Assembly: GCA_045535075.1 (NCBI GenBank) | Contig: JAZSKX010000007.1 | Location: 128,001-192,000, forward strand | Direction of reading: 5' to 3' | DNA: 64,000 nucleotides | Source: Candidatus Spyradenecus sp. | GTDB taxonomy: Bacteria; Verrucomicrobiota; Verrucomicrobiia; Opitutales; UBA953 | Shown here: positions 1 to 64,000 of the stretch, piece after piece | Position numbering within the stretch: the first letter of the stretch is position 1 | How the letters are laid out: every line of letters starts with the position of its first letter | The notes under the pieces: model-generated | Seen by the model: the letters and a program-made list of their open reading frames with translations, nothing else | What the model was told of the DNA's origin: nothing | Databases searched by the model: none | Position numbers and translations under genes: made by a program

Positions 1-118
1 TTGCGCGGGAACGGCGTTGCGGTTCGGGGCCGGACGAAGCAGGTTGCGAAAAATTCTCCGGAATGAATGCTTCGGAGGGAATTTCGTCGGGCTCAAAAAA
101 TGGCGCTTCGTCGGACAT
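1..118 (-). CDS. 5' part of an unidentified gene running off the left edge (MSDEAPFFEPDEIPSEAF...)
   Basis: ATG at 118 on the minus strand, open to position 1; preceded by a promoter-like TTGCAA-17-CATCAT; not in the ORF track because it is truncated. Confidence 0.45.
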   Translation of the reverse strand, partial: MSDEAPFFEPDEIPSEAFIPENFSQPASSGPEPQRRSRA

Positions 119-263
119 GTAAGGATTCTGAAAAATTAAAGAACCATGATGACGGAATTCTCCGCTCTTTGCAAATTGTTCCCGCAAACAAATTGAGAAA
201 TTCAGATAGGACGTTCAGCCGAATCCGAAGATGACACAAAAGGCGTTTTCCGAGATAAAAAGA

Positions 264-302
264 AAAACGCCCTGCGGGAACGTTTCGCGGGGCGTTTTGT
301 TT
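264..302 (-). terminator. Intrinsic terminator downstream of kdsA, containing a GCGGGAACG copy
   Basis: AAAACGCCC...GGGCGTTTT inverted repeat with A/T tails on both sides. Confidence 0.7.
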
Positions 303-408
303 GTAAACGGTAACCGGACAAGCTGTTACCGAGGTCTGACAGAACCGGAACTTTCTCCGGGCCTTAAGTTTTGCTTTTCTCCCAAAAACAAATTTCCGAA
401 GCGGTCCT

Positions 409-1209
409 TTACCGTTTGGATTTGACGATTTCCCAAATTTTGAGGCAATCGCCGACCAAATCTTCAAGCGCAGTAAGCGGGAGTTGCGTTGCGGCGTCGG
501 AAATCGCTTTTGCCGGCTCGGGGTGGGTTTCGAGGAAAAGTCCGTCGGCGCCGGAAGCGACGGCAGCGCGAGAAAGCGCGGGAACGAATTCGCGTTGCCC
601 GCCGGAAGCCCCCATCATCGCGCCGGGGAGTTGGACGCTGTGCGTCGCATCCATAATCGTCGGCGCGCCGGTTTTTCCCATAATTGAGAACGAACGCATG
701 TCAACGACGAGATTTTGGTACCCGAACGCCGTTCCGCGGTCGGTCAGCCAAATTTCCCGTGCGCCCGAGAGCGCGAGCTTGTCGTAAACGTAACGCATTT
801 CCTGCGGGGAGAGGAATTGACCCTTTTTGACGTTGACGCAACGCCCGGTTTTGGAGGCGGCGAGAAGTAGATCCGTTTGGCGGCACAAAAACGCCGGAAT
901 TTGGAGCACGTCGCAGACTTGTTTCACCTTCTCGCATTGTTCGGGAAGGTGAATATCCGTGAGAACGGGAAATTTATATTCACGTTTGACCATCGCGAGC
1001 AGTTCCAGCCCGGCGTCCATGCCGGGGCCGCGCGCTCCCGTGAGCGAGGTGCGGTTGGCTTTGTCGAAAGAACCTTTGAAAACGATATTGAGTTGCGGGA
1101 ACTTTTCGCGTAGCTCGCTGAGCTTTTCTGCAACTTTACGGCAGACGGTTTCGTTTTCAAGGGAGCAGGGACCGGCGATGAGCAGGAATTTCTTAGAATC
1201 GTAAATCAT
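409..1209 (-). CDS. kdsA: 3-deoxy-8-phosphooctulonate (KDO8P) synthase
   Basis: [36 protein letters not shown] and DATHSVQ motifs; start set at MIYDSKK. Confidence 0.97.
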
Positions 1210-1337
1210 ATGGATAGGGTAAAATGCGTCTTTCCATTTTTCAGAGAAGCACTTGCGGTGCAACGCCAAAAATGTATTCTTCCCGAAGAAAATCGCTCTT
1301 GACGCGGCAAAAGTCTTTTGAGATTTTCTTGAAACTT

Positions 1338-1901
1338 ATGGCAAATACAACCGTCAATAACATTAAGCGCAAAAACATCATCCGCTATAACAACGATCTC
1401 TGCCTCGTTCTCGAATGCCAAGTGCGCACGCCTCCGAACAACGCTTCCTACTGCCAAATGGAACTGCGTTCTCTTTCGTCCGGGCGCGTCATTCCGGTGC
1501 GTACGAATATCGGAGCTTCGTTTGACGTTCTCGAAAATTCGATCAAACAGCTCGAACTCCTTTATCAGGCAGACGGAAACTACGTTTTCTCCGACGCGGA
1601 AACGTTTGAAGAATATCCGATTTCGGCGGCATCGCTCAAGGAATCCGCAGGCTTCCTCGTCGAAGGTCAAACCTACGATATTCTCTTTGTTGAAGAAAAG
1701 CCGATTACGGTCAATCTTCCTGCGGCTATCGAAGTAAAAGTTACCGAAGCTCCGCCCGCCGTTAAGGGCAACACCTCCGGAAACGCGCAGAAAGCCGTTA
1801 CGATTGAAACCGGGCTTACGGTCATGGTTCCGCTCTTTATTGCTGAAGGCGAAGTCATCCGCATCAGCACGGAAAACAAGGCTTATCTCGGTCGCGCATA
1901 A
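1338..1901 (+). CDS. efp: Translation elongation factor P (atypical loop)
   Basis: 187 aa with EF-P architecture: YLY-like LLYQADG, VKGNTSG, ETGLTVMVPLFI and C-terminal YLGRA. Confidence 0.93.
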   Translation: MANTTVNNIKRKNIIRYNNDLCLVLECQVRTPPNNASYCQMELRSLSSGRVIPVRTNIGASFDVLENSIKQLELLYQADGNYVFSDAETFEEYPISAASLKESAGFLVEGQTYDILFVEEKPITVNLPAAIEVKVTEAPPAVKGNTSGNAQKAVTIETGLTVMVPLFIAEGEVIRISTENKAYLGRA

Positions 1902-1923
1902 TCGCAAATTCGAGTTTTTTCGA

Positions 1924-1962
1924 GCGTTCCCGTAGACTTCAAAGTCGCGGGAACGTTTTTTT
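1924..1962 (+). terminator. efp terminator whose stem is an inverted pair of the CGTTCCCG motif
   Basis: GCGTTCCCGT-agacttcaaagtc-GCGGGAACGT followed by a T-run. Confidence 0.85.
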
Positions 1963-1992
1963 GTCGGTTTTTCGGGAATTCGTCGAATGTGT

Positions 1993-2021
1993 TTGCATTC
2001 ATCGGAAGAAACCTAGAGACT
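1993..2021 (+). promoter_or_regulatory. Putative sigma70 promoter of the RRM gene
   Basis: TTGCAT-17 nt-GAGACT directly upstream of the structured leader. Confidence 0.4.
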
Positions 2022-2028
2022 GCGCGCC

Positions 2029-2128
2029 GACTTTTTGAGGTCCGCTGCTTCAGATGGTAAGGTAACGCCGTTTTTCCGGCGTTCTTTGAAACCCGACGGT
2101 CGGGAACAATGAAGCAGCTTCAGAAGTC
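2029..2128 (+). ncRNA. Candidate structured 5' leader (multibranch RNA) of the RRM gene
   Basis: Outer pairings GACTTT/GAAGTC and GCTGCTTCA/TGAAGCAGC enclose the hairpins AACGCCG/CGGCGTT and CCCGAC/GTCGGG. Confidence 0.5.
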
Positions 2129-2144
2129 AGATAGTATAGATTAC

Positions 2145-2615
2145 ATGGATAATAAGTTATTCGTCGGCAATCTCGCTTGGGAAACCAACGAGGACGATTT
2201 AAAACAACACTTCAGCCAATTCGGCAACGTGGATTCCGCTGAAGTGATGCGCGATAAATTTACGGGACGCGCGCGCGGCTTCGGCTTCGTCGTCATGTCC
2301 ACACCGGAAGAAGCGCAACTTGCGATTGAAAAGACCGAAGGTGTCGAATTTATGGGGCGCCCGCTCAAGGTCAATATTGCGCGTCCGCGAGAAGACACGC
2401 CTCCGGAGCGTCGCAGCTTCGGCGGTCCCCGCGGCGGATTTGCTCCGCGTCGTCGGGAAGGCGGATTCAGTCCGCGCCGCGAGGGCGGATTCGACGGAGG
2501 GCGCCGATTCGGAGCGCCTCGCGACGGCGGCTTCAAAAAACGCCCTTTCGGGAACAGACGCCCGGGCGGATTCAGAAAAGGACCGCGTACGTTTGATGCC
2601 GGCGGAGAAGTTTAA
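2145..2615 (+). CDS. RRM-domain RNA-binding protein with Gly/Arg-rich tail
   Basis: RNP2 KLFVGNL, RNP1 RGFGFV, C-terminal RREGGF repeats. Confidence 0.93.
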   Translation: MDNKLFVGNLAWETNEDDLKQHFSQFGNVDSAEVMRDKFTGRARGFGFVVMSTPEEAQLAIEKTEGVEFMGRPLKVNIARPREDTPPERRSFGGPRGGFAPRRREGGFSPRREGGFDGGRRFGAPRDGGFKKRPFGNRRPGGFRKGPRTFDAGGEV

Positions 2616-2623
2616 TTTCCCGC

Positions 2624-2661
2624 AAAAAACTCCGATTTTCTCCGGAAAGTCGGAGTTTTTT
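2624..2661 (+). terminator. Intrinsic terminator
   Basis: AAAAAACTCCGATTTT...AAAGTCGGAGTTTTTT. Confidence 0.8.
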
Positions 2662-2713
2662 CTTTAAGCGTTCCCGCGAAATTTTTACGCTTGCCGCATT
2701 CCCGTTTACCCCT

Positions 2714-5074
2714 ATGGAAATCGAAGATAAAATCTTAGAGCTTATGCAACGGAAGGATTATGTTCCGTTGCGACTTGATGAACTTTACAAAGCAATCGGC
2801 GGAACCGGAAAAGTTTTTTCTCGCCTCAAAAAAATCCTGCCGCGCATGGTGCGCGACGGTAAAATCGCCCAGGTTAAGCGCGACCGCTATTGTTTGCCGG
2901 GCGATGCAAACTTAATCAGCGGTAAGATTCATTTCCGTTTCGGAGGCTCCGCAAAATTGATTCCCGACGTTCCCGCCGACGGCTCCGAACCGCATCCGCC
3001 GGTTCATATTCGCGCCGAAGATACCGGCGTCGCGTTGCCGGGCGATCGCGTGGTTGTCCGCATTGAGAAAAAACGCCGTAAGGGCGGATTCCGAGAAGCG
3101 TATGCAGCTGACGATAATTTTGAGTTCGGAGCCGTCGTTAAAATCCTCGAGCGAGCGTTTACAACAACGACGGGAACGCTCCACTGCACGCGTTATGCAT
3201 GGATGGTAACGCCGGACGATCCGAAAATCGGCATGGAAATTCTCGTGCAGGACCCGGCGCGATCGCCGCTGTTCCCGCAACCGAAAGACGGCGAAAAAGT
3301 CATTGTCCGCCTCAACGAATGGAAACGCCGCAACGAAAACCCGACCGGAGAAATCGAAAAGGTCTTGGGCGTTTCTCACACGCCTCTTGCCGAGTATCGC
3401 GCAATTTTATACCGCTATAATCTTTCGCCGAAGTTCCCTGAAGCCGTCAATCGGGAACTGAGCGGAATCGAGGAAACGCTTTCTCCCAAAGAAATGAGAG
3501 GGCGAAAAGATATTCGTAATGTTTTTACAATTACAATTGATCCTGATGATGCAAAGGATTTTGACGATGCGCTCTCAATCGAGTTTTTGGACGGCGGGAA
3601 GCGGCGCGTCGGCGTTCACATTGCCGACGTCTCGCATTACGTCCGCCCGGGAACGGCACTTGATGCCGAGGCGCGCGCCCGCGGGAACTCGACCTATCTC
3701 GTCGGAACCGTAATTCCGATGCTCCCGCACGTGCTTTCGAGCGGTTTGTGTTCGCTGGTCGAAAACGAGAGCCGCCTGACGAAGTCTGTTTTTATCACGT
3801 TCTCTCCGACGAACGAGATTCTCGCAACTGAATTTTCCAATACGGTTATTGCTTCGCGCAAGCGGCTGACTTACGGGCAGGCGCTGGCACTGATGCAGGA
3901 AGACGATAATGCGGCGATCCGAACTATTCCGCCCGTTCCCGCGCATCAGTCCGGGCATCCGGGGCGGTCGCTTGCGGAGTTGAGCGATTCCGAGCTCAAC
4001 GAACTGCGGGCAAACGTGCGTGCGCTCAATCAAATTGCCCGGAGCTTGCGGGCAGGGCGGATGTCTGCGGGCGCCTTGGATTTGGACATGCCGGAAGTCA
4101 AAATCTATGTCGATGCCGACGGATACGCCGACCGCATCGCGCAGACGTTCCACGATGAATCGCATCAGCTCGTCGAAGAATTCATGTTGCTTGCAAACGA
4201 AACCGTGGCACGCGAATTTTCGTGGGCGAAATTGCCTTATATTTCCCGTGTTCACGATCAACCGGAACCGGAAAAATTGGCGGACTTGCGGGAAGAACTT
4301 TTGGACGCGGGAATCAAAGTCGGAGATTTGACAAAACGCAGCGAGGTCATTCATCTGCTCAAAGTGCTTAATTCACGGGAAGACGCTTATCCGCTCCGTA
4401 TCCGATTTTTGCGAAGTATGAAGCAGGCTTGCTATCGCGCGAAAGCCGACGGCCATTACGGATTGGCAAAAACCTATTACGCGCATTTTACTTCGCCGAT
4501 TCGCCGCTATGCGGATTTGACCGTTCACCGTGTATTTGATTTTTACTTACAAAGAAATCGCCTTCCGAGCGCTCCCGCAAAAAAACTTGCCGCGCTTTCC
4601 GTTGCTGATTTGAACGCGTGCGCCGATCACATTTCCGACACGGAACGTTCTTCGATGGAAGCCGAACGCGAATCAACGAAAATCAAATTGCTCGAATTTT
4701 TCGAACGCGAAGAGCAAAGAACGAAGAAAAACGTTTTTGAGGCAGTTATCACCGATATCCGTTCCCGCGGGCTTTTCGTCGAACTGAAAATTTCTCAGGC
4801 TTTCGGATTGATTCCGCTTTCTTCGATGACGGACGATTTCTACCAAATTGCCGGAGACGGAACTTCGGTTGTCGGGCGACGCACCAAGCGGATTCTCAAG
4901 CTCGGGCAAACCGTTTCCGTTGAGATTGCCCGCGTAGACCGTTTTCGCCGCATGATGGATTTTCGTCTGGTCGCCGATGCAGACCGAAATGCCGGGAACG
5001 GGAATGCGAAATCGCCGCGCTTCCGCGTTGAAACCGGAAAATCAAAAAATCCTTCCCGCAGGCGGCGCCGCTAA
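2714..5074 (+). CDS. rnr: Ribonuclease R
   Basis: TIDPDDAKDFDDA catalytic motif, HFTSPIRRYADL, C-terminal S1 domain and basic tail. Confidence 0.95.
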   Translation: MEIEDKILELMQRKDYVPLRLDELYKAIGGTGKVFSRLKKILPRMVRDGKIAQVKRDRYCLPGDANLISGKIHFRFGGSAKLIPDVPADGSEPHPPVHIRAEDTGVALPGDRVVVRIEKKRRKGGFREAYAADDNFEFGAVVKILERAFTTTTGTLHCTRYAWMVTPDDPKIGMEILVQDPARSPLFPQPKDGEKVIVRLNEWKRRNENPTGEIEKVLGVSHTPLAEYRAILYRYNLSPKFPEAVNRELSGIEETLSPKEMRGRKDIRNVFTITIDPDDAKDFDDALSIEFLDGGKRRVGVHIADVSHYVRPGTALDAEARARGNSTYLVGTVIPMLPHVLSSGLCSLVENESRLTKSVFITFSPTNEILATEFSNTVIASRKRLTYGQALALMQEDDNAAIRTIPPVPAHQSGHPGRSLAELSDSELNELRANVRALNQIARSLRAGRMSAGALDLDMPEVKIYVDADGYADRIAQTFHDESHQLVEEFMLLANETVAREFSWAKLPYISRVHDQPEPEKLADLREELLDAGIKVGDLTKRSEVIHLLKVLNSREDAYPLRIRFLRSMKQACYRAKADGHYGLAKTYYAHFTSPIRRYADLTVHRVFDFYLQRNRLPSAPAKKLAALSVADLNACADHISDTERSSMEAERESTKIKLLEFFEREEQRTKKNVFEAVITDIRSRGLFVELKISQAFGLIPLSSMTDDFYQIAGDGTSVVGRRTKRILKLGQTVSVEIARVDRFRRMMDFRLVADADRNAGNGNAKSPRFRVETGKSKNPSRRRRR

Positions 5075-5166
5075 TTTTGTTCACTTCCGGAAATTTCAAA
5101 TGAGGCTTTAATTCTCGCGGTTCCCGTCGGGAAGCTGTTTACTTGCACATTATTTTTCCCAAAAAA

Positions 5167-6552
5167 ATGACACTTCTTGCGATACAACCGTTTCGTCGAT
5201 TTCGGAAAGCTTGCGTAACTCCGCCCGGCTCCAAAAGCATTACCAACCGCGCGCTTATTCTTGCCGCACTGCGTGCGGGAACGACGCGCCTTTCGGGAGC
5301 GCTTTTTTCTGAAGATACGCGAACGATGGTCGATTGCTTGCGCACGCTCGGATTTCGTGTCGTAGCCGACGAAGCGGCAAAGACGATTGAAATTTGCGGG
5401 CAAGGGGGAAATATTCCTGCCGACAATGCCGAGCTTTTTGTTGCGACGGCGGGAACGACGGCGCGTTTCCTCACGGCGATGCTCGCGCTGAAAAAAGGCG
5501 GTTGTTATAAAATCGACGGTAGCGAAGCAATGCGCAAACGCCCGATGTCAGGTTTGCTTGACGCTCTCACCCGCCTCGGATGCGAATTTGAATTTCACGG
5601 CGAGCGCGGATTTTTCCCGTTTACGATGCGGACGAACGGAATTGGCGCACGTGATATCGATGTTGATGCAAGTGCATCCAGTCAAATTCTGTCCGCACTG
5701 ATGTTAATCGCTCCGGTTGCGGGAACGCAAAACGGTACGGGAACTTTCGATGTTTTCCTGAAAGGCGAAACCGTTTCAAGACCCTTCGTCGAAATGACTG
5801 CGCGTATGATTGCTCAGTTCGGCGGCGCCGTTGAAACTCGCGGGAACTCCTTTACCTGCGGAGGAGCCTACGGGAACGGCAATTTTGGTTACGCGATTGA
5901 ACCGGATGCGACGGCGGCATCGTACTTCCAAATTTTACCGTTTCTCCACCGTTCCGGTGAAATTTGTATTCGCGGTTTGGATACGAACGGCTTGCAGGGC
6001 GACGCGGCTTTTGCCGTCGAACTGTCAACCCCGCCGCACGATTTACTTTTTTGCTCTCTGAATCAAAATACCGCAGGAAGCGGCGACTGCACCGTTACGG
6101 CGGGAACGGCGACGCGCGGATTCGATGTTGATTTTAATGCGATTTCGGACACGTTCCTGACTCTCGCCGCCGTCGCGCCGCGACTTGATGCGGGAACGCC
6201 GTTGACGATTCGCGGAATCGCTCATACGCGCAAACAGGAAACCGATCGTGTTTCGGCGATGGCAAACGAATTGGCGAAAATCGTCGGTGAAGAAAACGTT
6301 GTGCAAACGGACGATTCGCTGGCGATTACTCCGATTTCGCTTGAGGCTCTGCGTTCCCGCGCCGATGCCGCGCCCGGCGGGAAAATCCGTATTGCCACCT
6401 ACAAAGATCACCGGGTCGCGATGAGTTTCGGCATTCTCGGCACTTTTGATTTGCGCGGTGACGGGTCGCCGTGGATCGAAATCGAAAATCCGGAATGCTG
6501 CGGAAAAACCTTTCCGGATTTTTTCGACGTCTTAGAAAGCATTCGGAGCTGA
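5167..6552 (+). CDS. aroA: 3-phosphoshikimate 1-carboxyvinyltransferase
   Basis: PGSKSITNRAL, AGTTARF, SSQILSA, KQETDR and DHRVAM motifs. Confidence 0.96.
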   Translation: MTLLAIQPFRRFRKACVTPPGSKSITNRALILAALRAGTTRLSGALFSEDTRTMVDCLRTLGFRVVADEAAKTIEICGQGGNIPADNAELFVATAGTTARFLTAMLALKKGGCYKIDGSEAMRKRPMSGLLDALTRLGCEFEFHGERGFFPFTMRTNGIGARDIDVDASASSQILSALMLIAPVAGTQNGTGTFDVFLKGETVSRPFVEMTARMIAQFGGAVETRGNSFTCGGAYGNGNFGYAIEPDATAASYFQILPFLHRSGEICIRGLDTNGLQGDAAFAVELSTPPHDLLFCSLNQNTAGSGDCTVTAGTATRGFDVDFNAISDTFLTLAAVAPRLDAGTPLTIRGIAHTRKQETDRVSAMANELAKIVGEENVVQTDDSLAITPISLEALRSRADAAPGGKIRIATYKDHRVAMSFGILGTFDLRGDGSPWIEIENPECCGKTFPDFFDVLESIRS

Positions 6553-6553
6553 A

Positions 6554-7264
6554 ATGCGGACAATTCTGAATTTTATTCTCGGCGTTCCCGCGTTTTTTCG
6601 CCGGGGATTTTGTTTCTCGGAGGCAAGTTCCCGGGAAACGCCGTCGGCAGGAACTGTTATCTTAATTCACGGCTTACTGATGCGCGGAGCGTCGATGGCT
6701 TGGCTCGAAAAACGCTTTTCCGAAAACGGATTTCGTTGCTTTTGCTACGATTATCCGACGAGCCGTTTGGGAATTTTTCGACACGGGGCAATTTTGCGGG
6801 AACGCCTGACTGAGCTTTTAAAAACGATTTCACCGGAAGAGAAGATCTTTTTCGTTACGCATAGTATGGGCGGAATTCTTTTGCGTGTTGCGCTTGAATC
6901 GCTTGCCGCAAAAGAGCTGAAACGGATTGCTGCCGTCGTCATGCTTGCACCGCCGAACGGCGGCTCCTACTGGCCGGAACGAATCCGGAAGTTTTTTCCG
7001 CCGGTAAAGTTTTTCAATCGCTGTCTGCCCGATTTACGCCACACGGAAGATTCGCCTTTGAGAAAAATTTCGCTCCCGAAAAACGGCGCCTTTCCGCCGC
7101 TTTGTATTGTGCGCGGCGAGCACGATGCGAAGGTCGCACCGGAATTTTTAGCGCTTCCCGGCGTTCCCGCGAAAATGTGTTCTGCTTCCTGCGGACACGC
7201 CGCGCTCCGGCACTCCCGCGAAGCCTTTGAACATGCACTGGATTTTTTGAAGCGAAAGAACTAA
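6554..7264 (+). CDS. Alpha/beta-fold hydrolase (lipase/esterase-like)
   Basis: LIHGL oxyanion motif, THSMGG nucleophile elbow, LAPPNGGS. Confidence 0.8.
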   Translation: MRTILNFILGVPAFFRRGFCFSEASSRETPSAGTVILIHGLLMRGASMAWLEKRFSENGFRCFCYDYPTSRLGIFRHGAILRERLTELLKTISPEEKIFFVTHSMGGILLRVALESLAAKELKRIAAVVMLAPPNGGSYWPERIRKFFPPVKFFNRCLPDLRHTEDSPLRKISLPKNGAFPPLCIVRGEHDAKVAPEFLALPGVPAKMCSASCGHAALRHSREAFEHALDFLKRKN

Positions 7265-7292
7265 AATCTTGCGAAAATTTGATCACTCGCAC

Positions 7293-7667
7293 ATGAACAC
7301 CGAACCGCCGCCTTTTCCTTCCGTGACTCCTTCGCCGAAGAAACGCGATTATTTAATTCCGTCGATTCTGACGACCTTGCTTTGCTGTTTGCCTTTCGGC
7401 GTCGTGGCAATTGTCTGTTCCGTGCGGGCAAATTCAGCTTACGAATTCGGGAAATTTGATGAAGCCGACCGCTACTCCCGGCAAGCGTTTTGGTGGATGA
7501 TTGCAGGTGCAGTCAGCGGATTTCTGGCGATTGCCGCGTATATTTTGATTGTTGCGTTGGCGATGGTGGTTCCGGCGATTGTAGAAGGCTGCGGGAACAC
7601 CTGCGAACCGGATGTTCCCGCGGAGGAAATCCGGGAGTGGACGCTTCCCGAAGGCGAAGTAATGTAA
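7293..7667 (+). CDS. CD225/dispanin family membrane protein
   Basis: DYLIPSILTTLLCCLPFGVVAIV...A...G...A...S motif. Confidence 0.85.
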   Translation: MNTEPPPFPSVTPSPKKRDYLIPSILTTLLCCLPFGVVAIVCSVRANSAYEFGKFDEADRYSRQAFWWMIAGAVSGFLAIAAYILIVALAMVVPAIVEGCGNTCEPDVPAEEIREWTLPEGEVM

Positions 7668-7706
7668 TTGATTCCCTCTGGAAAATATTTGAAAATGTAC
7701 TCACTT

Positions 7707-7976
7707 ATGAAGAAACGCGATTACTTGGTTTGGTCTATTCTGACAACGCTCTTTTGTTGCCTTCCTTTCGGGGTTGTTTCGATTATTTATGCGACGAAAG
7801 CAAATTCCGCTTACGATGCGGGAAACTTTGACGAGCACACAAAGTGCGCAGACAAGGCAAAAATGTGGATGATTTTGGGCGCCGTTATCGGGTTTATCGT
7901 GTCGGTCGCCTGGATCGGAATTAATGTCGCCGGAGCGTTGGCGGCAGCGTCGCTTGAAGCTTCCGGAGCTTATTAA
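7707..7976 (+). CDS. CD225/dispanin family membrane protein (tandem paralog)
   Basis: DYLVWSILTTLFCCLPFGVVSIIYA motif, similar to the preceding gene; start uncertain (7695 or 7707). Confidence 0.85.
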   Translation: MKKRDYLVWSILTTLFCCLPFGVVSIIYATKANSAYDAGNFDEHTKCADKAKMWMILGAVIGFIVSVAWIGINVAGALAAASLEASGAY

Positions 7977-7978
7977 GC

Positions 7979-8395
7979 GTGTCGAAACGCTCTGAGCGTT
8001 TAATTCAAGGGTTGGTAATCCTTGCTCCTTTGGTTGTTCTCGCCTTGGCGGGAACAACTCTTTTTTTGTGGGGCGATTTTTTCGCGGAAGCGGCTAGGCG
8101 ATTGTCGCCGGGATGCTTTTCCCGCAAATGGTTTCACGTTTACTGCCCGGGATGCGGCGGAACGCGCGCGTTTTGCGCTCTGGCAAAGGGCGATTTTCTC
8201 AGTGTTCTGAAATATAATTGCTGGTGGATTCCGACGGCCTTTGTTCTTGCCGGAGAATACGTTGATTGGGCTTTGGAAAAACTCTTTCCGCAACGGAATT
8301 TTCCGGGCTGGAAAAAAGCCCGACGAACGTGGCTGAATTTCTACCTCGTCTTCACCGTCGCCTATATGGTCGCGCGCAATATTTGGCGTTTCTGA
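7979..8395 (+). CDS. DUF2752 domain membrane protein
   Basis: YCPGCGGTRA motif, GDF..YN, terminal RN; GTG start. Confidence 0.85.
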   Translation: MSKRSERLIQGLVILAPLVVLALAGTTLFLWGDFFAEAARRLSPGCFSRKWFHVYCPGCGGTRAFCALAKGDFLSVLKYNCWWIPTAFVLAGEYVDWALEKLFPQRNFPGWKKARRTWLNFYLVFTVAYMVARNIWRF

Positions 8396-8488
8396 GCAGG
8401 CGCTTTGCTATCGGGAACGACGGGCGAAGAAAAAGTAAAATGCCTTCGCGTTTGACCTGAGCGTTCCCGCCGATTACGTTTTCCCGCT

Positions 8489-9640
8489 ATGTACATTTCT
8501 CCTGAAACCCGCGCAAAAATTGACGAAATCGTGCGTCGCAGCGGGCATCTTTATAAGTTTCTTGACGTTCCCGCGAAGCAAAGTCGCATCGCCGAGCTGG
8601 AAACCAAAATGGCGGAGGCGGATTTTTGGAATGACCAGCAGGCGGCGCAGAGCGTGATTTCCGAAAACACTTCACTCAAAGCCGCCGTTACGCCGCTCGT
8701 TGCGTTTTTGCGTCGCGTGGAAGATTTGCAGACGCTCGCCGAACTTGTCGGCGAAATGGACGAAGCCGACGCGGGAGCGGGCGACGAACTTGCCGCGCTC
8801 GATGCCGAGGCGGGAACGATGCTCGAAGAAATCGACACGCTCGAAATTTCCTCCTTTCTCTCCGGTCCGCACGACAAGTCTTCCGCCATTGTGATGATTA
8901 AAGCGGGAGCGGGCGGCACCGAAGCCTGCGATTGGGCGGGAATGCTTATGCGTATGTATATGCGCTGGGGCGAGCGGCGCGGGTTCAAAGTCAGCATCGA
9001 AGATTTGCAGGACGGAGAAGGCGCGGGAGTTTCCACGGCGGTTTTGCGTTTCGACGGAGAAAATGCCTACGGCTACGTCAAAGCGGAGCGCGGTGTCCAC
9101 CGTCTCGTGCGCATTTCGCCGTTTGACGCGAACAAACGTCGCCACACGTCGTTCGCGAGCGTCGACATCGTTGCCGATATTAAAGACGATATCAACGTCG
9201 AGATTAAGGACGAAGATTTGCGCATCGACGTCTATCGCGCATCGGGCGCGGGCGGGCAACACGTCAACCGCACGGAATCTGCCGTGCGCCTCACGCACTT
9301 GCCGACGGGAATTGTCGTTGCCTGCCAGCGGGAACGCTCGCAGCACCAGAACAAAGAACTCGCGATGCGCATTTTAAAAGCGCGCATTTACGAAAAGATG
9401 GAAGACGACAAGCGCGCCGAGATGGAAAAATTTTATGGCGAAAAGGGCGAAATCGGCTGGGGAAACCAGATTCGCTCCTACGTTTTTCAGCCGTATCAAA
9501 TGGTCAAGGATTTGCGCACCGGCTACGAAACGGGCAATATTCAAGCGGTGATGGACGGCGATTTGGACGGTTTTATCAACGCGTGGCTTCGTGCCGGCGG
9601 TCCGCGTTCCCGCAACAAAGATATTAAGATTGAAGATTAG
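8489..9640 (+). CDS. prfB: Peptide chain release factor 2 (no programmed frameshift)
   Basis: SPF anticodon-mimic motif, GGQ motif, [10 protein letters not shown]; one continuous ORF. Confidence 0.97.
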
Positions 9641-10274
9641 TCGTAGCCGTTTTCAGTGTAATGCGGCAGAGCGCGGTTACGACTGCGGCGGTTAACACGG
9701 CGGATAATGTCAGAATGATGTAATGCCATGCGCCGTAAAGTTGGCCGGCTTTCTGCCGATAAAAATTTCCTGCGGGAACGAGTTCCGCATTTTCCGCTTC
9801 GGGGATTGCTGCAATCAGAGCGGATTCGTTTGCGTAGATTTCCGGCTTTTCCGTTTCGACATTGAAACTAAAAAACGTTCCGTTTTCCGATTTACCGAAA
9901 ATAACGTTCCCGCGTTCGCAAATCTCGACGATGTCCGAAACGAGCGGAAAGCCGCCTTCAGAGCTGCCGATGTGCCCGCCGTACTCCGTGGTATCGACAA
10001 AGTAAAGGCTGTAATTGCGGGAAATATTAACGAAGAACCAGTCGCCGACTCCGATGTCGGTTCCGATGCTGTTTGCAACGATTGCGTTTCCCCAAAAACA
10101 GATACCGGAAAAAACGTAAACGGCAAGGAAGGGCATCCAGAAGGCAAGGATGAGTTTGCGGGAACGCAAGGGGTCTTTCGCGAGAAAATAAGCGACACTC
10201 AGGGAAATTCCGGCAAGAACCAGTGAAACAAATCCTAAAAAAATAACAGCCTCAATTAGAGCAAACACAATCAT
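9624..10274 (-). CDS. Hypothetical membrane protein
   Basis: Hydrophobic N- and C-terminal segments; 3' end overlaps prfB convergently. Confidence 0.6.
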
Positions 10275-10463
10275 GAACGGATTAAAATCGGCGATGCTTT
10301 CTCTTTCAACAGGAAATGCGTTTCGTTTGCGAAACAAGAAACGCGCGTGAAACGAAGTCTCACGCGCGCCCTTTTTTCTCTCTCAACCGACTTGACTCTA
10401 TATAACTAACCTCAAAACACAAATAAAGCGCGACCCGGCATCTTTTTTGTCTGAGATTTTAAT

Positions 10464-11945
10464 TTATTTCTGTCTGCGGAAACGGAGAGTAAAGAGGACG
10501 AGTAGGGCGAGTGCGCCGACGACGCCGACGGCGTGCCCGACAAGCGGTTCGGGGACGGCGAGTCCGCCTGCTTTGTAGGGTGCGAGGAGAAAGTAGGCTA
10601 TGCAGACGGCGCTTAGGAACGTTGCGGGGAGGCTCATTATCCAGTGAGCTTTGTTGCGGGAGGCCAAAAATGCCGCACCGGTCCAAAGCGTGATGGCGGC
10701 GAGAATTTGATTGCCGATTCCCAAATATTGCCAAATTACCGAGAAATCCACTTTGCAGGCGAAATAGGCGACGGCAAATATCGGGAGCGAGACGAGGAGG
10801 CGGCTTTTCAGCGTATGCTGCGGGAACGAAAAGGTATCGGCGATAATCAGCCGAATGCCGCGAAATGCCGTGTCTCCGGAAGTAATCGGGCAAACGATAA
10901 CTCCGAGCACGGCAAGTATCGCACCTGAGATTCCCAGCCAGTCGCGGCAAATTGTTTCGACGATAATTGCCGGGGTTTTCCCGGATTGAGCTGCGGCGTT
11001 TAAGCCCTCGGGACCGCCGAAATAAGCAATGGCAACCGTCGCCCAGATAAGCGCGATAATGCCTTCGGCAATCATGGCTCCGTAGAAAATCGGGCGTGCA
11101 AGTTTTTCGTTCCCGAGACAGCGTGCCATCATCGGCGACTGTGTTCCGTGAAAACCGGAAATTGCGCCGCAGGAAATTACGATGAAAAGCATCGGGAAAA
11201 TCATGTTTTGAGCCGGGTTCCCGTGAAAATTACGCAGGTTTTCAAAACTGATTTCCGGAAGCGTCAGCGTTCCCGCAAGGGTTTTGTAAATCATGCTTCC
11301 GCCGACGCCGGCGACCATGAACAGCAATGCAATGCAAAAAACCGGATAGATTTTTCCGATGAATTTTCCGATAGGAAGCACGGTTGAAAGCAGGTAATAA
11401 AGAAAAATTACAATCACCCAAAAATCGAATGAAGGCGCCCAATTCGCGTATGTGCCGCCGAAGCATTCCGTGAGCGTGCTTTTTCCCATGGATTGAAGAA
11501 GGCCGGCAGGACCGTTTGTGAAAACAACACCGACAATGAGCAGGAGGAATCCGGAGAAAAATATCATGAAGCGTTGCGTGCCCGTTCCGAGGTATTTCCC
11601 GACAAGTTGCGGGAGGCTCATTCCGTCATTGCGCAACGAGGCGAATCCGGAGAAAAAGTCATGTGCCGCACCCATGAAAATGCACCCGAGGACAATCCAG
11701 ATATAAGCGACGGGACCGTAGAGCGCGCCCAGCACCGCGCCGAATATCGGTCCCAGCCCTGCGATGTTCAGTAATTGAATCAGGAAGACTTTCCATGCGG
11801 GAAGGACCTGATAGTCCACGCCGTCGGCAAGTCGTTTTGCGGGAGTCTCCCGATTTGAATCGACACCGAAAAAAACGGCGATAAAGCGTCCGTAAAAAAC
11901 GTATCCGAGAATGAGTGCAATCAGAGCGGAAAAGAACGTAATCAT
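10464..11945 (-). CDS. cstA: Carbon starvation CstA family transporter
   Basis: NIAGLGPIFG, GAAHDF, CGAISGFHGTQSP and PITSGDTAFR motifs; many TM helices. Confidence 0.9.
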   Translation of the reverse strand: MITFFSALIALILGYVFYGRFIAVFFGVDSNRETPAKRLADGVDYQVLPAWKVFLIQLLNIAGLGPIFGAVLGALYGPVAYIWIVLGCIFMGAAHDFFSGFASLRNDGMSLPQLVGKYLGTGTQRFMIFFSGFLLLIVGVVFTNGPAGLLQSMGKSTLTECFGGTYANWAPSFDFWVIVIFLYYLLSTVLPIGKFIGKIYPVFCIALLFMVAGVGGSMIYKTLAGTLTLPEISFENLRNFHGNPAQNMIFPMLFIVISCGAISGFHGTQSPMMARCLGNEKLARPIFYGAMIAEGIIALIWATVAIAYFGGPEGLNAAAQSGKTPAIIVETICRDWLGISGAILAVLGVIVCPITSGDTAFRGIRLIIADTFSFPQHTLKSRLLVSLPIFAVAYFACKVDFSVIWQYLGIGNQILAAITLWTGAAFLASRNKAHWIMSLPATFLSAVCIAYFLLAPYKAGGLAVPEPLVGHAVGVVGALALLVLFTLRFRRQK

Positions 11946-12032
11946 ACGCGAAAAAGGTTCGCGCAATCCTACAGAGGAATCAGGAAAAACAAAAGCGGAA
12001 ATAACACCCGGCGATTTTGTCGCGGGAACGAT

Positions 12033-12737
12033 TTATTTCGCTTCCGCTCGAAGCGTAATCAGCTCGCACTGCGGCGGCTTTTCGGGATCGTCTTTCGGCT
12101 TTCCGGGAAGGGCAATCAGAAAGTATCGCTGTGATTTTACGAGGCGCATGGAATTTCCGTAGCGCCAAGTGCGCTTGACGTTTTCCGCGCTCGTTGCCGA
12201 TGCGAGTAATTTAAATGAAAATGAACCGCTCTCCTGCGAAGAGCCCAGCGCATAGAGCTTGCGACATTCGCCGGGGAGGTATTTTTCGACGGCGTTCCCG
12301 CGAACCTTTGCCCGGAGCGTGAGTGAAGAAAAATTACAAAAAATGAGCTCTCCGCCTTGCGCTTCTGTACTGTCGAGATCGAGTACTTTCGGTGCAAATG
12401 TTTCCGCGTTGTTTTCCCAGTCCGGAACAAGTATGACAGCACAGTTGCGCGTTCCCGCAGGAATTTCGATTTCTCCGCAGCCCTCGTAAATCCCGTCATC
12501 GTTTTTTCGGTAAACGGAAAACGGATTTTCTCCACGGTATTTTTGGGCTTCGCTCGAAAGCGATTTCAGGGAACCTTCGATTTTCTTGTAATCGGATGTT
12601 TTTATAAAAAACTCACTTCTTACGTCTTCGTTGCGCATCCAAACGAAATGAATGTGCGTGTCGATCAGCGCGCCCAAGAGCTTGCCGGCAGAGAGGCAGA
12701 AAAGGACGGCAAAAAGAAAGTATTTTTTCGGATTCAT
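12033..12737 (-). CDS. Hypothetical exported protein
   Basis: Signal-peptide-like MNPKKYFLFAVLFCLSA; beta-rich body. Confidence 0.6.
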   Translation of the reverse strand: MNPKKYFLFAVLFCLSAGKLLGALIDTHIHFVWMRNEDVRSEFFIKTSDYKKIEGSLKSLSSEAQKYRGENPFSVYRKNDDGIYEGCGEIEIPAGTRNCAVILVPDWENNAETFAPKVLDLDSTEAQGGELIFCNFSSLTLRAKVRGNAVEKYLPGECRKLYALGSSQESGSFSFKLLASATSAENVKRTWRYGNSMRLVKSQRYFLIALPGKPKDDPEKPPQCELITLRAEAK

Positions 12738-12865
12738 GTCTCCGTAATTGTTTTGATTACTAATAGACGTTCTCGCGCCGCTTGAAAAGGTCGGAATCAG
12801 AAATTTTATTTGTTCAGCCAACGGAAAAGGAGTAGCATCACCGTACAACTCGTAATTTGTTATAT

Positions 12866-13999
12866 ATGAAAACCGTATTCGTTCCTCGCGAAACCGCGGA
12901 TAATGAGACGCGCACCGCGCTCATTCCGCAAGACGTGTCAATCCTTACCCGTACGGGATTTGAAATCGCCGTCGAAAGCGGCACGGGCGTTAAATCCGGC
13001 TATCTTGATGCCGATTACGCCAAAGCGGGCGCCAAAGTCGTTCCCGCCGCCGAAGCCGCTTCCGCACTTGCCGCCGCCGACATCGTTCTGCGCGTGCAAA
13101 AACCGGAAAACGCCAAAGGGCTTAAGTCCGGCGCACTTCACCTGAGCTACATGGATCCTTTCAACGAAAAGGAATTGCTCGCCGATTTCGCCGCCGCCGG
13201 CGTTCGCGCCGTTTCCCTTGAAATGATTCCGCGCACGACGCTTGCTCAGAAAATGGACGTGCAGAGCTCGCAGACCTCGCTCGCGGGTTACTACGCCGTG
13301 CTTCTCGCTGCGTCGAAACTCCCGAAAATTTTCCCGATGATGATGACACCGGCGGGAACGATTTCCCCGGCTCGCGTGTTTATCATCGGCGTCGGCGTTG
13401 CCGGTTTGCAGGCGATTGCGACGGCGAAGCGCCTCGGCGCGCGCGTTGAAGCGTTTGACACGCGCCCGGTTGTCGAAGACCAGGTCAAATCCCTCGGCGC
13501 AAAGTTTGTTAAAATTGACCTCGGCGAAATGGGGCAAACGGCGCAGGGCTACGCCAAGGAACTCACGCCGGAACAAATCGAAAAGCAAAAAGCCGGGCAG
13601 GCGAAAGTTTGCGCGCAGTCCGATGTCGTCATTACGACGGCGAAGGTTTTCGGACGCAAGGCTCCGCTTTTGCTGACGAAAGATATGATTGCGGGCATGA
13701 AACCGGGATCGATCATCATCGACATGGCGGTTTCCACGGGCGGGAACGTCGAAGGTTCCGACCCGACGAAGGAAGTCGTCACGGAAAACGGCGTGCGCAT
13801 TATCGGCGGCGACGGCTTGGAACGTTGCGTTCCCGCGGACGCTTCCCGCATGTTCTCCGGAAATATGACGGCGTTTCTCACGCACTTCTGGGACGACGAA
13901 GCGAAGGCTCTCAAAGTCGATCGCGCCGATCCGATCATGGGCGGATGCCTCCTCACCGAAGGCGGCGCCGTTGTCCACGAACGCTTCAAAACTGCGTAA
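12866..13999 (+). CDS. pntAA: NAD(P) transhydrogenase subunit alpha, part 1
   Basis: RTTLAQKMDV, MMMTPAGT, IGVGVAGLQAIATAKRLGA. Confidence 0.95.
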   Translation: MKTVFVPRETADNETRTALIPQDVSILTRTGFEIAVESGTGVKSGYLDADYAKAGAKVVPAAEAASALAAADIVLRVQKPENAKGLKSGALHLSYMDPFNEKELLADFAAAGVRAVSLEMIPRTTLAQKMDVQSSQTSLAGYYAVLLAASKLPKIFPMMMTPAGTISPARVFIIGVGVAGLQAIATAKRLGARVEAFDTRPVVEDQVKSLGAKFVKIDLGEMGQTAQGYAKELTPEQIEKQKAGQAKVCAQSDVVITTAKVFGRKAPLLLTKDMIAGMKPGSIIIDMAVSTGGNVEGSDPTKEVVTENGVRIIGGDGLERCVPADASRMFSGNMTAFLTHFWDDEAKALKVDRADPIMGGCLLTEGGAVVHERFKTA

Positions 14000-14009
14000 T
14001 AAAGGAAAA

Positions 14010-14070
14010 ACGGATAACTGATAGTTGATAGGTGAAATTACTTATCCGTTATCCACTATCAGTTTTACCT
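14010..14070. repeat. Heptamer-repeat hairpin between pntAA and pntAB
   Basis: GGATAAC TGATAGT TGATAGG pairing with CTTATCC GTTATCC ACTATCA. Confidence 0.5.
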
Positions 14071-14100
14071 TAAAATTTTAACAAATATAAAAGGTTCACT

Positions 14101-14385
14101 ATGGAAATGATAATGTTGTTTTTCGTTTTCGTGATGGCGGCGTTCCTCGGGTTCGAGCTCATCGCGAAAGTGCCGTCGCAGCTGCACACGCCGCTGATGT
14201 CGGGCACGAATGCCATTTCGGGCATTACGATTGTCGGCGCGCTCGCCGTTTGCGCCATTCAGGCGACGGGAACGCTCGGCATGATTCTCGCGTTTATCGC
14301 GATTGTTTTTGCAACGATCAACGTCGTCGGCGGCTACATGGTTACCGACCGTATGCTCGGCATGTTCAAGAAGAAAGGAAAATAA
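14101..14385 (+). CDS. pntAB: NAD(P) transhydrogenase subunit alpha, part 2
   Basis: VPSQLHTPLMSGTNAISG, NVVGGYMVTDRML. Confidence 0.95.
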   Translation: MEMIMLFFVFVMAAFLGFELIAKVPSQLHTPLMSGTNAISGITIVGALAVCAIQATGTLGMILAFIAIVFATINVVGGYMVTDRMLGMFKKKGK

Positions 14386-14389
14386 TCCG

Positions 14390-15895
14390 ATGAATACAAT
14401 GATTTTGGCTCAAGAAACGGCGTTTGCCGTTCCCGCGACGGTAATCAACCTCGCGTATATTGTCTCGTGCGTCCTGTTTATTTTCGGGATTAAACGCCTC
14501 GGGAAAACCGAAACCGCGCGTAGCGGGAATTTCCTTTCCGCGCTCGGTATGCTCATCGCGGTTATCGCCGTCTTCTTCGATGCGGACGTGATGAAATCCT
14601 GGACAACGGATTGGTACCACAACGGATATCTGTGGTGCTTCGGCGGGATCGCAATCGGCGCAATCGTCGGTGCGGTTTGGGCAAAAAAGGTCAAAATGAC
14701 CGGTATGCCGGAGCTCGTCGCGCTCTTCAACGGCTTCGGCGGTTTGGCTTCGCTCCTCGTCGCGTGGTCGGAATTTGCGAAAGTCAATCCGGACGGCTCG
14801 CCCGTTTCGCACGCGCTTACGGCGGACAATGCAGTCAGCGAAGTTTCGCTTTATCTGACAATTCTCATCGGTGCAATTACGTTCACGGGCTCCGTGCTCG
14901 CTTGGGGTAAGCTTTCGGAAAAAATTTCCGGCCGTCCGTTCCTCTTTGCGGGACAGCAGGTCGTGAACGCGCTCATCGTTTTGGTCGCGCTCGGCGCGAT
15001 GGTGGTTTACCTGTTCCCGGGCATCGTTCCCGCAGGAAGCCCCGAAACGGTTCAGGCGGTTGCGCTCTACACGGGTATCGTCGTTTCTCTCATCATGGGA
15101 ATCACGGTCGTTCTTCCGATCGGCGGCGGCGACATGCCGGTTGTCATTTCGCTTTTGAACAGCTTGTCCGGTTTGGCGGCGGCGATGGCGGGCTTTGTTA
15201 TCAATAACAACGTTCTCGTCGTTGCGGGCTGCTTGGTCGGTGCTTCCGGCGTCATTCTCACCGTCATCATGTGCAAGGCGATGAATCGCTCCATCGGCAA
15301 CTTGCTCTTCAGCGGCTTCGGCGCGGCGGATTCCGGCTCTTCGAAGAAGGCGGGAACGGGCGCGGAACCGAAGGCAGTTTCCGTGGAAGACGCTTATCTC
15401 GTGCTCGAAGCGGCGCGCTCGGTCGTGTTTATTCCGGGTTACGGGATGGCGGTTGCGCAGGCGCAACACGTGGTTAAGGAACTCGCGGCAAAGCTCGAAG
15501 AAAACGGAGCGGAAGTCAACTTCGCGATTCACCCGGTCGCCGGTCGTATGCCGGGACACATGAACGTGCTTTTGGCGGAAGCGGATGTCCCGTATGAACA
15601 ACTCAAGACGATGGACGAAATCAATCCGCTCATGCCGATGCAGGACGTTGCGATCGTTATCGGCGCGAACGACGTCGTCAACCCGGCGGCGGCGACGGAC
15701 AAATCTTCCCCGATTTACGGTATGCCGATCATCAAGGCAAACGAAGCGCGCACGGTCTTCGTGCTCAAGCGCGGTAAGGGTAAGGGCTTCTCCGGCATCG
15801 AAAACGAACTCTTCACCTTGCAGAATACACGCATGATTTACGGCGACGCGAAGGCGACCATCTCCGCGCTCTCCGGCGAGTTCGGCAAAGAGTAA
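14390..15895 (+). CDS. pntB: NAD(P) transhydrogenase subunit beta
   Basis: MTGMPELVA, IGGGDMPVVISLLNS, PGYGMAVAQAQ, HPVAGRMPGHMNVLLAEA. Confidence 0.96.
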   Translation: MNTMILAQETAFAVPATVINLAYIVSCVLFIFGIKRLGKTETARSGNFLSALGMLIAVIAVFFDADVMKSWTTDWYHNGYLWCFGGIAIGAIVGAVWAKKVKMTGMPELVALFNGFGGLASLLVAWSEFAKVNPDGSPVSHALTADNAVSEVSLYLTILIGAITFTGSVLAWGKLSEKISGRPFLFAGQQVVNALIVLVALGAMVVYLFPGIVPAGSPETVQAVALYTGIVVSLIMGITVVLPIGGGDMPVVISLLNSLSGLAAAMAGFVINNNVLVVAGCLVGASGVILTVIMCKAMNRSIGNLLFSGFGAADSGSSKKAGTGAEPKAVSVEDAYLVLEAARSVVFIPGYGMAVAQAQHVVKELAAKLEENGAEVNFAIHPVAGRMPGHMNVLLAEADVPYEQLKTMDEINPLMPMQDVAIVIGANDVVNPAAATDKSSPIYGMPIIKANEARTVFVLKRGKGKGFSGIENELFTLQNTRMIYGDAKATISALSGEFGKE

Positions 15896-15896
15896 T

Positions 15897-16031
15897 GGTG
15901 AGATTAAAGAAGATGAGAGCTTAGGGCTTAGCGCTTAGAGGTAAATGCCTTCCCTCAAGCGGGAAAAGAATTTTGAAAACTTCTTTCGCGAAGCGCAATT
16001 ACCTCTAAGCTCTCACCTCTCCTCTATCACC
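15897..16031. repeat. Long heptamer-repeat stem-loop downstream of pntB
   Basis: TGAGAGC TTAGGGC TTAGCGC TTAGAGG...CCTCTAA GCTCTCA imperfect inverted repeat. Confidence 0.5.
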
Positions 16032-16032
16032 T

Positions 16033-16075
16033 AAAAAAAGCGTTCCTGCGGCGAAAGTCGCGGGAACGCTTTTTT
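16033..16075. terminator. Bidirectional terminator built from a motif pair
   Basis: AAAAAAAGCGTTCCTGCG-gcgaaagt-CGCGGGAACGCTTTTTT between convergent genes. Confidence 0.85.
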
Positions 16076-16076
16076 A

Positions 16077-17939
16077 TCAGACGACGAAAGGAAAGAAAAT
16101 CGGGATGAAGATGATTCCGATGATGAGGACGATAATCGAAAAAGGAACGCCTATTTTCACGAAGTCAAAAAACTTATAATTCCCGGGTTCGAGCACAAGG
16201 GTGTTTACCGGCGAGGAAATCGGAGTCATAAATGCAGTTGACGCAGCGATGGCAATTCCGATTGCAAACGGGTAGGGCGAAACGCTAAGTGACTGTGCGA
16301 TGCTGATTGCCAGCGGCGCAAGAAGAACTGCCGTTACCGTGTTAGACATGAAGAGTCCGACAACCATTGTAAACGCCATCAGTAATCCGAGGATAAGGCG
16401 CGGAGAGCCGTCTCCGAAAAAGGACATCAGCATGGAAACTGCGTGCTCGACGCCGCCTGTTTTTTCGAGTGCTGTCGCGAACGGAATCATTCCGATAATG
16501 AGAATCAGGCTTGCCCAATTGATGCAGCGATAGGCGCGATCAATGTCTATGCAACGCGAGAAAATCAGAATCATGCAGGCGATCAGCGCAGCGAGCACAC
16601 TCGGAATGCTCGTGAAAATCATGAGCCCGACCATGATTACCACGCTCAGAAGTGCGTAGGGGGCTCCGCCGGGCGCGGCGATGGCTCCCGCATATTCGGC
16701 GGGAACGTTTAAGATGATGAAGTGGCGCGTGTGCTTTTGAAGTGTCGGAATTTCTTTCCACGGACCGCCGATGAGAAGCGTATCCCCGACTTTGAGTTGT
16801 TCCCGTACGATTTCACTTGCTTTAATTGCGGTGTTGTTGCGGCGGATTCCGAAAACGCTCATGCGGTATTTTTCACGGAAATGAGCTTCGGCAAGCGTCT
16901 TGCCTTCAAGCGTCGACCCCGGCATTACGGAAATTTCCACAAAACCGAATTCGCGTTCAGCCTTTGTGAAGTGGCGGCTTTCGAGCGGGCGGCGGTCGAG
17001 GCAAAGTTTTTCGGAAACGAAATCAATTTCGCCCGGTCGCGGATCGTGTAGAAAATCGATCAACAACGCATCGCCTTCCCGTAGCTCCGTATCGGCGCCG
17101 GGGTTAATCAGGCTACGCTTTCCGAGGCGCTGTTCCCGCCGCTCGATGCAGACAATATTGGCTCCGTAGTCCGAGCGCAAAGTTGACTCCCGGATTTTCT
17201 TTCCGCGAAGCGGCGAATCGCGCGTGATGACAAAAACCGCGTCGCGCCAAGAGACCTGATAGCGCTCGGCGAGTTCAACGAAGTTGGTTGTTTTTTCGTC
17301 GCGGGAATTCTTTTTTTTGTCCGAGTCCGTTTCTTTTCCGAGGAATTTTCGGACGTAGAGCATGTAAAAAACACCGGCAACGAGGACAAGAATTCCGATC
17401 GGCGTAAAAGCAAAAAATCCGAGACTCGGATAATTTTCGCGCGTGAGGATCGCGTTAACAACCATGTTCGGCGGAGTTGCGACAAGCGACATCATCCCGC
17501 TTATTAAGCCGGCGAAACTCAGCGGCATCATCAATTTTGCCGGGGAAATTTTCAGCCGTGTCGAAATTCCGAGAACAATCGGAATGAAAAGAGCAACAAT
17601 GCCCGTCGAACTCATCACCGAACCGATCAGCGCGACGGCAACCATCAGAAAAACAATCAGCTTGGTCGGGCTGTTACGCGATTTTTTTAAAATCCAAATG
17701 CCGACATCCGTTGAAATGCCGGTGCGAATCAAGCCTTCGCCGACGACGAACATCAAAGCAATCAGAATGACACTCGGATCACTGAATCCGCTCAACGCTT
17801 CTTTAATGTCGATAATTCCCAAAAGCGGGAGCGACATTAGCGCGATTAGAGCTACGATGTCCATGCGCGGTTTGTTTAATACAAAAAAAACAACGCAAAT
17901 GCCTAAAAGAACGAGCGATAAAATCAAGTCCGAGCTCAT
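16077..17939 (-). CDS. SLC13 family permease with TrkA-C domains
   Basis: Two TM bundles flanking two TrkA-C repeats; ATPPN and FMTPISSPVN motifs. Confidence 0.88.
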   Translation of the reverse strand: MSSDLILSLVLLGICVVFFVLNKPRMDIVALIALMSLPLLGIIDIKEALSGFSDPSVILIALMFVVGEGLIRTGISTDVGIWILKKSRNSPTKLIVFLMVAVALIGSVMSSTGIVALFIPIVLGISTRLKISPAKLMMPLSFAGLISGMMSLVATPPNMVVNAILTRENYPSLGFFAFTPIGILVLVAGVFYMLYVRKFLGKETDSDKKKNSRDEKTTNFVELAERYQVSWRDAVFVITRDSPLRGKKIRESTLRSDYGANIVCIERREQRLGKRSLINPGADTELREGDALLIDFLHDPRPGEIDFVSEKLCLDRRPLESRHFTKAEREFGFVEISVMPGSTLEGKTLAEAHFREKYRMSVFGIRRNNTAIKASEIVREQLKVGDTLLIGGPWKEIPTLQKHTRHFIILNVPAEYAGAIAAPGGAPYALLSVVIMVGLMIFTSIPSVLAALIACMILIFSRCIDIDRAYRCINWASLILIIGMIPFATALEKTGGVEHAVSMLMSFFGDGSPRLILGLLMAFTMVVGLFMSNTVTAVLLAPLAISIAQSLSVSPYPFAIGIAIAASTAFMTPISSPVNTLVLEPGNYKFFDFVKIGVPFSIIVLIIGIIFIPIFFPFVV

Positions 17940-17965
17940 GAAATAAAATCAGAAAGTGATGGAGT

Positions 17966-18718
17966 TTAAAGCGGGCAGGCGGTTTCGATGAATTCCCACG
18001 GGAGAGAAAATTTTTCGGCGACTTCCGCCGCGAGCGCGCAGATGCCGAATTTTTCCGTCGCGTAATGACCGCACGGATACAAATTAAAGCCGCCTTCCTG
18101 TGCAGCCGTGAAGTATTCCTGCTTCAGTTCGCCGCAAACAAGCGTATCGCAACCGAGCGATTTCAACGCGGGAACAGCCGTGTTCCCGCTTCCGCAGAGC
18201 AGGGCAATTTTTTCCGGGGTTTCGCTTCCGAATTCAATCGCCTTAAATGTTGCCGGAAAGAGTTTTTTCAATTTTTCCTGGAGCTGTTCCCGCGACATGC
18301 CTTCACACACGGCGGCAAAGGTGTTGCCTTCGTATTCCAAGCCCCAATCGAGAATTCGGATTCCGAGTTCCCGCGCGAGAATTGCGTTGTTGCCGATTTC
18401 GCGATGCGCGTCGAGCGGAAGATGTGAAGAATAAACCGCCAAATCCGCGTCGAAGAGGGTTTTGAATTTTTTATAAATCGTTCCTGTAACCGGATGTTGC
18501 GCATGCCAAAACATGCCGTGGTGTACCAATAAAAGATTAATTCCGCGTCGCGCGGCTTCTTCAAAAACGTTCGATGAGGCATCGACGGCGGCACCGATTT
18601 TGCAAACATTGCCGCTGTTTTCAAATTGTAAGCCGTTGTTGGCACCGGGAAAATCCCGGAAGCCGATGCGTTGTGTGCGAGTGTCGCAATAGGCGACAAT
18701 ATCCGAAAGTTTTGCCAT
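17966..18718 (-). CDS. Nif3-like dinuclear metal center protein (YbgI/DUF34)
   Basis: NGLQ, VHHG, HLPLDAH, GNN, GHYATE. Confidence 0.92.
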   Translation of the reverse strand: MAKLSDIVAYCDTRTQRIGFRDFPGANNGLQFENSGNVCKIGAAVDASSNVFEEAARRGINLLLVHHGMFWHAQHPVTGTIYKKFKTLFDADLAVYSSHLPLDAHREIGNNAILARELGIRILDWGLEYEGNTFAAVCEGMSREQLQEKLKKLFPATFKAIEFGSETPEKIALLCGSGNTAVPALKSLGCDTLVCGELKQEYFTAAQEGGFNLYPCGHYATEKFGICALAAEVAEKFSLPWEFIETACPL

Positions 18719-18842
18719 AAGCGGAGATTCTACTTATGCCGTCGAGCGGCTTAAAGCAAAATTCCGAAAAACCTTATGTCCGTACTCAACATGTAATTTG
18801 AATTAAAATTGAAACGCTGAGGAGCTTGTCTACTCCGAAAAC

Positions 18843-18874
18843 AAAAAAGACCGAGCGGGAACTCGGTCTTTTTT
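18843..18874 (-). terminator. hpf terminator with GCGGGAAC spanning loop and stem
   Basis: AAAAAAGACCGAG-cgggaa-CTCGGTCTTTTTT. Confidence 0.8.
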
Positions 18875-18892
18875 GAGGGATGGAGGTTAAAT

Positions 18893-19252
18893 TTATTTTG
18901 TCTTCGGGATATCTTCTCCGATTTCAATTTCTTGCGGGTGATTCCGTTTTTCTTTTTCGAGGCGATGAGCCCGACGGATTTGGCGAATCAGCTTATCCAT
19001 TAATTCGTCAATCGACTTATAAAGGTCGTCCGAAGTAATGCTAAGAATAATATTCGGTCCCGGAATTTCCAGCGAAGCTTTTGCAACAAACGAGTTTTTC
19101 GGATCTTTGGTCGGGATGTATTCCAATTCAAAATTTGCACGGATGATGCGGTCGTTATGCTCAAAAAGCTTGGAAGCTTTTTCGCTGACGTAAGTTTTCA
19201 GGGCTTCCGTCAAATCAAGGTTGATACCGCTGATATTAATTTTTCCATTCAT
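18893..19252 (-). CDS. hpf: Ribosome hibernation promoting factor (short HPF/RaiA)
   Basis: INISGINLDLTEALKTYV...DLYKSID...KLIRQIRR. Confidence 0.9.
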   Translation of the reverse strand: MNGKINISGINLDLTEALKTYVSEKASKLFEHNDRIIRANFELEYIPTKDPKNSFVAKASLEIPGPNIILSITSDDLYKSIDELMDKLIRQIRRAHRLEKEKRNHPQEIEIGEDIPKTK

Positions 19253-19477
19253 GGGATATGTATTTTTACTCCTGGGGTTTGGGGTTGTAGGAGCTTGTTT
19301 TGCAATACTGCCAAACAAGAATTCGGGCTTCTCCCGAACTGCCGTGATTAGAGCAAATTCCGTGTGTGAACTCAATCCAAAACGCTCGAAATCCCGAAAT
19401 TTCCGACGGCGTTCCCGCGTGGAGCATTTATGAAATTCCGTATTCACGTTTCCGACTTTTCCCGTATTATTTTTCGC

Positions 19478-19834
19478 ATGTCTAAATTCCTTTTTGTCGA
19501 GTATCCGAGATGTTCAACTTGCCAACGAGCCAAGAAATTTCTTGAAGAAAAAGGCGTTGATTTTGAGGCGCGCCACATCGTTGAAAATCCTCCGAGTATC
19601 GAAGAATTGCGTGCTTGGATTACCCGAAGCGGGCTTCCGCTGAAAAAATTTTTTAATACCTCCGGATTGCGTTACAAAGCGCTTGCGCTGAAGGACAAGC
19701 TTCCCGTAATGAGCGAAGACGAACAAATCGCACTTCTCGCGAGCGACGGAATGCTTATCAAGCGCCCGCTTCTTATTTCGAACGCATCCGTTTGTGTGGG
19801 ATTTAAGGAAAGCGCGTGGGAGACGAGTCTTTGA
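19478..19834 (+). CDS. ArsC/Spx family reductase
   Basis: YPRCSTCQRAKK, FFNTSG, GMLIKRPL. Confidence 0.9.
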   Translation: MSKFLFVEYPRCSTCQRAKKFLEEKGVDFEARHIVENPPSIEELRAWITRSGLPLKKFFNTSGLRYKALALKDKLPVMSEDEQIALLASDGMLIKRPLLISNASVCVGFKESAWETSL

Positions 19835-19919
19835 ACTGCGTTCCCGCGACTGCCGGAGCTTCACAAAATAATGTCTTGGGTGGGATTGAAGCCGGGATTG
19901 TTCCCGTGGTGTTCGACGC

Positions 19920-20213
19920 GGCGATCCCAGTTCGATCTTGCCCCATCTTCATTAAAAATCAATTCATTAAACGATGGGCTCTGAAATTCTCTCAGCTACG
20001 CTCCCGCGGGATGCGGATATCCACGTGAAAGAAAGTGTTTCAGCCGGACATCGCCTCTACACGGTAGAATTGCAGGAAATAAAAATGCCGCCGGAACGAG
20101 GATTAAAATCCATAAATGGAGAACCCAGGATTGAGCCACACCACACTTCCGACGGCAAACGCAAGGTTGCGGAAGAAGCTGCGAAAGTCAACCGAGTTCT
20201 CCGGCTTTTGTAG
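19920..20213 (+). pseudogene. Probable fragment of a phage/plasmid polyvalent-protein domain (LPD3-like)
   Basis: IKRWALKF in one frame, then VKESVSAGHRLYTVELQEIK in another; resemblance from memory only. Confidence 0.35.
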
Positions 20214-20294
20214 TTTTTTCGAGGAGTGAGCAGTTTTTGTCAAACAAGCCTTTCCCTTTCTGCGTTCCCGTGTGAGGTGCGGCATTATTTTTAA

Positions 20295-20561
20295 ATGGAT
20301 TTAAGCACGACTCAGGTTTTTCACGGCGATTGCCTTGATTTGATCAAAGAAATCCCTGACGCGTCGGTTGATGCGGTTGTTTCCTACCCGCCTTACGGCT
20401 ATTTAAAACATCGACCGGATCGACCGTTTGACGAAGATACGCTCTTTGCCGAGTTTAAGCGGATACTTAAGCCCGCGGGCGCAATCGTGCTTTTCGGGCG
20501 CGGCGTGCCGTTTTCCGATGGGGCAGGTGTCAAGATGATTTTTTACGTCCTCAGAAATTAA
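20295..20561 (+). pseudogene. Truncated N4/N6 DNA methyltransferase
   Basis: HGDCLDLIKEIPDASVDAV-SYPPY (catalytic DPPY altered), FKRILKP; breaks off after about 75 aa with no SAM-binding motif. Confidence 0.75.
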
Positions 20562-20775
20562 GGATTTTGCTCTTTTACAAGTGGCGTTTTGCCTTTTTCT
20601 AAGGTTGCGATACGAACTTTGGGAGTTTTCGGAGTAAAAATCTGTTTTGCTTAATAAAGAAGCTTCGTTTTTAGGCGCTTTTTTTGAAATTACAGTTGAC
20701 GCAACGGCGTTTCGCGCCTGTATTTATCTATGTTAACTACGTTAACACCAAATTAACAACTTAGTCCTCATAATT

Positions 20776-21063
20776 ATGAACAAAGGTGAACTCATCGAAA
20801 AAGTAAAAGCAACGCTCGGCGGCGATACCTCCAAGGCTGCTGCAGAACGTGCTGTTGAAGCCGTCCTCGAATCCATCAAGGCCGGTATCAAGGCTGACAA
20901 GACCGTCCAAATCATTGGTTTTGGTACGTTTGCGGTTGCGACCCGCGCTGCGCGTCAGGGCGTTAACCCGAAAACGGGCGAAAAGATCAAGATTAAGGCT
21001 TCGAAGTCGGTTAAATTCAAAGCCGGTTCTGCTCTCAAAGCTGTTGCTGCTAAGGCGAAATAA
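20776..21063 (+). CDS. hup: HU family DNA-binding protein
   Basis: MNKGELI, IGFGTF, ARQGVNPKTGE, KFKAG. Confidence 0.96.
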   Translation: MNKGELIEKVKATLGGDTSKAAAERAVEAVLESIKAGIKADKTVQIIGFGTFAVATRAARQGVNPKTGEKIKIKASKSVKFKAGSALKAVAAKAK

Positions 21064-21087
21064 GCTCCTTGCTTTTTCTCCCATGAG

Positions 21088-21119
21088 GCCTGCCCGGTTT
21101 TCGGGCAGGTTCTTTTTTT
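21088..21119 (+). terminator. hup terminator
   Basis: GCCTGCCCGG-ttt-TCGGGCAGGT followed by a T-run. Confidence 0.75.
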
Positions 21120-21152
21120 AGAGATATTTTTCAGTAGAGGAGTTTACGGACG

Positions 21153-22235
21153 ATGTTTTTTAATTTTTTTAAAAAGAAGAAATCTGTTGGCATTTCGCCG
21201 GACGCGCTCGATTTCGTCATCGTCGGGCAGGGCTTGGCGGGAACGCTACTCGCGCTCGAGCTTGAAAAACGCGGACGCAGGGTGCTCATCGTCGACGACG
21301 GTTGGAAAACCGCCGCCTCGCAGGTTGCCGCCGGCGTTCTCAACCCCGTAACGGGAATGCGCATCGTCAAAACGCTCGGGGCGGACGATCTCGTTCCCGC
21401 TGCCAAGCGCGTTTATGCGGAGCTTGCCGAGCGATTCGGTGAAACGTTTTTCCGCGAAACGCCGTTCTATCGTTTTTATACTTCCGAACACGAAAAAAGC
21501 GTTAAGGCAAAGCGCGAAAGAGATCCCGATTACGACGGTTGGCTTTCGCCGGACGTTCCCTCGGGAACGCTTTGCGGCGGAGGGCTTGCGGACCGCCTCG
21601 GCGGATTTTTCGTCAATCGTGCCGGCTGGCTCGATATCCCGAAGCTGCTTGCCCGAGCGCGCGAAATGTGGCGTTCCCGCGGCGTTTTTCTTGAAGAGAA
21701 TTTTAATTACGCGGATGTCGAAACCTCGCGCGGCGGTGTGCGCTGGCGCGGACGCGAAGTGCACGGCGGGATCATTTTTTGCGAAGGCTTTCGCGTGCGG
21801 GAAAATCCGTGGTTTTCGCATTTGAAATGGCAACCGGCGAAAGGCGAATTTGTCGAAATCGAACTCGCGGGAACGGAAAAATTCCAAGGGCAGATTTTAA
21901 AAAGCTCGGTTGCGGCGATTCCGCTCGGCGGCACGCGCTGGCGTGTCGGGACAAATTACGATCGCGACACGCTCGACTCGCAACCGACGCCGGAAGTCGC
22001 CGAGCGTATCCGCCGTTCGTTTTGCGCGATTTTTGCGGGAACGCCGGACGCGGAGTCTGCGCGGATTGTCGCGCATCGCGCGGGCGTGCGTCCCGCCGTT
22101 CGGGGAACTTTGCCGAAAGTCGGTGCGCACGAAAAATTTTCCAAAATATTCCTTTTCAACGGCTTCGGCTCCAAAGGCGTAACTTGGCTTCCGCTCTACG
22201 CCGAACGCTTCGCCGCCAAACTTTGCGGGTCATGA
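21153..22235 (+). CDS. FAD-dependent oxidoreductase (DAO family)
   Basis: IVGQGLAG, ASQVAAG, AGVRP, NGFGSKG. Confidence 0.85.
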   Translation: MFFNFFKKKKSVGISPDALDFVIVGQGLAGTLLALELEKRGRRVLIVDDGWKTAASQVAAGVLNPVTGMRIVKTLGADDLVPAAKRVYAELAERFGETFFRETPFYRFYTSEHEKSVKAKRERDPDYDGWLSPDVPSGTLCGGGLADRLGGFFVNRAGWLDIPKLLARAREMWRSRGVFLEENFNYADVETSRGGVRWRGREVHGGIIFCEGFRVRENPWFSHLKWQPAKGEFVEIELAGTEKFQGQILKSSVAAIPLGGTRWRVGTNYDRDTLDSQPTPEVAERIRRSFCAIFAGTPDAESARIVAHRAGVRPAVRGTLPKVGAHEKFSKIFLFNGFGSKGVTWLPLYAERFAAKLCGS

Positions 22236-22420
22236 TTCCTCGAAAAATATGCCGTTATCGTGCGCGTCAGGTTTTATCGAGTTTCGACAAATTCTTTTTC
22301 CGTCGACGCGTTTAAATGCTGCGGGAACGCGATCGAAATTTTTGATTCGGGATTAAAGCAAAATCTTCGGAAAATAAATTGCTCGCAGTAGGGAAAATTT
22401 TTATGCTTCGCGGCTAGTTT

Positions 22421-23017
22421 ATGATAAGTTCGCCTTCAAATGATCGGATTTTGGCGCGCGACGTCGATGCGACGGTCGTGCCTTCAGGGGACGCGGCGTT
22501 TTTGCCGGCGGGAACGAAAGTCAATATTACGCATCGCCTCGGCGGGAATTTTACCGTTGTCTGTGATGTCGGAATGTTTCGTATTCTCGGAAAAGATGCC
22601 GATGCGCTCGGAGAAACGCAGGCAGATGCATTGAATGCAAGTTCCGGCGAAACGACGGCGTTCGGTTCTTACGGGACGGCAGAGCATCCGGGGCATGTCG
22701 GCGAGCCCGACAAGGAAACGCTTTGGGAAGCGCTGCGGCAGGTTTACGATCCGGAGATTCCGGTCGACATCGTCAATCTCGGACTGATTTATAAGCTTGA
22801 AGTCGTACCGCTCGGCGATGAGCGATATTCGGCGCAAGTTGCGATGACGCTGACGGCGCCCGGTTGCGGCATGGGGCCGATTATGGCGGAAGATGCGCGC
22901 AATCGCCTGTTGACCGTTCCCGGGGTGAACGAAGCGCGTGTCGAAATTGTTTTCGAGCCGCCTTGGACGCAGGACATGATTTCCGAAGAAGGAAAAATGG
23001 AATTGGGTTTGATTTAA
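22421..23017 (+). CDS. sufT: Fe-S cluster assembly protein SufT (DUF59)
   Basis: VYDPEIPVDIVNLGLIY, MTLTAPGCGMG, PPW, plus the N-terminal LGGNFTV extension. Confidence 0.88.
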   Translation: MISSPSNDRILARDVDATVVPSGDAAFLPAGTKVNITHRLGGNFTVVCDVGMFRILGKDADALGETQADALNASSGETTAFGSYGTAEHPGHVGEPDKETLWEALRQVYDPEIPVDIVNLGLIYKLEVVPLGDERYSAQVAMTLTAPGCGMGPIMAEDARNRLLTVPGVNEARVEIVFEPPWTQDMISEEGKMELGLI

Positions 23018-23032
23018 AAAATTAATTTGAGC

Positions 23033-23851
23033 ATGGATTTTCCGGAGAAAATAGATCCCGGAACGCTTGTGCGGTATCAACGGGAACTCGGTTCGATGCT
23101 TCCCGTTTTTTTTACGGAAACGACGGGAAGCACAAACTCGGATGCGGCGGCGATGCTGGCATCGGGCAGGGCGGAAGGGAATTTTGCGATTGTCGCGAAT
23201 GCGCAATGTGCCGGAAGAGGGCGTATTCCCGGGCGGCGTTGGGAAAGCGTTCCCGGCAATATTTTTCTTTCCTGCGGTTTTTTGCCGCCGGCGCTCCCGC
23301 CTTCACGTTTGGCAAATTTTACGCTTTGGCTCGGCGTCGCCGTCGCAAAAATGTTGCGGGAAAAATTTTCCGTTCCCGTGGTCGTAAAATGGCCGAACGA
23401 TATTTGGTGCCGCGGGAAAAAAATGGCGGGTATGTTGACGGAGGCCCATGTCGGCGCAGGAAAAATTCGCGGAATTATTTTCGGCATCGGATTAAATGTA
23501 AACCTCGATGTTCTCTCGGAAAAAAATGCTTTTCCGGCGACTTCGCTGAAAGCCGAACTCGGCGGAAAACAACTTGATGTCAATCGCGTTTGCGCCGAGC
23601 TGTTGCTCGCGATTGAAGCCGCCTATGCGGATTTTGTCGCGGGAACGCACGGAGAAAAACTTGCCGCAACTTGGCGGAGCTTTGACTGCTTGGGCGGCAA
23701 GCGCGTCGTCGCTGTTTACGGGAACGAAAAAATCGCGGGAACTGCTTGCGGTGTCGATACCGGAGGGAATTTGCTTATCCGGACGGACGCGGGAACGCTC
23801 CACGCATTCGCCGCCGGCGACATTACTTTGGAGAAATTTGCGGAGGCGTGA
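23033..23851 (+). CDS. birA: Biotin-[acetyl-CoA carboxylase] ligase (no HTH)
   Basis: STNSDA, AGRGR, KWPNDI, KKMAG. Confidence 0.92.
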   Translation: MDFPEKIDPGTLVRYQRELGSMLPVFFTETTGSTNSDAAAMLASGRAEGNFAIVANAQCAGRGRIPGRRWESVPGNIFLSCGFLPPALPPSRLANFTLWLGVAVAKMLREKFSVPVVVKWPNDIWCRGKKMAGMLTEAHVGAGKIRGIIFGIGLNVNLDVLSEKNAFPATSLKAELGGKQLDVNRVCAELLLAIEAAYADFVAGTHGEKLAATWRSFDCLGGKRVVAVYGNEKIAGTACGVDTGGNLLIRTDAGTLHAFAAGDITLEKFAEA

Positions 23852-23954
23852 TTCGCTCCCGAAAGCTGCTCGCGGCGAATGCCTAAAGCGTTCCTGCGGA
23901 TAAAAAGAAAAATTTTGGAATCTGCGCCGCTGTTTTTCTATAATTCGGAAAATT

Positions 23955-24977
23955 ATGGAACAGAACGAACTCAACGAACTTCAGCAAAATATTCGTGCGG
24001 CATCGGCATTTGTCAGCCGATTGAGAATTGAAATCGGGCGTGTGGTCGCCGGGCAGGATACGCTGGTTACGCGTATGATTATGGGCTTGCTTACGAACGG
24101 GCATTTGCTCGTGGAAGGCTTGCCGGGCTTGGCGAAAACGCTCGCGATTAAAACGCTTTCACAGGCAATCGGCGGTTCGTTTTCCCGGGTACAGTTTACT
24201 CCGGATTTGCTGCCGGCGGACGTGATGGGAACGACGATTTACAATGCGGCAAAGAGCGAATTTTCCGTCCGGCTCGGACCGATTTTTGCGAATATCGTTC
24301 TTGCCGACGAAATCAACCGCGCTCCCGCTAAGGTTCAGGCGGCATTATTGGAAGCGATGCAGGAAAAACAGGTAACAATCGGCGGCGAAACGCACAAGCT
24401 CCCGCATCCGTTTCTTGTGATGGCGACGCAAAATCCGATTGAACAGGAGGGAACTTATCCGCTTCCGGAAGCGCAAATCGATCGTTTCCTCTTCAAGGTA
24501 AACGTGGATTATCCGACGCGCTCGGAAGAACGCCAAGTTGTCGAACGCATGGCGCACCCGGAAAACACGCTGAGTGTTTCTCAGGTTTGCACGCTTGATG
24601 AAATCCTCGAAGCGCGCAAGTGGCTCGATAAAATTTACATGGATGAAAAAATCCTGGATTACATCCTTGACCTTGTTATCGCGACGCGCCCGGGCAAGCG
24701 CGATTCGCTTTCCGGGCGGCAAAGCGAAACGGATCTTTCCCGCATTCGGGATTGGGTCGCCGTCGGCGCGTCTCCGCGTGCTCCGATTGCGCTTGCTCTT
24801 GCCGCGCGCGCTCACGCGTTTTTGGACGGGCGCGCTTATGTCGTCCCGCAAGACGTCAAAGCCGTCGCAAGCGACATTCTTTCGCATCGCGTCGCGCCGT
24901 CTTATGAGGCGGAGGCGGAAAATATTTCCTCGAAAGACATCGTCAATTTCATTTTGGAAAATTTGAAAACACCGTAA
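23955..24977 (+). CDS. moxR: MoxR family AAA+ ATPase
   Basis: GLPGLAKT, QFTPDLLPAD, DEINRAPAKVQ, ATQNPIEQEGTYPLPEAQIDRF. Confidence 0.94.
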   Translation: MEQNELNELQQNIRAASAFVSRLRIEIGRVVAGQDTLVTRMIMGLLTNGHLLVEGLPGLAKTLAIKTLSQAIGGSFSRVQFTPDLLPADVMGTTIYNAAKSEFSVRLGPIFANIVLADEINRAPAKVQAALLEAMQEKQVTIGGETHKLPHPFLVMATQNPIEQEGTYPLPEAQIDRFLFKVNVDYPTRSEERQVVERMAHPENTLSVSQVCTLDEILEARKWLDKIYMDEKILDYILDLVIATRPGKRDSLSGRQSETDLSRIRDWVAVGASPRAPIALALAARAHAFLDGRAYVVPQDVKAVASDILSHRVAPSYEAEAENISSKDIVNFILENLKTP

Positions 24978-25013
24978 ATTTCCCGTTCCCGCAAAACCGT
25001 TTCAAAACGAATT

Positions 25014-25886
25014 ATGGATGTCGGAGAGCTGATTTCGGAAGTGCGCCGTTTGGAGATTCGGACGCGGCGGATCGTGGACAACATGGTCGGCGGCGCGTAT
25101 CGTTCCCGCTTCAAAGGGCGCGGGATTGAGTTCGAGGAAGTGCGCGAGTACGAGCTAGGCGACGATGTGCGCGACATCGATTGGAATGTTTCCGCGCGCA
25201 TGGGCGCCCCGTTCGTCAAAAAATATGTCGAAGAGCGCGAATTGCACGTTTTGTTGGCAATCGATGTTTCGGCATCGGGCTTGTTCGGCTCGGGCGAAAA
25301 AACAAAAATTCGCACGCAAGCGGAAATTGCGGCGTTGCTGGCTTTGAGCGCCGTGCGTTCCCGCGACAAAGTCGGAATGCTGATGTTTTCGGATCGTATC
25401 GAGAAGCATTTGCCGATGCGTAGCGGCAAAGCGCACGTTTTGCGCATGATTCGCGAACTCGTCGCAAGCGAACCGCAAGGCAGAGAAACCGATATTGCGG
25501 GAGCGCTGACGCAGATGCACCGCCTGCTGAAAAAACGCACCGTCGTTTTTGTCATTTCCGATTTTCTCGACTCGCGGGAACGCTGGACACAAGCATTGGG
25601 AATGCTTTCCCGCCGGCACGATGTCGTGTTGGTCAATGTCAACGATCCGGTTGAGAAAAAATGGCAGCTTCCCGGAAACTGGAATGTCGTTGATGCCGAA
25701 ACGCTCGGCGGCGGAACGTTTTGCGCGAACGCGGGATTTCGCCGGCTCTATGCGGAAATCGCCGAGCGGGAACACGAAGCGCTGGAAAAAGAAGCCGCGC
25801 GCGCCAAAGCCGGTTGGATTTCTCTGACCTGCGGCGAAGACGTCGTTTTTCCGCTCATGCGTTATTTTGACAAGGGAAGGCGATAG
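25014..25886 (+). CDS. DUF58 domain protein
   Basis: GRGIEFEEVREY..GDDVRDIDWNVSAR, DVSAS, ISDF. Confidence 0.92.
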   Translation: MDVGELISEVRRLEIRTRRIVDNMVGGAYRSRFKGRGIEFEEVREYELGDDVRDIDWNVSARMGAPFVKKYVEERELHVLLAIDVSASGLFGSGEKTKIRTQAEIAALLALSAVRSRDKVGMLMFSDRIEKHLPMRSGKAHVLRMIRELVASEPQGRETDIAGALTQMHRLLKKRTVVFVISDFLDSRERWTQALGMLSRRHDVVLVNVNDPVEKKWQLPGNWNVVDAETLGGGTFCANAGFRRLYAEIAEREHEALEKEAARAKAGWISLTCGEDVVFPLMRYFDKGRR

Positions 25887-26095
25887 AGCGATTGACGGAT
25901 TCGCGGGAACGCTTGTTTTGCGGATTTTCCGACAAGCGTTTGAAAGCCGGAGCGTTGTTTCGCTTCCGGCTTTTTTTGTGTCTCCTGAAAACTGAAATTT
26001 GCCTTGAACGCAGGAGTTTTTCATACACAATAAATGGCGTTCAGTCGAAGTCGGCTGGATAGCAAGTTGTCAAAAACATTTACTCGAAACACCAC

Positions 26096-26668
26096 ATGAA
26101 AAACTCCCGAAAAATTCTCGCAGGCTTGGCTTTTGCCGGGCTTCTCTCGTTCGCCGGTTGCGCGTCCAATCCGGAAGCGGCTTCCTCGCTTCCGTACAAC
26201 CCGGAAGCTCCGGCTCCGGTTAAAATTGTTGAGCCGCTTGCCGAATTCGTGAACGATACCGACGAAGCGTTTCGCGCCCGCGCTCAGGCGGAAGCCACTA
26301 TCCCGCAGAACGCGAAAAGCGCCGCGATGATGAATGCGAAGGTCATTCTCGCCGGAAAAATCAATACGGCGATTGATTCCGTTTCCGAATCTTCCGCCTC
26401 AACGGCGCAGGAAGATGCGACGATTATTTCGCAACGTAACTGGAAAGAAGCCGCTAAAGCACACGTTCAACAAACATTGGTGAATGTCCGCGTTTTGGGC
26501 GAAGAGCTTTTCCGCGAGCCGTCGGACAGTCGCTACATCGCTTACGTCGCAATCGAGGTAAACAAAAAAGACCTTGCGAACACTCTTTCCAACAAGGCGG
26601 TTCAAACTTCCGCCGAAGAAAAGGCAAAGCTTCGCGCTAATCTCGAAAACGCGTTTTCCGGAAAATAA
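26096..26668 (+). CDS. Lipoprotein (LPP20-like)
   Basis: Lipobox FAGC after a hydrophobic signal; A...AK..LA helical pattern. Confidence 0.7.
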   Translation: MKNSRKILAGLAFAGLLSFAGCASNPEAASSLPYNPEAPAPVKIVEPLAEFVNDTDEAFRARAQAEATIPQNAKSAAMMNAKVILAGKINTAIDSVSESSASTAQEDATIISQRNWKEAAKAHVQQTLVNVRVLGEELFREPSDSRYIAYVAIEVNKKDLANTLSNKAVQTSAEEKAKLRANLENAFSGK

Positions 26669-26810
26669 TTCGGATAACGTAATTTTCCGATAATTACAAA
26701 CGGCGGCGATGTCGCGCTTTCCCGCGAGACTTGCCGCCGTTGTTTGGTTTTTTGGTACTGACGCGCTTTTCTCTTGTCGTTGAGAAATAATTACAAATCA
26801 AAGGCTTCCC

Positions 26811-28889
26811 GTGAAGCGGTTTTTAATTCTGATATTTTCTCTAAACGGCTTATTCGCTTTTGCCGGAGATTTTACGCTACGCGATCTCGGCGGCGGAAAC
26901 GCCGAAATCTCCGCTTACAACGGCGATGCGTCAACCTTGCGCGTTCCCGCGAGTATTGACGGCAGGAAAATTACTTCTGTCGGCGCTCAGGCATTTTTCG
27001 GGAACGACAATCTGAAAGTGCTTGTTTTGCCCGAAGGCATTACTGCAGTCAACGCGCTTGCTTTTGCGCATTGCGCGAAGCTCGAACGCGTCGAATTCCC
27101 GAACTCTCTGGAGAAAATCGGCGCGCGTGCGTTTTTCGCTTGCGGAAAGCTTGCGGCAATCGCTTTGCCCGATTCATTGAAAAGCATCGGCGACGAAGCC
27201 TTCGCGTTTTGTTCCGCTCTTAAAACCGTTTCCGCGCCGCTTCAAATTCCGGTGTTGGGTGAAAATATTTTCCCGCTGAACGCGCCGGCGCTTTTTCCGC
27301 CGAACCGCTTTCCCGTAATCGAAATCGAGTCTGAAGCAATCGAACTCGTCGATCCGTCCGGAGATCGGGCGATTGACGGGAACGAAAGTTGCGTACTTCG
27401 TGTTCCCGTGAGAAACCTCGGGAACGCGGACGCTTACGCTTGCCGCCTCTTGGCGGAGGTGAAAAATGCCGATGCCGCGTTGACATTCCCGCGTTGCCTC
27501 GGCATCACGAAAATTCCCGCAGGCGAAACCGTCGTCGCCGAAATTCCGATTGCCGCTTCCCGCGAACTTCGCGCCGGGAATGCCGAATTTTCTTTCGTCG
27601 TCGAAGAACCCAATCGCTTCGACTCGGAAGAACGCGTTCTCGCGCTCGAAACGCGTCCGTTTGTCGCTCCCGCGATTAAAATCGTTGATTTTTCCGTCAG
27701 CGGGCAGGGCGGTTCGACATTGAAAAAGAATACGCCGTTTGACTTGCAGATTTTCCTTCAAAATACGTCTGCCGGGCGGGCGGAAGACGTTGCCGTCGAA
27801 GTCGAATTGCCGAGCGGAATCGTGCTTGTTGAAGGCGAGAAGAAACAAGCTTTCGGCACTTTGGCGGGCGGAGACGTTAAGCCTTTGGAGTTTTCGCTTC
27901 TCGTGCCGCGCCGCTATCGCGGGAACGAAATTCCCGTGCGTGTTAAGCTTGCCGAAAAATACGGCACTTACGCCGAAGATTGGGAAACGACTTTGCGGCT
28001 CAATACTTCGATTGCAACAAGCAAAACGACGATTAAAGCCGGCGCCTCCGGCAATACTTCCGGCGAAATCGAAATTTTTTCCTTCGCTTCCGAAGTCGAT
28101 AAAAACATTCCCGAAAATCCGGAAAACCGTTCCCGCAATCTCTTCGTCGCGATTATCGCTAACGAAGATTACAAGTCCGTGGCGGACGTTCGCTTCGCAC
28201 ATAACGACGGAAATATTTTTTATGAATATTGCCGAAAAACGCTCGGCGTTCCCGCAAGCCAGATTAAGTTTTGTAAGGACGCAACGCTCGGCAGCATGAG
28301 CGAAGCAATCGCTTGGCTCGAAAAACGCGGAGAAACAAAAGACGCCGAGCTTGTCCTCTATTATTCCGGACACGGCGTTCCCGACGACGAAACGCGTAGC
28401 GCGTATTTGCTCCCGACAGATTGTTCGCCGGCGGTGCTCGCCTATGCGTCTGCCGTCAAGCTGGAGAATATTTATGAACAACTCGCGCGTTCCGAAGCCA
28501 AACTCGTCAGCGTGTTTTTGGATGCCTGTTTCAGCGGAATGCGCCGCGACAACGCGCCGATTGTCGCCGCAAAAGCGGTTCGCCTCGCCTTGCCTAAGGG
28601 CGATTTGTCAAGGCTTCCGCCGAATCTTGTCGTTTTTACGGCGGCGAGCGGCGATCAAACCGCGCACTTTGCCGAATCCGAAAAACACGGGCTCTTCACT
28701 TATGTCCTTTTGAAAAAATTGCAGGAAACCCGCGGGAACATTTCGCTTTCCGAACTCGGGAATTACCTGAAGGAATCCGTTTTTGAACAATCGCTCAAAC
28801 TCGGCGATTTCGAGCAAAACCCGAGCGTGCTTTCGCACGACGCGTTCCCGCATTGGAACGAAAAACTCTACGACGCGGAGGAAAAATAA
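26811..28889 (+). CDS. Exported protein: BspA-type LRR + Ig-like domains + caspase (peptidase C14) domain
   Basis: Signal peptide; IG..AF..C..L repeats; YYSGHG and DACFSG dyad; HGLFTY and Q.P motifs. Confidence 0.85.
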   Translation: MKRFLILIFSLNGLFAFAGDFTLRDLGGGNAEISAYNGDASTLRVPASIDGRKITSVGAQAFFGNDNLKVLVLPEGITAVNALAFAHCAKLERVEFPNSLEKIGARAFFACGKLAAIALPDSLKSIGDEAFAFCSALKTVSAPLQIPVLGENIFPLNAPALFPPNRFPVIEIESEAIELVDPSGDRAIDGNESCVLRVPVRNLGNADAYACRLLAEVKNADAALTFPRCLGITKIPAGETVVAEIPIAASRELRAGNAEFSFVVEEPNRFDSEERVLALETRPFVAPAIKIVDFSVSGQGGSTLKKNTPFDLQIFLQNTSAGRAEDVAVEVELPSGIVLVEGEKKQAFGTLAGGDVKPLEFSLLVPRRYRGNEIPVRVKLAEKYGTYAEDWETTLRLNTSIATSKTTIKAGASGNTSGEIEIFSFASEVDKNIPENPENRSRNLFVAIIANEDYKSVADVRFAHNDGNIFYEYCRKTLGVPASQIKFCKDATLGSMSEAIAWLEKRGETKDAELVLYYSGHGVPDDETRSAYLLPTDCSPAVLAYASAVKLENIYEQLARSEAKLVSVFLDACFSGMRRDNAPIVAAKAVRLALPKGDLSRLPPNLVVFTAASGDQTAHFAESEKHGLFTYVLLKKLQETRGNISLSELGNYLKESVFEQSLKLGDFEQNPSVLSHDAFPHWNEKLYDAEEK

Positions 28890-29903
28890 ATGAAATCCCG
28901 TTTGCTTTCTGCTTTGTTGTTCGTTGCCGGAAGCTTGGCGGCTTCGGCGCTGTCGCCGGACGAAATCGCCGATTTAAAATATGCCGCCAACAAAGGCGAA
29001 GTTCCCGCGATTATTCGCATGGCGGAATGCTACGAACGCGGCGACGGCGTTCCCGCCGATAAAATGACCGCGCTCGCGTATTATCTGCTGGCTTTCAAGC
29101 AGGATGCGAAAAATGAAAAATTGAAAAATCGCATCGCAGAGCTCGGCGGAGAACGTTTTTTGCCCGGCGGGAGCGGCGTTTCCGGAAAATCATTTGTCGC
29201 GGATTTGGGCGGTGGCGTAAAAATGGAGCTTTTGCCGATTCCTGCGGGAACGTTTACGATAGGAAGCTCGGAAAGTGAAGAAGGACGATTCTACGATGAA
29301 AGTCAGGTTCGCGTGCGCATTACGAAACCGTTTTATCTCGGGAAAACGGAAGTAACGCAGGCGCAGTGGAAAGCCGTCATGGGAAATAATCCTTCGTATT
29401 TCAAAGGCGACAATTTGCCGGTGGAAACGGTTTCTTGGGAAGATGCGATGGCGTTTTGCCGCAAGCTGACGGAGCGGGAACGCAAAAAAGGTTTGCCTGC
29501 CGAATATACATTTACGCTCCCGACAGAGGCGCAATGGGAATACGCTTGCCGTGCGGGAACGACGACGCGGTTTTGCTCCGGCGACTCGGAATCCGCTTTG
29601 TCCAAGGTCGCTTGGCGGGACGGAAACAGCGGGAAGAAAACTCATCCGGTCGGGACGAAGTCTCCGAATGCGTGGGGACTTTACGATATGCACGGGAACG
29701 TGTGGGAATGGTGTTCGGATTGGTATGCGGAGTCTCTGCTGGGCGGGAACGATCCCGCGGGGGCTTCAGGCTCGAGCCGCGTGAATCGCGGTGGGGGTTG
29801 GGGCAGCTACGAGCGGAATTGCCGCTCTGCGCGTCGCGACTCCGATTTGCCCGGCTATCGCGACAGCAGCCTCGGCTTCCGCGTTGCCTTAGTTCGGGAA
29901 TAA
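28890..29903 (+). CDS. Sel1 repeat + formylglycine-generating-enzyme (FGE-sulfatase) domain protein
   Basis: Signal peptide, YERGDGV Sel1 motif, LPTEAQWEYACRAG, NAWGLYDMHGNVWEWC, GFRV. Confidence 0.9.
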   Translation: MKSRLLSALLFVAGSLAASALSPDEIADLKYAANKGEVPAIIRMAECYERGDGVPADKMTALAYYLLAFKQDAKNEKLKNRIAELGGERFLPGGSGVSGKSFVADLGGGVKMELLPIPAGTFTIGSSESEEGRFYDESQVRVRITKPFYLGKTEVTQAQWKAVMGNNPSYFKGDNLPVETVSWEDAMAFCRKLTERERKKGLPAEYTFTLPTEAQWEYACRAGTTTRFCSGDSESALSKVAWRDGNSGKKTHPVGTKSPNAWGLYDMHGNVWEWCSDWYAESLLGGNDPAGASGSSRVNRGGGWGSYERNCRSARRDSDLPGYRDSSLGFRVALVRE

Positions 29904-30021
29904 AATCCGTATTTTCTGAGCTAAAATAAATTTCGGAAAAAGCGAGCGAGTCTGCGGGCACGGCGGAGCCGCCCGCAACGAAGCGAAGCAAATTCCGAAA
30001 TTTCGGCGCCGGCGTTTTGGA

Positions 30022-30870
30022 TCAGATGCGCCGGATTTCGGGATGTTCGGCGAGGAAGGCGCGGATTTCGTGTTCCGTCATTACGTAGAATGCGGTCGAG
30101 AGTGCGTCGGCTTCGGTAGCGTTCGGCGCGAGAACGCGCGTTGTCTGCTTGCGGATTGCGGGAAGCCCGGTTCGCGGATCGACGATATGATTTCCGAGGA
30201 ATTGCGTTCCCGTGCTTCCGATTGCCCGGTTGGCGAGAAATATCGGCGCGGTTTCGTCGGAAAACCCGATTTTCCAGCCTTCGGCGTTCGGCGGTGCGTC
30301 CAGAGCGAGAATTGTCGAGCCGCCGGCGGAGAGCAGGGCGCGTTTGATATTGTGTTCCCGCAGGATTGCGGCGGCGGAGTCTAGCGCAAAGCCTTTTCCG
30401 ATCCCGCCGAGATCGAGCGCGGCGCCCGCCGTGACGCAACGAATTTCCTGATTTTCCCCGAGTGCGAGGGTTCCGAATCGGAAATCTTCAAACGCTTCCC
30501 GCCATTCGGGCATTTCTTCGCAGAATCCGCTTTCGCAGGCGGCGTTCCCGCGGTTTTGCTTTTTCCAAAAATCGATGAGTTTTCCCGCCGTCGGGTCGAA
30601 GGCGCGGCGTGTGAGGTGCGCGATTTTTTGAGCTTCGGCGAGGCAGGCGCGGGTTTCCGCCCGAAGCGCAATACTTTCGCCTGCCTTAAGTGCGTTGACG
30701 CGGGAAATATCGGACGATGCGATAAAACGGCTGAGTAGGCTTTCGAGCCGGTCGATTTGCGCGAAAGCTTCCTGCGCGGCGGCTTCGGCGTCGCTTTGCG
30801 AAACTTCGGCAAGGCGCAAATGCCAGCGTGTCGCCATCGCGACATGAGAGAAGAGGAAAATTTCGGGCAT
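30022..30870 (-). CDS. apbE: FAD:protein FMN transferase
   Basis: AMAT, FDPT, LDLGGIGKGFALD, HIVDPRTG, ADALSTA. Confidence 0.88.
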   Translation of the reverse strand: MPEIFLFSHVAMATRWHLRLAEVSQSDAEAAAQEAFAQIDRLESLLSRFIASSDISRVNALKAGESIALRAETRACLAEAQKIAHLTRRAFDPTAGKLIDFWKKQNRGNAACESGFCEEMPEWREAFEDFRFGTLALGENQEIRCVTAGAALDLGGIGKGFALDSAAAILREHNIKRALLSAGGSTILALDAPPNAEGWKIGFSDETAPIFLANRAIGSTGTQFLGNHIVDPRTGLPAIRKQTTRVLAPNATEADALSTAFYVMTEHEIRAFLAEHPEIRRI

Positions 30871-30895
30871 GGTTCGGAGAAAGCTTCGGAAAATA

Positions 30896-30926
30896 AAAAA
30901 CCTCTTCGTATCGAAGAGGTTAAAAA
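30896..30926 (-). terminator. Terminator downstream of tRNA-Gly
   Basis: AACCTCTTCG-ta-TCGAAGAGGTT hairpin with adjacent A-runs. Confidence 0.7.
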
Positions 30927-30927
30927 G

Positions 30928-31003
30928 TGGAGCGGGCGAGCGGGTTCGAACCGCCAACATCCACCTTGGCAAGGTGGTACTCTACCAATTGAGCTACGCC
31001 CGC
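30928..31003 (-). tRNA. tRNA-Gly(GCC)
   Basis: GCGGGCGTAGCTCAATTGGTAGAGTACCACCTTGCCAAGGTGGATGTTGGCGGTTCGAACCCGCTCGCCCGCTCCA; 76-nt cloverleaf with encoded CCA. Confidence 0.97.
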
Positions 31004-31051
31004 AAACTCAAATCAAATAAATGATTTAAATTATGAGTTGATATAGAATAC

Positions 31052-31960
31052 TTATTTCTCGGGAGCGTCAATATTTTTTTTGAGCATTTCGCGAATATTT
31101 TTCGGAATCGGCATGAGAGCCGCTTTTTCAAGGGCTTTGGCGAAGGGCTCCGAAAGTATCGTGCGGATGACGGGAATGATTTTTTCCCGTTTTTGAGCAG
31201 GATAAACCAGTAAAAACTGGACGGAAAGCGGATAGTCATGATTGTAAATATTCGCGGGAACGGGGCTGTACGCCGTGCTTTTTTCGCCTTTTTTGTTGGC
31301 GGGAGAGATTGCCAGCGTTTTGAGCGACGGCTGTCCGATTGGCGGCGATGCGGTAAGTGCGATGGCGTTGCCGGTGTTGAGAACGGCGCGGACGGCGTCT
31401 TCGTCGCTGTCGGTCTTGCGGATGTCTTTGTTGAATCCTGCGCGCGGGAAGACGAGGCTTTGGAAGGTAACGCCGCCGGCGTTGTCGTTTTCCGTGCTGA
31501 GGATGCGTTGGATTTTCGGTGTTCCCGTGACTTTGTCCGAGATTTCATTCCAGGAATTGAGCGGTTCTTCCGAGAAATTGGCGAAGATGCCGCGCAGTTG
31601 GAAAAGTGAAAGTTCTTCGACGGGATTGGATTGCGGGACAATCAGGTAGGAAACCTGATAGCCGATTGCGTTGGCGCGCCAGGTTTTGTCTTTGAATTCC
31701 GGAATGCTGTTTGAGTCGGCAAGCATGACGATTGCGAAGTCGATTTCGCCTTTGCGCAGCTGATCCAAAGCGACTTTGCTTCCGAGGAGCTCGCCTTCGA
31801 TGGTTATCGGCGTTGCGGATTTTTTCAGTTCTTCCCTGAGGACGGTTTCTGCGGTTCCGACAAGAAAGTCCGAGCCTGCGTATTTGAGCGTTTCGGCGTG
31901 AAGCGTTCCCGCAAAAAGTGTTCCCGCGAGCGCGGTAAGGAGCGTGATTTTTTTCAACAT
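31052..31960 (-). CDS. PstS-like periplasmic substrate-binding protein
   Basis: Signal peptide, AGSD, GS..AL, NPVEELS..QLRGIF, YPL motifs. Confidence 0.75.
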   Translation of the reverse strand: MLKKITLLTALAGTLFAGTLHAETLKYAGSDFLVGTAETVLREELKKSATPITIEGELLGSKVALDQLRKGEIDFAIVMLADSNSIPEFKDKTWRANAIGYQVSYLIVPQSNPVEELSLFQLRGIFANFSEEPLNSWNEISDKVTGTPKIQRILSTENDNAGGVTFQSLVFPRAGFNKDIRKTDSDEDAVRAVLNTGNAIALTASPPIGQPSLKTLAISPANKKGEKSTAYSPVPANIYNHDYPLSVQFLLVYPAQKREKIIPVIRTILSEPFAKALEKAALMPIPKNIREMLKKNIDAPEK

Positions 31961-31978
31961 GGTAACAAAAATAAATAT

Positions 31979-33532
31979 TTAGATTTCTTTGTCGAGAGCG
32001 CGGCGCCCGCGTTTGGCTGTGAGTCCGGCACCGATGGACGGGTCTTCAAGCAGTTTACGGTGAAAGGTTCGGCGGGAAATGCCGAGAAAATCCGCTGCCG
32101 CCGAGCGGTTGCCGTTTGCCTGAATCAGGGCTTGGCGCAGAAGGCGTTTTTCGTTGTCCTTCTTCGAGAGCGCTTCCTTGCGCGCTTTGTTGATGGAAAC
32201 GACGTTTTTACGTTTTTCTTCGAGCGCTTCCGCAAATCTTTCCGGAATATTTTCTTCGGGCAGCTCGGTTTCGGGATTCATCTCGGGAGCTTCCGTTGCG
32301 GGAACGCTCGGCATGATGTTTACTTTCTTTTGCGGCGCGAGCGGTAGCTTCAAGGTGAAACGCGGATCTAAATCGTAGGGCGTTACTTCGCCGACTCCGT
32401 CGTGCATGACGACAAGATTTTCGCAGAAATTTCTCAATTCGCGGATGTTGCCCGGCCAGCTGTAGGCGCAGAGCGCTTCCATGGCTTCGCCGGAAATGCG
32501 TACGCGCGGAAGCCCGTTTTCCTGCGCAAAAAAGTTTACGTAATATTCGATCAGAATCGGAATGTCCGTGCTGCGTTCCCGCAGCGCCGGAAGCATCAGC
32601 GCGACGACGGAAAGCCGATAATAAAGGTCTTCGCGGAATGTTCCCGCCTTTACCATTTCCGCCAGATTGCGGTTTGTTGCGCAGACGAGGCGCACGTCAA
32701 GCTGGATTTGTTTTTGGGCTCCGAGGCGTTCGATTGCATGGGTTTCGAGGAAACGCAGGAGTTTTACCTGTGTTGCCAAATCGATTTCTCCGATTTCGTC
32801 GAGAAAAAGCGTTCCGCCGTTAGCCGCTTCGAAGCGCCCGATTCGGCGTTCGTTCGCTCCCGTGAAGGCTCCTTTTTCGTGACCGAAAATTTCACTTTCG
32901 AGCAAAGTCGGCGCAATCGCCGCACAATGCACGGCGATAAACGGTTTTTTCGCACGCGGCGAGCTTTGGTGGATTAGCTGGGCGAAAAGCTCTTTGCCCG
33001 TTCCCGTTTCGCCGAGAAGCAAAACCGTCGTTTTGGCTAACGCGACGCGCTTTGCTTTTTCGACGGTCGACAAAAGCGCCGGGCTGTTGCCGACCAATTT
33101 GGAAAAATTAAATTTCTGGTTGAGCCGCGAAGACATTGCGCGGTTTTCCTTTTCCGTCGTGCGGGATTGAATTGCGCGCTGAATGACAATTTCGAGTTTC
33201 TCCAGATTGAGCGGTTTCGTGAGAAAATCGTAAGCGCCGCGCCGCATGGCTTCGACGGCGGTTTCGACGTTCCCGTAGGCGGTCATCATGATGCAAACCG
33301 GCTTGTGCGGGAGCTGCAAGGCGTAATCGACGACGGAAAGCCCCGACTTGCCGGCCATGCGCAAATCCGTAAGGACGACATCAAAGTTTTCCGAATCCAT
33401 CAGGCGCAGAGCTTCATCGGCGTTGCTTGCCGTGTAGACTTCGTAACTGTCTTCAAGTGTCGACGCCAAGCCTTCGCGCGTGTTTCTTTCGTCATCAACA
33501 ATCAGGAGGGAAGCTTTCATATAATGCGACAT
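31979..33532 (-). CDS. Sigma54-dependent response regulator (NtrC/AtoC family)
   Basis: Receiver domain (VDDE, TDLRM, KP), GETGTGKE, GAFTGA, WPGNIREL, Fis-type HTH; true start MSHYMKAS. Confidence 0.93.
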   Translation of the reverse strand: MSHYMKASLLIVDDERNTREGLASTLEDSYEVYTASNADEALRLMDSENFDVVLTDLRMAGKSGLSVVDYALQLPHKPVCIMMTAYGNVETAVEAMRRGAYDFLTKPLNLEKLEIVIQRAIQSRTTEKENRAMSSRLNQKFNFSKLVGNSPALLSTVEKAKRVALAKTTVLLLGETGTGKELFAQLIHQSSPRAKKPFIAVHCAAIAPTLLESEIFGHEKGAFTGANERRIGRFEAANGGTLFLDEIGEIDLATQVKLLRFLETHAIERLGAQKQIQLDVRLVCATNRNLAEMVKAGTFREDLYYRLSVVALMLPALRERSTDIPILIEYYVNFFAQENGLPRVRISGEAMEALCAYSWPGNIRELRNFCENLVVMHDGVGEVTPYDLDPRFTLKLPLAPQKKVNIMPSVPATEAPEMNPETELPEENIPERFAEALEEKRKNVVSINKARKEALSKKDNEKRLLRQALIQANGNRSAAADFLGISRRTFHRKLLEDPSIGAGLTAKRGRRALDKEI

Positions 33533-33684
33533 ATTTTCCTTATTTCTTGTCGGGTTCGCGAGAAAATTTTTTTGCGGCGCGGGAACGCGTAAATTCTTGC
33601 GGTAATTCTTGAAGGTCGGAATCTGAGAGCGCGGCGGGTTTTTCTTTAAAAATCCTGAAATTTTCAGCTTCACCGAATTCGGGC

Positions 33685-33713
33685 TTGCAAGATGAGGGAG
33701 AGAGCGAGAGAAT
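33685..33713 (+). promoter_or_regulatory. Putative sucCD promoter
   Basis: TTGCAA-17 nt-GAGAAT. Confidence 0.4.
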
Positions 33714-33781
33714 GCCAAAACGAGCGCGCTTCGGCGTATTTCTCCGCGGCGGGCTCTGTCGAACTTTAACTCAGTTATTTT

Positions 33782-34984
33782 ATGAATATCCACGAATATC
33801 AAGCGAAGCAGCTCTTTGCGGAATACGGGATTCCGGTTCCCTTCGGCGTTGCTTGTCAGAAAGAAGAAGAATTCGCCGCGGCTATCGACCAGATTCCGGG
33901 CGAGCTTTACGTCGTTAAGTCCCAAATCCATGCGGGAGGACGCGGCAAAGGCACGTTCACGGACGGCTATCAGGGCGGCGTCAAAGTGACGAAAACCAAA
34001 GAAGATGCGCTTGCGGCGGCGAAAGCCATGCTCGGTAACACGCTCGTTACGAAGCAAACCGGTCCCGCAGGTCGCGTCGTGCGCACGATTTATTTCAACG
34101 AAGCTTCCTCGATTAAGCACGAATACTATCTCGCCGTTCTTCTCGACCGCGCGACCTCGAAGCCGGTCGTTATCGCTTCCACCGAAGGCGGTATGAACAT
34201 CGAAGAAGTCGCCGAAAAAACGCCGGAAAAAATCGCCAAGGTTTGGATCGACCCGGCAATCGGCATGCGCGCTTATCAGGCGGGCGAACTCGCGTTCGCG
34301 CTCGGCTTTGAAGGCGACGAAGCGAAGCAGTTCAAAAAGCTCGTGATGAACCTTTACAAACTCTTCGCCGCGAAGGATTGCTCGCTTGTCGAAGTCAACC
34401 CGATGGTTTCCACGAACGACGGGCAGGTCATCGCTCTCGACGCGAAAGTTTCTTTCGACGACAACGCGCTTTTCCGCCATCCGGAAATCGAAGCGCTCCG
34501 CGACATCACCGAAGAAGACCCGAAGGAAGTTGAAGCCCGTAAATACGACCTCAACTACATCGCTCTCGACGGCTCCATCGCGTGCCTCGTCAACGGCGCA
34601 GGACTCGCCATGTCCACGATGGACATCATTAAGCACTGCGGCGGTTCTCCCGCAAACTTCCTCGACGTCGGCGGCTCCGCGACGGTTGAACAAGTTACGG
34701 CGGCGTTCCGCATCATCACGCAGGACCCGAACGTCAAGGGCATTCTCGTCAACATCTTCGGCGGCATCATGAGCTGCCTCACGATTGCCGAAGGTATTGT
34801 TGCCGCCGCCAAGACGGTTGAAATCAAGGTTCCGCTGATCGTTCGCCTCGAAGGCAATCAGGTCGAAGAAGGCAAGAAAGTTCTCGCCGAAAGCGGCTTG
34901 AAAATCACGCCGGCGGACAGCCTTATCGACGGTGCGCGCAAGGCGGTTGCCGAAGTCAACGCTTACGTTGCCGCGAATCAATAA
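33782..34984 (+). CDS. sucC: Succinyl-CoA synthetase beta subunit
   Basis: [42 protein letters not shown]. Confidence 0.97.
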
Positions 34985-35007
34985 TTTTTAAGAGAAAGAT
35001 TTAGACA

Positions 35008-35892
35008 ATGAGTATTCTCGTCAACAAGAACACGCGAGTCGTCGGTCAGGGTATCACGGGTAAAGCCGGATCCAAGCACGCGCTTAACAACATTGCTTAC
35101 GGCACGAACTACGTCGCGGCGGTGACGCCGGGTAAGGGCGGGCAGAAGTTCAACGATTCGCTCCCGGTTTTCAACACGGTCCGCGAAGCCGTTGAAAAAG
35201 AAGGCGCGAACACGTCCGTCATCTTCGTTCCGCCGCCTTTCGCGGCAGAAGGGATTATGGAAGCGATCGACGCGGGCATTCAAACCATCGTCTGCATCAC
35301 CGAAGGGATTCCGGTGCGCGATATGGCGCTCGTGAAGGAAAAACTTCGCCAGGCTCCGGGCGTTCGCCTCATCGGTCCGAATTGCCCCGGTATCATGACG
35401 CCGGGCGAATGCAACATCGGTATTATGCCGGGCTACATCGCCAAGCCGGGTCGCGTTGGTATTCTTTCCCGCTCGGGAACGCTGACTTACGAAGGTATGT
35501 ATCAGCTCACGCAACGCGGTTACGGGCAATCGACTTGCGTCGGTATCGGCGGCGACCCGATTCAGGGTCTCACGCACCTTGACGTTGTCAAGCTCTTCAA
35601 TGAAGACCCGGACACGGACGCGATTCTGATGATCGGCGAAATCGGCGGCACTGCCGAAATCGAAGCTGCCGAATACATCAAAGAACATGTCAAAAAACCG
35701 GTTGCGGCGTTTATTGCCGGTCGCACGGCTCCTCCCGGTCGCCGCATGGGTCACGCAGGCGCGGTCGTCGGCGGCAAAGGCACCTCGGCGGAAGACAAGG
35801 TTCGCGCGCTCCAGGCGGCAGGTATCGCCGTTGCGGAAACGCCGTCGCACCTCGCCGAAGCGCTTCTTTCCGTTTGGAATCCGAACGCGTAA
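35008..35892 (+). CDS. sucD: Succinyl-CoA synthetase alpha subunit
   Basis: [29 protein letters not shown]. Confidence 0.97.
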
Positions 35893-35921
35893 GAAAGCTT
35901 AAAGCTTAACGCTTAAAGAAG

Positions 35922-35959
35922 AACGTTCCCGTGGAAGCACTCGCGGGAACGTTTTTTTT
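35922..35959 (+). terminator. sucCD terminator built from a motif pair
   Basis: AACGTTCCCGTG-gaagcact-CGCGGGAACGTT followed by a T-run. Confidence 0.85.
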
Positions 35960-36086
35960 GTTTTGAAGAGCTTCAAGCTTTCTGTTCCGTTGCGCTGCGG
36001 GAACTACTTCGTCGGAAGTGTGTTCCCGCGCGTAAGAGTAGGGAAACGCGACGGAAATGCGGCGCCTTGAGCGATGTGCGCGAGCT

Positions 36087-36992
36087 TTAGGAAGCGGCTT
36101 CGGAAGCTTGGATAAATAATCCGAGGCTTTGGAGCAGGGCGTAAATCAGAAGCAACTGTGCGGATTTCCCGAGAAGCGGATTGAGTTCCCGCGGGTCTTT
36201 GTAGTTTTGGAGAGTTTTCAGAATCGGCGCCATCAGCCACGGCAAGACGACCATCGGCAAAAGAATGCAAAGCGCTTCCATGCCGAAAACAAAGCGTAAC
36301 GCCAGCGGCGAAAGAAACATAAAGACCAGATTAAATTTGTACAGCGCGACCGCAAAACCTTTGCCGAAGCGCACGACGGTCGTCCGCTTGTTGGCTTGCG
36401 CGTCCGTCTCGCGATCCCGCAAATTGTTAATTAGCAGAATGTTGTCGGCTCCGAGTCCGCAGGCGACAGCGATAATCCACATGAACGGCGGGAACGCCAA
36501 TGCTTGTGTCCACGTCGTAAATGCGACGGCAACCAACCCGAAAAATACGAGCACGAAAACATCTCCTAATCCGTGATACGCGAGCGGGAACGGTCCGAGC
36601 GAATATGCTAAACACGCGAGCACGCTGACAATTCCGACCGCGAGCATCCACATGCCGCCGAACCCGACCAGTGCTAAGCCGCAAGCCGCCGCAATGAAAA
36701 CCGCCGCAATTGCTGCCATGAGCGTTTGTTTCGGCGAGAGCCAGCCTTGCGCCGTGGCGCGTTCGGGCCCGATGCGCGCTTCCGTGTCGGCACCTTTTTT
36801 GAAGTCGCCGTAATCATTCGCGAGGTTGCTTGCGATTTGTGCAAAAAGTGCGAAGAGAGCGGCGCAGATTGCGGGAACGAGTGCAAATTTTTCGGCAACG
36901 GCGGCGCACGCCGAGCCGAGCAAAACTGGCGAGAGCGCGGCGGGAAGCGTTCGTGGGCGTGCGGCAAGAAAAAGTGCTTTTGCGGTTGTCAT
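36087..36992 (-). CDS. menA: 1,4-dihydroxy-2-naphthoate polyprenyltransferase
   Basis: ARPRTLPA, NLANDYGDFKKGAD, NNLRDRETD..ANKRT. Confidence 0.93.
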   Translation of the reverse strand: MTTAKALFLAARPRTLPAALSPVLLGSACAAVAEKFALVPAICAALFALFAQIASNLANDYGDFKKGADTEARIGPERATAQGWLSPKQTLMAAIAAVFIAAACGLALVGFGGMWMLAVGIVSVLACLAYSLGPFPLAYHGLGDVFVLVFFGLVAVAFTTWTQALAFPPFMWIIAVACGLGADNILLINNLRDRETDAQANKRTTVVRFGKGFAVALYKFNLVFMFLSPLALRFVFGMEALCILLPMVVLPWLMAPILKTLQNYKDPRELNPLLGKSAQLLLIYALLQSLGLFIQASEAAS

Positions 36993-36994
36993 CG

Positions 36995-37756
36995 TTATTG
37001 CCTGTTCCCGCAAATTTTATCGAAGGCGTCGAGTAATTCTCCCGTGCGCGGAATGACGATTTTGCGGTCGCCGCCGTCTGTCGTTTCCAAGTACGGGTCG
37101 GTCGGCGCGACCAAATCAAACGGCTCTTCCGGAAGGTTTTCTTCGTCGAACTCAATGTCGTAAATCGGGTCCTGTTCGTCGAAAATCATCGTGATGCGGC
37201 GCGGCGTCGGGTCGAGCACGCGCGCCGGATTTTCGACGCGATTTTTTTTGACGAATTCAAAGAGGCAGGGGAAACATTTTTTCTTGTAGCCGTCGACAAA
37301 GTTTTTAACCCACGCGTTGTCGTTTCGGTTTGTCAGCAAAACCGTATCCGAAAAGTGAATACAGGCGGCGAACCAGTCCGCACTTGCGGGAACGGCGGCG
37401 GCAAATTTGCAGTCAACGATGGTAGCGACGCGTGCGACGTGCCAGTCGAGGCGCTTGGCGAGCGCGGCGAGAGCCTCGATCTGATCCACGGGATCGTCTT
37501 CGCCGTCGGTCAGGAAAACGGCATTGTCTCCGGCATCGTGTGCTTCGCCGAGGTCGATGGCGTTCCCGTCGTCAAATTTCCACGTGCGCAGTGTTATCGC
37601 GGGAACGTCGGCAAGCGGTTTTTCGGCTTCGGTGTTGCGCTCGGCTTCGGCGATGTAAACGGAAGTTTCGCCGTCGAGCCCGTCGCGAATCAAATCCGCA
37701 AGGATTGCTCGCCTGCCGCAATTCGGTGTTCCGAGGAAAATATATAAATTTGTCAT
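36995..37756 (-). CDS. Hypothetical protein resembling a degenerate CobW/G3E P-loop fold
   Basis: LGTPNCGRR in the Walker A position, TIVDC, FSDTVLLTNR; abuts menA. Confidence 0.6.
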   Translation of the reverse strand: MTNLYIFLGTPNCGRRAILADLIRDGLDGETSVYIAEAERNTEAEKPLADVPAITLRTWKFDDGNAIDLGEAHDAGDNAVFLTDGEDDPVDQIEALAALAKRLDWHVARVATIVDCKFAAAVPASADWFAACIHFSDTVLLTNRNDNAWVKNFVDGYKKKCFPCLFEFVKKNRVENPARVLDPTPRRITMIFDEQDPIYDIEFDEENLPEEPFDLVAPTDPYLETTDGGDRKIVIPRTGELLDAFDKICGNRQ

Positions 37757-37771
37757 GGAAAATTATTTTTT

Positions 37772-37858
37772 AACGCAAAGATTTGTTTAAAGAAACCACG
37801 AATAAACACAAATTCACACGAATTTTAGCAGAGCGAAAATCTTTGCGTTCTTTGCGTT
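37772..37858. repeat. Small intergenic inverted-repeat element with nonamer-like repeats
   Basis: AACGCAAAGATT...AATCTTTGCGTT arms enclosing CCACGAATA/AACACAAAT/CACACGAAT. Confidence 0.45.
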
Positions 37859-37868
37859 TGAACAAAAA

Positions 37869-38954
37869 TTAAAAAACGCGTTGGGCGCGCTGGCGTAAAA
37901 GATGGTCGGCGAGGACGAGTGCCGCCATGGCTTCGACGACGGAAACGGCGCGCGGGAGCACGCAGGGATCGTGGCGACCGTGCCCGATGACTTCACAGGG
38001 CGTTCCCGAGGCGTCAACGCTCGCTTGTTTCTTGGCGATAGTCGGCGTCGGTTTGAACGCGACGCGGAAGTTGATTTCCTCGCCGTTGGAAATCCCGCCT
38101 TGGACGCCGCCGGAGCGGTTGGTCGCGGTGCGGATTTTTCCTTCGCGCATTTCAAATGCGTCGTTGTGTTCGGAGCCGCAGAGGCGCGTTCCCGCGAAAC
38201 CGCTTCCGATTTCAAAGCCTTTGGTGGCGGGAATGCAAAGCATGGCTTTGGCGAGATCGGCTTCGAGGCGGTCAAAAACCGGTTCGCCCAAGCCGGCGGG
38301 AACGCCGCGAATTTTGCAGCGAATTGTTCCGCCGACGGAATCTCCGTCCGCGCGTGCCGTTTTGATGCGCGTTTCCATTTTTTCCGCGATTTCGGCGTGC
38401 GGGCAGCGCACGGGAACGCGTTCGATTTCACTTTGCGGGAAAAATGTTTCGCTCGGCGGCATTGCAATTTCGGCGACGCTTTCGACGTAGCAGGAAAATT
38501 CGATTTCGGGGCAGAGCGCGGCAAGAAGTTTTTTCGCAATTGCGCCGGCGGCAACGCGTCCGACGGTTTCGCGGGCGGAGGCGCGCCCGCCGCCTTCCGG
38601 ATTTCGGAAACCGTATTTGGCGATGTAGGTAAAATCGGCGTGCGAGGGGCGGAATTGGTCGCGCAGTTTGTCGTAAGCCTGCGGGCGGTGGTCGGTGTTG
38701 CGCACGAGCAGGGCGATCGGCGTTCCCGTGGTTTGCCCCTGATAGACGCCGGAGAGGATTTCGACGCGGTCTCCTTCTTTACGCGGAGTGGAAAGGGCGC
38801 TTTGTCCGGGGCGGCGGCGGTCGAGCTCGCACTGAATTTCTTCGGCGGAAATCGGCAGTTGCGACGGGCATCCGTCAATGACGACGCCGATGCCTGCTCC
38901 GTGGCTTTCGCCGAATGTTGAGATTTGAAAAAGTTTGCCGAAGATACTGCCCAT
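37869..38954 (-). CDS. aroC: Chorismate synthase
   Basis: [42 protein letters not shown]. Confidence 0.97.
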
Positions 38955-39143
38955 AATATTTGTCAGAATCTAATCCCAATCGCGTTCCCGCCGCAACGGC
39001 GAAGTTTTCGGTGAAATTGAATGTTTAAAATATTTCGGCGCTTGTGCTTTGCTTTGCGTTTGCAAGTTTACAGCGAAAATGAGAGACTTCCGGTCGGCTT
39101 CCTATTTTTAGAAGCAAACCCTATAAAACGACATATAAACTTT

Positions 39144-42100
39144 ATGAATAAAAATATCCTTGCTCTTATTTTTTCCGGATTAGCGCTTTCCTGTTTCGGC
39201 GCTATGCCGCAACTGGAAGGTTTTCGCTACGGGAACGATTCGGCACCGACCGGGAACGAGTGGGATCCTGCGCGCGACGTAAATTGCGTTAAGAATCTTG
39301 CACTCAATAAGGAAATGCCGCGTGCGACATTTACTTCTTTTGCCGATGCGGAATCCGCAAGAAAAGTGCTTCCGGAATATTCCCGCTATTGGAAATCACT
39401 CAACGGCAAATGGAAATTTCACTGGTGTAAGACTCCGGAAGAGCGTCCGAAAGACTTTTTTAAACCGGATTTTGATGCGTCTTCGTGGGATACGATTCCC
39501 GTGCCGTCGAATTGGAATGTTGCCGGAATTCAAAAAGACGGTTCGCTCAAGTACGGATTGCCGATGTATGTGAATCAGCCCGTGATTTTTGAGCACAAAG
39601 TTGCCGTCGGCGACTGGAAGCTCGGTGTCATGCGCGAACCGGCAAACAAGCAGCGGACGACTTATGTCTACCGCAATGAAGTCGGTTCGTACCTGCGTGA
39701 CTTTGAGGTTCCCGCCGATTGGGACGGGCGCGAGATTTTCCTTAATTTCGACGGAGTTGATTCATTTTTCTATGTTTGGGTCAACGGAAAATATGTCGGA
39801 TTTTCGAAAAATTCCCGCGATCCCGCGTGCTTTGATATTTCCGAATTTGTGAAACCGGGCGAAAAGGCGACGGTTGCCGTTGAGGTTTATCGCAACTCCG
39901 ACGGGTCGTTCCTTGAGGCGCAGGACATGTATCGTCTCCCCGGAATTTTCCGCACCGTTTCGATTTATTCCACCCCCAAAGTTCACATCCGCGATTTAAT
40001 CGCAATTCCGCAGCGAGATAAACTTAACGTAACTACGGACGTGCGCAATTTCGGCATCGGCGTTGAAGGTTGCGAGATCGTTTACTCGCTTTATCCTCAA
40101 AAAGAGCTTTATTCCGATGAATATTCCGACGTTCCGGCGGCGACGGCGACGGCTTCCGTTCCCGCGCTGAAGAGCAGGGAAAACCTTGAGCTCCCGAAAA
40201 CGGTTCTTTCCGTTCCCGAGCCGAAGCGTTGGTCTGCCGAAGAACCGAATTTGTATTTGCTTGTTGCCGAGCTGAAACGGAACGGAGAAACGCTCGAAGC
40301 GGTTTCCGCGCAGGTCGGCTTTTGTGAGGTCGAAATTCGAGACAATCAGATCGACGAATTCGGCAAAAAGGGTCGCTATCTTTACGTGAACGGCAAAACC
40401 GTCAAGCTCAAGGGTGTCAACCGCCACGAATCACATCCGGAACGCGGGCACGCGATTACGCGCGAGGACATGGAAGAGGAAGTGATGCTCATGAAGCGCG
40501 GGAACATCAATCACGTCCGCAATTCGCATTATCCGACGGATCCGTATTTTTATTTTCTCTGCAATAAATACGGGATTTACCTCGAAGACGAAGCGAATAT
40601 CGAATCGCACCAGTATTATTACGGCGATGCCTCGCTTTCGCACCCGATTGAATGGCGCCCGGCGCACGTTGCCCGTGTTATGGAAATGGCGCATCGCAAC
40701 GTCAATCAGCCGTCTATCGTGATTTGGTCGCTCGGGAACGAAGCCGGTCCCGGAGACAATTTTAAGGCGGCATATCAGGAATTGAAAAAATTCGATGCCT
40801 CGCGTCCGGTTCAATACGAACGCAACAACAACATCGTGGATATGGGCTCAAACCAATATCCGTCGGTCGGTTGGGTGAATTACGCCGCGCAGGGTAATTG
40901 CAAACAGCCGTTCCATATTTCGGAATATGCGCACTCTATGGGCAATGCGATGGGCAATCTCAAGGATTATTGGGATGCGATCGAGTCGTCCAATTACATT
41001 TGCGGCGGTGCAATTTGGGATTGGGTTGACCAAGCTCTTTACCGCTATGATCCGGAAGCCGGAAAGCGCGGCTTGGTTTACGGCGGACAATTCGGCGAAT
41101 TCCCGAACGACCGTGACTTTGTTTGCAACGGTGTCATTTTTGCCGACCGCACGCTTAAGCCGCAATACTACGAAGTTAAAAAGGTTTACCAAAATATCGG
41201 TGTGAATCCCGTTGCCGGTGAACCTTCGAAAATCGAGGTATTTAACAAATATTATTTCAAAAATCTCGACGGATACACGCTCAAGTGGACGCTTCTCGAA
41301 GACGGAAAACCGCTTCAGTCGGGTGTCGTTCCCGCGGAATTGCTTGCCGGTATCGCGCCGCGCGCGAAACGGATTATTGATATTCCGGTCGATGTTAAAA
41401 ATCTGAAGCCCGAGTCCGAATATTTTCTCAATGTCGGATTCTGCCTTGCAGAAGATGCGCCTTGGGCGGAAAAAGATTACGTTCAGGCGGACGAGCAATT
41501 GCCCGTTAAGGCGGCGGGAACGTACCCGAGCATCGCAGATGTCGCGAAGGGCGAACGCGTTGAACTGAGCCAAACTCCGAGCGGAGATGCGGAAATTCGC
41601 GGGAACGGCTTTGTCGTTAAATTCTCCGGGGCAACGGGAACGATTGAGTCGTTGCAATACAGCGACGATGTCGTAATCGCCGACGGGAACGGTCCGAAAA
41701 TCAACGCCTATCGCGTGCCGGTCAGCAACGACAACGTGCCGCGCGGACGTTGGTCTCGAGCAGGGCTTGCGGATTTGAAGCAGAGCGTGGCGGGAACGCC
41801 GTCGATTTCTCAAGACGAAAAAACGGGCGTCTGCACGCTTTCTTATCCGGTTGTCGCTGAAGGGCAAAACGGATTCCGCTTCAATGCTCACCAGATTTGG
41901 ACGGTTTATCCGGACGGCTCGATTGAGTTGCAGTCCATGATTTTCTGCTCCGAAAGCAAGTTTGATTTGCCTCGCCTCGGCTATGAAATCGGCGTAGACG
42001 AAAATCTTGATACTTTCGCGTACTACGGTCGCGGACCGATTGAAAATTACGCCGACCGCAAATCCGGTTCTTTCGTGGGGTGCTATCAGAGCAATGTTGC

Positions 42101-43103
42101 CGACAATCTTGTCGATTACATTCGCCCGCAGGAAATGGGAAATCGCGAAGACGTGCGTTGGTGCGCGCTTCTGAACAAGGAAGAAAAGAGCGGCGTCGCG
42201 TTCATCGCGACAGAGCGCTTCTGCGCTTCGGCACTTCCGATTTCTCAAGCTCAAATCGAAGCGGCGTCGAATGCGTACAAACTCGATGCGCTCGCCGAAG
42301 ACTCGGAGAAAACAACGTTGTTGTTGAGCTCGGCGGTGCGCGGATTAGGCGGAGCCTCCTGCGGTCCGGATACGCTTGATCGCGACAAGGTTTTCGCGGT
42401 TCCGACGAGCTTCGGATTCATCATCCGCCCGCTTAAGTCCGGCGCGATTTCCGAACAAGTGCGCGTCGCCCCTGCAGGCGCAACGCCGCTTGCGATTGAT
42501 CGCGATCTCGCGGGTGTCGTTACGATTTCTGCTCAGGATCCGAAGGCGGAAATTTATTACTCCGTTGACGGTGGTGCCGCGCAAAAGTACGCGGGAACGA
42601 TCCCGTTCCGCAACGGCGGAAAAATTGCCGCTTGGCATGCGGATCGCCCGGACTTGAAAACCGAAATGGATTTGCCTCGCCTCGAAAAAGTCAGTCTTGC
42701 AATCGCTTTCTGTAGCAATCAGGAAGGCAGCGAACCGGCAGAAAATCTTGTTGATAATGATCCGTCCACGATTTGGCATACGGCTTACAGTGTAACCGTC
42801 GCGCCCTATCCGCATTGGGTTGATTTTGATACGGGAGAACTCAAAACAATCAAAGGTGTTTCCTACCTCCCGCGTTCCGGCGGCGACAACGGCGACATCA
42901 GAGATTACGAAATTTTTGTCAGCACCGACGGCAAGAATTGGGGCGATCCGGTTGCAAAAGGTGCGTTCCCGCGCACGAAAGAAGAAAAGAAAGTTCTTTT
43001 CCCGAAACCGGTGAAGGCGCGCTATGTTCGCTTCCGCGCATTGTCCTCGCAAAACGGTCAGGACTTTGCTGGCGGCGCCGAATTCGGCGTACTCGGTGAG
43101 TAG
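39144..43103 (+). CDS. Exported GH2 beta-galactosidase with C-terminal F5/8 type C (CBM32-like) domain
   Basis: Signal peptide, KGVNRHE, RNSHYP, WSLGNE, SEYAHSMGN, WDWVDQ, Bgal small-chain region, D.DPST.WHT. Confidence 0.92.
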   Translation: MNKNILALIFSGLALSCFGAMPQLEGFRYGNDSAPTGNEWDPARDVNCVKNLALNKEMPRATFTSFADAESARKVLPEYSRYWKSLNGKWKFHWCKTPEERPKDFFKPDFDASSWDTIPVPSNWNVAGIQKDGSLKYGLPMYVNQPVIFEHKVAVGDWKLGVMREPANKQRTTYVYRNEVGSYLRDFEVPADWDGREIFLNFDGVDSFFYVWVNGKYVGFSKNSRDPACFDISEFVKPGEKATVAVEVYRNSDGSFLEAQDMYRLPGIFRTVSIYSTPKVHIRDLIAIPQRDKLNVTTDVRNFGIGVEGCEIVYSLYPQKELYSDEYSDVPAATATASVPALKSRENLELPKTVLSVPEPKRWSAEEPNLYLLVAELKRNGETLEAVSAQVGFCEVEIRDNQIDEFGKKGRYLYVNGKTVKLKGVNRHESHPERGHAITREDMEEEVMLMKRGNINHVRNSHYPTDPYFYFLCNKYGIYLEDEANIESHQYYYGDASLSHPIEWRPAHVARVMEMAHRNVNQPSIVIWSLGNEAGPGDNFKAAYQELKKFDASRPVQYERNNNIVDMGSNQYPSVGWVNYAAQGNCKQPFHISEYAHSMGNAMGNLKDYWDAIESSNYICGGAIWDWVDQALYRYDPEAGKRGLVYGGQFGEFPNDRDFVCNGVIFADRTLKPQYYEVKKVYQNIGVNPVAGEPSKIEVFNKYYFKNLDGYTLKWTLLEDGKPLQSGVVPAELLAGIAPRAKRIIDIPVDVKNLKPESEYFLNVGFCLAEDAPWAEKDYVQADEQLPVKAAGTYPSIADVAKGERVELSQTPSGDAEIRGNGFVVKFSGATGTIESLQYSDDVVIADGNGPKINAYRVPVSNDNVPRGRWSRAGLADLKQSVAGTPSISQDEKTGVCTLSYPVVAEGQNGFRFNAHQIWTVYPDGSIELQSMIFCSESKFDLPRLGYEIGVDENLDTFAYYGRGPIENYADRKSGSFVGCYQSNVADNLVDYIRPQEMGNREDVRWCALLNKEEKSGVAFIATERFCASALPISQAQIEAASNAYKLDALAEDSEKTTLLLSSAVRGLGGASCGPDTLDRDKVFAVPTSFGFIIRPLKSGAISEQVRVAPAGATPLAIDRDLAGVVTISAQDPKAEIYYSVDGGAAQKYAGTIPFRNGGKIAAWHADRPDLKTEMDLPRLEKVSLAIAFCSNQEGSEPAENLVDNDPSTIWHTAYSVTVAPYPHWVDFDTGELKTIKGVSYLPRSGGDNGDIRDYEIFVSTDGKNWGDPVAKGAFPRTKEEKKVLFPKPVKARYVRFRALSSQNGQDFAGGAEFGVLGE

Positions 43104-43125
43104 AGAAGAGCCCGGCTTCGAATTG

Positions 43126-43159
43126 ACGCGTTCCCGTGTTTGCGGGAACGCGTTTTTTT
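43126..43159 (+). terminator. GH2 gene terminator built from a motif pair
   Basis: ACGCGTTCCCGT-gttt-GCGGGAACGCGT followed by a T-run. Confidence 0.88.
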
Positions 43160-43208
43160 ATCCGAAAATCAATTAGACTTTTGTGTTTGGCTTTGCTTTG
43201 TTTCGTTT

Positions 43209-43586
43209 ATGGAAAATTTAAAATCGACGACGCGGAACAATCGTGAAGAAAATTCTTTGAAATTCGTACGAAAAAAAGCGAAGCCTTTTACCGAAAACGG
43301 GGGCTCATATTATCGTTGTCTGAACAGATGGAGCTTACGCATCGCTCTCCTTTCGACGATTCTGGCGGCGTTTTCCCATTTTTGTTTCGCCTGGGATATT
43401 GCCTTGTTTTTTTGTTATCTCGCTGCCGCCGGGATTGTGTTTACTCTTACCGCTTCTGTCTTTGAGGTCTTGTTCGGAAGGGAAAAGGGAAAAGCCGTGT
43501 CTTACATTTTAGTTTCGCTCGGACTCGCATGTCTCTGTTTCGGAACTTACGGATGCTACGAATTGGAAAAAGCATTAACGTTTTAA
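43209..43586 (+). CDS. Hypothetical membrane protein
   Basis: About three hydrophobic segments; fills the gap between the terminator and nifJ. Confidence 0.5.
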   Translation: MENLKSTTRNNREENSLKFVRKKAKPFTENGGSYYRCLNRWSLRIALLSTILAAFSHFCFAWDIALFFCYLAAAGIVFTLTASVFEVLFGREKGKAVSYILVSLGLACLCFGTYGCYELEKALTF

Positions 43587-43661
43587 TAGGTGACGAAGAC
43601 GCGGTTTTCCGTTTCTTTTTCGTTGAATTCATGCCGACGGAAGCGCAAAATCGTTGCAGTT

Positions 43662-46600
43662 ATGGCAAAATCAACATCTAAGTTCAAAACGATGGATGCT
43701 AACGAAGCCGTTGCATCCGTTGCTTACAGACTCAACGAAGTCATCGCGATTTATCCGATTACGCCATCTTCCCCGATGGCGGAATCCTGTGACGAGTGGT
43801 CGGCGAAAAAAATGCCGAACCTTTGGAATAATATTCCCTGTATCGAGCAACTCCAATCCGAAGCCGGGGTCGCGGGAGCGGTTCACGGTTCGTTGCTTGC
43901 CGGAGCGTTGACGACGACTTTCACTGCATCGCAAGGGCTTCTGCTCATGATCCCGAATATGTACAAAATTGCGGGCGAGCTGATTCCTTTTACAATGCAC
44001 GTTACGGCGCGCGCCATCGCGACGAACGCTCTTTCGATTTTCGGCGATCACTCCGACGTAATGGCCTGCCGAGCAACCGGCTTTGCCATGCTCAATTCCA
44101 CGTCCGGACAGGAAGCGCAAGACCTCGCACTTATCGCGCATGCAGCTTCGCTTAAGTCGCGCGTGCCGTTTATGCACTTCTTCGACGGCTTCCGCACCTC
44201 GCACGAAGTTTCCAAAATTCAAACGCTTTCGGACGACGAAATCCGCGCCGTTATCGACGAAGCCGACATTGCCGATTTCCGTTCCCGCGCCATGTCGCCG
44301 GATCGCCCGAATGTTCACGGAACGGCGCAGAATCCGGATGTCTATTTCCAAGGGCGCGAATCCGTTAACAAATACTACAATGCGCTCCCGCAAATTGTTC
44401 AGGATACGATGGACAAGTTTGCTGCGGCGACTGGGCGCCAATACCACCTCTTCGATTACTACGGAGCACCGGATGCCGATCGCGTTATTGTCTCCATGGG
44501 CTCGTCTTGCGAAACGATCGAAGAAACCATCGACGCGCTCAATGCGCAGGGTGCGAAGCTCGGCCTTGTCAAAGTCCGCCTCTTCCTGCCGTTTGATGCG
44601 GACGCATTTCTCAAGACCGTTCCCGCAACGGCAAAGAGCATTGCCGTTCTCGACCGCACGAAAGAGCCGGGATCGCTTGGCGAACCGCTTCTGCTCAATG
44701 TCTTCACGGCTTACGCGGAATCCGGAAAGGCGATGCCGTCCATCATCGGCGGCCGTTACGGAATCGGTTCGAAAGAATTCAACCCGGGTATGGTCAAGGC
44801 AATTTATGACGAGCTCGCCAAAGATGCTCCGAAAAAACGCTTCACCATCGGTATTTACGACGATTTGACAAATACTTCGCTCGAATGGGATAACGCATTC
44901 GATATCGAAGCGGACGACGTTAAGCGTGCTGTCTTCGTCGGTCTCGGCGCAGACGGAACGGTCGGTGCGAACAAAAACTCCATCAAAATTATCGGCGAAC
45001 AAACCCCGAATTTTGCTCAAGGCTACTTCGTTTACGACTCCAAGAAATCCGGAGCCTCGACGGTTTCTCACCTGCGTTTCGGTCCGAAACCGATTCGCTC
45101 GGCTTATCTTATCCAAAAGGCGGGATTTGTCGCTTGCTCGCAATACGTTTTCATCGGGCGCCAACCGATTCTCGAATACGCAATGCCGGGCGCAACGATT
45201 CTTCTGAATTCGCCGTTCTCCCCGGAAGAAACATGGAAGCGTTTCTCTAAGGAATGGCAGTCGGAAATTATCGAAAAGAAACTCCGTGTTTTTGTCATCG
45301 ACGCTTCTAAGGTTGCCGCCGATTCCGGCATGAAAGGACGCACGAACACCGTTATGCAGGCCTGCTTCTTTGCCCTTGCAAACGTTCTGCCGAAGGAAGA
45401 AGCCATCGAACAAATTAAGAAATCCATTCAGAAAACCTACGCGAAGAAGGGCGACGAAGTCGTTCAAATGAACTTCAAGGCGGTCGATAATTCGCTTGCA
45501 AATCTGCACGAAATTAGCGTTCCCGCGACGATTGAAGCCGACGCGCTCCCGCAGGCAATTCCGCAATACGAAGGCGCTCCGGAATTCTTCAAGCGCGTTC
45601 AGGCGATGATGATTGCCAATAAGGGCGACCTTATTCCGACCAGCGCCATGCCGGTGGACGGAACGTTCCCGTCGGCAACGACGCGCTTTGAAAAACGCGA
45701 TCTCGCCGACCAAATTCCTGTTTGGAATCCGGAACTTTGTATCCAGTGTAACAAGTGCGTGACGATTTGTCCGCACGCTGCCATCCGCGCTAAGTTTTAT
45801 CCGGAAGCCCTTAAGTCTGACGCTCCCGCTACGTTCAAGGGCGTGCCCTTCAAGGCAAAAGACTTCCCGGGAACGCTCTTCACGATTCAGGTCGCGCCGG
45901 AAGATTGCACCGGTTGCACGATTTGTACGCATGTTTGCCCGGGTAAGGACAAAAACGACCCGACCCGCAAGGCGCTCATGATGGCTCCGCAGCCGCCGCT
46001 GCGCGAAGCCGAAGCCAAGAACTGGGACTTCTTCCTCAATCTCCCGGATCCGGATCGCACCAAGCTCGGCAACACCATTCGCGATTCGCAGTTCATGACA
46101 CCGCTTATCGAGTTCTCCGGTGCTTGCGCCGCTTGCGGTGAAACCCCGTATATCAAGCTCATGACGCAACTTTTCGGCGATCGCACTTACATCGCGAACG
46201 CTACGGGTTGCTCTTCGATTTACGGCGGAAACTTACCGACGACTCCGTATTGCACCAATAAGGACGGACGCGGACCGGCTTGGGCAAACTCTCTCTTCGA
46301 AGACAACGCCGAATTCGGTCTCGGGATGCGCTACGCAATCGACAAGAAAACCGAAATCGCGCGTCAGGCTCTCAGCGAAGCTGCGGGAACGGTCGGCGAA
46401 GAATTCGCGAAGTCGATTCTTGAAGCTCCGCAATCCACCGAAGCGGATATTGCCGCACAGCGCGAACGTATCGCTGAGCTCTGCAAAAAGCTCGAAGCCG
46501 CGGGAACGCCGGAAGCCAAGAGCCTCATCGCTCTCTCCGAATTCCTCGTTAAGAAGAACGTTTGGATTGTCGGCGGCGACGGTTGGGCTTATGACATCGG

Positions 46601-47222
46601 CTACGGAGGACTTGACCACGCGATTGCTTCCGGCAAAAACATCAAGATTCTCGTCCTCGATACGGAAGTTTATTCCAACACCGGAGGACAGATGTCGAAG
46701 TCAACTTCAATCGGAGCGGTTGCAAAATTCGCTGCGGCAGGCAAGAAACTCCCGAAGAAGGATCTTGCGCAAATTGCCGTCCAGTACGGACACGTTTACG
46801 TGGCGCGCGTTGCGCTCGGCTACAAGGATACGCAAGTGCTCCAAGCCATGAAAGAAGCCGAAGCCTACGACGGACCGGCGATCATCATTGCTTACGCGCA
46901 CTGTATCGCGCACGGTTACCGCAATCTCGCAGACGGCGCGGCTCACCAGAAACTGGCGGTTGAATCCGGCTACTGGCCGATCTTCCGTTACAATCCGGCA
47001 AATATCGCGCTCGGGAAGAATCCGTTCTCTCTCGACACGCCGGCGCCGAAAGCACAAGTTCAGGACTTCATGAATTCGGAAACCCGCTTCAAAGGTCTGC
47101 AACGTTCCAATCCGGAACACGCGGCAGAACTCTACGCAAAGGCGCAGGAAGTCGTTTCCACCCGATTCCACTACTATCAGGAATCGAAGAAGGCCTACGA
47201 ACCGGCTCCGAAAGCGGAATAA
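43662..47222 (+). CDS. nifJ: Pyruvate:ferredoxin (flavodoxin) oxidoreductase
   Basis: YPITPSS, FTASQGLLLM, YDSKKSG, two CxxCxxCxxxCP motifs, GACAACGET, GGDGWAYDIG, EVYSNTGGQ. Confidence 0.97.
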   Translation: MAKSTSKFKTMDANEAVASVAYRLNEVIAIYPITPSSPMAESCDEWSAKKMPNLWNNIPCIEQLQSEAGVAGAVHGSLLAGALTTTFTASQGLLLMIPNMYKIAGELIPFTMHVTARAIATNALSIFGDHSDVMACRATGFAMLNSTSGQEAQDLALIAHAASLKSRVPFMHFFDGFRTSHEVSKIQTLSDDEIRAVIDEADIADFRSRAMSPDRPNVHGTAQNPDVYFQGRESVNKYYNALPQIVQDTMDKFAAATGRQYHLFDYYGAPDADRVIVSMGSSCETIEETIDALNAQGAKLGLVKVRLFLPFDADAFLKTVPATAKSIAVLDRTKEPGSLGEPLLLNVFTAYAESGKAMPSIIGGRYGIGSKEFNPGMVKAIYDELAKDAPKKRFTIGIYDDLTNTSLEWDNAFDIEADDVKRAVFVGLGADGTVGANKNSIKIIGEQTPNFAQGYFVYDSKKSGASTVSHLRFGPKPIRSAYLIQKAGFVACSQYVFIGRQPILEYAMPGATILLNSPFSPEETWKRFSKEWQSEIIEKKLRVFVIDASKVAADSGMKGRTNTVMQACFFALANVLPKEEAIEQIKKSIQKTYAKKGDEVVQMNFKAVDNSLANLHEISVPATIEADALPQAIPQYEGAPEFFKRVQAMMIANKGDLIPTSAMPVDGTFPSATTRFEKRDLADQIPVWNPELCIQCNKCVTICPHAAIRAKFYPEALKSDAPATFKGVPFKAKDFPGTLFTIQVAPEDCTGCTICTHVCPGKDKNDPTRKALMMAPQPPLREAEAKNWDFFLNLPDPDRTKLGNTIRDSQFMTPLIEFSGACAACGETPYIKLMTQLFGDRTYIANATGCSSIYGGNLPTTPYCTNKDGRGPAWANSLFEDNAEFGLGMRYAIDKKTEIARQALSEAAGTVGEEFAKSILEAPQSTEADIAAQRERIAELCKKLEAAGTPEAKSLIALSEFLVKKNVWIVGGDGWAYDIGYGGLDHAIASGKNIKILVLDTEVYSNTGGQMSKSTSIGAVAKFAAAGKKLPKKDLAQIAVQYGHVYVARVALGYKDTQVLQAMKEAEAYDGPAIIIAYAHCIAHGYRNLADGAAHQKLAVESGYWPIFRYNPANIALGKNPFSLDTPAPKAQVQDFMNSETRFKGLQRSNPEHAAELYAKAQEVVSTRFHYYQESKKAYEPAPKAE

Positions 47223-47240
47223 TAATCCGCTTTTGACTCC

Positions 47241-47279
47241 AAAAAGCACGCGTTCCCGCAACGGAGCGCGTGCTTTTTT
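47241..47279. terminator. nifJ terminator with one full and one degenerate motif arm
   Basis: AAAAAGCACGCGTTCCCG-caa-CGGAGCGCGTGCTTTTT. Confidence 0.8.
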
Positions 47280-47324
47280 ATTGCTTCATCATCCCGCAGA
47301 TTTACAAATACGGGAACGATTTTT

Positions 47325-47585
47325 TCAATTCTTGGGCGGACGCCCGCGCCGGCGCGTTTTGTACGGCGTGGAATTGATGCATTTACTCAATTGAATGCTG
47401 ACTTCCGGTGTGTCCGGATGAAAAAATTCCCACAGCGCGATCCCGTAGGCGGCACAAATACGTTCAACTGTTTCAACGCGTAAATGCGAACGACGACCGG
47501 ACTCGATTTGTTGGTAAAACTTGTAATTCATTTCTGCATACTCAGCAAATTCCTCCTGCGAGATTTTAACTCGGAGGCGCAATTG
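47325..47585 (-). pseudogene. XRE-family HTH regulator, apparently 5'-truncated
   Basis: LR...KISQEEFAE....YQQIESG HTH; no in-frame ATG upstream before a stop at 47634-47636. Confidence 0.6.
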
Positions 47586-47595
47586 GAAGCCTGAT

Positions 47596-48762
47596 ATGGC
47601 GGCTGAGGAACGCGAGAAAGCGCAGATTAAGTTTTATATTTCCGATGAGAAAGTGGCGTTGCTTGATTCGCTGAACTACCATGCTCAGCAGGCAGAAAAA
47701 CTTGGCGGAAAAGATTTAATTCAGCTCGAAGAAGACATTAAGGAGTTTAACAAGGTAGTATCTACCCTTTCCAAGGAAGACTTGGACGAGGTGAAAGCGG
47801 CGTTGAAATCTCAAGACGGAGAGGTTGTAAGCGAGACGGGAACGTCGCAATCAGGCGTGCAAGGCGTAGAATCAGCCGATACGAAGTTTAAAGAATTTAC
47901 AGGTAGTCGCTACGACGAAAACGCAGAGATTAAAATTGTAAAAATCGAGAGTCCGTTGGGACGCGAAACACAGAAAGATACGGCTAAGATTAGGAATGAG
48001 ATTTTAAAGCCTCTCATTGGGCAAGAGGTTGAGGTTAGGTCTGACGGGCGAATCGTAGGAATAAGCAACGATGGTGTTCGTTCTTCTTTAAAGAAGCGGA
48101 ATCTTCATCGTATCGTCTTTACGTCTCTTAAAGAAGTTATTACTGGCAGTCATTATTTTGACTACGCAGAAAGCGACGGGAAAGAAAAGCACAAGAACGT
48201 GCTTGGGCAATTTACGTATATTGTTCCCGTCGAGATTGACGGAGAGGTTTACCGCTGTGAGATAAAGATTGACCGAACGAATATCAGTAATGTCGGTGAA
48301 GGAGCGTTTAAGCAACAAAGTGTATTTAAAATCGCTGACGTTGCCCTGTCCCGTGGACGAACCACGCAGGGTCGTTCGGAAGTGGGAGAAGCTTCCTCTA
48401 CAACGTCAGCTACGATGAACTTTGCTGATTTAATGGAGGGTCGCAAGCCGAATCGTCCGAGCGTGAGCTTCAAGGCGGATATTCGCTTTAGCTCATCTTC
48501 GGCACTTGCGCCCACGCAAGAGATGACGCGAGTAGAGAAGATGAACAGCTTGCTTTCCCGTATCACTAAGACAGCGGGGATAAAGATTGTCCGTGAGAGT
48601 TCGGAGCAGATTCGCAATAGCGCGGAAAATTCACAAGCGGGACGGTATAAAATCGAAAACGACCGCTTTAACGCCGAACTGGAAGCATTTAAGGCGGGAA
48701 CACACAAGGGAGTTCTTCATCTTGGCGTTCCCGGTGCGATTCTCCGTGCAAGAGCAGATTGA
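47596..48762 (+). pseudogene. Fragment of a phage-type large polyvalent protein (LPD3-like domain plus start of a MuF-C-like domain)
   Basis: VGISNDG...KEVI..S..FDYAE...KHKN...YIVPVEIDGE; ends at NDRFNAEL...LHLGVPGAIL; foreign-looking codon use (AGG, GTA, ATA, TTA); domain calls from memory. Confidence 0.55.
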
Positions 48763-48883
48763 CGAGCTTCCGCCGAATTGGAAGGTGAGATTTTTACTCA
48801 GGAAAAATCCGAAATCGAGCGGATTGCCACTCTTATGCTCGAATACGGAAACGCATCGTTCCCGCCGGAAGTTGAGCGTGAAT

Positions 48884-48924
48884 AAAAAAGCGTTCCCGCG
48901 AATTTTACGGGAACGCTCTTTTTT
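48884..48924. terminator. Bidirectional terminator built from a motif pair
   Basis: AAAAAAGCGTTCCCGCG-aatttt-ACGGGAACGCTCTTTTTT. Confidence 0.85.
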
Positions 48925-48941
48925 AAGCTCTAAGCTTTGAT

Positions 48942-49844
48942 TTACGCCCAAAGATTGGTCGGGTATTCGCCGGCTTCGATGAGCTTGTTGATATTCGCCT
49001 GAACGACTGGCTTGTCTTCCTTGTAGGTAACGCCGAACCACGCGCTGTCCGTGCGGAGAACCTTCGTCGTGGCGAGACCTTCCTTGATGAGCTGACCGAT
49101 CGTCATCGGAATGAAGCATTCGCTCTTGAGCTCGGTGCCTTTTTCCTTGAGGAATTCGAGGAAAATGCGATCGAGGTGGTCAAACAGTTTCGGCGTGCAA
49201 CCCCACATATTCATGGAAACCGGCGTATCGCCCGGGATGTCCTTCGTGGAGCCGTCGTCGTAGGTGTTGCGCCCGTTGTCGCCGACCTTGGAAATCTTGG
49301 TCATTTCTTCGATGTCGGTGAGGAAGCCGTTAGAGTCGGTGTTGCAAACGCCGCGTGCGACGGTGCCGTGCTCGGAGAGCGTGTTGCGCATCAGGAAGCC
49401 GACCATCGAGAAGTCGCTCGAATTCGGGTCGAGATTCGTGAGGTAGTTCGAGAGCACTTCGTAGGAGTTGCGCCCGTAGAAGTCGTCCGCGTTGATGATG
49501 GCGAAGTTTTCTTTGACAACACCTTTTGCGCAGAGAATCGCGTGCGTCGTGCCCCAGGGTTTTTCGCGTCCTTCGGGAACGCTGAAGCCTTCCGGAAGCT
49601 TGTCGAGCGTCTGGAACGCGAAATCGACGGGAACGGGAAGGTTCTTCTTGGCAATCATTTCGCGGAAAGCTTCTTCGAAGTCCGGACGAATGATGAAGAC
49701 GACTTTGCCGAAGCCGGCGCGAACGGCGTCAAAAACGGAATAGTCGAGAATCGTTTCGCCGGAGGGACCCATCGGATCCATTTGTTTAAGTCCGCCGTAG
49801 CGGCTGCCCATACCTGCTGCAAGAACGAGGAGTGTAGGTTTCAT
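48942..49844 (-). CDS. Sugar-phosphate nucleotidyltransferase family protein
   Basis: LAAGMGSRYGGLKQ, REKPWGT, INADDFYG, WFGVTY. Confidence 0.88.
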   Translation of the reverse strand: MKPTLLVLAAGMGSRYGGLKQMDPMGPSGETILDYSVFDAVRAGFGKVVFIIRPDFEEAFREMIAKKNLPVPVDFAFQTLDKLPEGFSVPEGREKPWGTTHAILCAKGVVKENFAIINADDFYGRNSYEVLSNYLTNLDPNSSDFSMVGFLMRNTLSEHGTVARGVCNTDSNGFLTDIEEMTKISKVGDNGRNTYDDGSTKDIPGDTPVSMNMWGCTPKLFDHLDRIFLEFLKEKGTELKSECFIPMTIGQLIKEGLATTKVLRTDSAWFGVTYKEDKPVVQANINKLIEAGEYPTNLWA

Positions 49845-49899
49845 AGTTATACTTTGTGTTGGATTGTTGAATTTGAATAAAAGGGTGAATTCGCCGAAG

Positions 49900-49928
49900 A
49901 GTCTACGCTCCGGGGCTTCTTGCGTCAA
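49900..49928 (-). promoter_or_regulatory. Sigma70-like promoter of the nucleotidyltransferase gene
   Basis: TTGACG-17 nt-TAGACT on the minus strand. Confidence 0.6.
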
Positions 49929-49962
49929 TTTTAAAGGACTTTCGAGAGTTCATTATTTGCCT

Positions 49963-52326
49963 TTACTTAAAGAAGTCACCGAGCGAGCCGAAGCCGCCGG
50001 AAGAGCCGCCCGTTGAGAAGCGGCTCGGGGAACCGTCGTTCCCGCGATTGTCGCGACGCCCGAAGGTGTTCCCGTTTCCGCCGAAGCCGCCGCGCCGCGG
50101 AGCGTTCCCGCGCCCGTCGCGCTCGGCAAAACTTTCCCGCGCGCTGCGTGCCGCTTTTTCCGGATTCGTCTTCATCGAAAGCCCGATACGGCGGCGCGGA
50201 ATATCGACTTCCATCACCGTTACGGAAACTTTTTGCCCGACCTTTACCGCTTCCGCCGGATCTTTCACAAACGTATCCGAAATCTGCGATACGTGAACAA
50301 GCCCGTCCTGATGCACGCCGATATCGACGAATGCGCCGAACGCCGTCACGTTTGTAATGATTCCCGGCAAGCGCATCCCTTCCTTCAAATCGGAAATTTC
50401 GTGCACGCCTTCCTTGAACGAGAATACTTCAAACTTTTCGCGCGGATCGCGTCCGGGCTTTTCAAGTTCCTTCAAAATATCCTGCAAGGTAGGCAAGCCG
50501 ACATCCTCGGAAACATATTTTTTCAAATCAATGCGGGAACGCAGTTTCCCGTCGGCGAGCAACGCGGGAACGTCGCAACCCAAATCCGCCGCCATCTGCT
50601 CGACGAGCGCGTAGCGTTCCGGGTGCACGGCGGAGGCGTCGAGCGGGTGTTCGCCGTCGCGAATGCGCAAAAAGCCCGCGCATTGCTCAAAAGCTTTTTC
50701 ACCGAGGCGCGGCACTTTTTTCAAATCTTTGCGGGAACGGAACGCACCGTGTTCGTTGCGGTAGGCGACAATATTGGCGGCGATGCTCGCGTTTAAGCCG
50801 GAAACGTAGCTCAGAAGCTGCTTCGAGGCAGTATTCACTTCAACGCCGACTTTATTCACGCAGGAAATGACCACGTCGTCGAGCGAGCGCTTGAGCGCAA
50901 CTTGGTTCACGTCGTGCTGATATTGCCCGACTCCGATGCTTTTCGGGTCAATTTTAACAAGCTCCGCGAGCGGGTCCATGAGGCGGCGACCGATGGAAAC
51001 CGCGCCGCGCACCGTAACGTCTTCATTCGGAAATTCCTCGCGCGCCACTTCGCTTGCCGAGTAAATCGACGCGCCGCTTTCGTTGACGACGACGACCGGA
51101 ATCGACGCGGGAACGCCGCAACCGCGCACGAACGTTTCCGTTTCGCGGGAAGCCGTACCGTTCCCGATCGCGATTGCCTGAATTTTAAATTGGTGGCAAA
51201 GCAGGCGAATGCGGTTTTCCGCATCGGCGTATTGCGCGGACGAGCCGGCAGTCGGGTAAATCACTTCGTGGTGGAGCAATTTTCCCTGCGCGTCGAGCAC
51301 GACGAGTTTGCAGCCCGTGCGGAAACCCGGGTCGAGCGCAAGCACGCTTTTTTGCCCGAGCGCGGGCGCCATGAGAAGTTCGGAAACGTTGGACGCGAAA
51401 ACGCGAATCGCTTCTTCGTCTGCGCGTTCCTTCGACTTCAGTCGCGCCTCGGTTTCAAGAGACGGACCAAGCAGGCGTTTCCACGAATCGTGCGAAGCCG
51501 CGCGGACTTCGTTCCCGCAAGCACCGTTCCCGCCGACAAAAATTTTGTCCAAACGCGAAAATGCTTCATCTTCATTCACCGTGATGCGGAAAAACAGAAA
51601 GCCTTCCTTTTCGCCGCGGCGAATCGCCAAAACGCGGTGCGACGGCGCAGACGCGAGCGGCTCGCTCCACTCGAAGTAATCTTTGAATTTCGCGCCCTCG
51701 GCTTCCTTGCCTTTGATGACCTCGGAAGAAAGCTCGGCGGTTTTTTCGTAAATTTCACGGCAGGAAGCGCGCGCCGTTTTGTCGTCGGAAATGCGCTCGG
51801 CGAGAATGTCGCGTGCGCCCGCAAGCGCGGCGGCGACGTCGGGAACGTCTTTGTCGGGCGCGACGAATTTTGCGGCTTCAGCGGCGGGATCGGCGTTTTG
51901 ATTTTCAAAAATAAAATCGGCGAGCGGCTCGAGTCCGCGTTCCCGCGCGATCGTAGCGCGCGTGCGGCGCTTCGGTTTGTAGGGCGCGTAAATATCTTCG
52001 AGCTCGGTGGCGGTTTTGGCTTTTTCGACAGCGGCTTTGAGTTCCGGCGTAAGGTGTTTGTTGTCTTCGAGCGATTTGAGAATTGCGGCGCGGCGGGCGT
52101 CGAGCTCGCGGAGTTGCTCGAGGCGGTCGCGAATCGTTGCGATTTGCACTTCGTCCATTTCGCCGGTGGCTTCTTTGCGGTAGCGCGCGATAAACGGCAC
52201 GGTCGCGCCCTCTGCGAGGAGCTTGGCGACAGCCATGACGCGCGCCACGGCAAAGTTGTTTTCCTGCGCGATGCGCAAAACGTAATCGGAAATTGCGAGG
52301 GTGTTTTCGGTAGATGTTTCAGCCAT
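49963..52326 (-). CDS. tex: Tex family RNA-binding transcriptional accessory protein
   Basis: TVPFIARYRKE, LDPGFRTGCK, GNGTASRE, SIGVGQYQHDV, HhH motifs, C-terminal S1 domain. Confidence 0.95.
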   Translation of the reverse strand: MAETSTENTLAISDYVLRIAQENNFAVARVMAVAKLLAEGATVPFIARYRKEATGEMDEVQIATIRDRLEQLRELDARRAAILKSLEDNKHLTPELKAAVEKAKTATELEDIYAPYKPKRRTRATIARERGLEPLADFIFENQNADPAAEAAKFVAPDKDVPDVAAALAGARDILAERISDDKTARASCREIYEKTAELSSEVIKGKEAEGAKFKDYFEWSEPLASAPSHRVLAIRRGEKEGFLFFRITVNEDEAFSRLDKIFVGGNGACGNEVRAASHDSWKRLLGPSLETEARLKSKERADEEAIRVFASNVSELLMAPALGQKSVLALDPGFRTGCKLVVLDAQGKLLHHEVIYPTAGSSAQYADAENRIRLLCHQFKIQAIAIGNGTASRETETFVRGCGVPASIPVVVVNESGASIYSASEVAREEFPNEDVTVRGAVSIGRRLMDPLAELVKIDPKSIGVGQYQHDVNQVALKRSLDDVVISCVNKVGVEVNTASKQLLSYVSGLNASIAANIVAYRNEHGAFRSRKDLKKVPRLGEKAFEQCAGFLRIRDGEHPLDASAVHPERYALVEQMAADLGCDVPALLADGKLRSRIDLKKYVSEDVGLPTLQDILKELEKPGRDPREKFEVFSFKEGVHEISDLKEGMRLPGIITNVTAFGAFVDIGVHQDGLVHVSQISDTFVKDPAEAVKVGQKVSVTVMEVDIPRRRIGLSMKTNPEKAARSARESFAERDGRGNAPRRGGFGGNGNTFGRRDNRGNDGSPSRFSTGGSSGGFGSLGDFFK

Positions 52327-52435
52327 AAAAAAATTGCGCGCTATTTCATAGATTTTTGCGTTCCCGCGCGACAGCTTTTTTCAGAAAAATACTGCAACTG
52401 AAGAGAAGGTCGAGGGAACTCGAATTTGTGAAAAT

Positions 52436-52472
52436 AAAAAAGCTTCCGCGAATTGCTTCGGGAAGCTTTTTT
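52436..52472 (-). terminator. Terminator with a degenerate motif-like stem
   Basis: AAAAAAGCTTCCG...CGGGAAGCTTTTTT. Confidence 0.7.
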
Positions 52473-52475
52473 GTT

Positions 52476-54257
52476 TTAGCCCTCAATCATTACGATGTCG
52501 GGCTCGAATGCGATTTCGATTCGGTATTGCTGCCCGGGTCGCAAGCGAAGCGGGTGGTTGCGTACGAAGGCTTGATAGTAATAAACCTTGCCGTAGCGGG
52601 TGCGATGATTCGGATCCTGCGAAACGTCTTCGTAGTTGAGCCATTCGCCTTGGAAGTCGTCTTTCGGGATCGTGCAACCGAGGCTTTTTTCGCCGAGACG
52701 GAAAGAGTTCCCGAGGTGGTAGCGGCTGTGGCAGGCGGCGAGCGGCATGACCATGCGCATTTGCGTAAGATCTACCGGCTGTTTTACCGAGAGCGTGTAG
52801 CGCGCAGTGATTTTGCCGCCGAGAAATTCCCATTCGACACGCATTGAGCCGATTCCGGGGATGATTTTTTCGTCTTTGGTGACCAAATCCGGTTGCTCGT
52901 AGGAAATCGTAAAGGCGTTTTTGAGTCCGATACGCGTTGCGATATTTTTTGCGTAGAAAGAGGGCGTGAACGTGTTTTCTCCGATTGTAAATTCAGGGAT
53001 AAACGCGGGAACGTACTGCCCGACGGGAACGTCAAAAATACCCGGCATGTGCGGGAACGCGAGCGAATCCGATCCGCCTTTGGAGGCACCGGAGAGAATC
53101 GGAATTTGGACGTGAAGATTCGTTTCCGGATTTTGGTAGACGATGAGCGCCTGTTCCTTGCGCCCGGATTTGTCAAACGTAATCGTGCGGCAGGAAGGGC
53201 GAGCGGGTTTCGCGGGAAGGGCGATCGCAAGCGAGCCGCCGACGGTTTTGGCAAGGCGCGACCACTGGCAAAGATAGCGCGCGGCATCGAAATTCGCGAT
53301 GCGTGTTGTGTGCGCGGGATCGGTGTCGCGTTCGCCGTCGCGGATGACGAGGACGCCTTGTTCCTGATCGAGATAGGTAACGAAGAAATAGAGGAAGAGG
53401 CGGCGCAAAATGTCTTTATAAAGCGGCATTTTGTCGGGCGTAATCCAACCGTCGCGCATCGATTGGAGGATAATGCTGATGAGGTGCATTTGCCCGTAGG
53501 CTCCGGTTCCCGAGCCGAAGCACCAACCGAGACCGTCTTGGCGCACAATATCCGGAATGAGTTTCAGATATTTTTCCGCGTAGGTGCGGAGCGTCGGGAG
53601 TTTGCGTTCCCGCAGGTGGATGTTGGCGTGAAGCTGGAGGGATTGACGGATGAAAACGTATTGCAGAACGCCGTAAACGTCGTAACATCCGCCGAGCATT
53701 CCGGGGGCATCGGAGTCGCGTGCGGCATCGTCGCAGAATCCGCCGGAAGAATTTGATTTGATGCGTTCGACGAAGCGTTCGATAAGGCGTCCGGTTTCAT
53801 CTTTTTTGGAAAGCCCGAGGGAGAAACGCGTAACGGCTTTCCCGACGTTGAATGCCTGCCGGTGGTCGTTGTAGTCCGTGCGGACTAGCAGACGTTTATC
53901 AAGCAATTCCTGTGTTTCGGCATCAAGCTTCGACCACGGAATATTGCGATCCTTGGACGGTCCGAAAGAGAGCAGCCCGAGCGCTGCGTAGGCAAGCCCG
54001 TTTTCCGATTCTGTTTCTTGGTTCAGCTGTGCGGAAACGCATTTGGCAACGAGTTCCGTCAGATTATGTTTCCCGAGTTGTGTTTCGTGGGTTGCGCGGT
54101 AAAACTCGCCGAGTGCGAGGGCGGCGTGTCCGGATTCATCCGAGCGGGAGCTTTCTCCGGGAACGGGCGTAATCGTCCCGTCTGCGTTAATGGCTTCGAT
54201 ATTATGGCTCAAAATAGCGCGAGCCATGTCCATGCATTGTTCTGCAAAATTATGCAT
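52476..54257 (-). CDS. Hypothetical protein (593 aa; helical N-terminal region, beta-rich C-terminal region)
   Basis: Long ORF with host-like codon use directly downstream of rho; no motif I can name. Confidence 0.7.
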   Translation of the reverse strand: MHNFAEQCMDMARAILSHNIEAINADGTITPVPGESSRSDESGHAALALGEFYRATHETQLGKHNLTELVAKCVSAQLNQETESENGLAYAALGLLSFGPSKDRNIPWSKLDAETQELLDKRLLVRTDYNDHRQAFNVGKAVTRFSLGLSKKDETGRLIERFVERIKSNSSGGFCDDAARDSDAPGMLGGCYDVYGVLQYVFIRQSLQLHANIHLRERKLPTLRTYAEKYLKLIPDIVRQDGLGWCFGSGTGAYGQMHLISIILQSMRDGWITPDKMPLYKDILRRLFLYFFVTYLDQEQGVLVIRDGERDTDPAHTTRIANFDAARYLCQWSRLAKTVGGSLAIALPAKPARPSCRTITFDKSGRKEQALIVYQNPETNLHVQIPILSGASKGGSDSLAFPHMPGIFDVPVGQYVPAFIPEFTIGENTFTPSFYAKNIATRIGLKNAFTISYEQPDLVTKDEKIIPGIGSMRVEWEFLGGKITARYTLSVKQPVDLTQMRMVMPLAACHSRYHLGNSFRLGEKSLGCTIPKDDFQGEWLNYEDVSQDPNHRTRYGKVYYYQAFVRNHPLRLRPGQQYRIEIAFEPDIVMIEG

Positions 54258-54300
54258 TTTTGCGGGTCCTGTGTTTTAGAAAAGTATCGTTCAATTCTCT

Positions 54301-55479
54301 CTATCCGACGCGAATAAGTCGAATAAATTCTGCGTTTGTCTTAGTCTTTTTGAGGCGCTCCGTCATGGCTTCGGCGATATCTTCGGGTTTTCCGGAGAGC
54401 ATTGCGCGGCGCAGGAAAGACGCAGCCTCAAACGCATCCGGCCGAAGAATCTGCTCTTCGCGGCGTGTTCCGGAAGCATTCAAATTGATTGCCGGCCAAA
54501 TGCGCAATTCCGCAATTTTCCGGTCGAGGACGATTTCCATGTTCCCGGTTCCTTTAAATTCTTCGAAAATTAAATCGTCCATGCGCGAGCCTGTCTGAAT
54601 GAGTGCGGAGGCGACAATCGTGAGCGTGCCGCCTTCCTCCGTCGCTCGTGCCGACGCGAAAATCTGGCGCGGTTTCTCGATTGCTTTGGAATTGAGTCCG
54701 CCGGTCATCGTGTTCCCGCGGGGCGCTGCATTGTTGTAGGCGCGCGTCAGGCGTGTCAGCGAGTCAATCAGCAAAACAACGTCGTGTCCGACTTCTGCGA
54801 GGCGGCGCGCGCGTTCGATGCAGATTTCTGCAATGCCGATGTGCGTTTTTGCCGATTCGTCATTAGAAGATGCATACAATTCCGCTTCAGGAAGGTCGCG
54901 AGCAAAGTCCGTTACTTCCTCCGGACGTTCGTCAACGAGCAAAACCATCACTTTGACATCCGGGTGGTTTTCTCTTACGCCGACGGCAATGTCCTTAAGG
55001 AGCGTTGTTTTCCCCGTGCGCGGCGGCGCGGCGATCAGTCCGCGTTGTCCTTTCCCGATGGGGCAAAAAAGGTCGATGACGCGATTTGTGAGCCGCCCGT
55101 CCTTTGTTTCCATGATAAGTTGCTTGTTCGAGCTGTATGCCGTCAAATTTTGGAATTGCGGGCGGCGATGGCGCTCGTTCGGGTTAATGCCGTCAATAGA
55201 ATCTACATACGAAACTTTGGCGTTGGCATGTCCTTTCTTTTGTTGGGCTTTGGCGACAATCCAACTTCCCGTTTTCATTTTAAAGCGTTTGACGATTTCT
55301 TTCGGAACAAACGGATCGGACGGGAAGGCTTTTCCGCGGCGGCGCGGGGAGCGCAGGGAGCCGCCGCCTTTGGCATCAAGGACGAGAATGCCTTCCACGG
55401 AGAATTCTTCCGGCGCAGGGAGTACGGGAGAGTCCGTCGCCGGTTTGTCTGTTTTTGTGTGCGAAATGTTTTCGCTCAT
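54301..55479 (-). CDS. rho: Transcription termination factor Rho (divergent RNA-binding domain)
   Basis: PIGKGQRGLI, PPRTGKT, DERPEEVTD, DSLTRL, EEFKGTGNMEI, SGTRREE. Confidence 0.92.
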   Translation of the reverse strand: MSENISHTKTDKPATDSPVLPAPEEFSVEGILVLDAKGGGSLRSPRRRGKAFPSDPFVPKEIVKRFKMKTGSWIVAKAQQKKGHANAKVSYVDSIDGINPNERHRRPQFQNLTAYSSNKQLIMETKDGRLTNRVIDLFCPIGKGQRGLIAAPPRTGKTTLLKDIAVGVRENHPDVKVMVLLVDERPEEVTDFARDLPEAELYASSNDESAKTHIGIAEICIERARRLAEVGHDVVLLIDSLTRLTRAYNNAAPRGNTMTGGLNSKAIEKPRQIFASARATEEGGTLTIVASALIQTGSRMDDLIFEEFKGTGNMEIVLDRKIAELRIWPAINLNASGTRREEQILRPDAFEAASFLRRAMLSGKPEDIAEAMTERLKKTKTNAEFIRLIRVG

Positions 55480-55680
55480 TGTTTTTTATGTATTGTCGTG
55501 AATAACGTGTTGCGGGAACGCGACAAAGCACGGTGTAGCGTGCGTAATTTTTTTGCTTCCCGAACAGGAAAAGATAAGCCGGAAATTTTATTCCGAGACC
55601 TGCCTATCAACCCGCGCAGTTTCGCATGTCTTCTGCTTTCGTGCAAGCTTCAAATTCGGGCTGACGCAATTTTAAAAACT

Positions 55681-55723
55681 AAAAAAGCGTTCCCGCAACT
55701 CTCGCCGCGGGAACGCTTTTTTT
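55681..55723 (-). terminator. gdhA terminator built from a motif pair
   Basis: AAAAAAGCGTTCCCGC-aactctcgcc-GCGGGAACGCTTTTTTT. Confidence 0.88.
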
Positions 55724-55731
55724 CAGTTTTT

Positions 55732-57141
<1,410 letters not shown>

Positions 57142-57291
57142 TTATTTAATAAAGAATGCCTCAAGTAAAAAAATGAGCATCGCTGAAACATTGAAGTTCG
57201 GCGATCGGATATTGTCGAAGGCGAACATATCTTTTCGAGCCGTGCTTCATGCGGGAAAAGGAATTGTGCGGTCAGGGCGATAATTTTTGTT

Positions 57292-57334
57292 AAAAAAACG
57301 TTCCCGTGAAAATATCCGCGGGAACGTCTTTTTT
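57292..57334 (-). terminator. PEP-CTERM gene terminator built from a motif pair
   Basis: AAAAAAACGTTCCCGTG-aaaatatc-CGCGGGAACGTCTTTTTT. Confidence 0.85.
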
Positions 57335-60300
57335 AAACTCTCTTTCGACGCCGTGTTCCGACGAGGAAGAGGGCGCCCAAGCCTGCAAGCAAACCGAAAG
57401 TTGTCGGTTCCGGAATGGCGAGCGTGAGCAACCCGTTCGTGTAAGACTCAACGTGCCAACCCGTTTCCCAGCCTTGGAGCTCAAACGAAGCCGTTGTCCA
57501 TGAATCGTCGAAGCTCGCGCCGCTTGCAGCGACTTGGTAAGTATAAGCCGTTCCCGCAGCGACGTCGAGTGTCGCGGATTCCGAGCGTTTGACAATGATT
57601 TTTCCGTCGCTGCCAATCGTCAGCGTTCCCGAGCCCGAAAGTGTTGCTTCCGTGTAAGAGCCCGAAACTTCCAATGTCAGGGAGCCTACAGCGAAGCTAC
57701 TCGTTGTAATATTAAGCTTCCCGCTTCCGCCGAGAATTTGGATGTTGGCTGCAGAAGCATTACTGTTTCCGCCGTTGGTTATGCATTCCACGGTTCCCTC
57801 TTCGATACGGAGCGTTCCCGCGGAAAGCGTTGTTTGGCTAAGGAAGAACTTGGCGGAGCCGGTTTTTGTCAAGGTGTGTCCGTCAAGATTCAATTGATTG
57901 GCGTGCCAGCCGGAGGAAATCATACCGAACTCGGCATCCGCTTGAACGACGGAATCCGCCGTAAGCCGGATTGCGTCATTGCCCGTAGCAATTTGTTTCT
58001 TTGTCGACCCGGTTGCGGCGCTTGCTTTGAGCGTTCCGCCTGCAAGGACGTATTTTCGTTCCGTGCCGTCCATGTTCGCCGCGAGTTCCAGTGTTGCTCC
58101 GGAAGTGACGGTAACCGTGTTGTTTGTCGCCGCTCCGAGCCCGTTGGCATGCGTAATTTTCAGCGTTCCCGCGAGAACTTCCGTGCCGCCGGAGTAGCTG
58201 TTGTTGCCGGAGAGCGTGAGTGTGCCGTCGTAGTCCTTAATCAGTTTTCCGCTTCCGGAGACGACACCGGAAATGCTCATCGGCATTCCTTCGTAAACAT
58301 GAAACCGTGTTCCTGAAGTGCTGTTGAGCGTAATGTTTTCTGCAATACTGGCTCCATTTGCGGCGTCTGTGTAAACAACGCCTTCGTTAAATGTAATTGA
58401 GACGTTGTTTTTTGCCGAATTGATTCCGCTTTCGCCGAAACCCAGCATCGCACCGTCGTTCAGAGTAAGCTCAAACTTGCCGGAACCTGCTTTTCCGGAG
58501 ACGGACTGTCCGATTCCCTTGGCGTAGAGGATTCCTCCGCCGTTGATAATGATGCTTCCGCCGTTATCTCCAAATCCGATTTCAGCGTTTTCAGCTGTCA
58601 GCGTGCCTTCAATCGTCAATGTGGTTGTGTTATTCCACTCGCCTAACACGACCGAATTCCCCTTGTAATCGTCTGAGGAGTTCCAGTTGTTGGTTGAACC
58701 GGTAATGTTCAGTTGCGCGTTTGATTTGAGGGTAACGGACGATGTTCCGCTGTTATTTGCATCTCCGACTTCCAGGCGTCCGGAAGTAATATGCGTTGCC
58801 GTTTTCCCGTCGCCGATGACAAGTGTGTCGCGCACATAAAGGCTTTGGCGTTCTCCGGTTCCCGAGAGCGTTATGTCGCCGACAAGATTCAGCGTTCCCG
58901 CCTCCTGACGCAAGGTTGTCGCGCTTCCGCCCGCGACGGAAAGCATTCCGCCCGTCTGCTTAATTTGCCCGTTCGAGGAAAGCGTTGTAATCGAGTTTGT
59001 TCCCGCTGTGAAGTTGACGGTTCCGCCTGTGTGGGAAAGGGTTTCGATTGTTGTATTTCCCCCGGAGAAGTTGACGGTTCCTTGGGAAATCGTCGCGGTT
59101 GCGAGTTCGGTCGTTCCCGTAAAATCGGTCGTTCCGCCTGCGCCGGTTTTGAATTCGCCGAGATTAACACTTCCGTTAAACGCAAGCGTCCCGTTGTTAC
59201 CGCGCTTGACGTAAGTTCCCTCGCCGGAAACGGAAGAGCTTTCCGAGAATGTCAGTTTCACGCCGCCGTTTTGGTGGAAATGCGCTTCGCCGTCCAAAAC
59301 AAGATTTTTCTCAAACGTGTATTCGCCCGTTAATTGGAATCCGTATCCGCTGCTATCGGTTCCCGTCGGAGCCGCCAAATGCAAGGTTTCGCCGAAAGAG
59401 GAGCCGTTAATCGTAAAGCGGGAGTTGGCGGACAAATAGGTCGTTCCCGTGAAAGCATCTCCGCTTCCGACGGAAATTGTGTTTCCCCAAGCCGCGGTAC
59501 CGAGCTTAACCGTTCCCGTGCCGGCGATATTCGGGTGCGAAAGACTTCCGCTGACCGAACCTAAATCCAAGGTTACGCCGTTGTTGATTGTAAGTGTTTT
59601 CGAGTCGGCAATCGTCAGTGTTCCCGGAGAAACGCTGATTGTTGTGCCTGTTCCCGTGAAGGAGACGCTTTCGTTGACCGTCATCGTTGCGGGGGAAACG
59701 CTTGCGTTGTCAGCGAGCGCAACCTGCGCGCCGGCGGTGGCGAAAATCACGCTGTCGCCCGGAGCGTAAGCGAATTTGCCTACGCCGTTGACCGTCCAGT
59801 TTGCGTTGGTGTTGTTCCATGTTCCCGCAGCGTTTTCGTCGCCCGCCCAAGTGAGCGTTCCCGCGCCGACGAGGACGGATCCGCCGCTTGCCGAGAGGCG
59901 TGCGGAAGTAACGGCGTTGCCGCTTTGCGTGAAGTTCGCCGCCGTCAAATCCGTCCAACCGGAAATCGTTCCCGCGCCGGAAATGAGCGTGTAAACATTG
60001 TCTTGAGCCGTCAGATTATCGAGCGCAAAGCTCGTCGTATCGGCGACGGAAACGGTTCCCGCGTTTTCGATGGCGCCGGAAAGATTGACCGTTCCCGTGA
60101 GCGCGAGCGTTCCCGAGGCGACGGAAATTCTGCCTTCGCCCGTCGTCGCGATTGCTTGCTCGGCGGCTTGCGTCAGCGTTGCGTCGCTTGCGATTGCGAT
60201 TTCAAGCGTGCCGCCGTTGACGGAAATATCGCCGGAGCCGAGCGCCGCAGCGTTTTGCGCAACGAGTTTTCCGGCGGAAATTGTTGTGCCGCCGGAATAG

Positions 60301-63300
60301 GTGTTCGCTCCGGAAAGTGTGAGTGTGCCGTCCGTGTTTTTGATGATTCCGAGAACGCCTTCGGTTACGAGGTTGCTACTCGTGTTTCCGCCGCGTTGAT
60401 AACTCTTATCCTGAATAATTCCGGCAAATTCGCCTTCGCCGATTGTCAGCTTGAAATTACCGCCCGTCATGCTTGCGGTTGAGCCGTAGCCGACACCGAT
60501 TTGCGTGTTTGCATTGCCGTCGAGATGCTTGACGGCAACGTCCTTCCAAATGCTCATAAACGCTTTTTGCGCCGAGCCGCCGGTCAAAACGACCGTTGCG
60601 TTTTCCAAGCTCGCGTTCAAGTCAATTCCGAGACTGTAGTTATTGGAGGAATCAACCGTGAGCGTCCCGGAAAAATCCTTGTCATTTCCGTCGATAATCA
60701 AACGTCCGTTGACATTAAAGTTGGAGTCTTGCGCTCGCGAATAAGTCAGCGTTCCTGCGCCGGAAAGTCCGCCTTGAATCGCAATTTCCTTTGCCCAGTT
60801 GGAATTCAGCGCGTGTGTTCCGTTAGCGGCGATATCTCCCGTAAACGCAAATTGGTAATCTCCGTTCGTTGACGGACTGACAGCGCTTGCGTCCCAAATG
60901 CTAAGCGTCGCTGTGTTATTCAGCGTGATCGCATTGGCAAACGTGCGATGCGTTCCCGCCGCGTTAAAGCGTAAAACACCGGTATCGGCGACGATGGCGC
61001 CGTTTCCGGAATTATTTGTTTCGATTACGAGCGTGCCTTCGGAAAGCGTCGCGGTGCTCCATGCGAGCGAAGCGCCCGTGAGCGTTATCGTTCCCGCGCC
61101 GGATTTCGTGAGCGTTCCCGTGCCGGAGATCGAATTATCGAAGGTTCCGTTGAAATTTAATTCGAGTTCTGCATTGTTTGTTACGGCTCCTGAACCGAGC
61201 GCATCCGCGTTGCTTGCAACGAGCTTTCCGTCGGAAATCGTTGTTCCTCCGGAATAGGAGTTCGCGTGGCTGAGCGCTATCGTTCCCGCGCCGGATTTTA
61301 CGAGCTTCCCGCTATCTCTAATGAGAGCGGAAATGCTAAGGTTAACATCTTCCGCAACTGCAAAATTTACGGCTCCGGTTCGCAAACGAATTGTAGCCGC
61401 AATGGAAGAATCCGCCGTTGCTGAGAGCGTGGTGGAATTTGACGCGTTGTTTCCGTTATAAAAATCCAACGCGCCGTGTTCGTCGCCCGTTCCCGTAATA
61501 TTGCCGCCGTTAAGGACGATCTGATTTCCCGTACCGATTGTCCAGCGTTTGGAATTGAAATTAAGTTCGCCTCCGTTGAGCGTAAGCGTGTTCGTTGCTC
61601 CGTAGTTCAAAGAATCGCTTGCATTGACGGTAACGGTTCCGCTTTCGAGCTGTAAATCTGCGGCAAATGAACCGCCGTTTAAGTTCACATTTCCGCCGGA
61701 AACGACCAAGGTTCCGTCGCCGGAAATATTTGAAGAAATCGTCCCGTTTTCAATCTGTAAATTACTTGAGAGATTAAGATTTCCGCCGGTGTGATTCAGC
61801 GTGCCGACGTTGGAGTTTGTTCCGGAAAGCGTTGTTGTTCCGCCGGTGTGATTTAGCGTGCCGATAGTTGCCGTTCCCGCGAAGGTATTATTGCCGCCGG
61901 CAATCCCGACGGATTTGCCTTCGGCGTTGAACGCGCCGTTGAAAGTCAGCCCGCTACCGTTGATGTAGAAATTATTGCCTTGAATTTCTCCGTCGCCGAT
62001 TTCGACGTCGGCGGCAATCGTCGTTACGGACTCTCCCCAGAACCAAACGCCGTTTGCGACGAGCTTTGTTGTTCCGCCGAGGTCGAATTTTGTATTCGTG
62101 GAGCAAATACGTCCGGAGACTTGGAACGTTCCCGTGAAATCGTCGGATAGTGCAATAGTCGAATTGTGCTCGCCCGTGCTCGTGTTGCCCCAAACAATTG
62201 TTCCGTTGCCGGTGATATTTTTGTTCAGTGCTCTGTTGAGTTCCGTCCCGAGATTCAGGGTCGTTCCCTCCGACAAGCTCAAATTCGCTCCGTTGTTAAT
62301 CGTGAGATTTGCATTCGCGATATTGATTGTTGCGCCTGTTCCCGTGAAGGAGATGCTTTCGTTGACCGTCATCGTTGCGGGGGAAACACTTGCGTTGTCG
62401 GCGAGCGCAACCTGCGCGCCGTCGGTGGCGAAAATCACGCTGTCGCCCGGAGCGTAAGCGAATTTGCCTGCGCCGTTGACTGTCCAGTTTGCGTCGGTGT
62501 TGTTCCATGTTCCCGCGGCGTTTTCGTTGCCCGCCCAAGTGAGCGTTCCCGCGCCGACGAGGACGGATCCGCCGCTTGCCGAGAGGCGTGCGGAAGCAAC
62601 GGCGTTGCCGCTTTGCGTGAAGTTCGCCGCCGTCAAATCCGTCCAACCGGAAATCGTTCCCGCGCCGGAAATGAGCGTGTAAACATTGTCTTGTGCCGTC
62701 AGATTATCGAGCGCAAAGCTCGTCGTATCGGCGACGGAAACGGTTCCCGCGTTTTCGATGGCGCCGGAAAGATTGACCGTTCCCGTGAGCGCGAGCGTTC
62801 CCGAGGCGACGGAAATTCTGCCTCCGCCTGTCGTCGCGATTGCTTGCTCGGCGGCTTGCGTCAGCGTTGCGTCGCTTGCGATTGCGATTTCAAGCGTGCC
62901 GCCGTTGACGGAAATATCGCCGGAGCCGAGCGCCGCAGCGTTTTGCGCAACGAGCTTCCCGGCGGAAATCGTTGTGCCGCCGGCGGAGTTGTTCGTTCCC
63001 GCGAGCGTTTGTGTTCCCGCACCGGTTTTTACCAAGGCGACGTTTGAAAGAATAGTTCCGTTGTACGTATAGTTTCCGTCGGCAGCCGTATTGATTTCTA
63101 AGGTGCGCAACGTTTCGTCAGAGGAAAAATTATCTCCCGTCTGTGCTCCGGAAAATACCGAAACCGACTTTCCGCTTGCACTTTCTAATCCTGCAATGAC
63201 GACGCGGTCGGCGTTCACGCCGAGCCCCATTCCGTGATTATTTTCCGCAAACGAAATAACGGCGTTCTTGGCAATATTCTGATTGCTGATGACCAATGCC

Positions 63301-64000
63301 GATTTTCTCGTGTCGTTTGCCGTATTTGAGACAACGATTTTTCCCGAAAAATCATCTCCCGAGACAGCGGTCGAGTCTTTTCCCAAGGTATAGACGGCGG
63401 ATTTTGCCGTGTTCATTTTTACCGTGGAAACGAGATTCAGCGTCGCGTTGTTTCCGAGTAGCTTATTGATTGTAACGCTATGCGTTTGAACTCCGCTCAT
63501 GTCGGACAATTTCATCGTCGCCGATGCGTTGTCCGCAAGAGAAACGGAATCGAAAACATAGCCTTGTCCGACCGTTTCTATCGTGGCGCCGTTCCCCATC
63601 GAAATTTCGCCGACGGAAACGCGACTGCCCGCATTGTTGTAAAGAGCGCTTGTTGAGGAAAACTGCGCGGTTCCTCCTCCAAGCTCCAGGCGATCAATGC
63701 TGACGTTTGTGTTTCCCGAGTTGCCGGAGAAAGTGAGCGTTCCCGCGTTGGAAGAAAGCGAATCTAAGTCAACGCTTCCGTTAAAGGTTTTTGTTCCCGA
63801 CCCGGCGTTAAATGCCATCGACGGGAGTGTTACCGATCCGTTGAAAACAAAGCCTTGAGTGAGGTCTTTGTTAAAAGTGAAGCGGCCTGTGCCGGAGATG
63901 TCTCCGCTTACCGTCAGCGTTCCCGCCCTATAACCGTCCGTGAGCGTAATATTGCTGTTTAAAATCAGGTCGGAGGCGATCGGATTGCTTGAATTTTGAT
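57333..64000 (-). CDS. Giant surface protein with autotransporter-associated beta-strand repeats and a PEP-CTERM sorting signal (5' end beyond the window)
   Basis: Repeated K.G.GT.TLSG.N.YSGGT motifs; C-terminal IPEPTTFGLLAGLGALFLVGTRRRKRV; frame stays open from 63818 to the window edge. Confidence 0.92.
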   Translation of the reverse strand, partial: QNSSNPIASDLILNSNITLTDGYRAGTLTVSGDISGTGRFTFNKDLTQGFVFNGSVTLPSMAFNAGSGTKTFNGSVDLDSLSSNAGTLTFSGNSGNTNVSIDRLELGGGTAQFSSTSALYNNAGSRVSVGEISMGNGATIETVGQGYVFDSVSLADNASATMKLSDMSGVQTHSVTINKLLGNNATLNLVSTVKMNTAKSAVYTLGKDSTAVSGDDFSGKIVVSNTANDTRKSALVISNQNIAKNAVISFAENNHGMGLGVNADRVVIAGLESASGKSVSVFSGAQTGDNFSSDETLRTLEINTAADGNYTYNGTILSNVALVKTGAGTQTLAGTNNSAGGTTISAGKLVAQNAAALGSGDISVNGGTLEIAIASDATLTQAAEQAIATTGGGRISVASGTLALTGTVNLSGAIENAGTVSVADTTSFALDNLTAQDNVYTLISGAGTISGWTDLTAANFTQSGNAVASARLSASGGSVLVGAGTLTWAGNENAAGTWNNTDANWTVNGAGKFAYAPGDSVIFATDGAQVALADNASVSPATMTVNESISFTGTGATINIANANLTINNGANLSLSEGTTLNLGTELNRALNKNITGNGTIVWGNTSTGEHNSTIALSDDFTGTFQVSGRICSTNTKFDLGGTTKLVANGVWFWGESVTTIAADVEIGDGEIQGNNFYINGSGLTFNGAFNAEGKSVGIAGGNNTFAGTATIGTLNHTGGTTTLSGTNSNVGTLNHTGGNLNLSSNLQIENGTISSNISGDGTLVVSGGNVNLNGGSFAADLQLESGTVTVNASDSLNYGATNTLTLNGGELNFNSKRWTIGTGNQIVLNGGNITGTGDEHGALDFYNGNNASNSTTLSATADSSIAATIRLRTGAVNFAVAEDVNLSISALIRDSGKLVKSGAGTIALSHANSYSGGTTISDGKLVASNADALGSGAVTNNAELELNFNGTFDNSISGTGTLTKSGAGTITLTGASLAWSTATLSEGTLVIETNNSGNGAIVADTGVLRFNAAGTHRTFANAITLNNTATLSIWDASAVSPSTNGDYQFAFTGDIAANGTHALNSNWAKEIAIQGGLSGAGTLTYSRAQDSNFNVNGRLIIDGNDKDFSGTLTVDSSNNYSLGIDLNASLENATVVLTGGSAQKAFMSIWKDVAVKHLDGNANTQIGVGYGSTASMTGGNFKLTIGEGEFAGIIQDKSYQRGGNTSSNLVTEGVLGIIKNTDGTLTLSGANTYSGGTTISAGKLVAQNAAALGSGDISVNGGTLEIAIASDATLTQAAEQAIATTGEGRISVASGTLALTGTVNLSGAIENAGTVSVADTTSFALDNLTAQDNVYTLISGAGTISGWTDLTAANFTQSGNAVTSARLSASGGSVLVGAGTLTWAGDENAAGTWNNTNANWTVNGVGKFAYAPGDSVIFATAGAQVALADNASVSPATMTVNESVSFTGTGTTISVSPGTLTIADSKTLTINNGVTLDLGSVSGSLSHPNIAGTGTVKLGTAAWGNTISVGSGDAFTGTTYLSANSRFTINGSSFGETLHLAAPTGTDSSGYGFQLTGEYTFEKNLVLDGEAHFHQNGGVKLTFSESSSVSGEGTYVKRGNNGTLAFNGSVNLGEFKTGAGGTTDFTGTTELATATISQGTVNFSGGNTTIETLSHTGGTVNFTAGTNSITTLSSNGQIKQTGGMLSVAGGSATTLRQEAGTLNLVGDITLSGTGERQSLYVRDTLVIGDGKTATHITSGRLEVGDANNSGTSSVTLKSNAQLNITGSTNNWNSSDDYKGNSVVLGEWNNTTTLTIEGTLTAENAEIGFGDNGGSIIINGGGILYAKGIGQSVSGKAGSGKFELTLNDGAMLGFGESGINSAKNNVSITFNEGVVYTDAANGASIAENITLNSTSGTRFHVYEGMPMSISGVVSGSGKLIKDYDGTLTLSGNNSYSGGTEVLAGTLKITHANGLGAATNNTVTVTSGATLELAANMDGTERKYVLAGGTLKASAATGSTKKQIATGNDAIRLTADSVVQADAEFGMISSGWHANQLNLDGHTLTKTGSAKFFLSQTTLSAGTLRIEEGTVECITNGGNSNASAANIQILGGSGKLNITTSSFAVGSLTLEVSGSYTEATLSGSGTLTIGSDGKIIVKRSESATLDVAAGTAYTYQVAASGASFDDSWTTASFELQGWETGWHVESYTNGLLTLAIPEPTTFGLLAGLGALFLVGTRRRKRV
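59646..60295. repeat. Internal direct repeat, copy 1 (~650 bp)
   Basis: Near-identical to 62334-62983; offset 2688 bp, in frame. Confidence 0.9.
62334..62983. repeat. Internal direct repeat, copy 2 (~650 bp)
   Basis: About 15-20 substitutions against copy 1 by eye, no indels seen. Confidence 0.9.

Follow-up and report, generated by a model that had tools for sequence, protein, structure and literature searches.

Throughout the 64,000-nucleotide stretch analyzed here (the window), which comes from an uncultured member of an Opitutales gut genus in the phylum Verrucomicrobiota, the octamer CGTTCCCG recurs, and the question raised is what process creates so many copies of one short word and keeps them in place. 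The original prediction was that the word is an independently evolved DNA uptake signal of a Verrucomicrobiota lineage; the lineage was correctly placed, relatives bearing the names Opitutales and Candidatus Spyradosoma. The results described below indicate that CGTTCCCG is a genus-specific, hyperabundant word maintained by a process with a sequence bias that acts on the chromosome as a whole. The best reading of that process, which we put forward as quite possible rather than probable, is that CGTTCCCG is a self-recognition word of the DNA uptake type that has been spread by molecular drive.

Abundance of the word in the window and in the genome

Exact copies of CGTTCCCG were counted on both strands of the window and compared with 100 dinucleotide-preserving shuffles of the same DNA. 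There were 190 copies (100 on the plus strand and 90 on the minus strand), against a shuffled mean of 6.50 (standard deviation, 2.65; largest count, 12), and 233 one-mismatch variants were present in the window. Most of what had been tallied by hand was borne out by these counts, including about 46 cores in the first 16 kb (45 by our count) and about 90 in the first 33 kb (91 by our count), common one-mismatch variants, and roughly equal use of the two orientations in and between genes. The chance expectation of 2 to 3 copies per window had been set somewhat low, and the reported strand split for the first 16 kb (26 versus 20) was right as to near-equal use and inexact in its numbers, the count being 20 on the plus strand and 25 on the minus strand. 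The features of the window are collected in Table 1.

Over the whole genome (1,949,087 bp), 5,159 copies were found, 2,632 on one strand and 2,527 on the other, which corresponds to one copy per 378 bp or 2.65 per kb. The reversed word, used as a control, occurred 77 times; the median count of canonical 8-mers in this genome was 34, and the next unrelated 8-mer after CGTTCCCG reached 1,228. An order-3 Markov model gave an expectation of about 588 copies against the 5,159 observed. Under a maximal-order Markov model, 2,565 copies were expected and 2,632 observed, but this match is no evidence against the word, since it says only that the 7-mers are enriched too. The spacing between copies was approximately random (coefficient of variation, 1.10; median, 262 versus 259 for an exponential distribution). 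Like the known uptake sequences, then, CGTTCCCG is a short word that occurs on both strands in thousands of copies above the expectation from composition and codon usage. The longest copy-free stretch of the window holds ordinary genes, so a stretch without copies need not be foreign DNA.

Table 1. Positions in the window of the word field, terminator-like pairs, and genes referred to in the text
Position	Strand	Feature	Basis
1..64000	both	Field of 190 exact copies of CGTTCCCG, in and between genes, about one per 337 bp	Count versus shuffles
1925..1955		Terminator-like pair: CGTTCCCG, 15-nt loop, CGGGAACG, T-run; between ORFs ending at 1907 (-) and starting at 2109 (+)	
16708..19409	.	Longest copy-free stretch, 2.7 kb, GC 0.48; CitMHS transporter, NIF3, and hibernation factor genes	
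35924..35951		Terminator-like pair, 12-nt loop, T-run; right after CoA-ligase gene (35008-35892)	
43129..43150		Terminator-like pair, 6-nt loop, T-run; right after GH2 glycosidase gene (39021-43103)	
43590..47222	+	Pyruvate:ferredoxin oxidoreductase gene, 7 copies; used for orthologue comparison and six-taxon tree	
48891..48915		Terminator-like pair, 9-nt loop, A-run before and T-run after; between convergent genes	
49963..52326	-	Tex-like gene, the genome's only strong HHH_3 (ComEA-type) match; not a ComEA	
55688..55715		Terminator-like pair, 12-nt loop, A-run before and T-run after; between Rho-like and glutamate dehydrogenase genes	
57299..57326		Terminator-like pair, 12-nt loop, A-run before and T-run after; directly downstream of giant PATR-repeat gene	
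57333..63998	-	Giant PATR-repeat (autotransporter-like) gene, 5' end open; 26 antisense copies, one frame, in repeated peptide	

Anatomy of the word and its coding context

The word had also been proposed in a longer form, the 10-mer GCGTTCCCGC/GCGGGAACGC. This form was found at 66 of the 190 copies in the window and at 1,614 of the 5,159 copies in the genome. Because the 10-mer covers only a minority of copies, the unit is the 8-mer with weak flanks, weakly gCGTTCCCGy; the proposed core was thus upheld and the 10-mer as the unit was not. The word is preceded by G in 47% of copies and followed by C in 63% and by T in 25%. Positions beyond +3 and before -2 hold at most 0.03 bits, the information stopping two bases out.

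Coding context was assessed with a crude longest-ORF set of gene calls (1,546 ORFs over 91% of the DNA). A total of 4,469 copies were coding, 1,829 in the sense and 2,640 (59%) in the antisense orientation, and the word was present in all six reading frames; the non-coding 9% of the DNA held 13.5% of the copies. A gene-strand bias is reported for known uptake sequences too, in the accessible part of one study (PMC2346458). When synonymous codons were shuffled (n = 20) such that every protein and the codon usage were kept, 189 +/- 14 sense copies and 315 +/- 14 antisense copies were obtained, or about 503 in all, and the enrichment therefore survived a null model that preserves both codons and amino acids.

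Terminator-like hairpin pairs

Intergenic copies of the word were paired as CGTTCCCG-loop-CGGGAACG in 138 cases (loop mode, 12 nt), versus 19 cases of the opposite arrangement, and runs of T or A flanked 122 of the 138 pairs. Apart from these hairpins, no partner spacing of CGTTCCCG was detected. Judged by their structure, the inverted pairs probably act as intrinsic terminators, as do those of known uptake sequences. They held 5.5% of all copies, in contrast to the known uptake sequences, for which about half of the copies lie in terminators according to the accessible text of a recent report (10.1101/2025.10.24.684340).

We also asked whether the word could arise secondarily, from repeated peptides, from codon-pair bias, from the stems of terminators, or from a repeat element that has since decayed. 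Terminator stems do use the word, and repeated peptides do as well: seven giant repeat-protein genes contained 238 copies, mostly encoding AGTL, the peptide that is also the commonest context of the PATR-gene frame genome-wide (231 of 1,448). Copies of this kind also occupy the end of the window (57333-64000), where all 26 share a strand and a reading frame within a repetitive PATR-type gene and so are not independent. However, when synonymous codons are shuffled, nine tenths of the copies in coding DNA vanish; 782 of the 840 ORFs with a length of 900 nt or more carry one copy or more (median, 2.45 per kb); the share of copies in terminator-like pairs is small; and the word has no conserved flanks and rarely differs by indels. 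As a full explanation, such an origin is refuted, and we regard it as very improbable.

Orientation of the word with respect to replication

Chi, which is read by RecBCD/AddAB, and KOPS, which is read by FtsK, are over-represented G/C-rich octamers recognized by DNA-processing motors; CGTTCCCG is likewise a G/C-rich over-represented octamer, and a RecD2 helicase is present in this genome. Unlike CGTTCCCG, Chi and KOPS are much rarer and have a strong bias toward one orientation relative to replication. Polarity was measured by the sign of the GC skew in 20-kb windows (n = 88), since the assembly is a draft with no mapped origin. The plus orientation was used by 46% of the copies in windows of positive skew (1,147 plus and 1,323 minus) and by 56% in windows of negative skew (1,227 plus and 967 minus). 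This is a weak polarity, 54 to 56% at most, and it is within reach of the C-richness of the word combined with its gene-strand bias. Moreover, both orientations are paired in the hairpins. There is thus no bias of the Chi or KOPS kind, and we consider a polar chromosome signal to be exceedingly improbable.

Distribution of the word among genomes

Enrichment for CGTTCCCG was observed in all 19 genomes of the genus and in none of the relatives surveyed. Among 102 genomes of four sister genera, none exceeded 2.4 times its own control; 12 genomes from 12 other families of the order were at about the control level (at most 1.7 times); and in a sample of 250 genomes from the phylum, no genome had more than 96 copies of the 10-mer, which is present in 1,614 copies here. 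Restriction to one lineage combined with sharing among its species is a further trait that CGTTCCCG has in common with uptake sequences. Within the genus, fifteen species had 5,159 to 7,777 copies, three had about 1,350 to 1,385, and one had 552, and the density within the high-copy species was one copy per 220 to 380 bp. No dialect words were seen in the low-density species sampled; CGTTCCCG still ranked first among the 8-mers sampled from G001 and G013, and a 50-kb sample of G014 showed no other dominant word.

These differences in copy number bear on a model once proposed for HIP1 (GCGATCGC), the abundant octamer of cyanobacteria, in which a solitary DNA methyltransferase would recognize the word and Vsr-type very-short-patch repair would convert near-matches to it. 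The four low-density species could parallel the cyanobacteria with little HIP1 that are mentioned, together with a link between HIP1 and orphan methyltransferases, in the accessible part of PMC4390886. In the 19 genomes of the genus, however, none of four DNA methyltransferase families tracked copy number. PF00145 was found in 3 low-density genomes but was missing from 8 of the high-density ones, PF02086 was missing from 8 high-density genomes, PF01555 was missing from G000, G004, and G006, and PF02384 was missing from G018, G008, G012, and G003. Except for a 41-residue fragment, none of the four families was found in G018, which has 7,023 copies and is 97% complete. Vsr itself was found in 1 of the 19 genomes, and the known effects of very-short-patch repair shift word counts by fractions, not 70-fold. 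The methyltransferase model is largely refuted, and we judge it improbable.

Maintenance and decay of the word

Copies of the word have decayed in four species, of which G013, a sister species, was the one compared site by site. CGTTCCCG is actively maintained in the genome studied here: 789 of 948 G013 sites (83%) were kept in this genome, though the flanks were only 84.6% identical, whereas of the 3,105 sites of this genome only 788 (25%) were kept in G013. Decay in G013, in which 1,385 copies are left, has occurred everywhere except in terminators, 102 of the 129 terminator-pair sites having been kept. Of the differences between the two species at aligned sites, 97% were substitutions, and indels were found at 85 of the 3,105 sites. 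Since the word differs by substitutions and not by indels and since its flanks carry no information, CGTTCCCG is not a mobile repeat, and on these grounds a dispersed repeat of the REP or MITE type was ruled out.

The decay in G013 was also examined at the level of gene content, by comparing about 93% of G013 with all 1,546 ORFs of this genome. There were 319 ORFs that were absent or weak in G013, with 66 runs having syntenic flanks; absences outside syntenic runs are unreliable, as DnaE, from a region outside the compared 93%, was also scored as absent. Those missing in a syntenic, word-rich context that were viewed looked like genes for sugar epimerases, a cupin, PEP-CTERM proteins, an ankyrin protein, barrel proteins of the outer membrane, proteins of thiol redox, permeases, a DinD-like protein, and a glycosyltransferase. 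These identities come from reading 18 translations by eye, and on that reading the genes truly missing from G013 look unrelated to DNA; no candidate for a protein that reads CGTTCCCG was found among those viewed.

G013 retains PilB, PilT-like, and PilC-like proteins, the secretin, seven prepilins, ComEC, DprA, and ComM, all with no stops and with 63 to 97% identity. This indicated that loss of the machinery does not explain the decay, and loss of competence genes as its cause was rejected for G013 and, in the case of ComEC, for all 19 genomes. An extra pseudopilin operon was considered as another possible cause. N_methyl matches numbered 11 in all four low-density genomes, 7 in twelve high-density genomes, and 10 to 11 in three high-density genomes; since the latter three share the operon with the same gene spacing, this candidate was also rejected.

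Competence machinery and the uptake reading

Most competence genes are present in this genome. A PilT/PilU family match scored 435 bits (cut-off, 319), ComM scored 580 bits (cut-off, 362), and DprA was an equivalog match; a secretin, two PilB/GspE ATPases, and seven prepilins were also found. A ComEC-family protein is intact in all 19 genomes of the genus, that of this genome being short (570 amino acids) and without a lactamase_B domain. Searches of the genome for ComEA with HHH_3 and TIGR00426 yielded nothing over the cut-off apart from the Tex-like protein, the remaining matches being weak fragments, and the ComP_DUS domain (PF16732), which would mark a DUS-binding minor pilin, had no match in the genome at E <= 0.1. 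All seven prepilins are acidic (calculated pI, 4.1 to 5.9), and none is therefore conspicuous as a potential DNA-binding protein.

In the mechanism that we propose, the type IV pilus and competence machine would bind and import DNA fragments that carry the word in preference to others, and DprA, ComM, and RecA-type recombination would put the imported fragments into the chromosome. Through this biased import and recombination, point mutations that create the word would spread and those that destroy it would be replaced, a molecular drive that would halt only at sites where the encoded protein does not tolerate the word. Words in inverted pairs would have been recruited as intrinsic terminators that work in both directions. 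We infer that the bias lies in uptake and that the organism is transformable at all, and which protein is the receptor is likewise a matter of inference. The prediction of an independently evolved uptake signal is supported in part. Three refuting outcomes had been named in advance that sequence data could show (loss of the enrichment under a null that preserves codons and amino acids, polarity of the Chi or KOPS kind, and a lineage with no competence machinery), and none of them was observed; the lineage limit, the terminator pairing, the origin by substitution, and the scarcity in two prophages also favor the prediction. It is weakened by the failure to find a ComEA or ComP-like receptor, by the acidity of the prepilins, by the decay in G013 with its machinery retained, by the small share of copies in terminator-like pairs, and by a word-rich prophage described below.

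The DUS of the Neisseriaceae, which is read by ComP, resembles CGTTCCCG in being a short, non-palindromic word with thousands of copies in both orientations, in genes and between them, in its restriction to a lineage, in its inverted pairs that serve as terminators, and in its association with a type IV pilus with PilT, a secretin, ComEC, DprA, and ComM. It is a different word with 10 to 12 informative bases, compared to 8 in CGTTCCCG, and the CGTTCCCG system differs further in that the word is about three times denser than DUS, with only a small share of its copies in terminator-like pairs, in that neither a ComP_DUS domain nor ComEA was found, in the absence of observed dialects, and in its phylum. 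The USS of the Pasteurellaceae resembles CGTTCCCG in having a core of about the same length, in its use of every reading frame, some more often than others, and in its origin by point substitution. It is again another word, CGTTCCCG is far denser, and the phased AT-rich flanking segments of USS have no counterpart in the nearly uninformative flanks of CGTTCCCG. We know of no identified receptor for USS. For USS, molecular drive suffices as an explanation, according to the accessible part of a published account.

A possible HIP1-like role and the evidence of prophages

A reading that we consider more doubtful, though still credible, is that CGTTCCCG is a word of the HIP1 kind, i.e., the site of some other abundant DNA transaction that is kept by selection or biased repair and not by uptake. 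It might be bound by a nucleoid or chromosome-organizing protein, might be an orientation-free hotspot of recombination or repair, or might label DNA as "self" and so protect it from a host nuclease. HIP1, the function of which is still debated, is also an octamer of comparable density and fold-excess that is written into genes by substitution, as CGTTCCCG is, and it too has been lost in some lineages. The density of CGTTCCCG is about three to five times that of DUS and USS and fits HIP1 better. The HIP1 abstract gives more than one motif per gene and a 15- to 300-fold excess (PMC5861425). Retention of the whole competence set in a decayed lineage and the failure to find either ComEA or a basic pilin likewise agree better with a role of this kind. 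However, no candidate protein for such a role was found. HIP1 is a palindrome recognized by two methylases and spans a phylum, whereas CGTTCCCG is asymmetric, not being its own reverse complement, has no partner spacing except in the terminator hairpins, and spans one genus; its near-random spacing lacks the phasing that is reported for HIP1. Since two reports, in their accessible parts, now propose that HIP1 serves as a signal for uptake or transformation (PMC13756078; 10.1101/2024.09.10.611283), a HIP1-like role and the uptake reading may not be distinct.

Prophages provided further evidence. Two Mu-like prophages were sparse in CGTTCCCG (0.59 and 0.36 copies per kb versus 2.65 genome-wide), and for both of them copy-poor DNA is indeed foreign DNA. 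A prophage that adjoins host DNA of a genus member, however, carried 15 copies in about 9.6 kb (about 1.6 per kb), which fall inside terminase and tail genes too, as expected if any cell-resident DNA were shaped or selected; a process acting on all such DNA would predict a word-rich prophage as well. At least 120 viral stretches with a hairpin pair were found, and among the 80 examined only one (L207) was dense, a set too limited to stand as a survey of phages.

Significance of the word

Sequence-specific DNA uptake is named for only two proteobacterial families in the accessible text of 10.1101/2025.10.24.684340, and our literature search found nothing on such uptake in this group or on CGTTCCCG. 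We suggest, with reserve, that CGTTCCCG may be the first DNA uptake sequence to be recognized beyond the Proteobacteria and the one with the highest density known, that its receptor may be unrelated to ComP, and that two lineages of the genus may have turned the system off yet retained the pilus. If so, this would be a third independent case, in an uncultured gut lineage of another phylum, and self-DNA tagging would be seen to evolve repeatedly; it would also point to natural transformation in organisms in which gene exchange has not been studied. The two switched-off lineages would then constitute a natural mutant set for finding the receptor, and the word could be used to label DNA of the genus in metagenomes, to flag foreign islands, and, if the genus is cultured, to raise the efficiency of genetic tools. 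Whatever the mechanism, the contrast in copy number within this one genus is a rare natural experiment on how a word is maintained.

Abundance and placement of the word

Exact copies of the hyperabundant 8-mer CGTTCCCG (here, the word) numbered 190 in the window when both strands were counted (100 on the + strand and 90 on the - strand), compared with a mean of 6.5 (standard deviation, 2.65; largest value, 12) in 100 dinucleotide-preserving shuffles. The hand tallies of the original prediction, about 46 in the first 16 kb and about 90 in the first 33 kb, were close to our recounts of 45 and 91. Throughout G000, the genome containing the window at C8:128001-192000 (a 1,949,087-bp draft in 18 contigs), the word occurred 5,159 times (2,632 and 2,527 by strand), or once per 378 bp. 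It was the top 8-mer by a wide margin; the next unrelated word reached 1,228 copies, and canonical 8-mers had a median count of 34 and a 99.9th percentile of 721. When all G000 sites were aligned, the flanks were weak (G preceding in 47%; C in 63% or T in 25% following; then G or A), and positions further out were uninformative. The longer 10-mer proposed alongside the core was indeed present, but it spans just 1,614 of the 5,159 genome copies. Within the core, variants were tolerated least at positions 4, 7, and 8 and most at positions 1 to 3.

Orientation was counted in 88 windows of 20 kb and stood at 1,147 versus 1,323 (46%) where GC skew was positive and 1,227 versus 967 (56%) where it was negative, which is not the polarity of Chi or KOPS and agrees with the distinction drawn originally. 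Density was even, at 2.0 to 3.2 per kb on every contig longer than 15 kb (2.65 per kb genome-wide), and spacing was near random (CV, 1.10), except that long gaps were overrepresented (16 gaps of 3.2 kb or more versus 1 expected). Two Mu-like prophages or remnants were sparse in the word (see the table); neither has a counterpart in the sister lineage G013, and the one on C16 contains the sole PF02086 methylase matches of G000. A copy-free stretch of the window contains ordinary genes, unlike these sparse prophage regions.

In a gene set of crude longest-ORF calls (1,546 ORFs, 91.0% of G000 DNA), about 4,462 to 4,469 copies were coding, and 697 (13.5%) were intergenic or at gene boundaries. The word was found in all six reading frames, and antisense coding copies outnumbered sense copies (about 2,636 to 2,640 versus 1,826 to 1,829), in part because of genes for giant repeat proteins. 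The top seven of these carry 238 copies, almost all antisense and mostly encoding AGTL, and 26 of the window copies, located at 57333-64000, are of the same kind; this recurrent peptide uses codons that spell the word. Twenty synonymous-codon shuffles within each ORF, preserving proteins and codon usage, yielded 189 ± 14 sense and 315 ± 14 antisense copies versus 1,829 and 2,640 observed, so the enrichment persists under the codon- and amino acid-preserving null that had been suggested as a check. Copy numbers were 74 and 90 after codon permutation and 306 and 282 under an order-3 Markov model. Among ORFs of at least 900 nt, 782 of 840 carry the word, at a median of 2.45 per kb.

In intergenic DNA of G000, adjacent copies formed 138 inverted pairs with CGTTCCCG as the first arm, a loop, and CGGGAACG as the second arm, versus 19 pairs in the opposite arrangement. 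Loops were most often 12 nt long. Of the 138 pairs, 122 were preceded by an A-run, followed by a T-run, or both. Six such terminator-like pairs lie in the window, each at a gene end.

Table. Locations of features discussed in the text
Feature	Location	Content	Word copies or remarks
Mu-like prophage or remnant	G000:C16:182520-221508	phrog_310 transposase, terminase, portal	23 copies, 0.59 per kb; outside window
Mu-like prophage or remnant	G000:C8:21104-35120	phrog_310 transposase	5 copies, 0.36 per kb; outside window
Giant repeat-protein ORFs, seven, 5.7-14.4 kb	G000:C5:125845-140217, C8:185333-198142 (includes window 57333-64000), C9:13798-25875, four more	AGTL repeats
Prepilin operon	G013:C19:69449-74535 (L132-L133)	four prepilin-type genes and three larger ORFs, T2SS-like assembly by eye	absent from G000
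Copy-free stretch	window 16708-19409	ordinary genes
Leucine-rich repeat protein	window 26811-28889 (+)	BspA-type repeats, Peptidase_C14
Pyruvate:ferredoxin oxidoreductase gene	window 43590-47222		seven sites
LPD3 ORF	window 47596-48762 (+)	LPD3 domain	in word-rich DNA

Distribution, ancestry, and decay

All 18 other species genomes of the genus were enriched. Fourteen held 5,161 to 7,777 copies, and the low-density species G001, G002, G013, and G014 held 1,365, 1,347, 1,385, and 552; reversed-word controls across the genus gave 73 to 159. A 100-kb sample of G003 contained 455 copies, the word was still the top 8-mer in samples of G001 and G013, and no alternative dominant word was seen in 50 kb of G014. 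None of 102 genomes from four sister genera of the same family exceeded 2.4 times its own control, and twelve other families of the order were at about control level (at most 1.7-fold). In a phylum sample of 250 genomes, the 10-mer reached at most 96 copies in each versus 1,614 in G000. Relatives retrieved with a pilin query were Opitutales bacterium, Candidatus Spyradosoma sp., and Candidatus Spyradenecus sp., from animal guts; NCBI taxonomy places Spyradosoma in the Verrucomicrobiota, class Opitutia. Full-text literature searches found no report of this word or of uptake sequences in Verrucomicrobia or Spyradosoma.

In the pyruvate:ferredoxin oxidoreductase gene, word sites align without gaps with one- or two-base variants elsewhere in the genus. 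Four of the seven G000 sites are common to the distant high-density species G003 and G010, and at those four the nearest relatives, G001 and G013 (88% identical), show variants. The six-taxon tree of this gene was (G010,G003),(G014,(G000,(G013,G001))). Tree and shared sites together favor a word that would have been ancestral in the genus and then decayed twice; given the one-gene basis, the word may instead have been gained in parallel in separate species.

A genome-wide site comparison covering about 93% of G013 showed that 789 of 948 aligned G013 sites were intact in G000, despite a flank identity of only 84.6%, and that 788 of 3,105 aligned G000 sites were intact in G013, with indels at 85 of the 3,105. 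Sites kept in G013 amounted to 102 of 129 in terminator pairs, 649 of 2,814 in coding DNA, and 42 of 162 in other intergenic DNA. The word is thus actively maintained in G000, whereas in G013 it survives only where a hairpin needs it. Where a site intact in G000 differed by a single base in G013, the G013 sequence most often had C at core position 4 (189 of 1,071); C-to-G differences at positions 5 to 7 were also frequent (95, 60, and 69). This unpolarised spectrum does not resemble simple transition decay.

Competence machinery and gene content

G000 encodes a ComEC-family protein (570 aa; Competence domain, weak DUF4131 match, no lactamase_B domain), DprA, ComM (580 bits), a 984-aa secretin, two PilB/GspE ATPases, and a PilT/PilU-family ATPase (435 bits; cut-off, 319). 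There are also seven prepilin-type proteins, all acidic when mature, of which four are clustered in weak resemblance to the Verru_Chthon cassette. None of the window genes is a competence gene, as had been stated originally. In G000, nothing above cut-off was found for ComEA, the sole strong HHH_3 match being a Tex-like gene inside the window, and no ComP_DUS domain was found.

All 19 genus genomes have an intact ComEC, and G013 retains every G000 machinery gene (ComEC, DprA, ComM, secretin, ATPases, and seven prepilins) with no stops, at identities of 63% for ComEC (14th percentile of 1,174 gene pairs), 77% for DprA, and 80 to 97% for the others. Genes missing from G013 in syntenic context included no DNA-related candidate when the printed sequences were read by eye, and four DNA methyltransferase families and Vsr bore no relation to copy number among the genus genomes. 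An extra operon with four pseudopilins and assembly-like genes was present in all four low-density genomes and also in three high-density genomes. In G013 it adjoins genes syntenic with G000 C5:140-145 kb, and N_methyl matches (10 to 11 versus 7) and gene spacing place the same operon in G001, G002, G013, G018, G012, and G004; G014 likewise has 11 N_methyl matches, in a layout different from the G013 type.

Two window proteins had no match within the fetched part of G013. One contains both BspA-type leucine-rich repeats and a caspase domain, and the other carries large polyvalent protein-associated domain 3 (LPD3), which is usual in polyvalent proteins of mobile elements.

Occurrence in viral DNA

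Viral contigs were scanned for hairpin pairs, and the DNA of 80 loci among the matches listed was examined; at least one dense viral contig, L207 (1-14565), was among those matches. L207 is a host-DNA/prophage junction from a genus member. The opening 4.5 kb match G000 host DNA at 81% identity. The phage part that follows (about 4.9 to 14.6 kb) has genes for a terminase, a portal, and tail proteins; across its roughly 9.6 kb the word occurs 15 times, in places within the terminase and tail genes. This contig is compatible both with DNA uptake and with a cell-wide process and tilts slightly toward the latter. A second viral contig, L252 (12.7 kb; GC, 0.33), holds twelve copies of this G/C-rich word despite its AT-rich DNA.

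Possible role of the word

The word belongs to neither the ComP/DUS nor the USS system, since the defining features of each were examined and not found. The only other phenomenon known on this scale is HIP1, which has itself now been proposed as an uptake or transformation signal (PMC13756078; 10.1101/2024.09.10.611283). The pattern of the word agrees in every point with the genomic hallmarks of uptake sequences. Because of this match, and because the sole comparable case has itself been so proposed, we tentatively rank biased uptake with recombination first. Some other, hypothetical sequence-specific DNA transaction ranks second and appears somewhat less probable. The word is best filed in the class of hyperabundant words, as a new variant.
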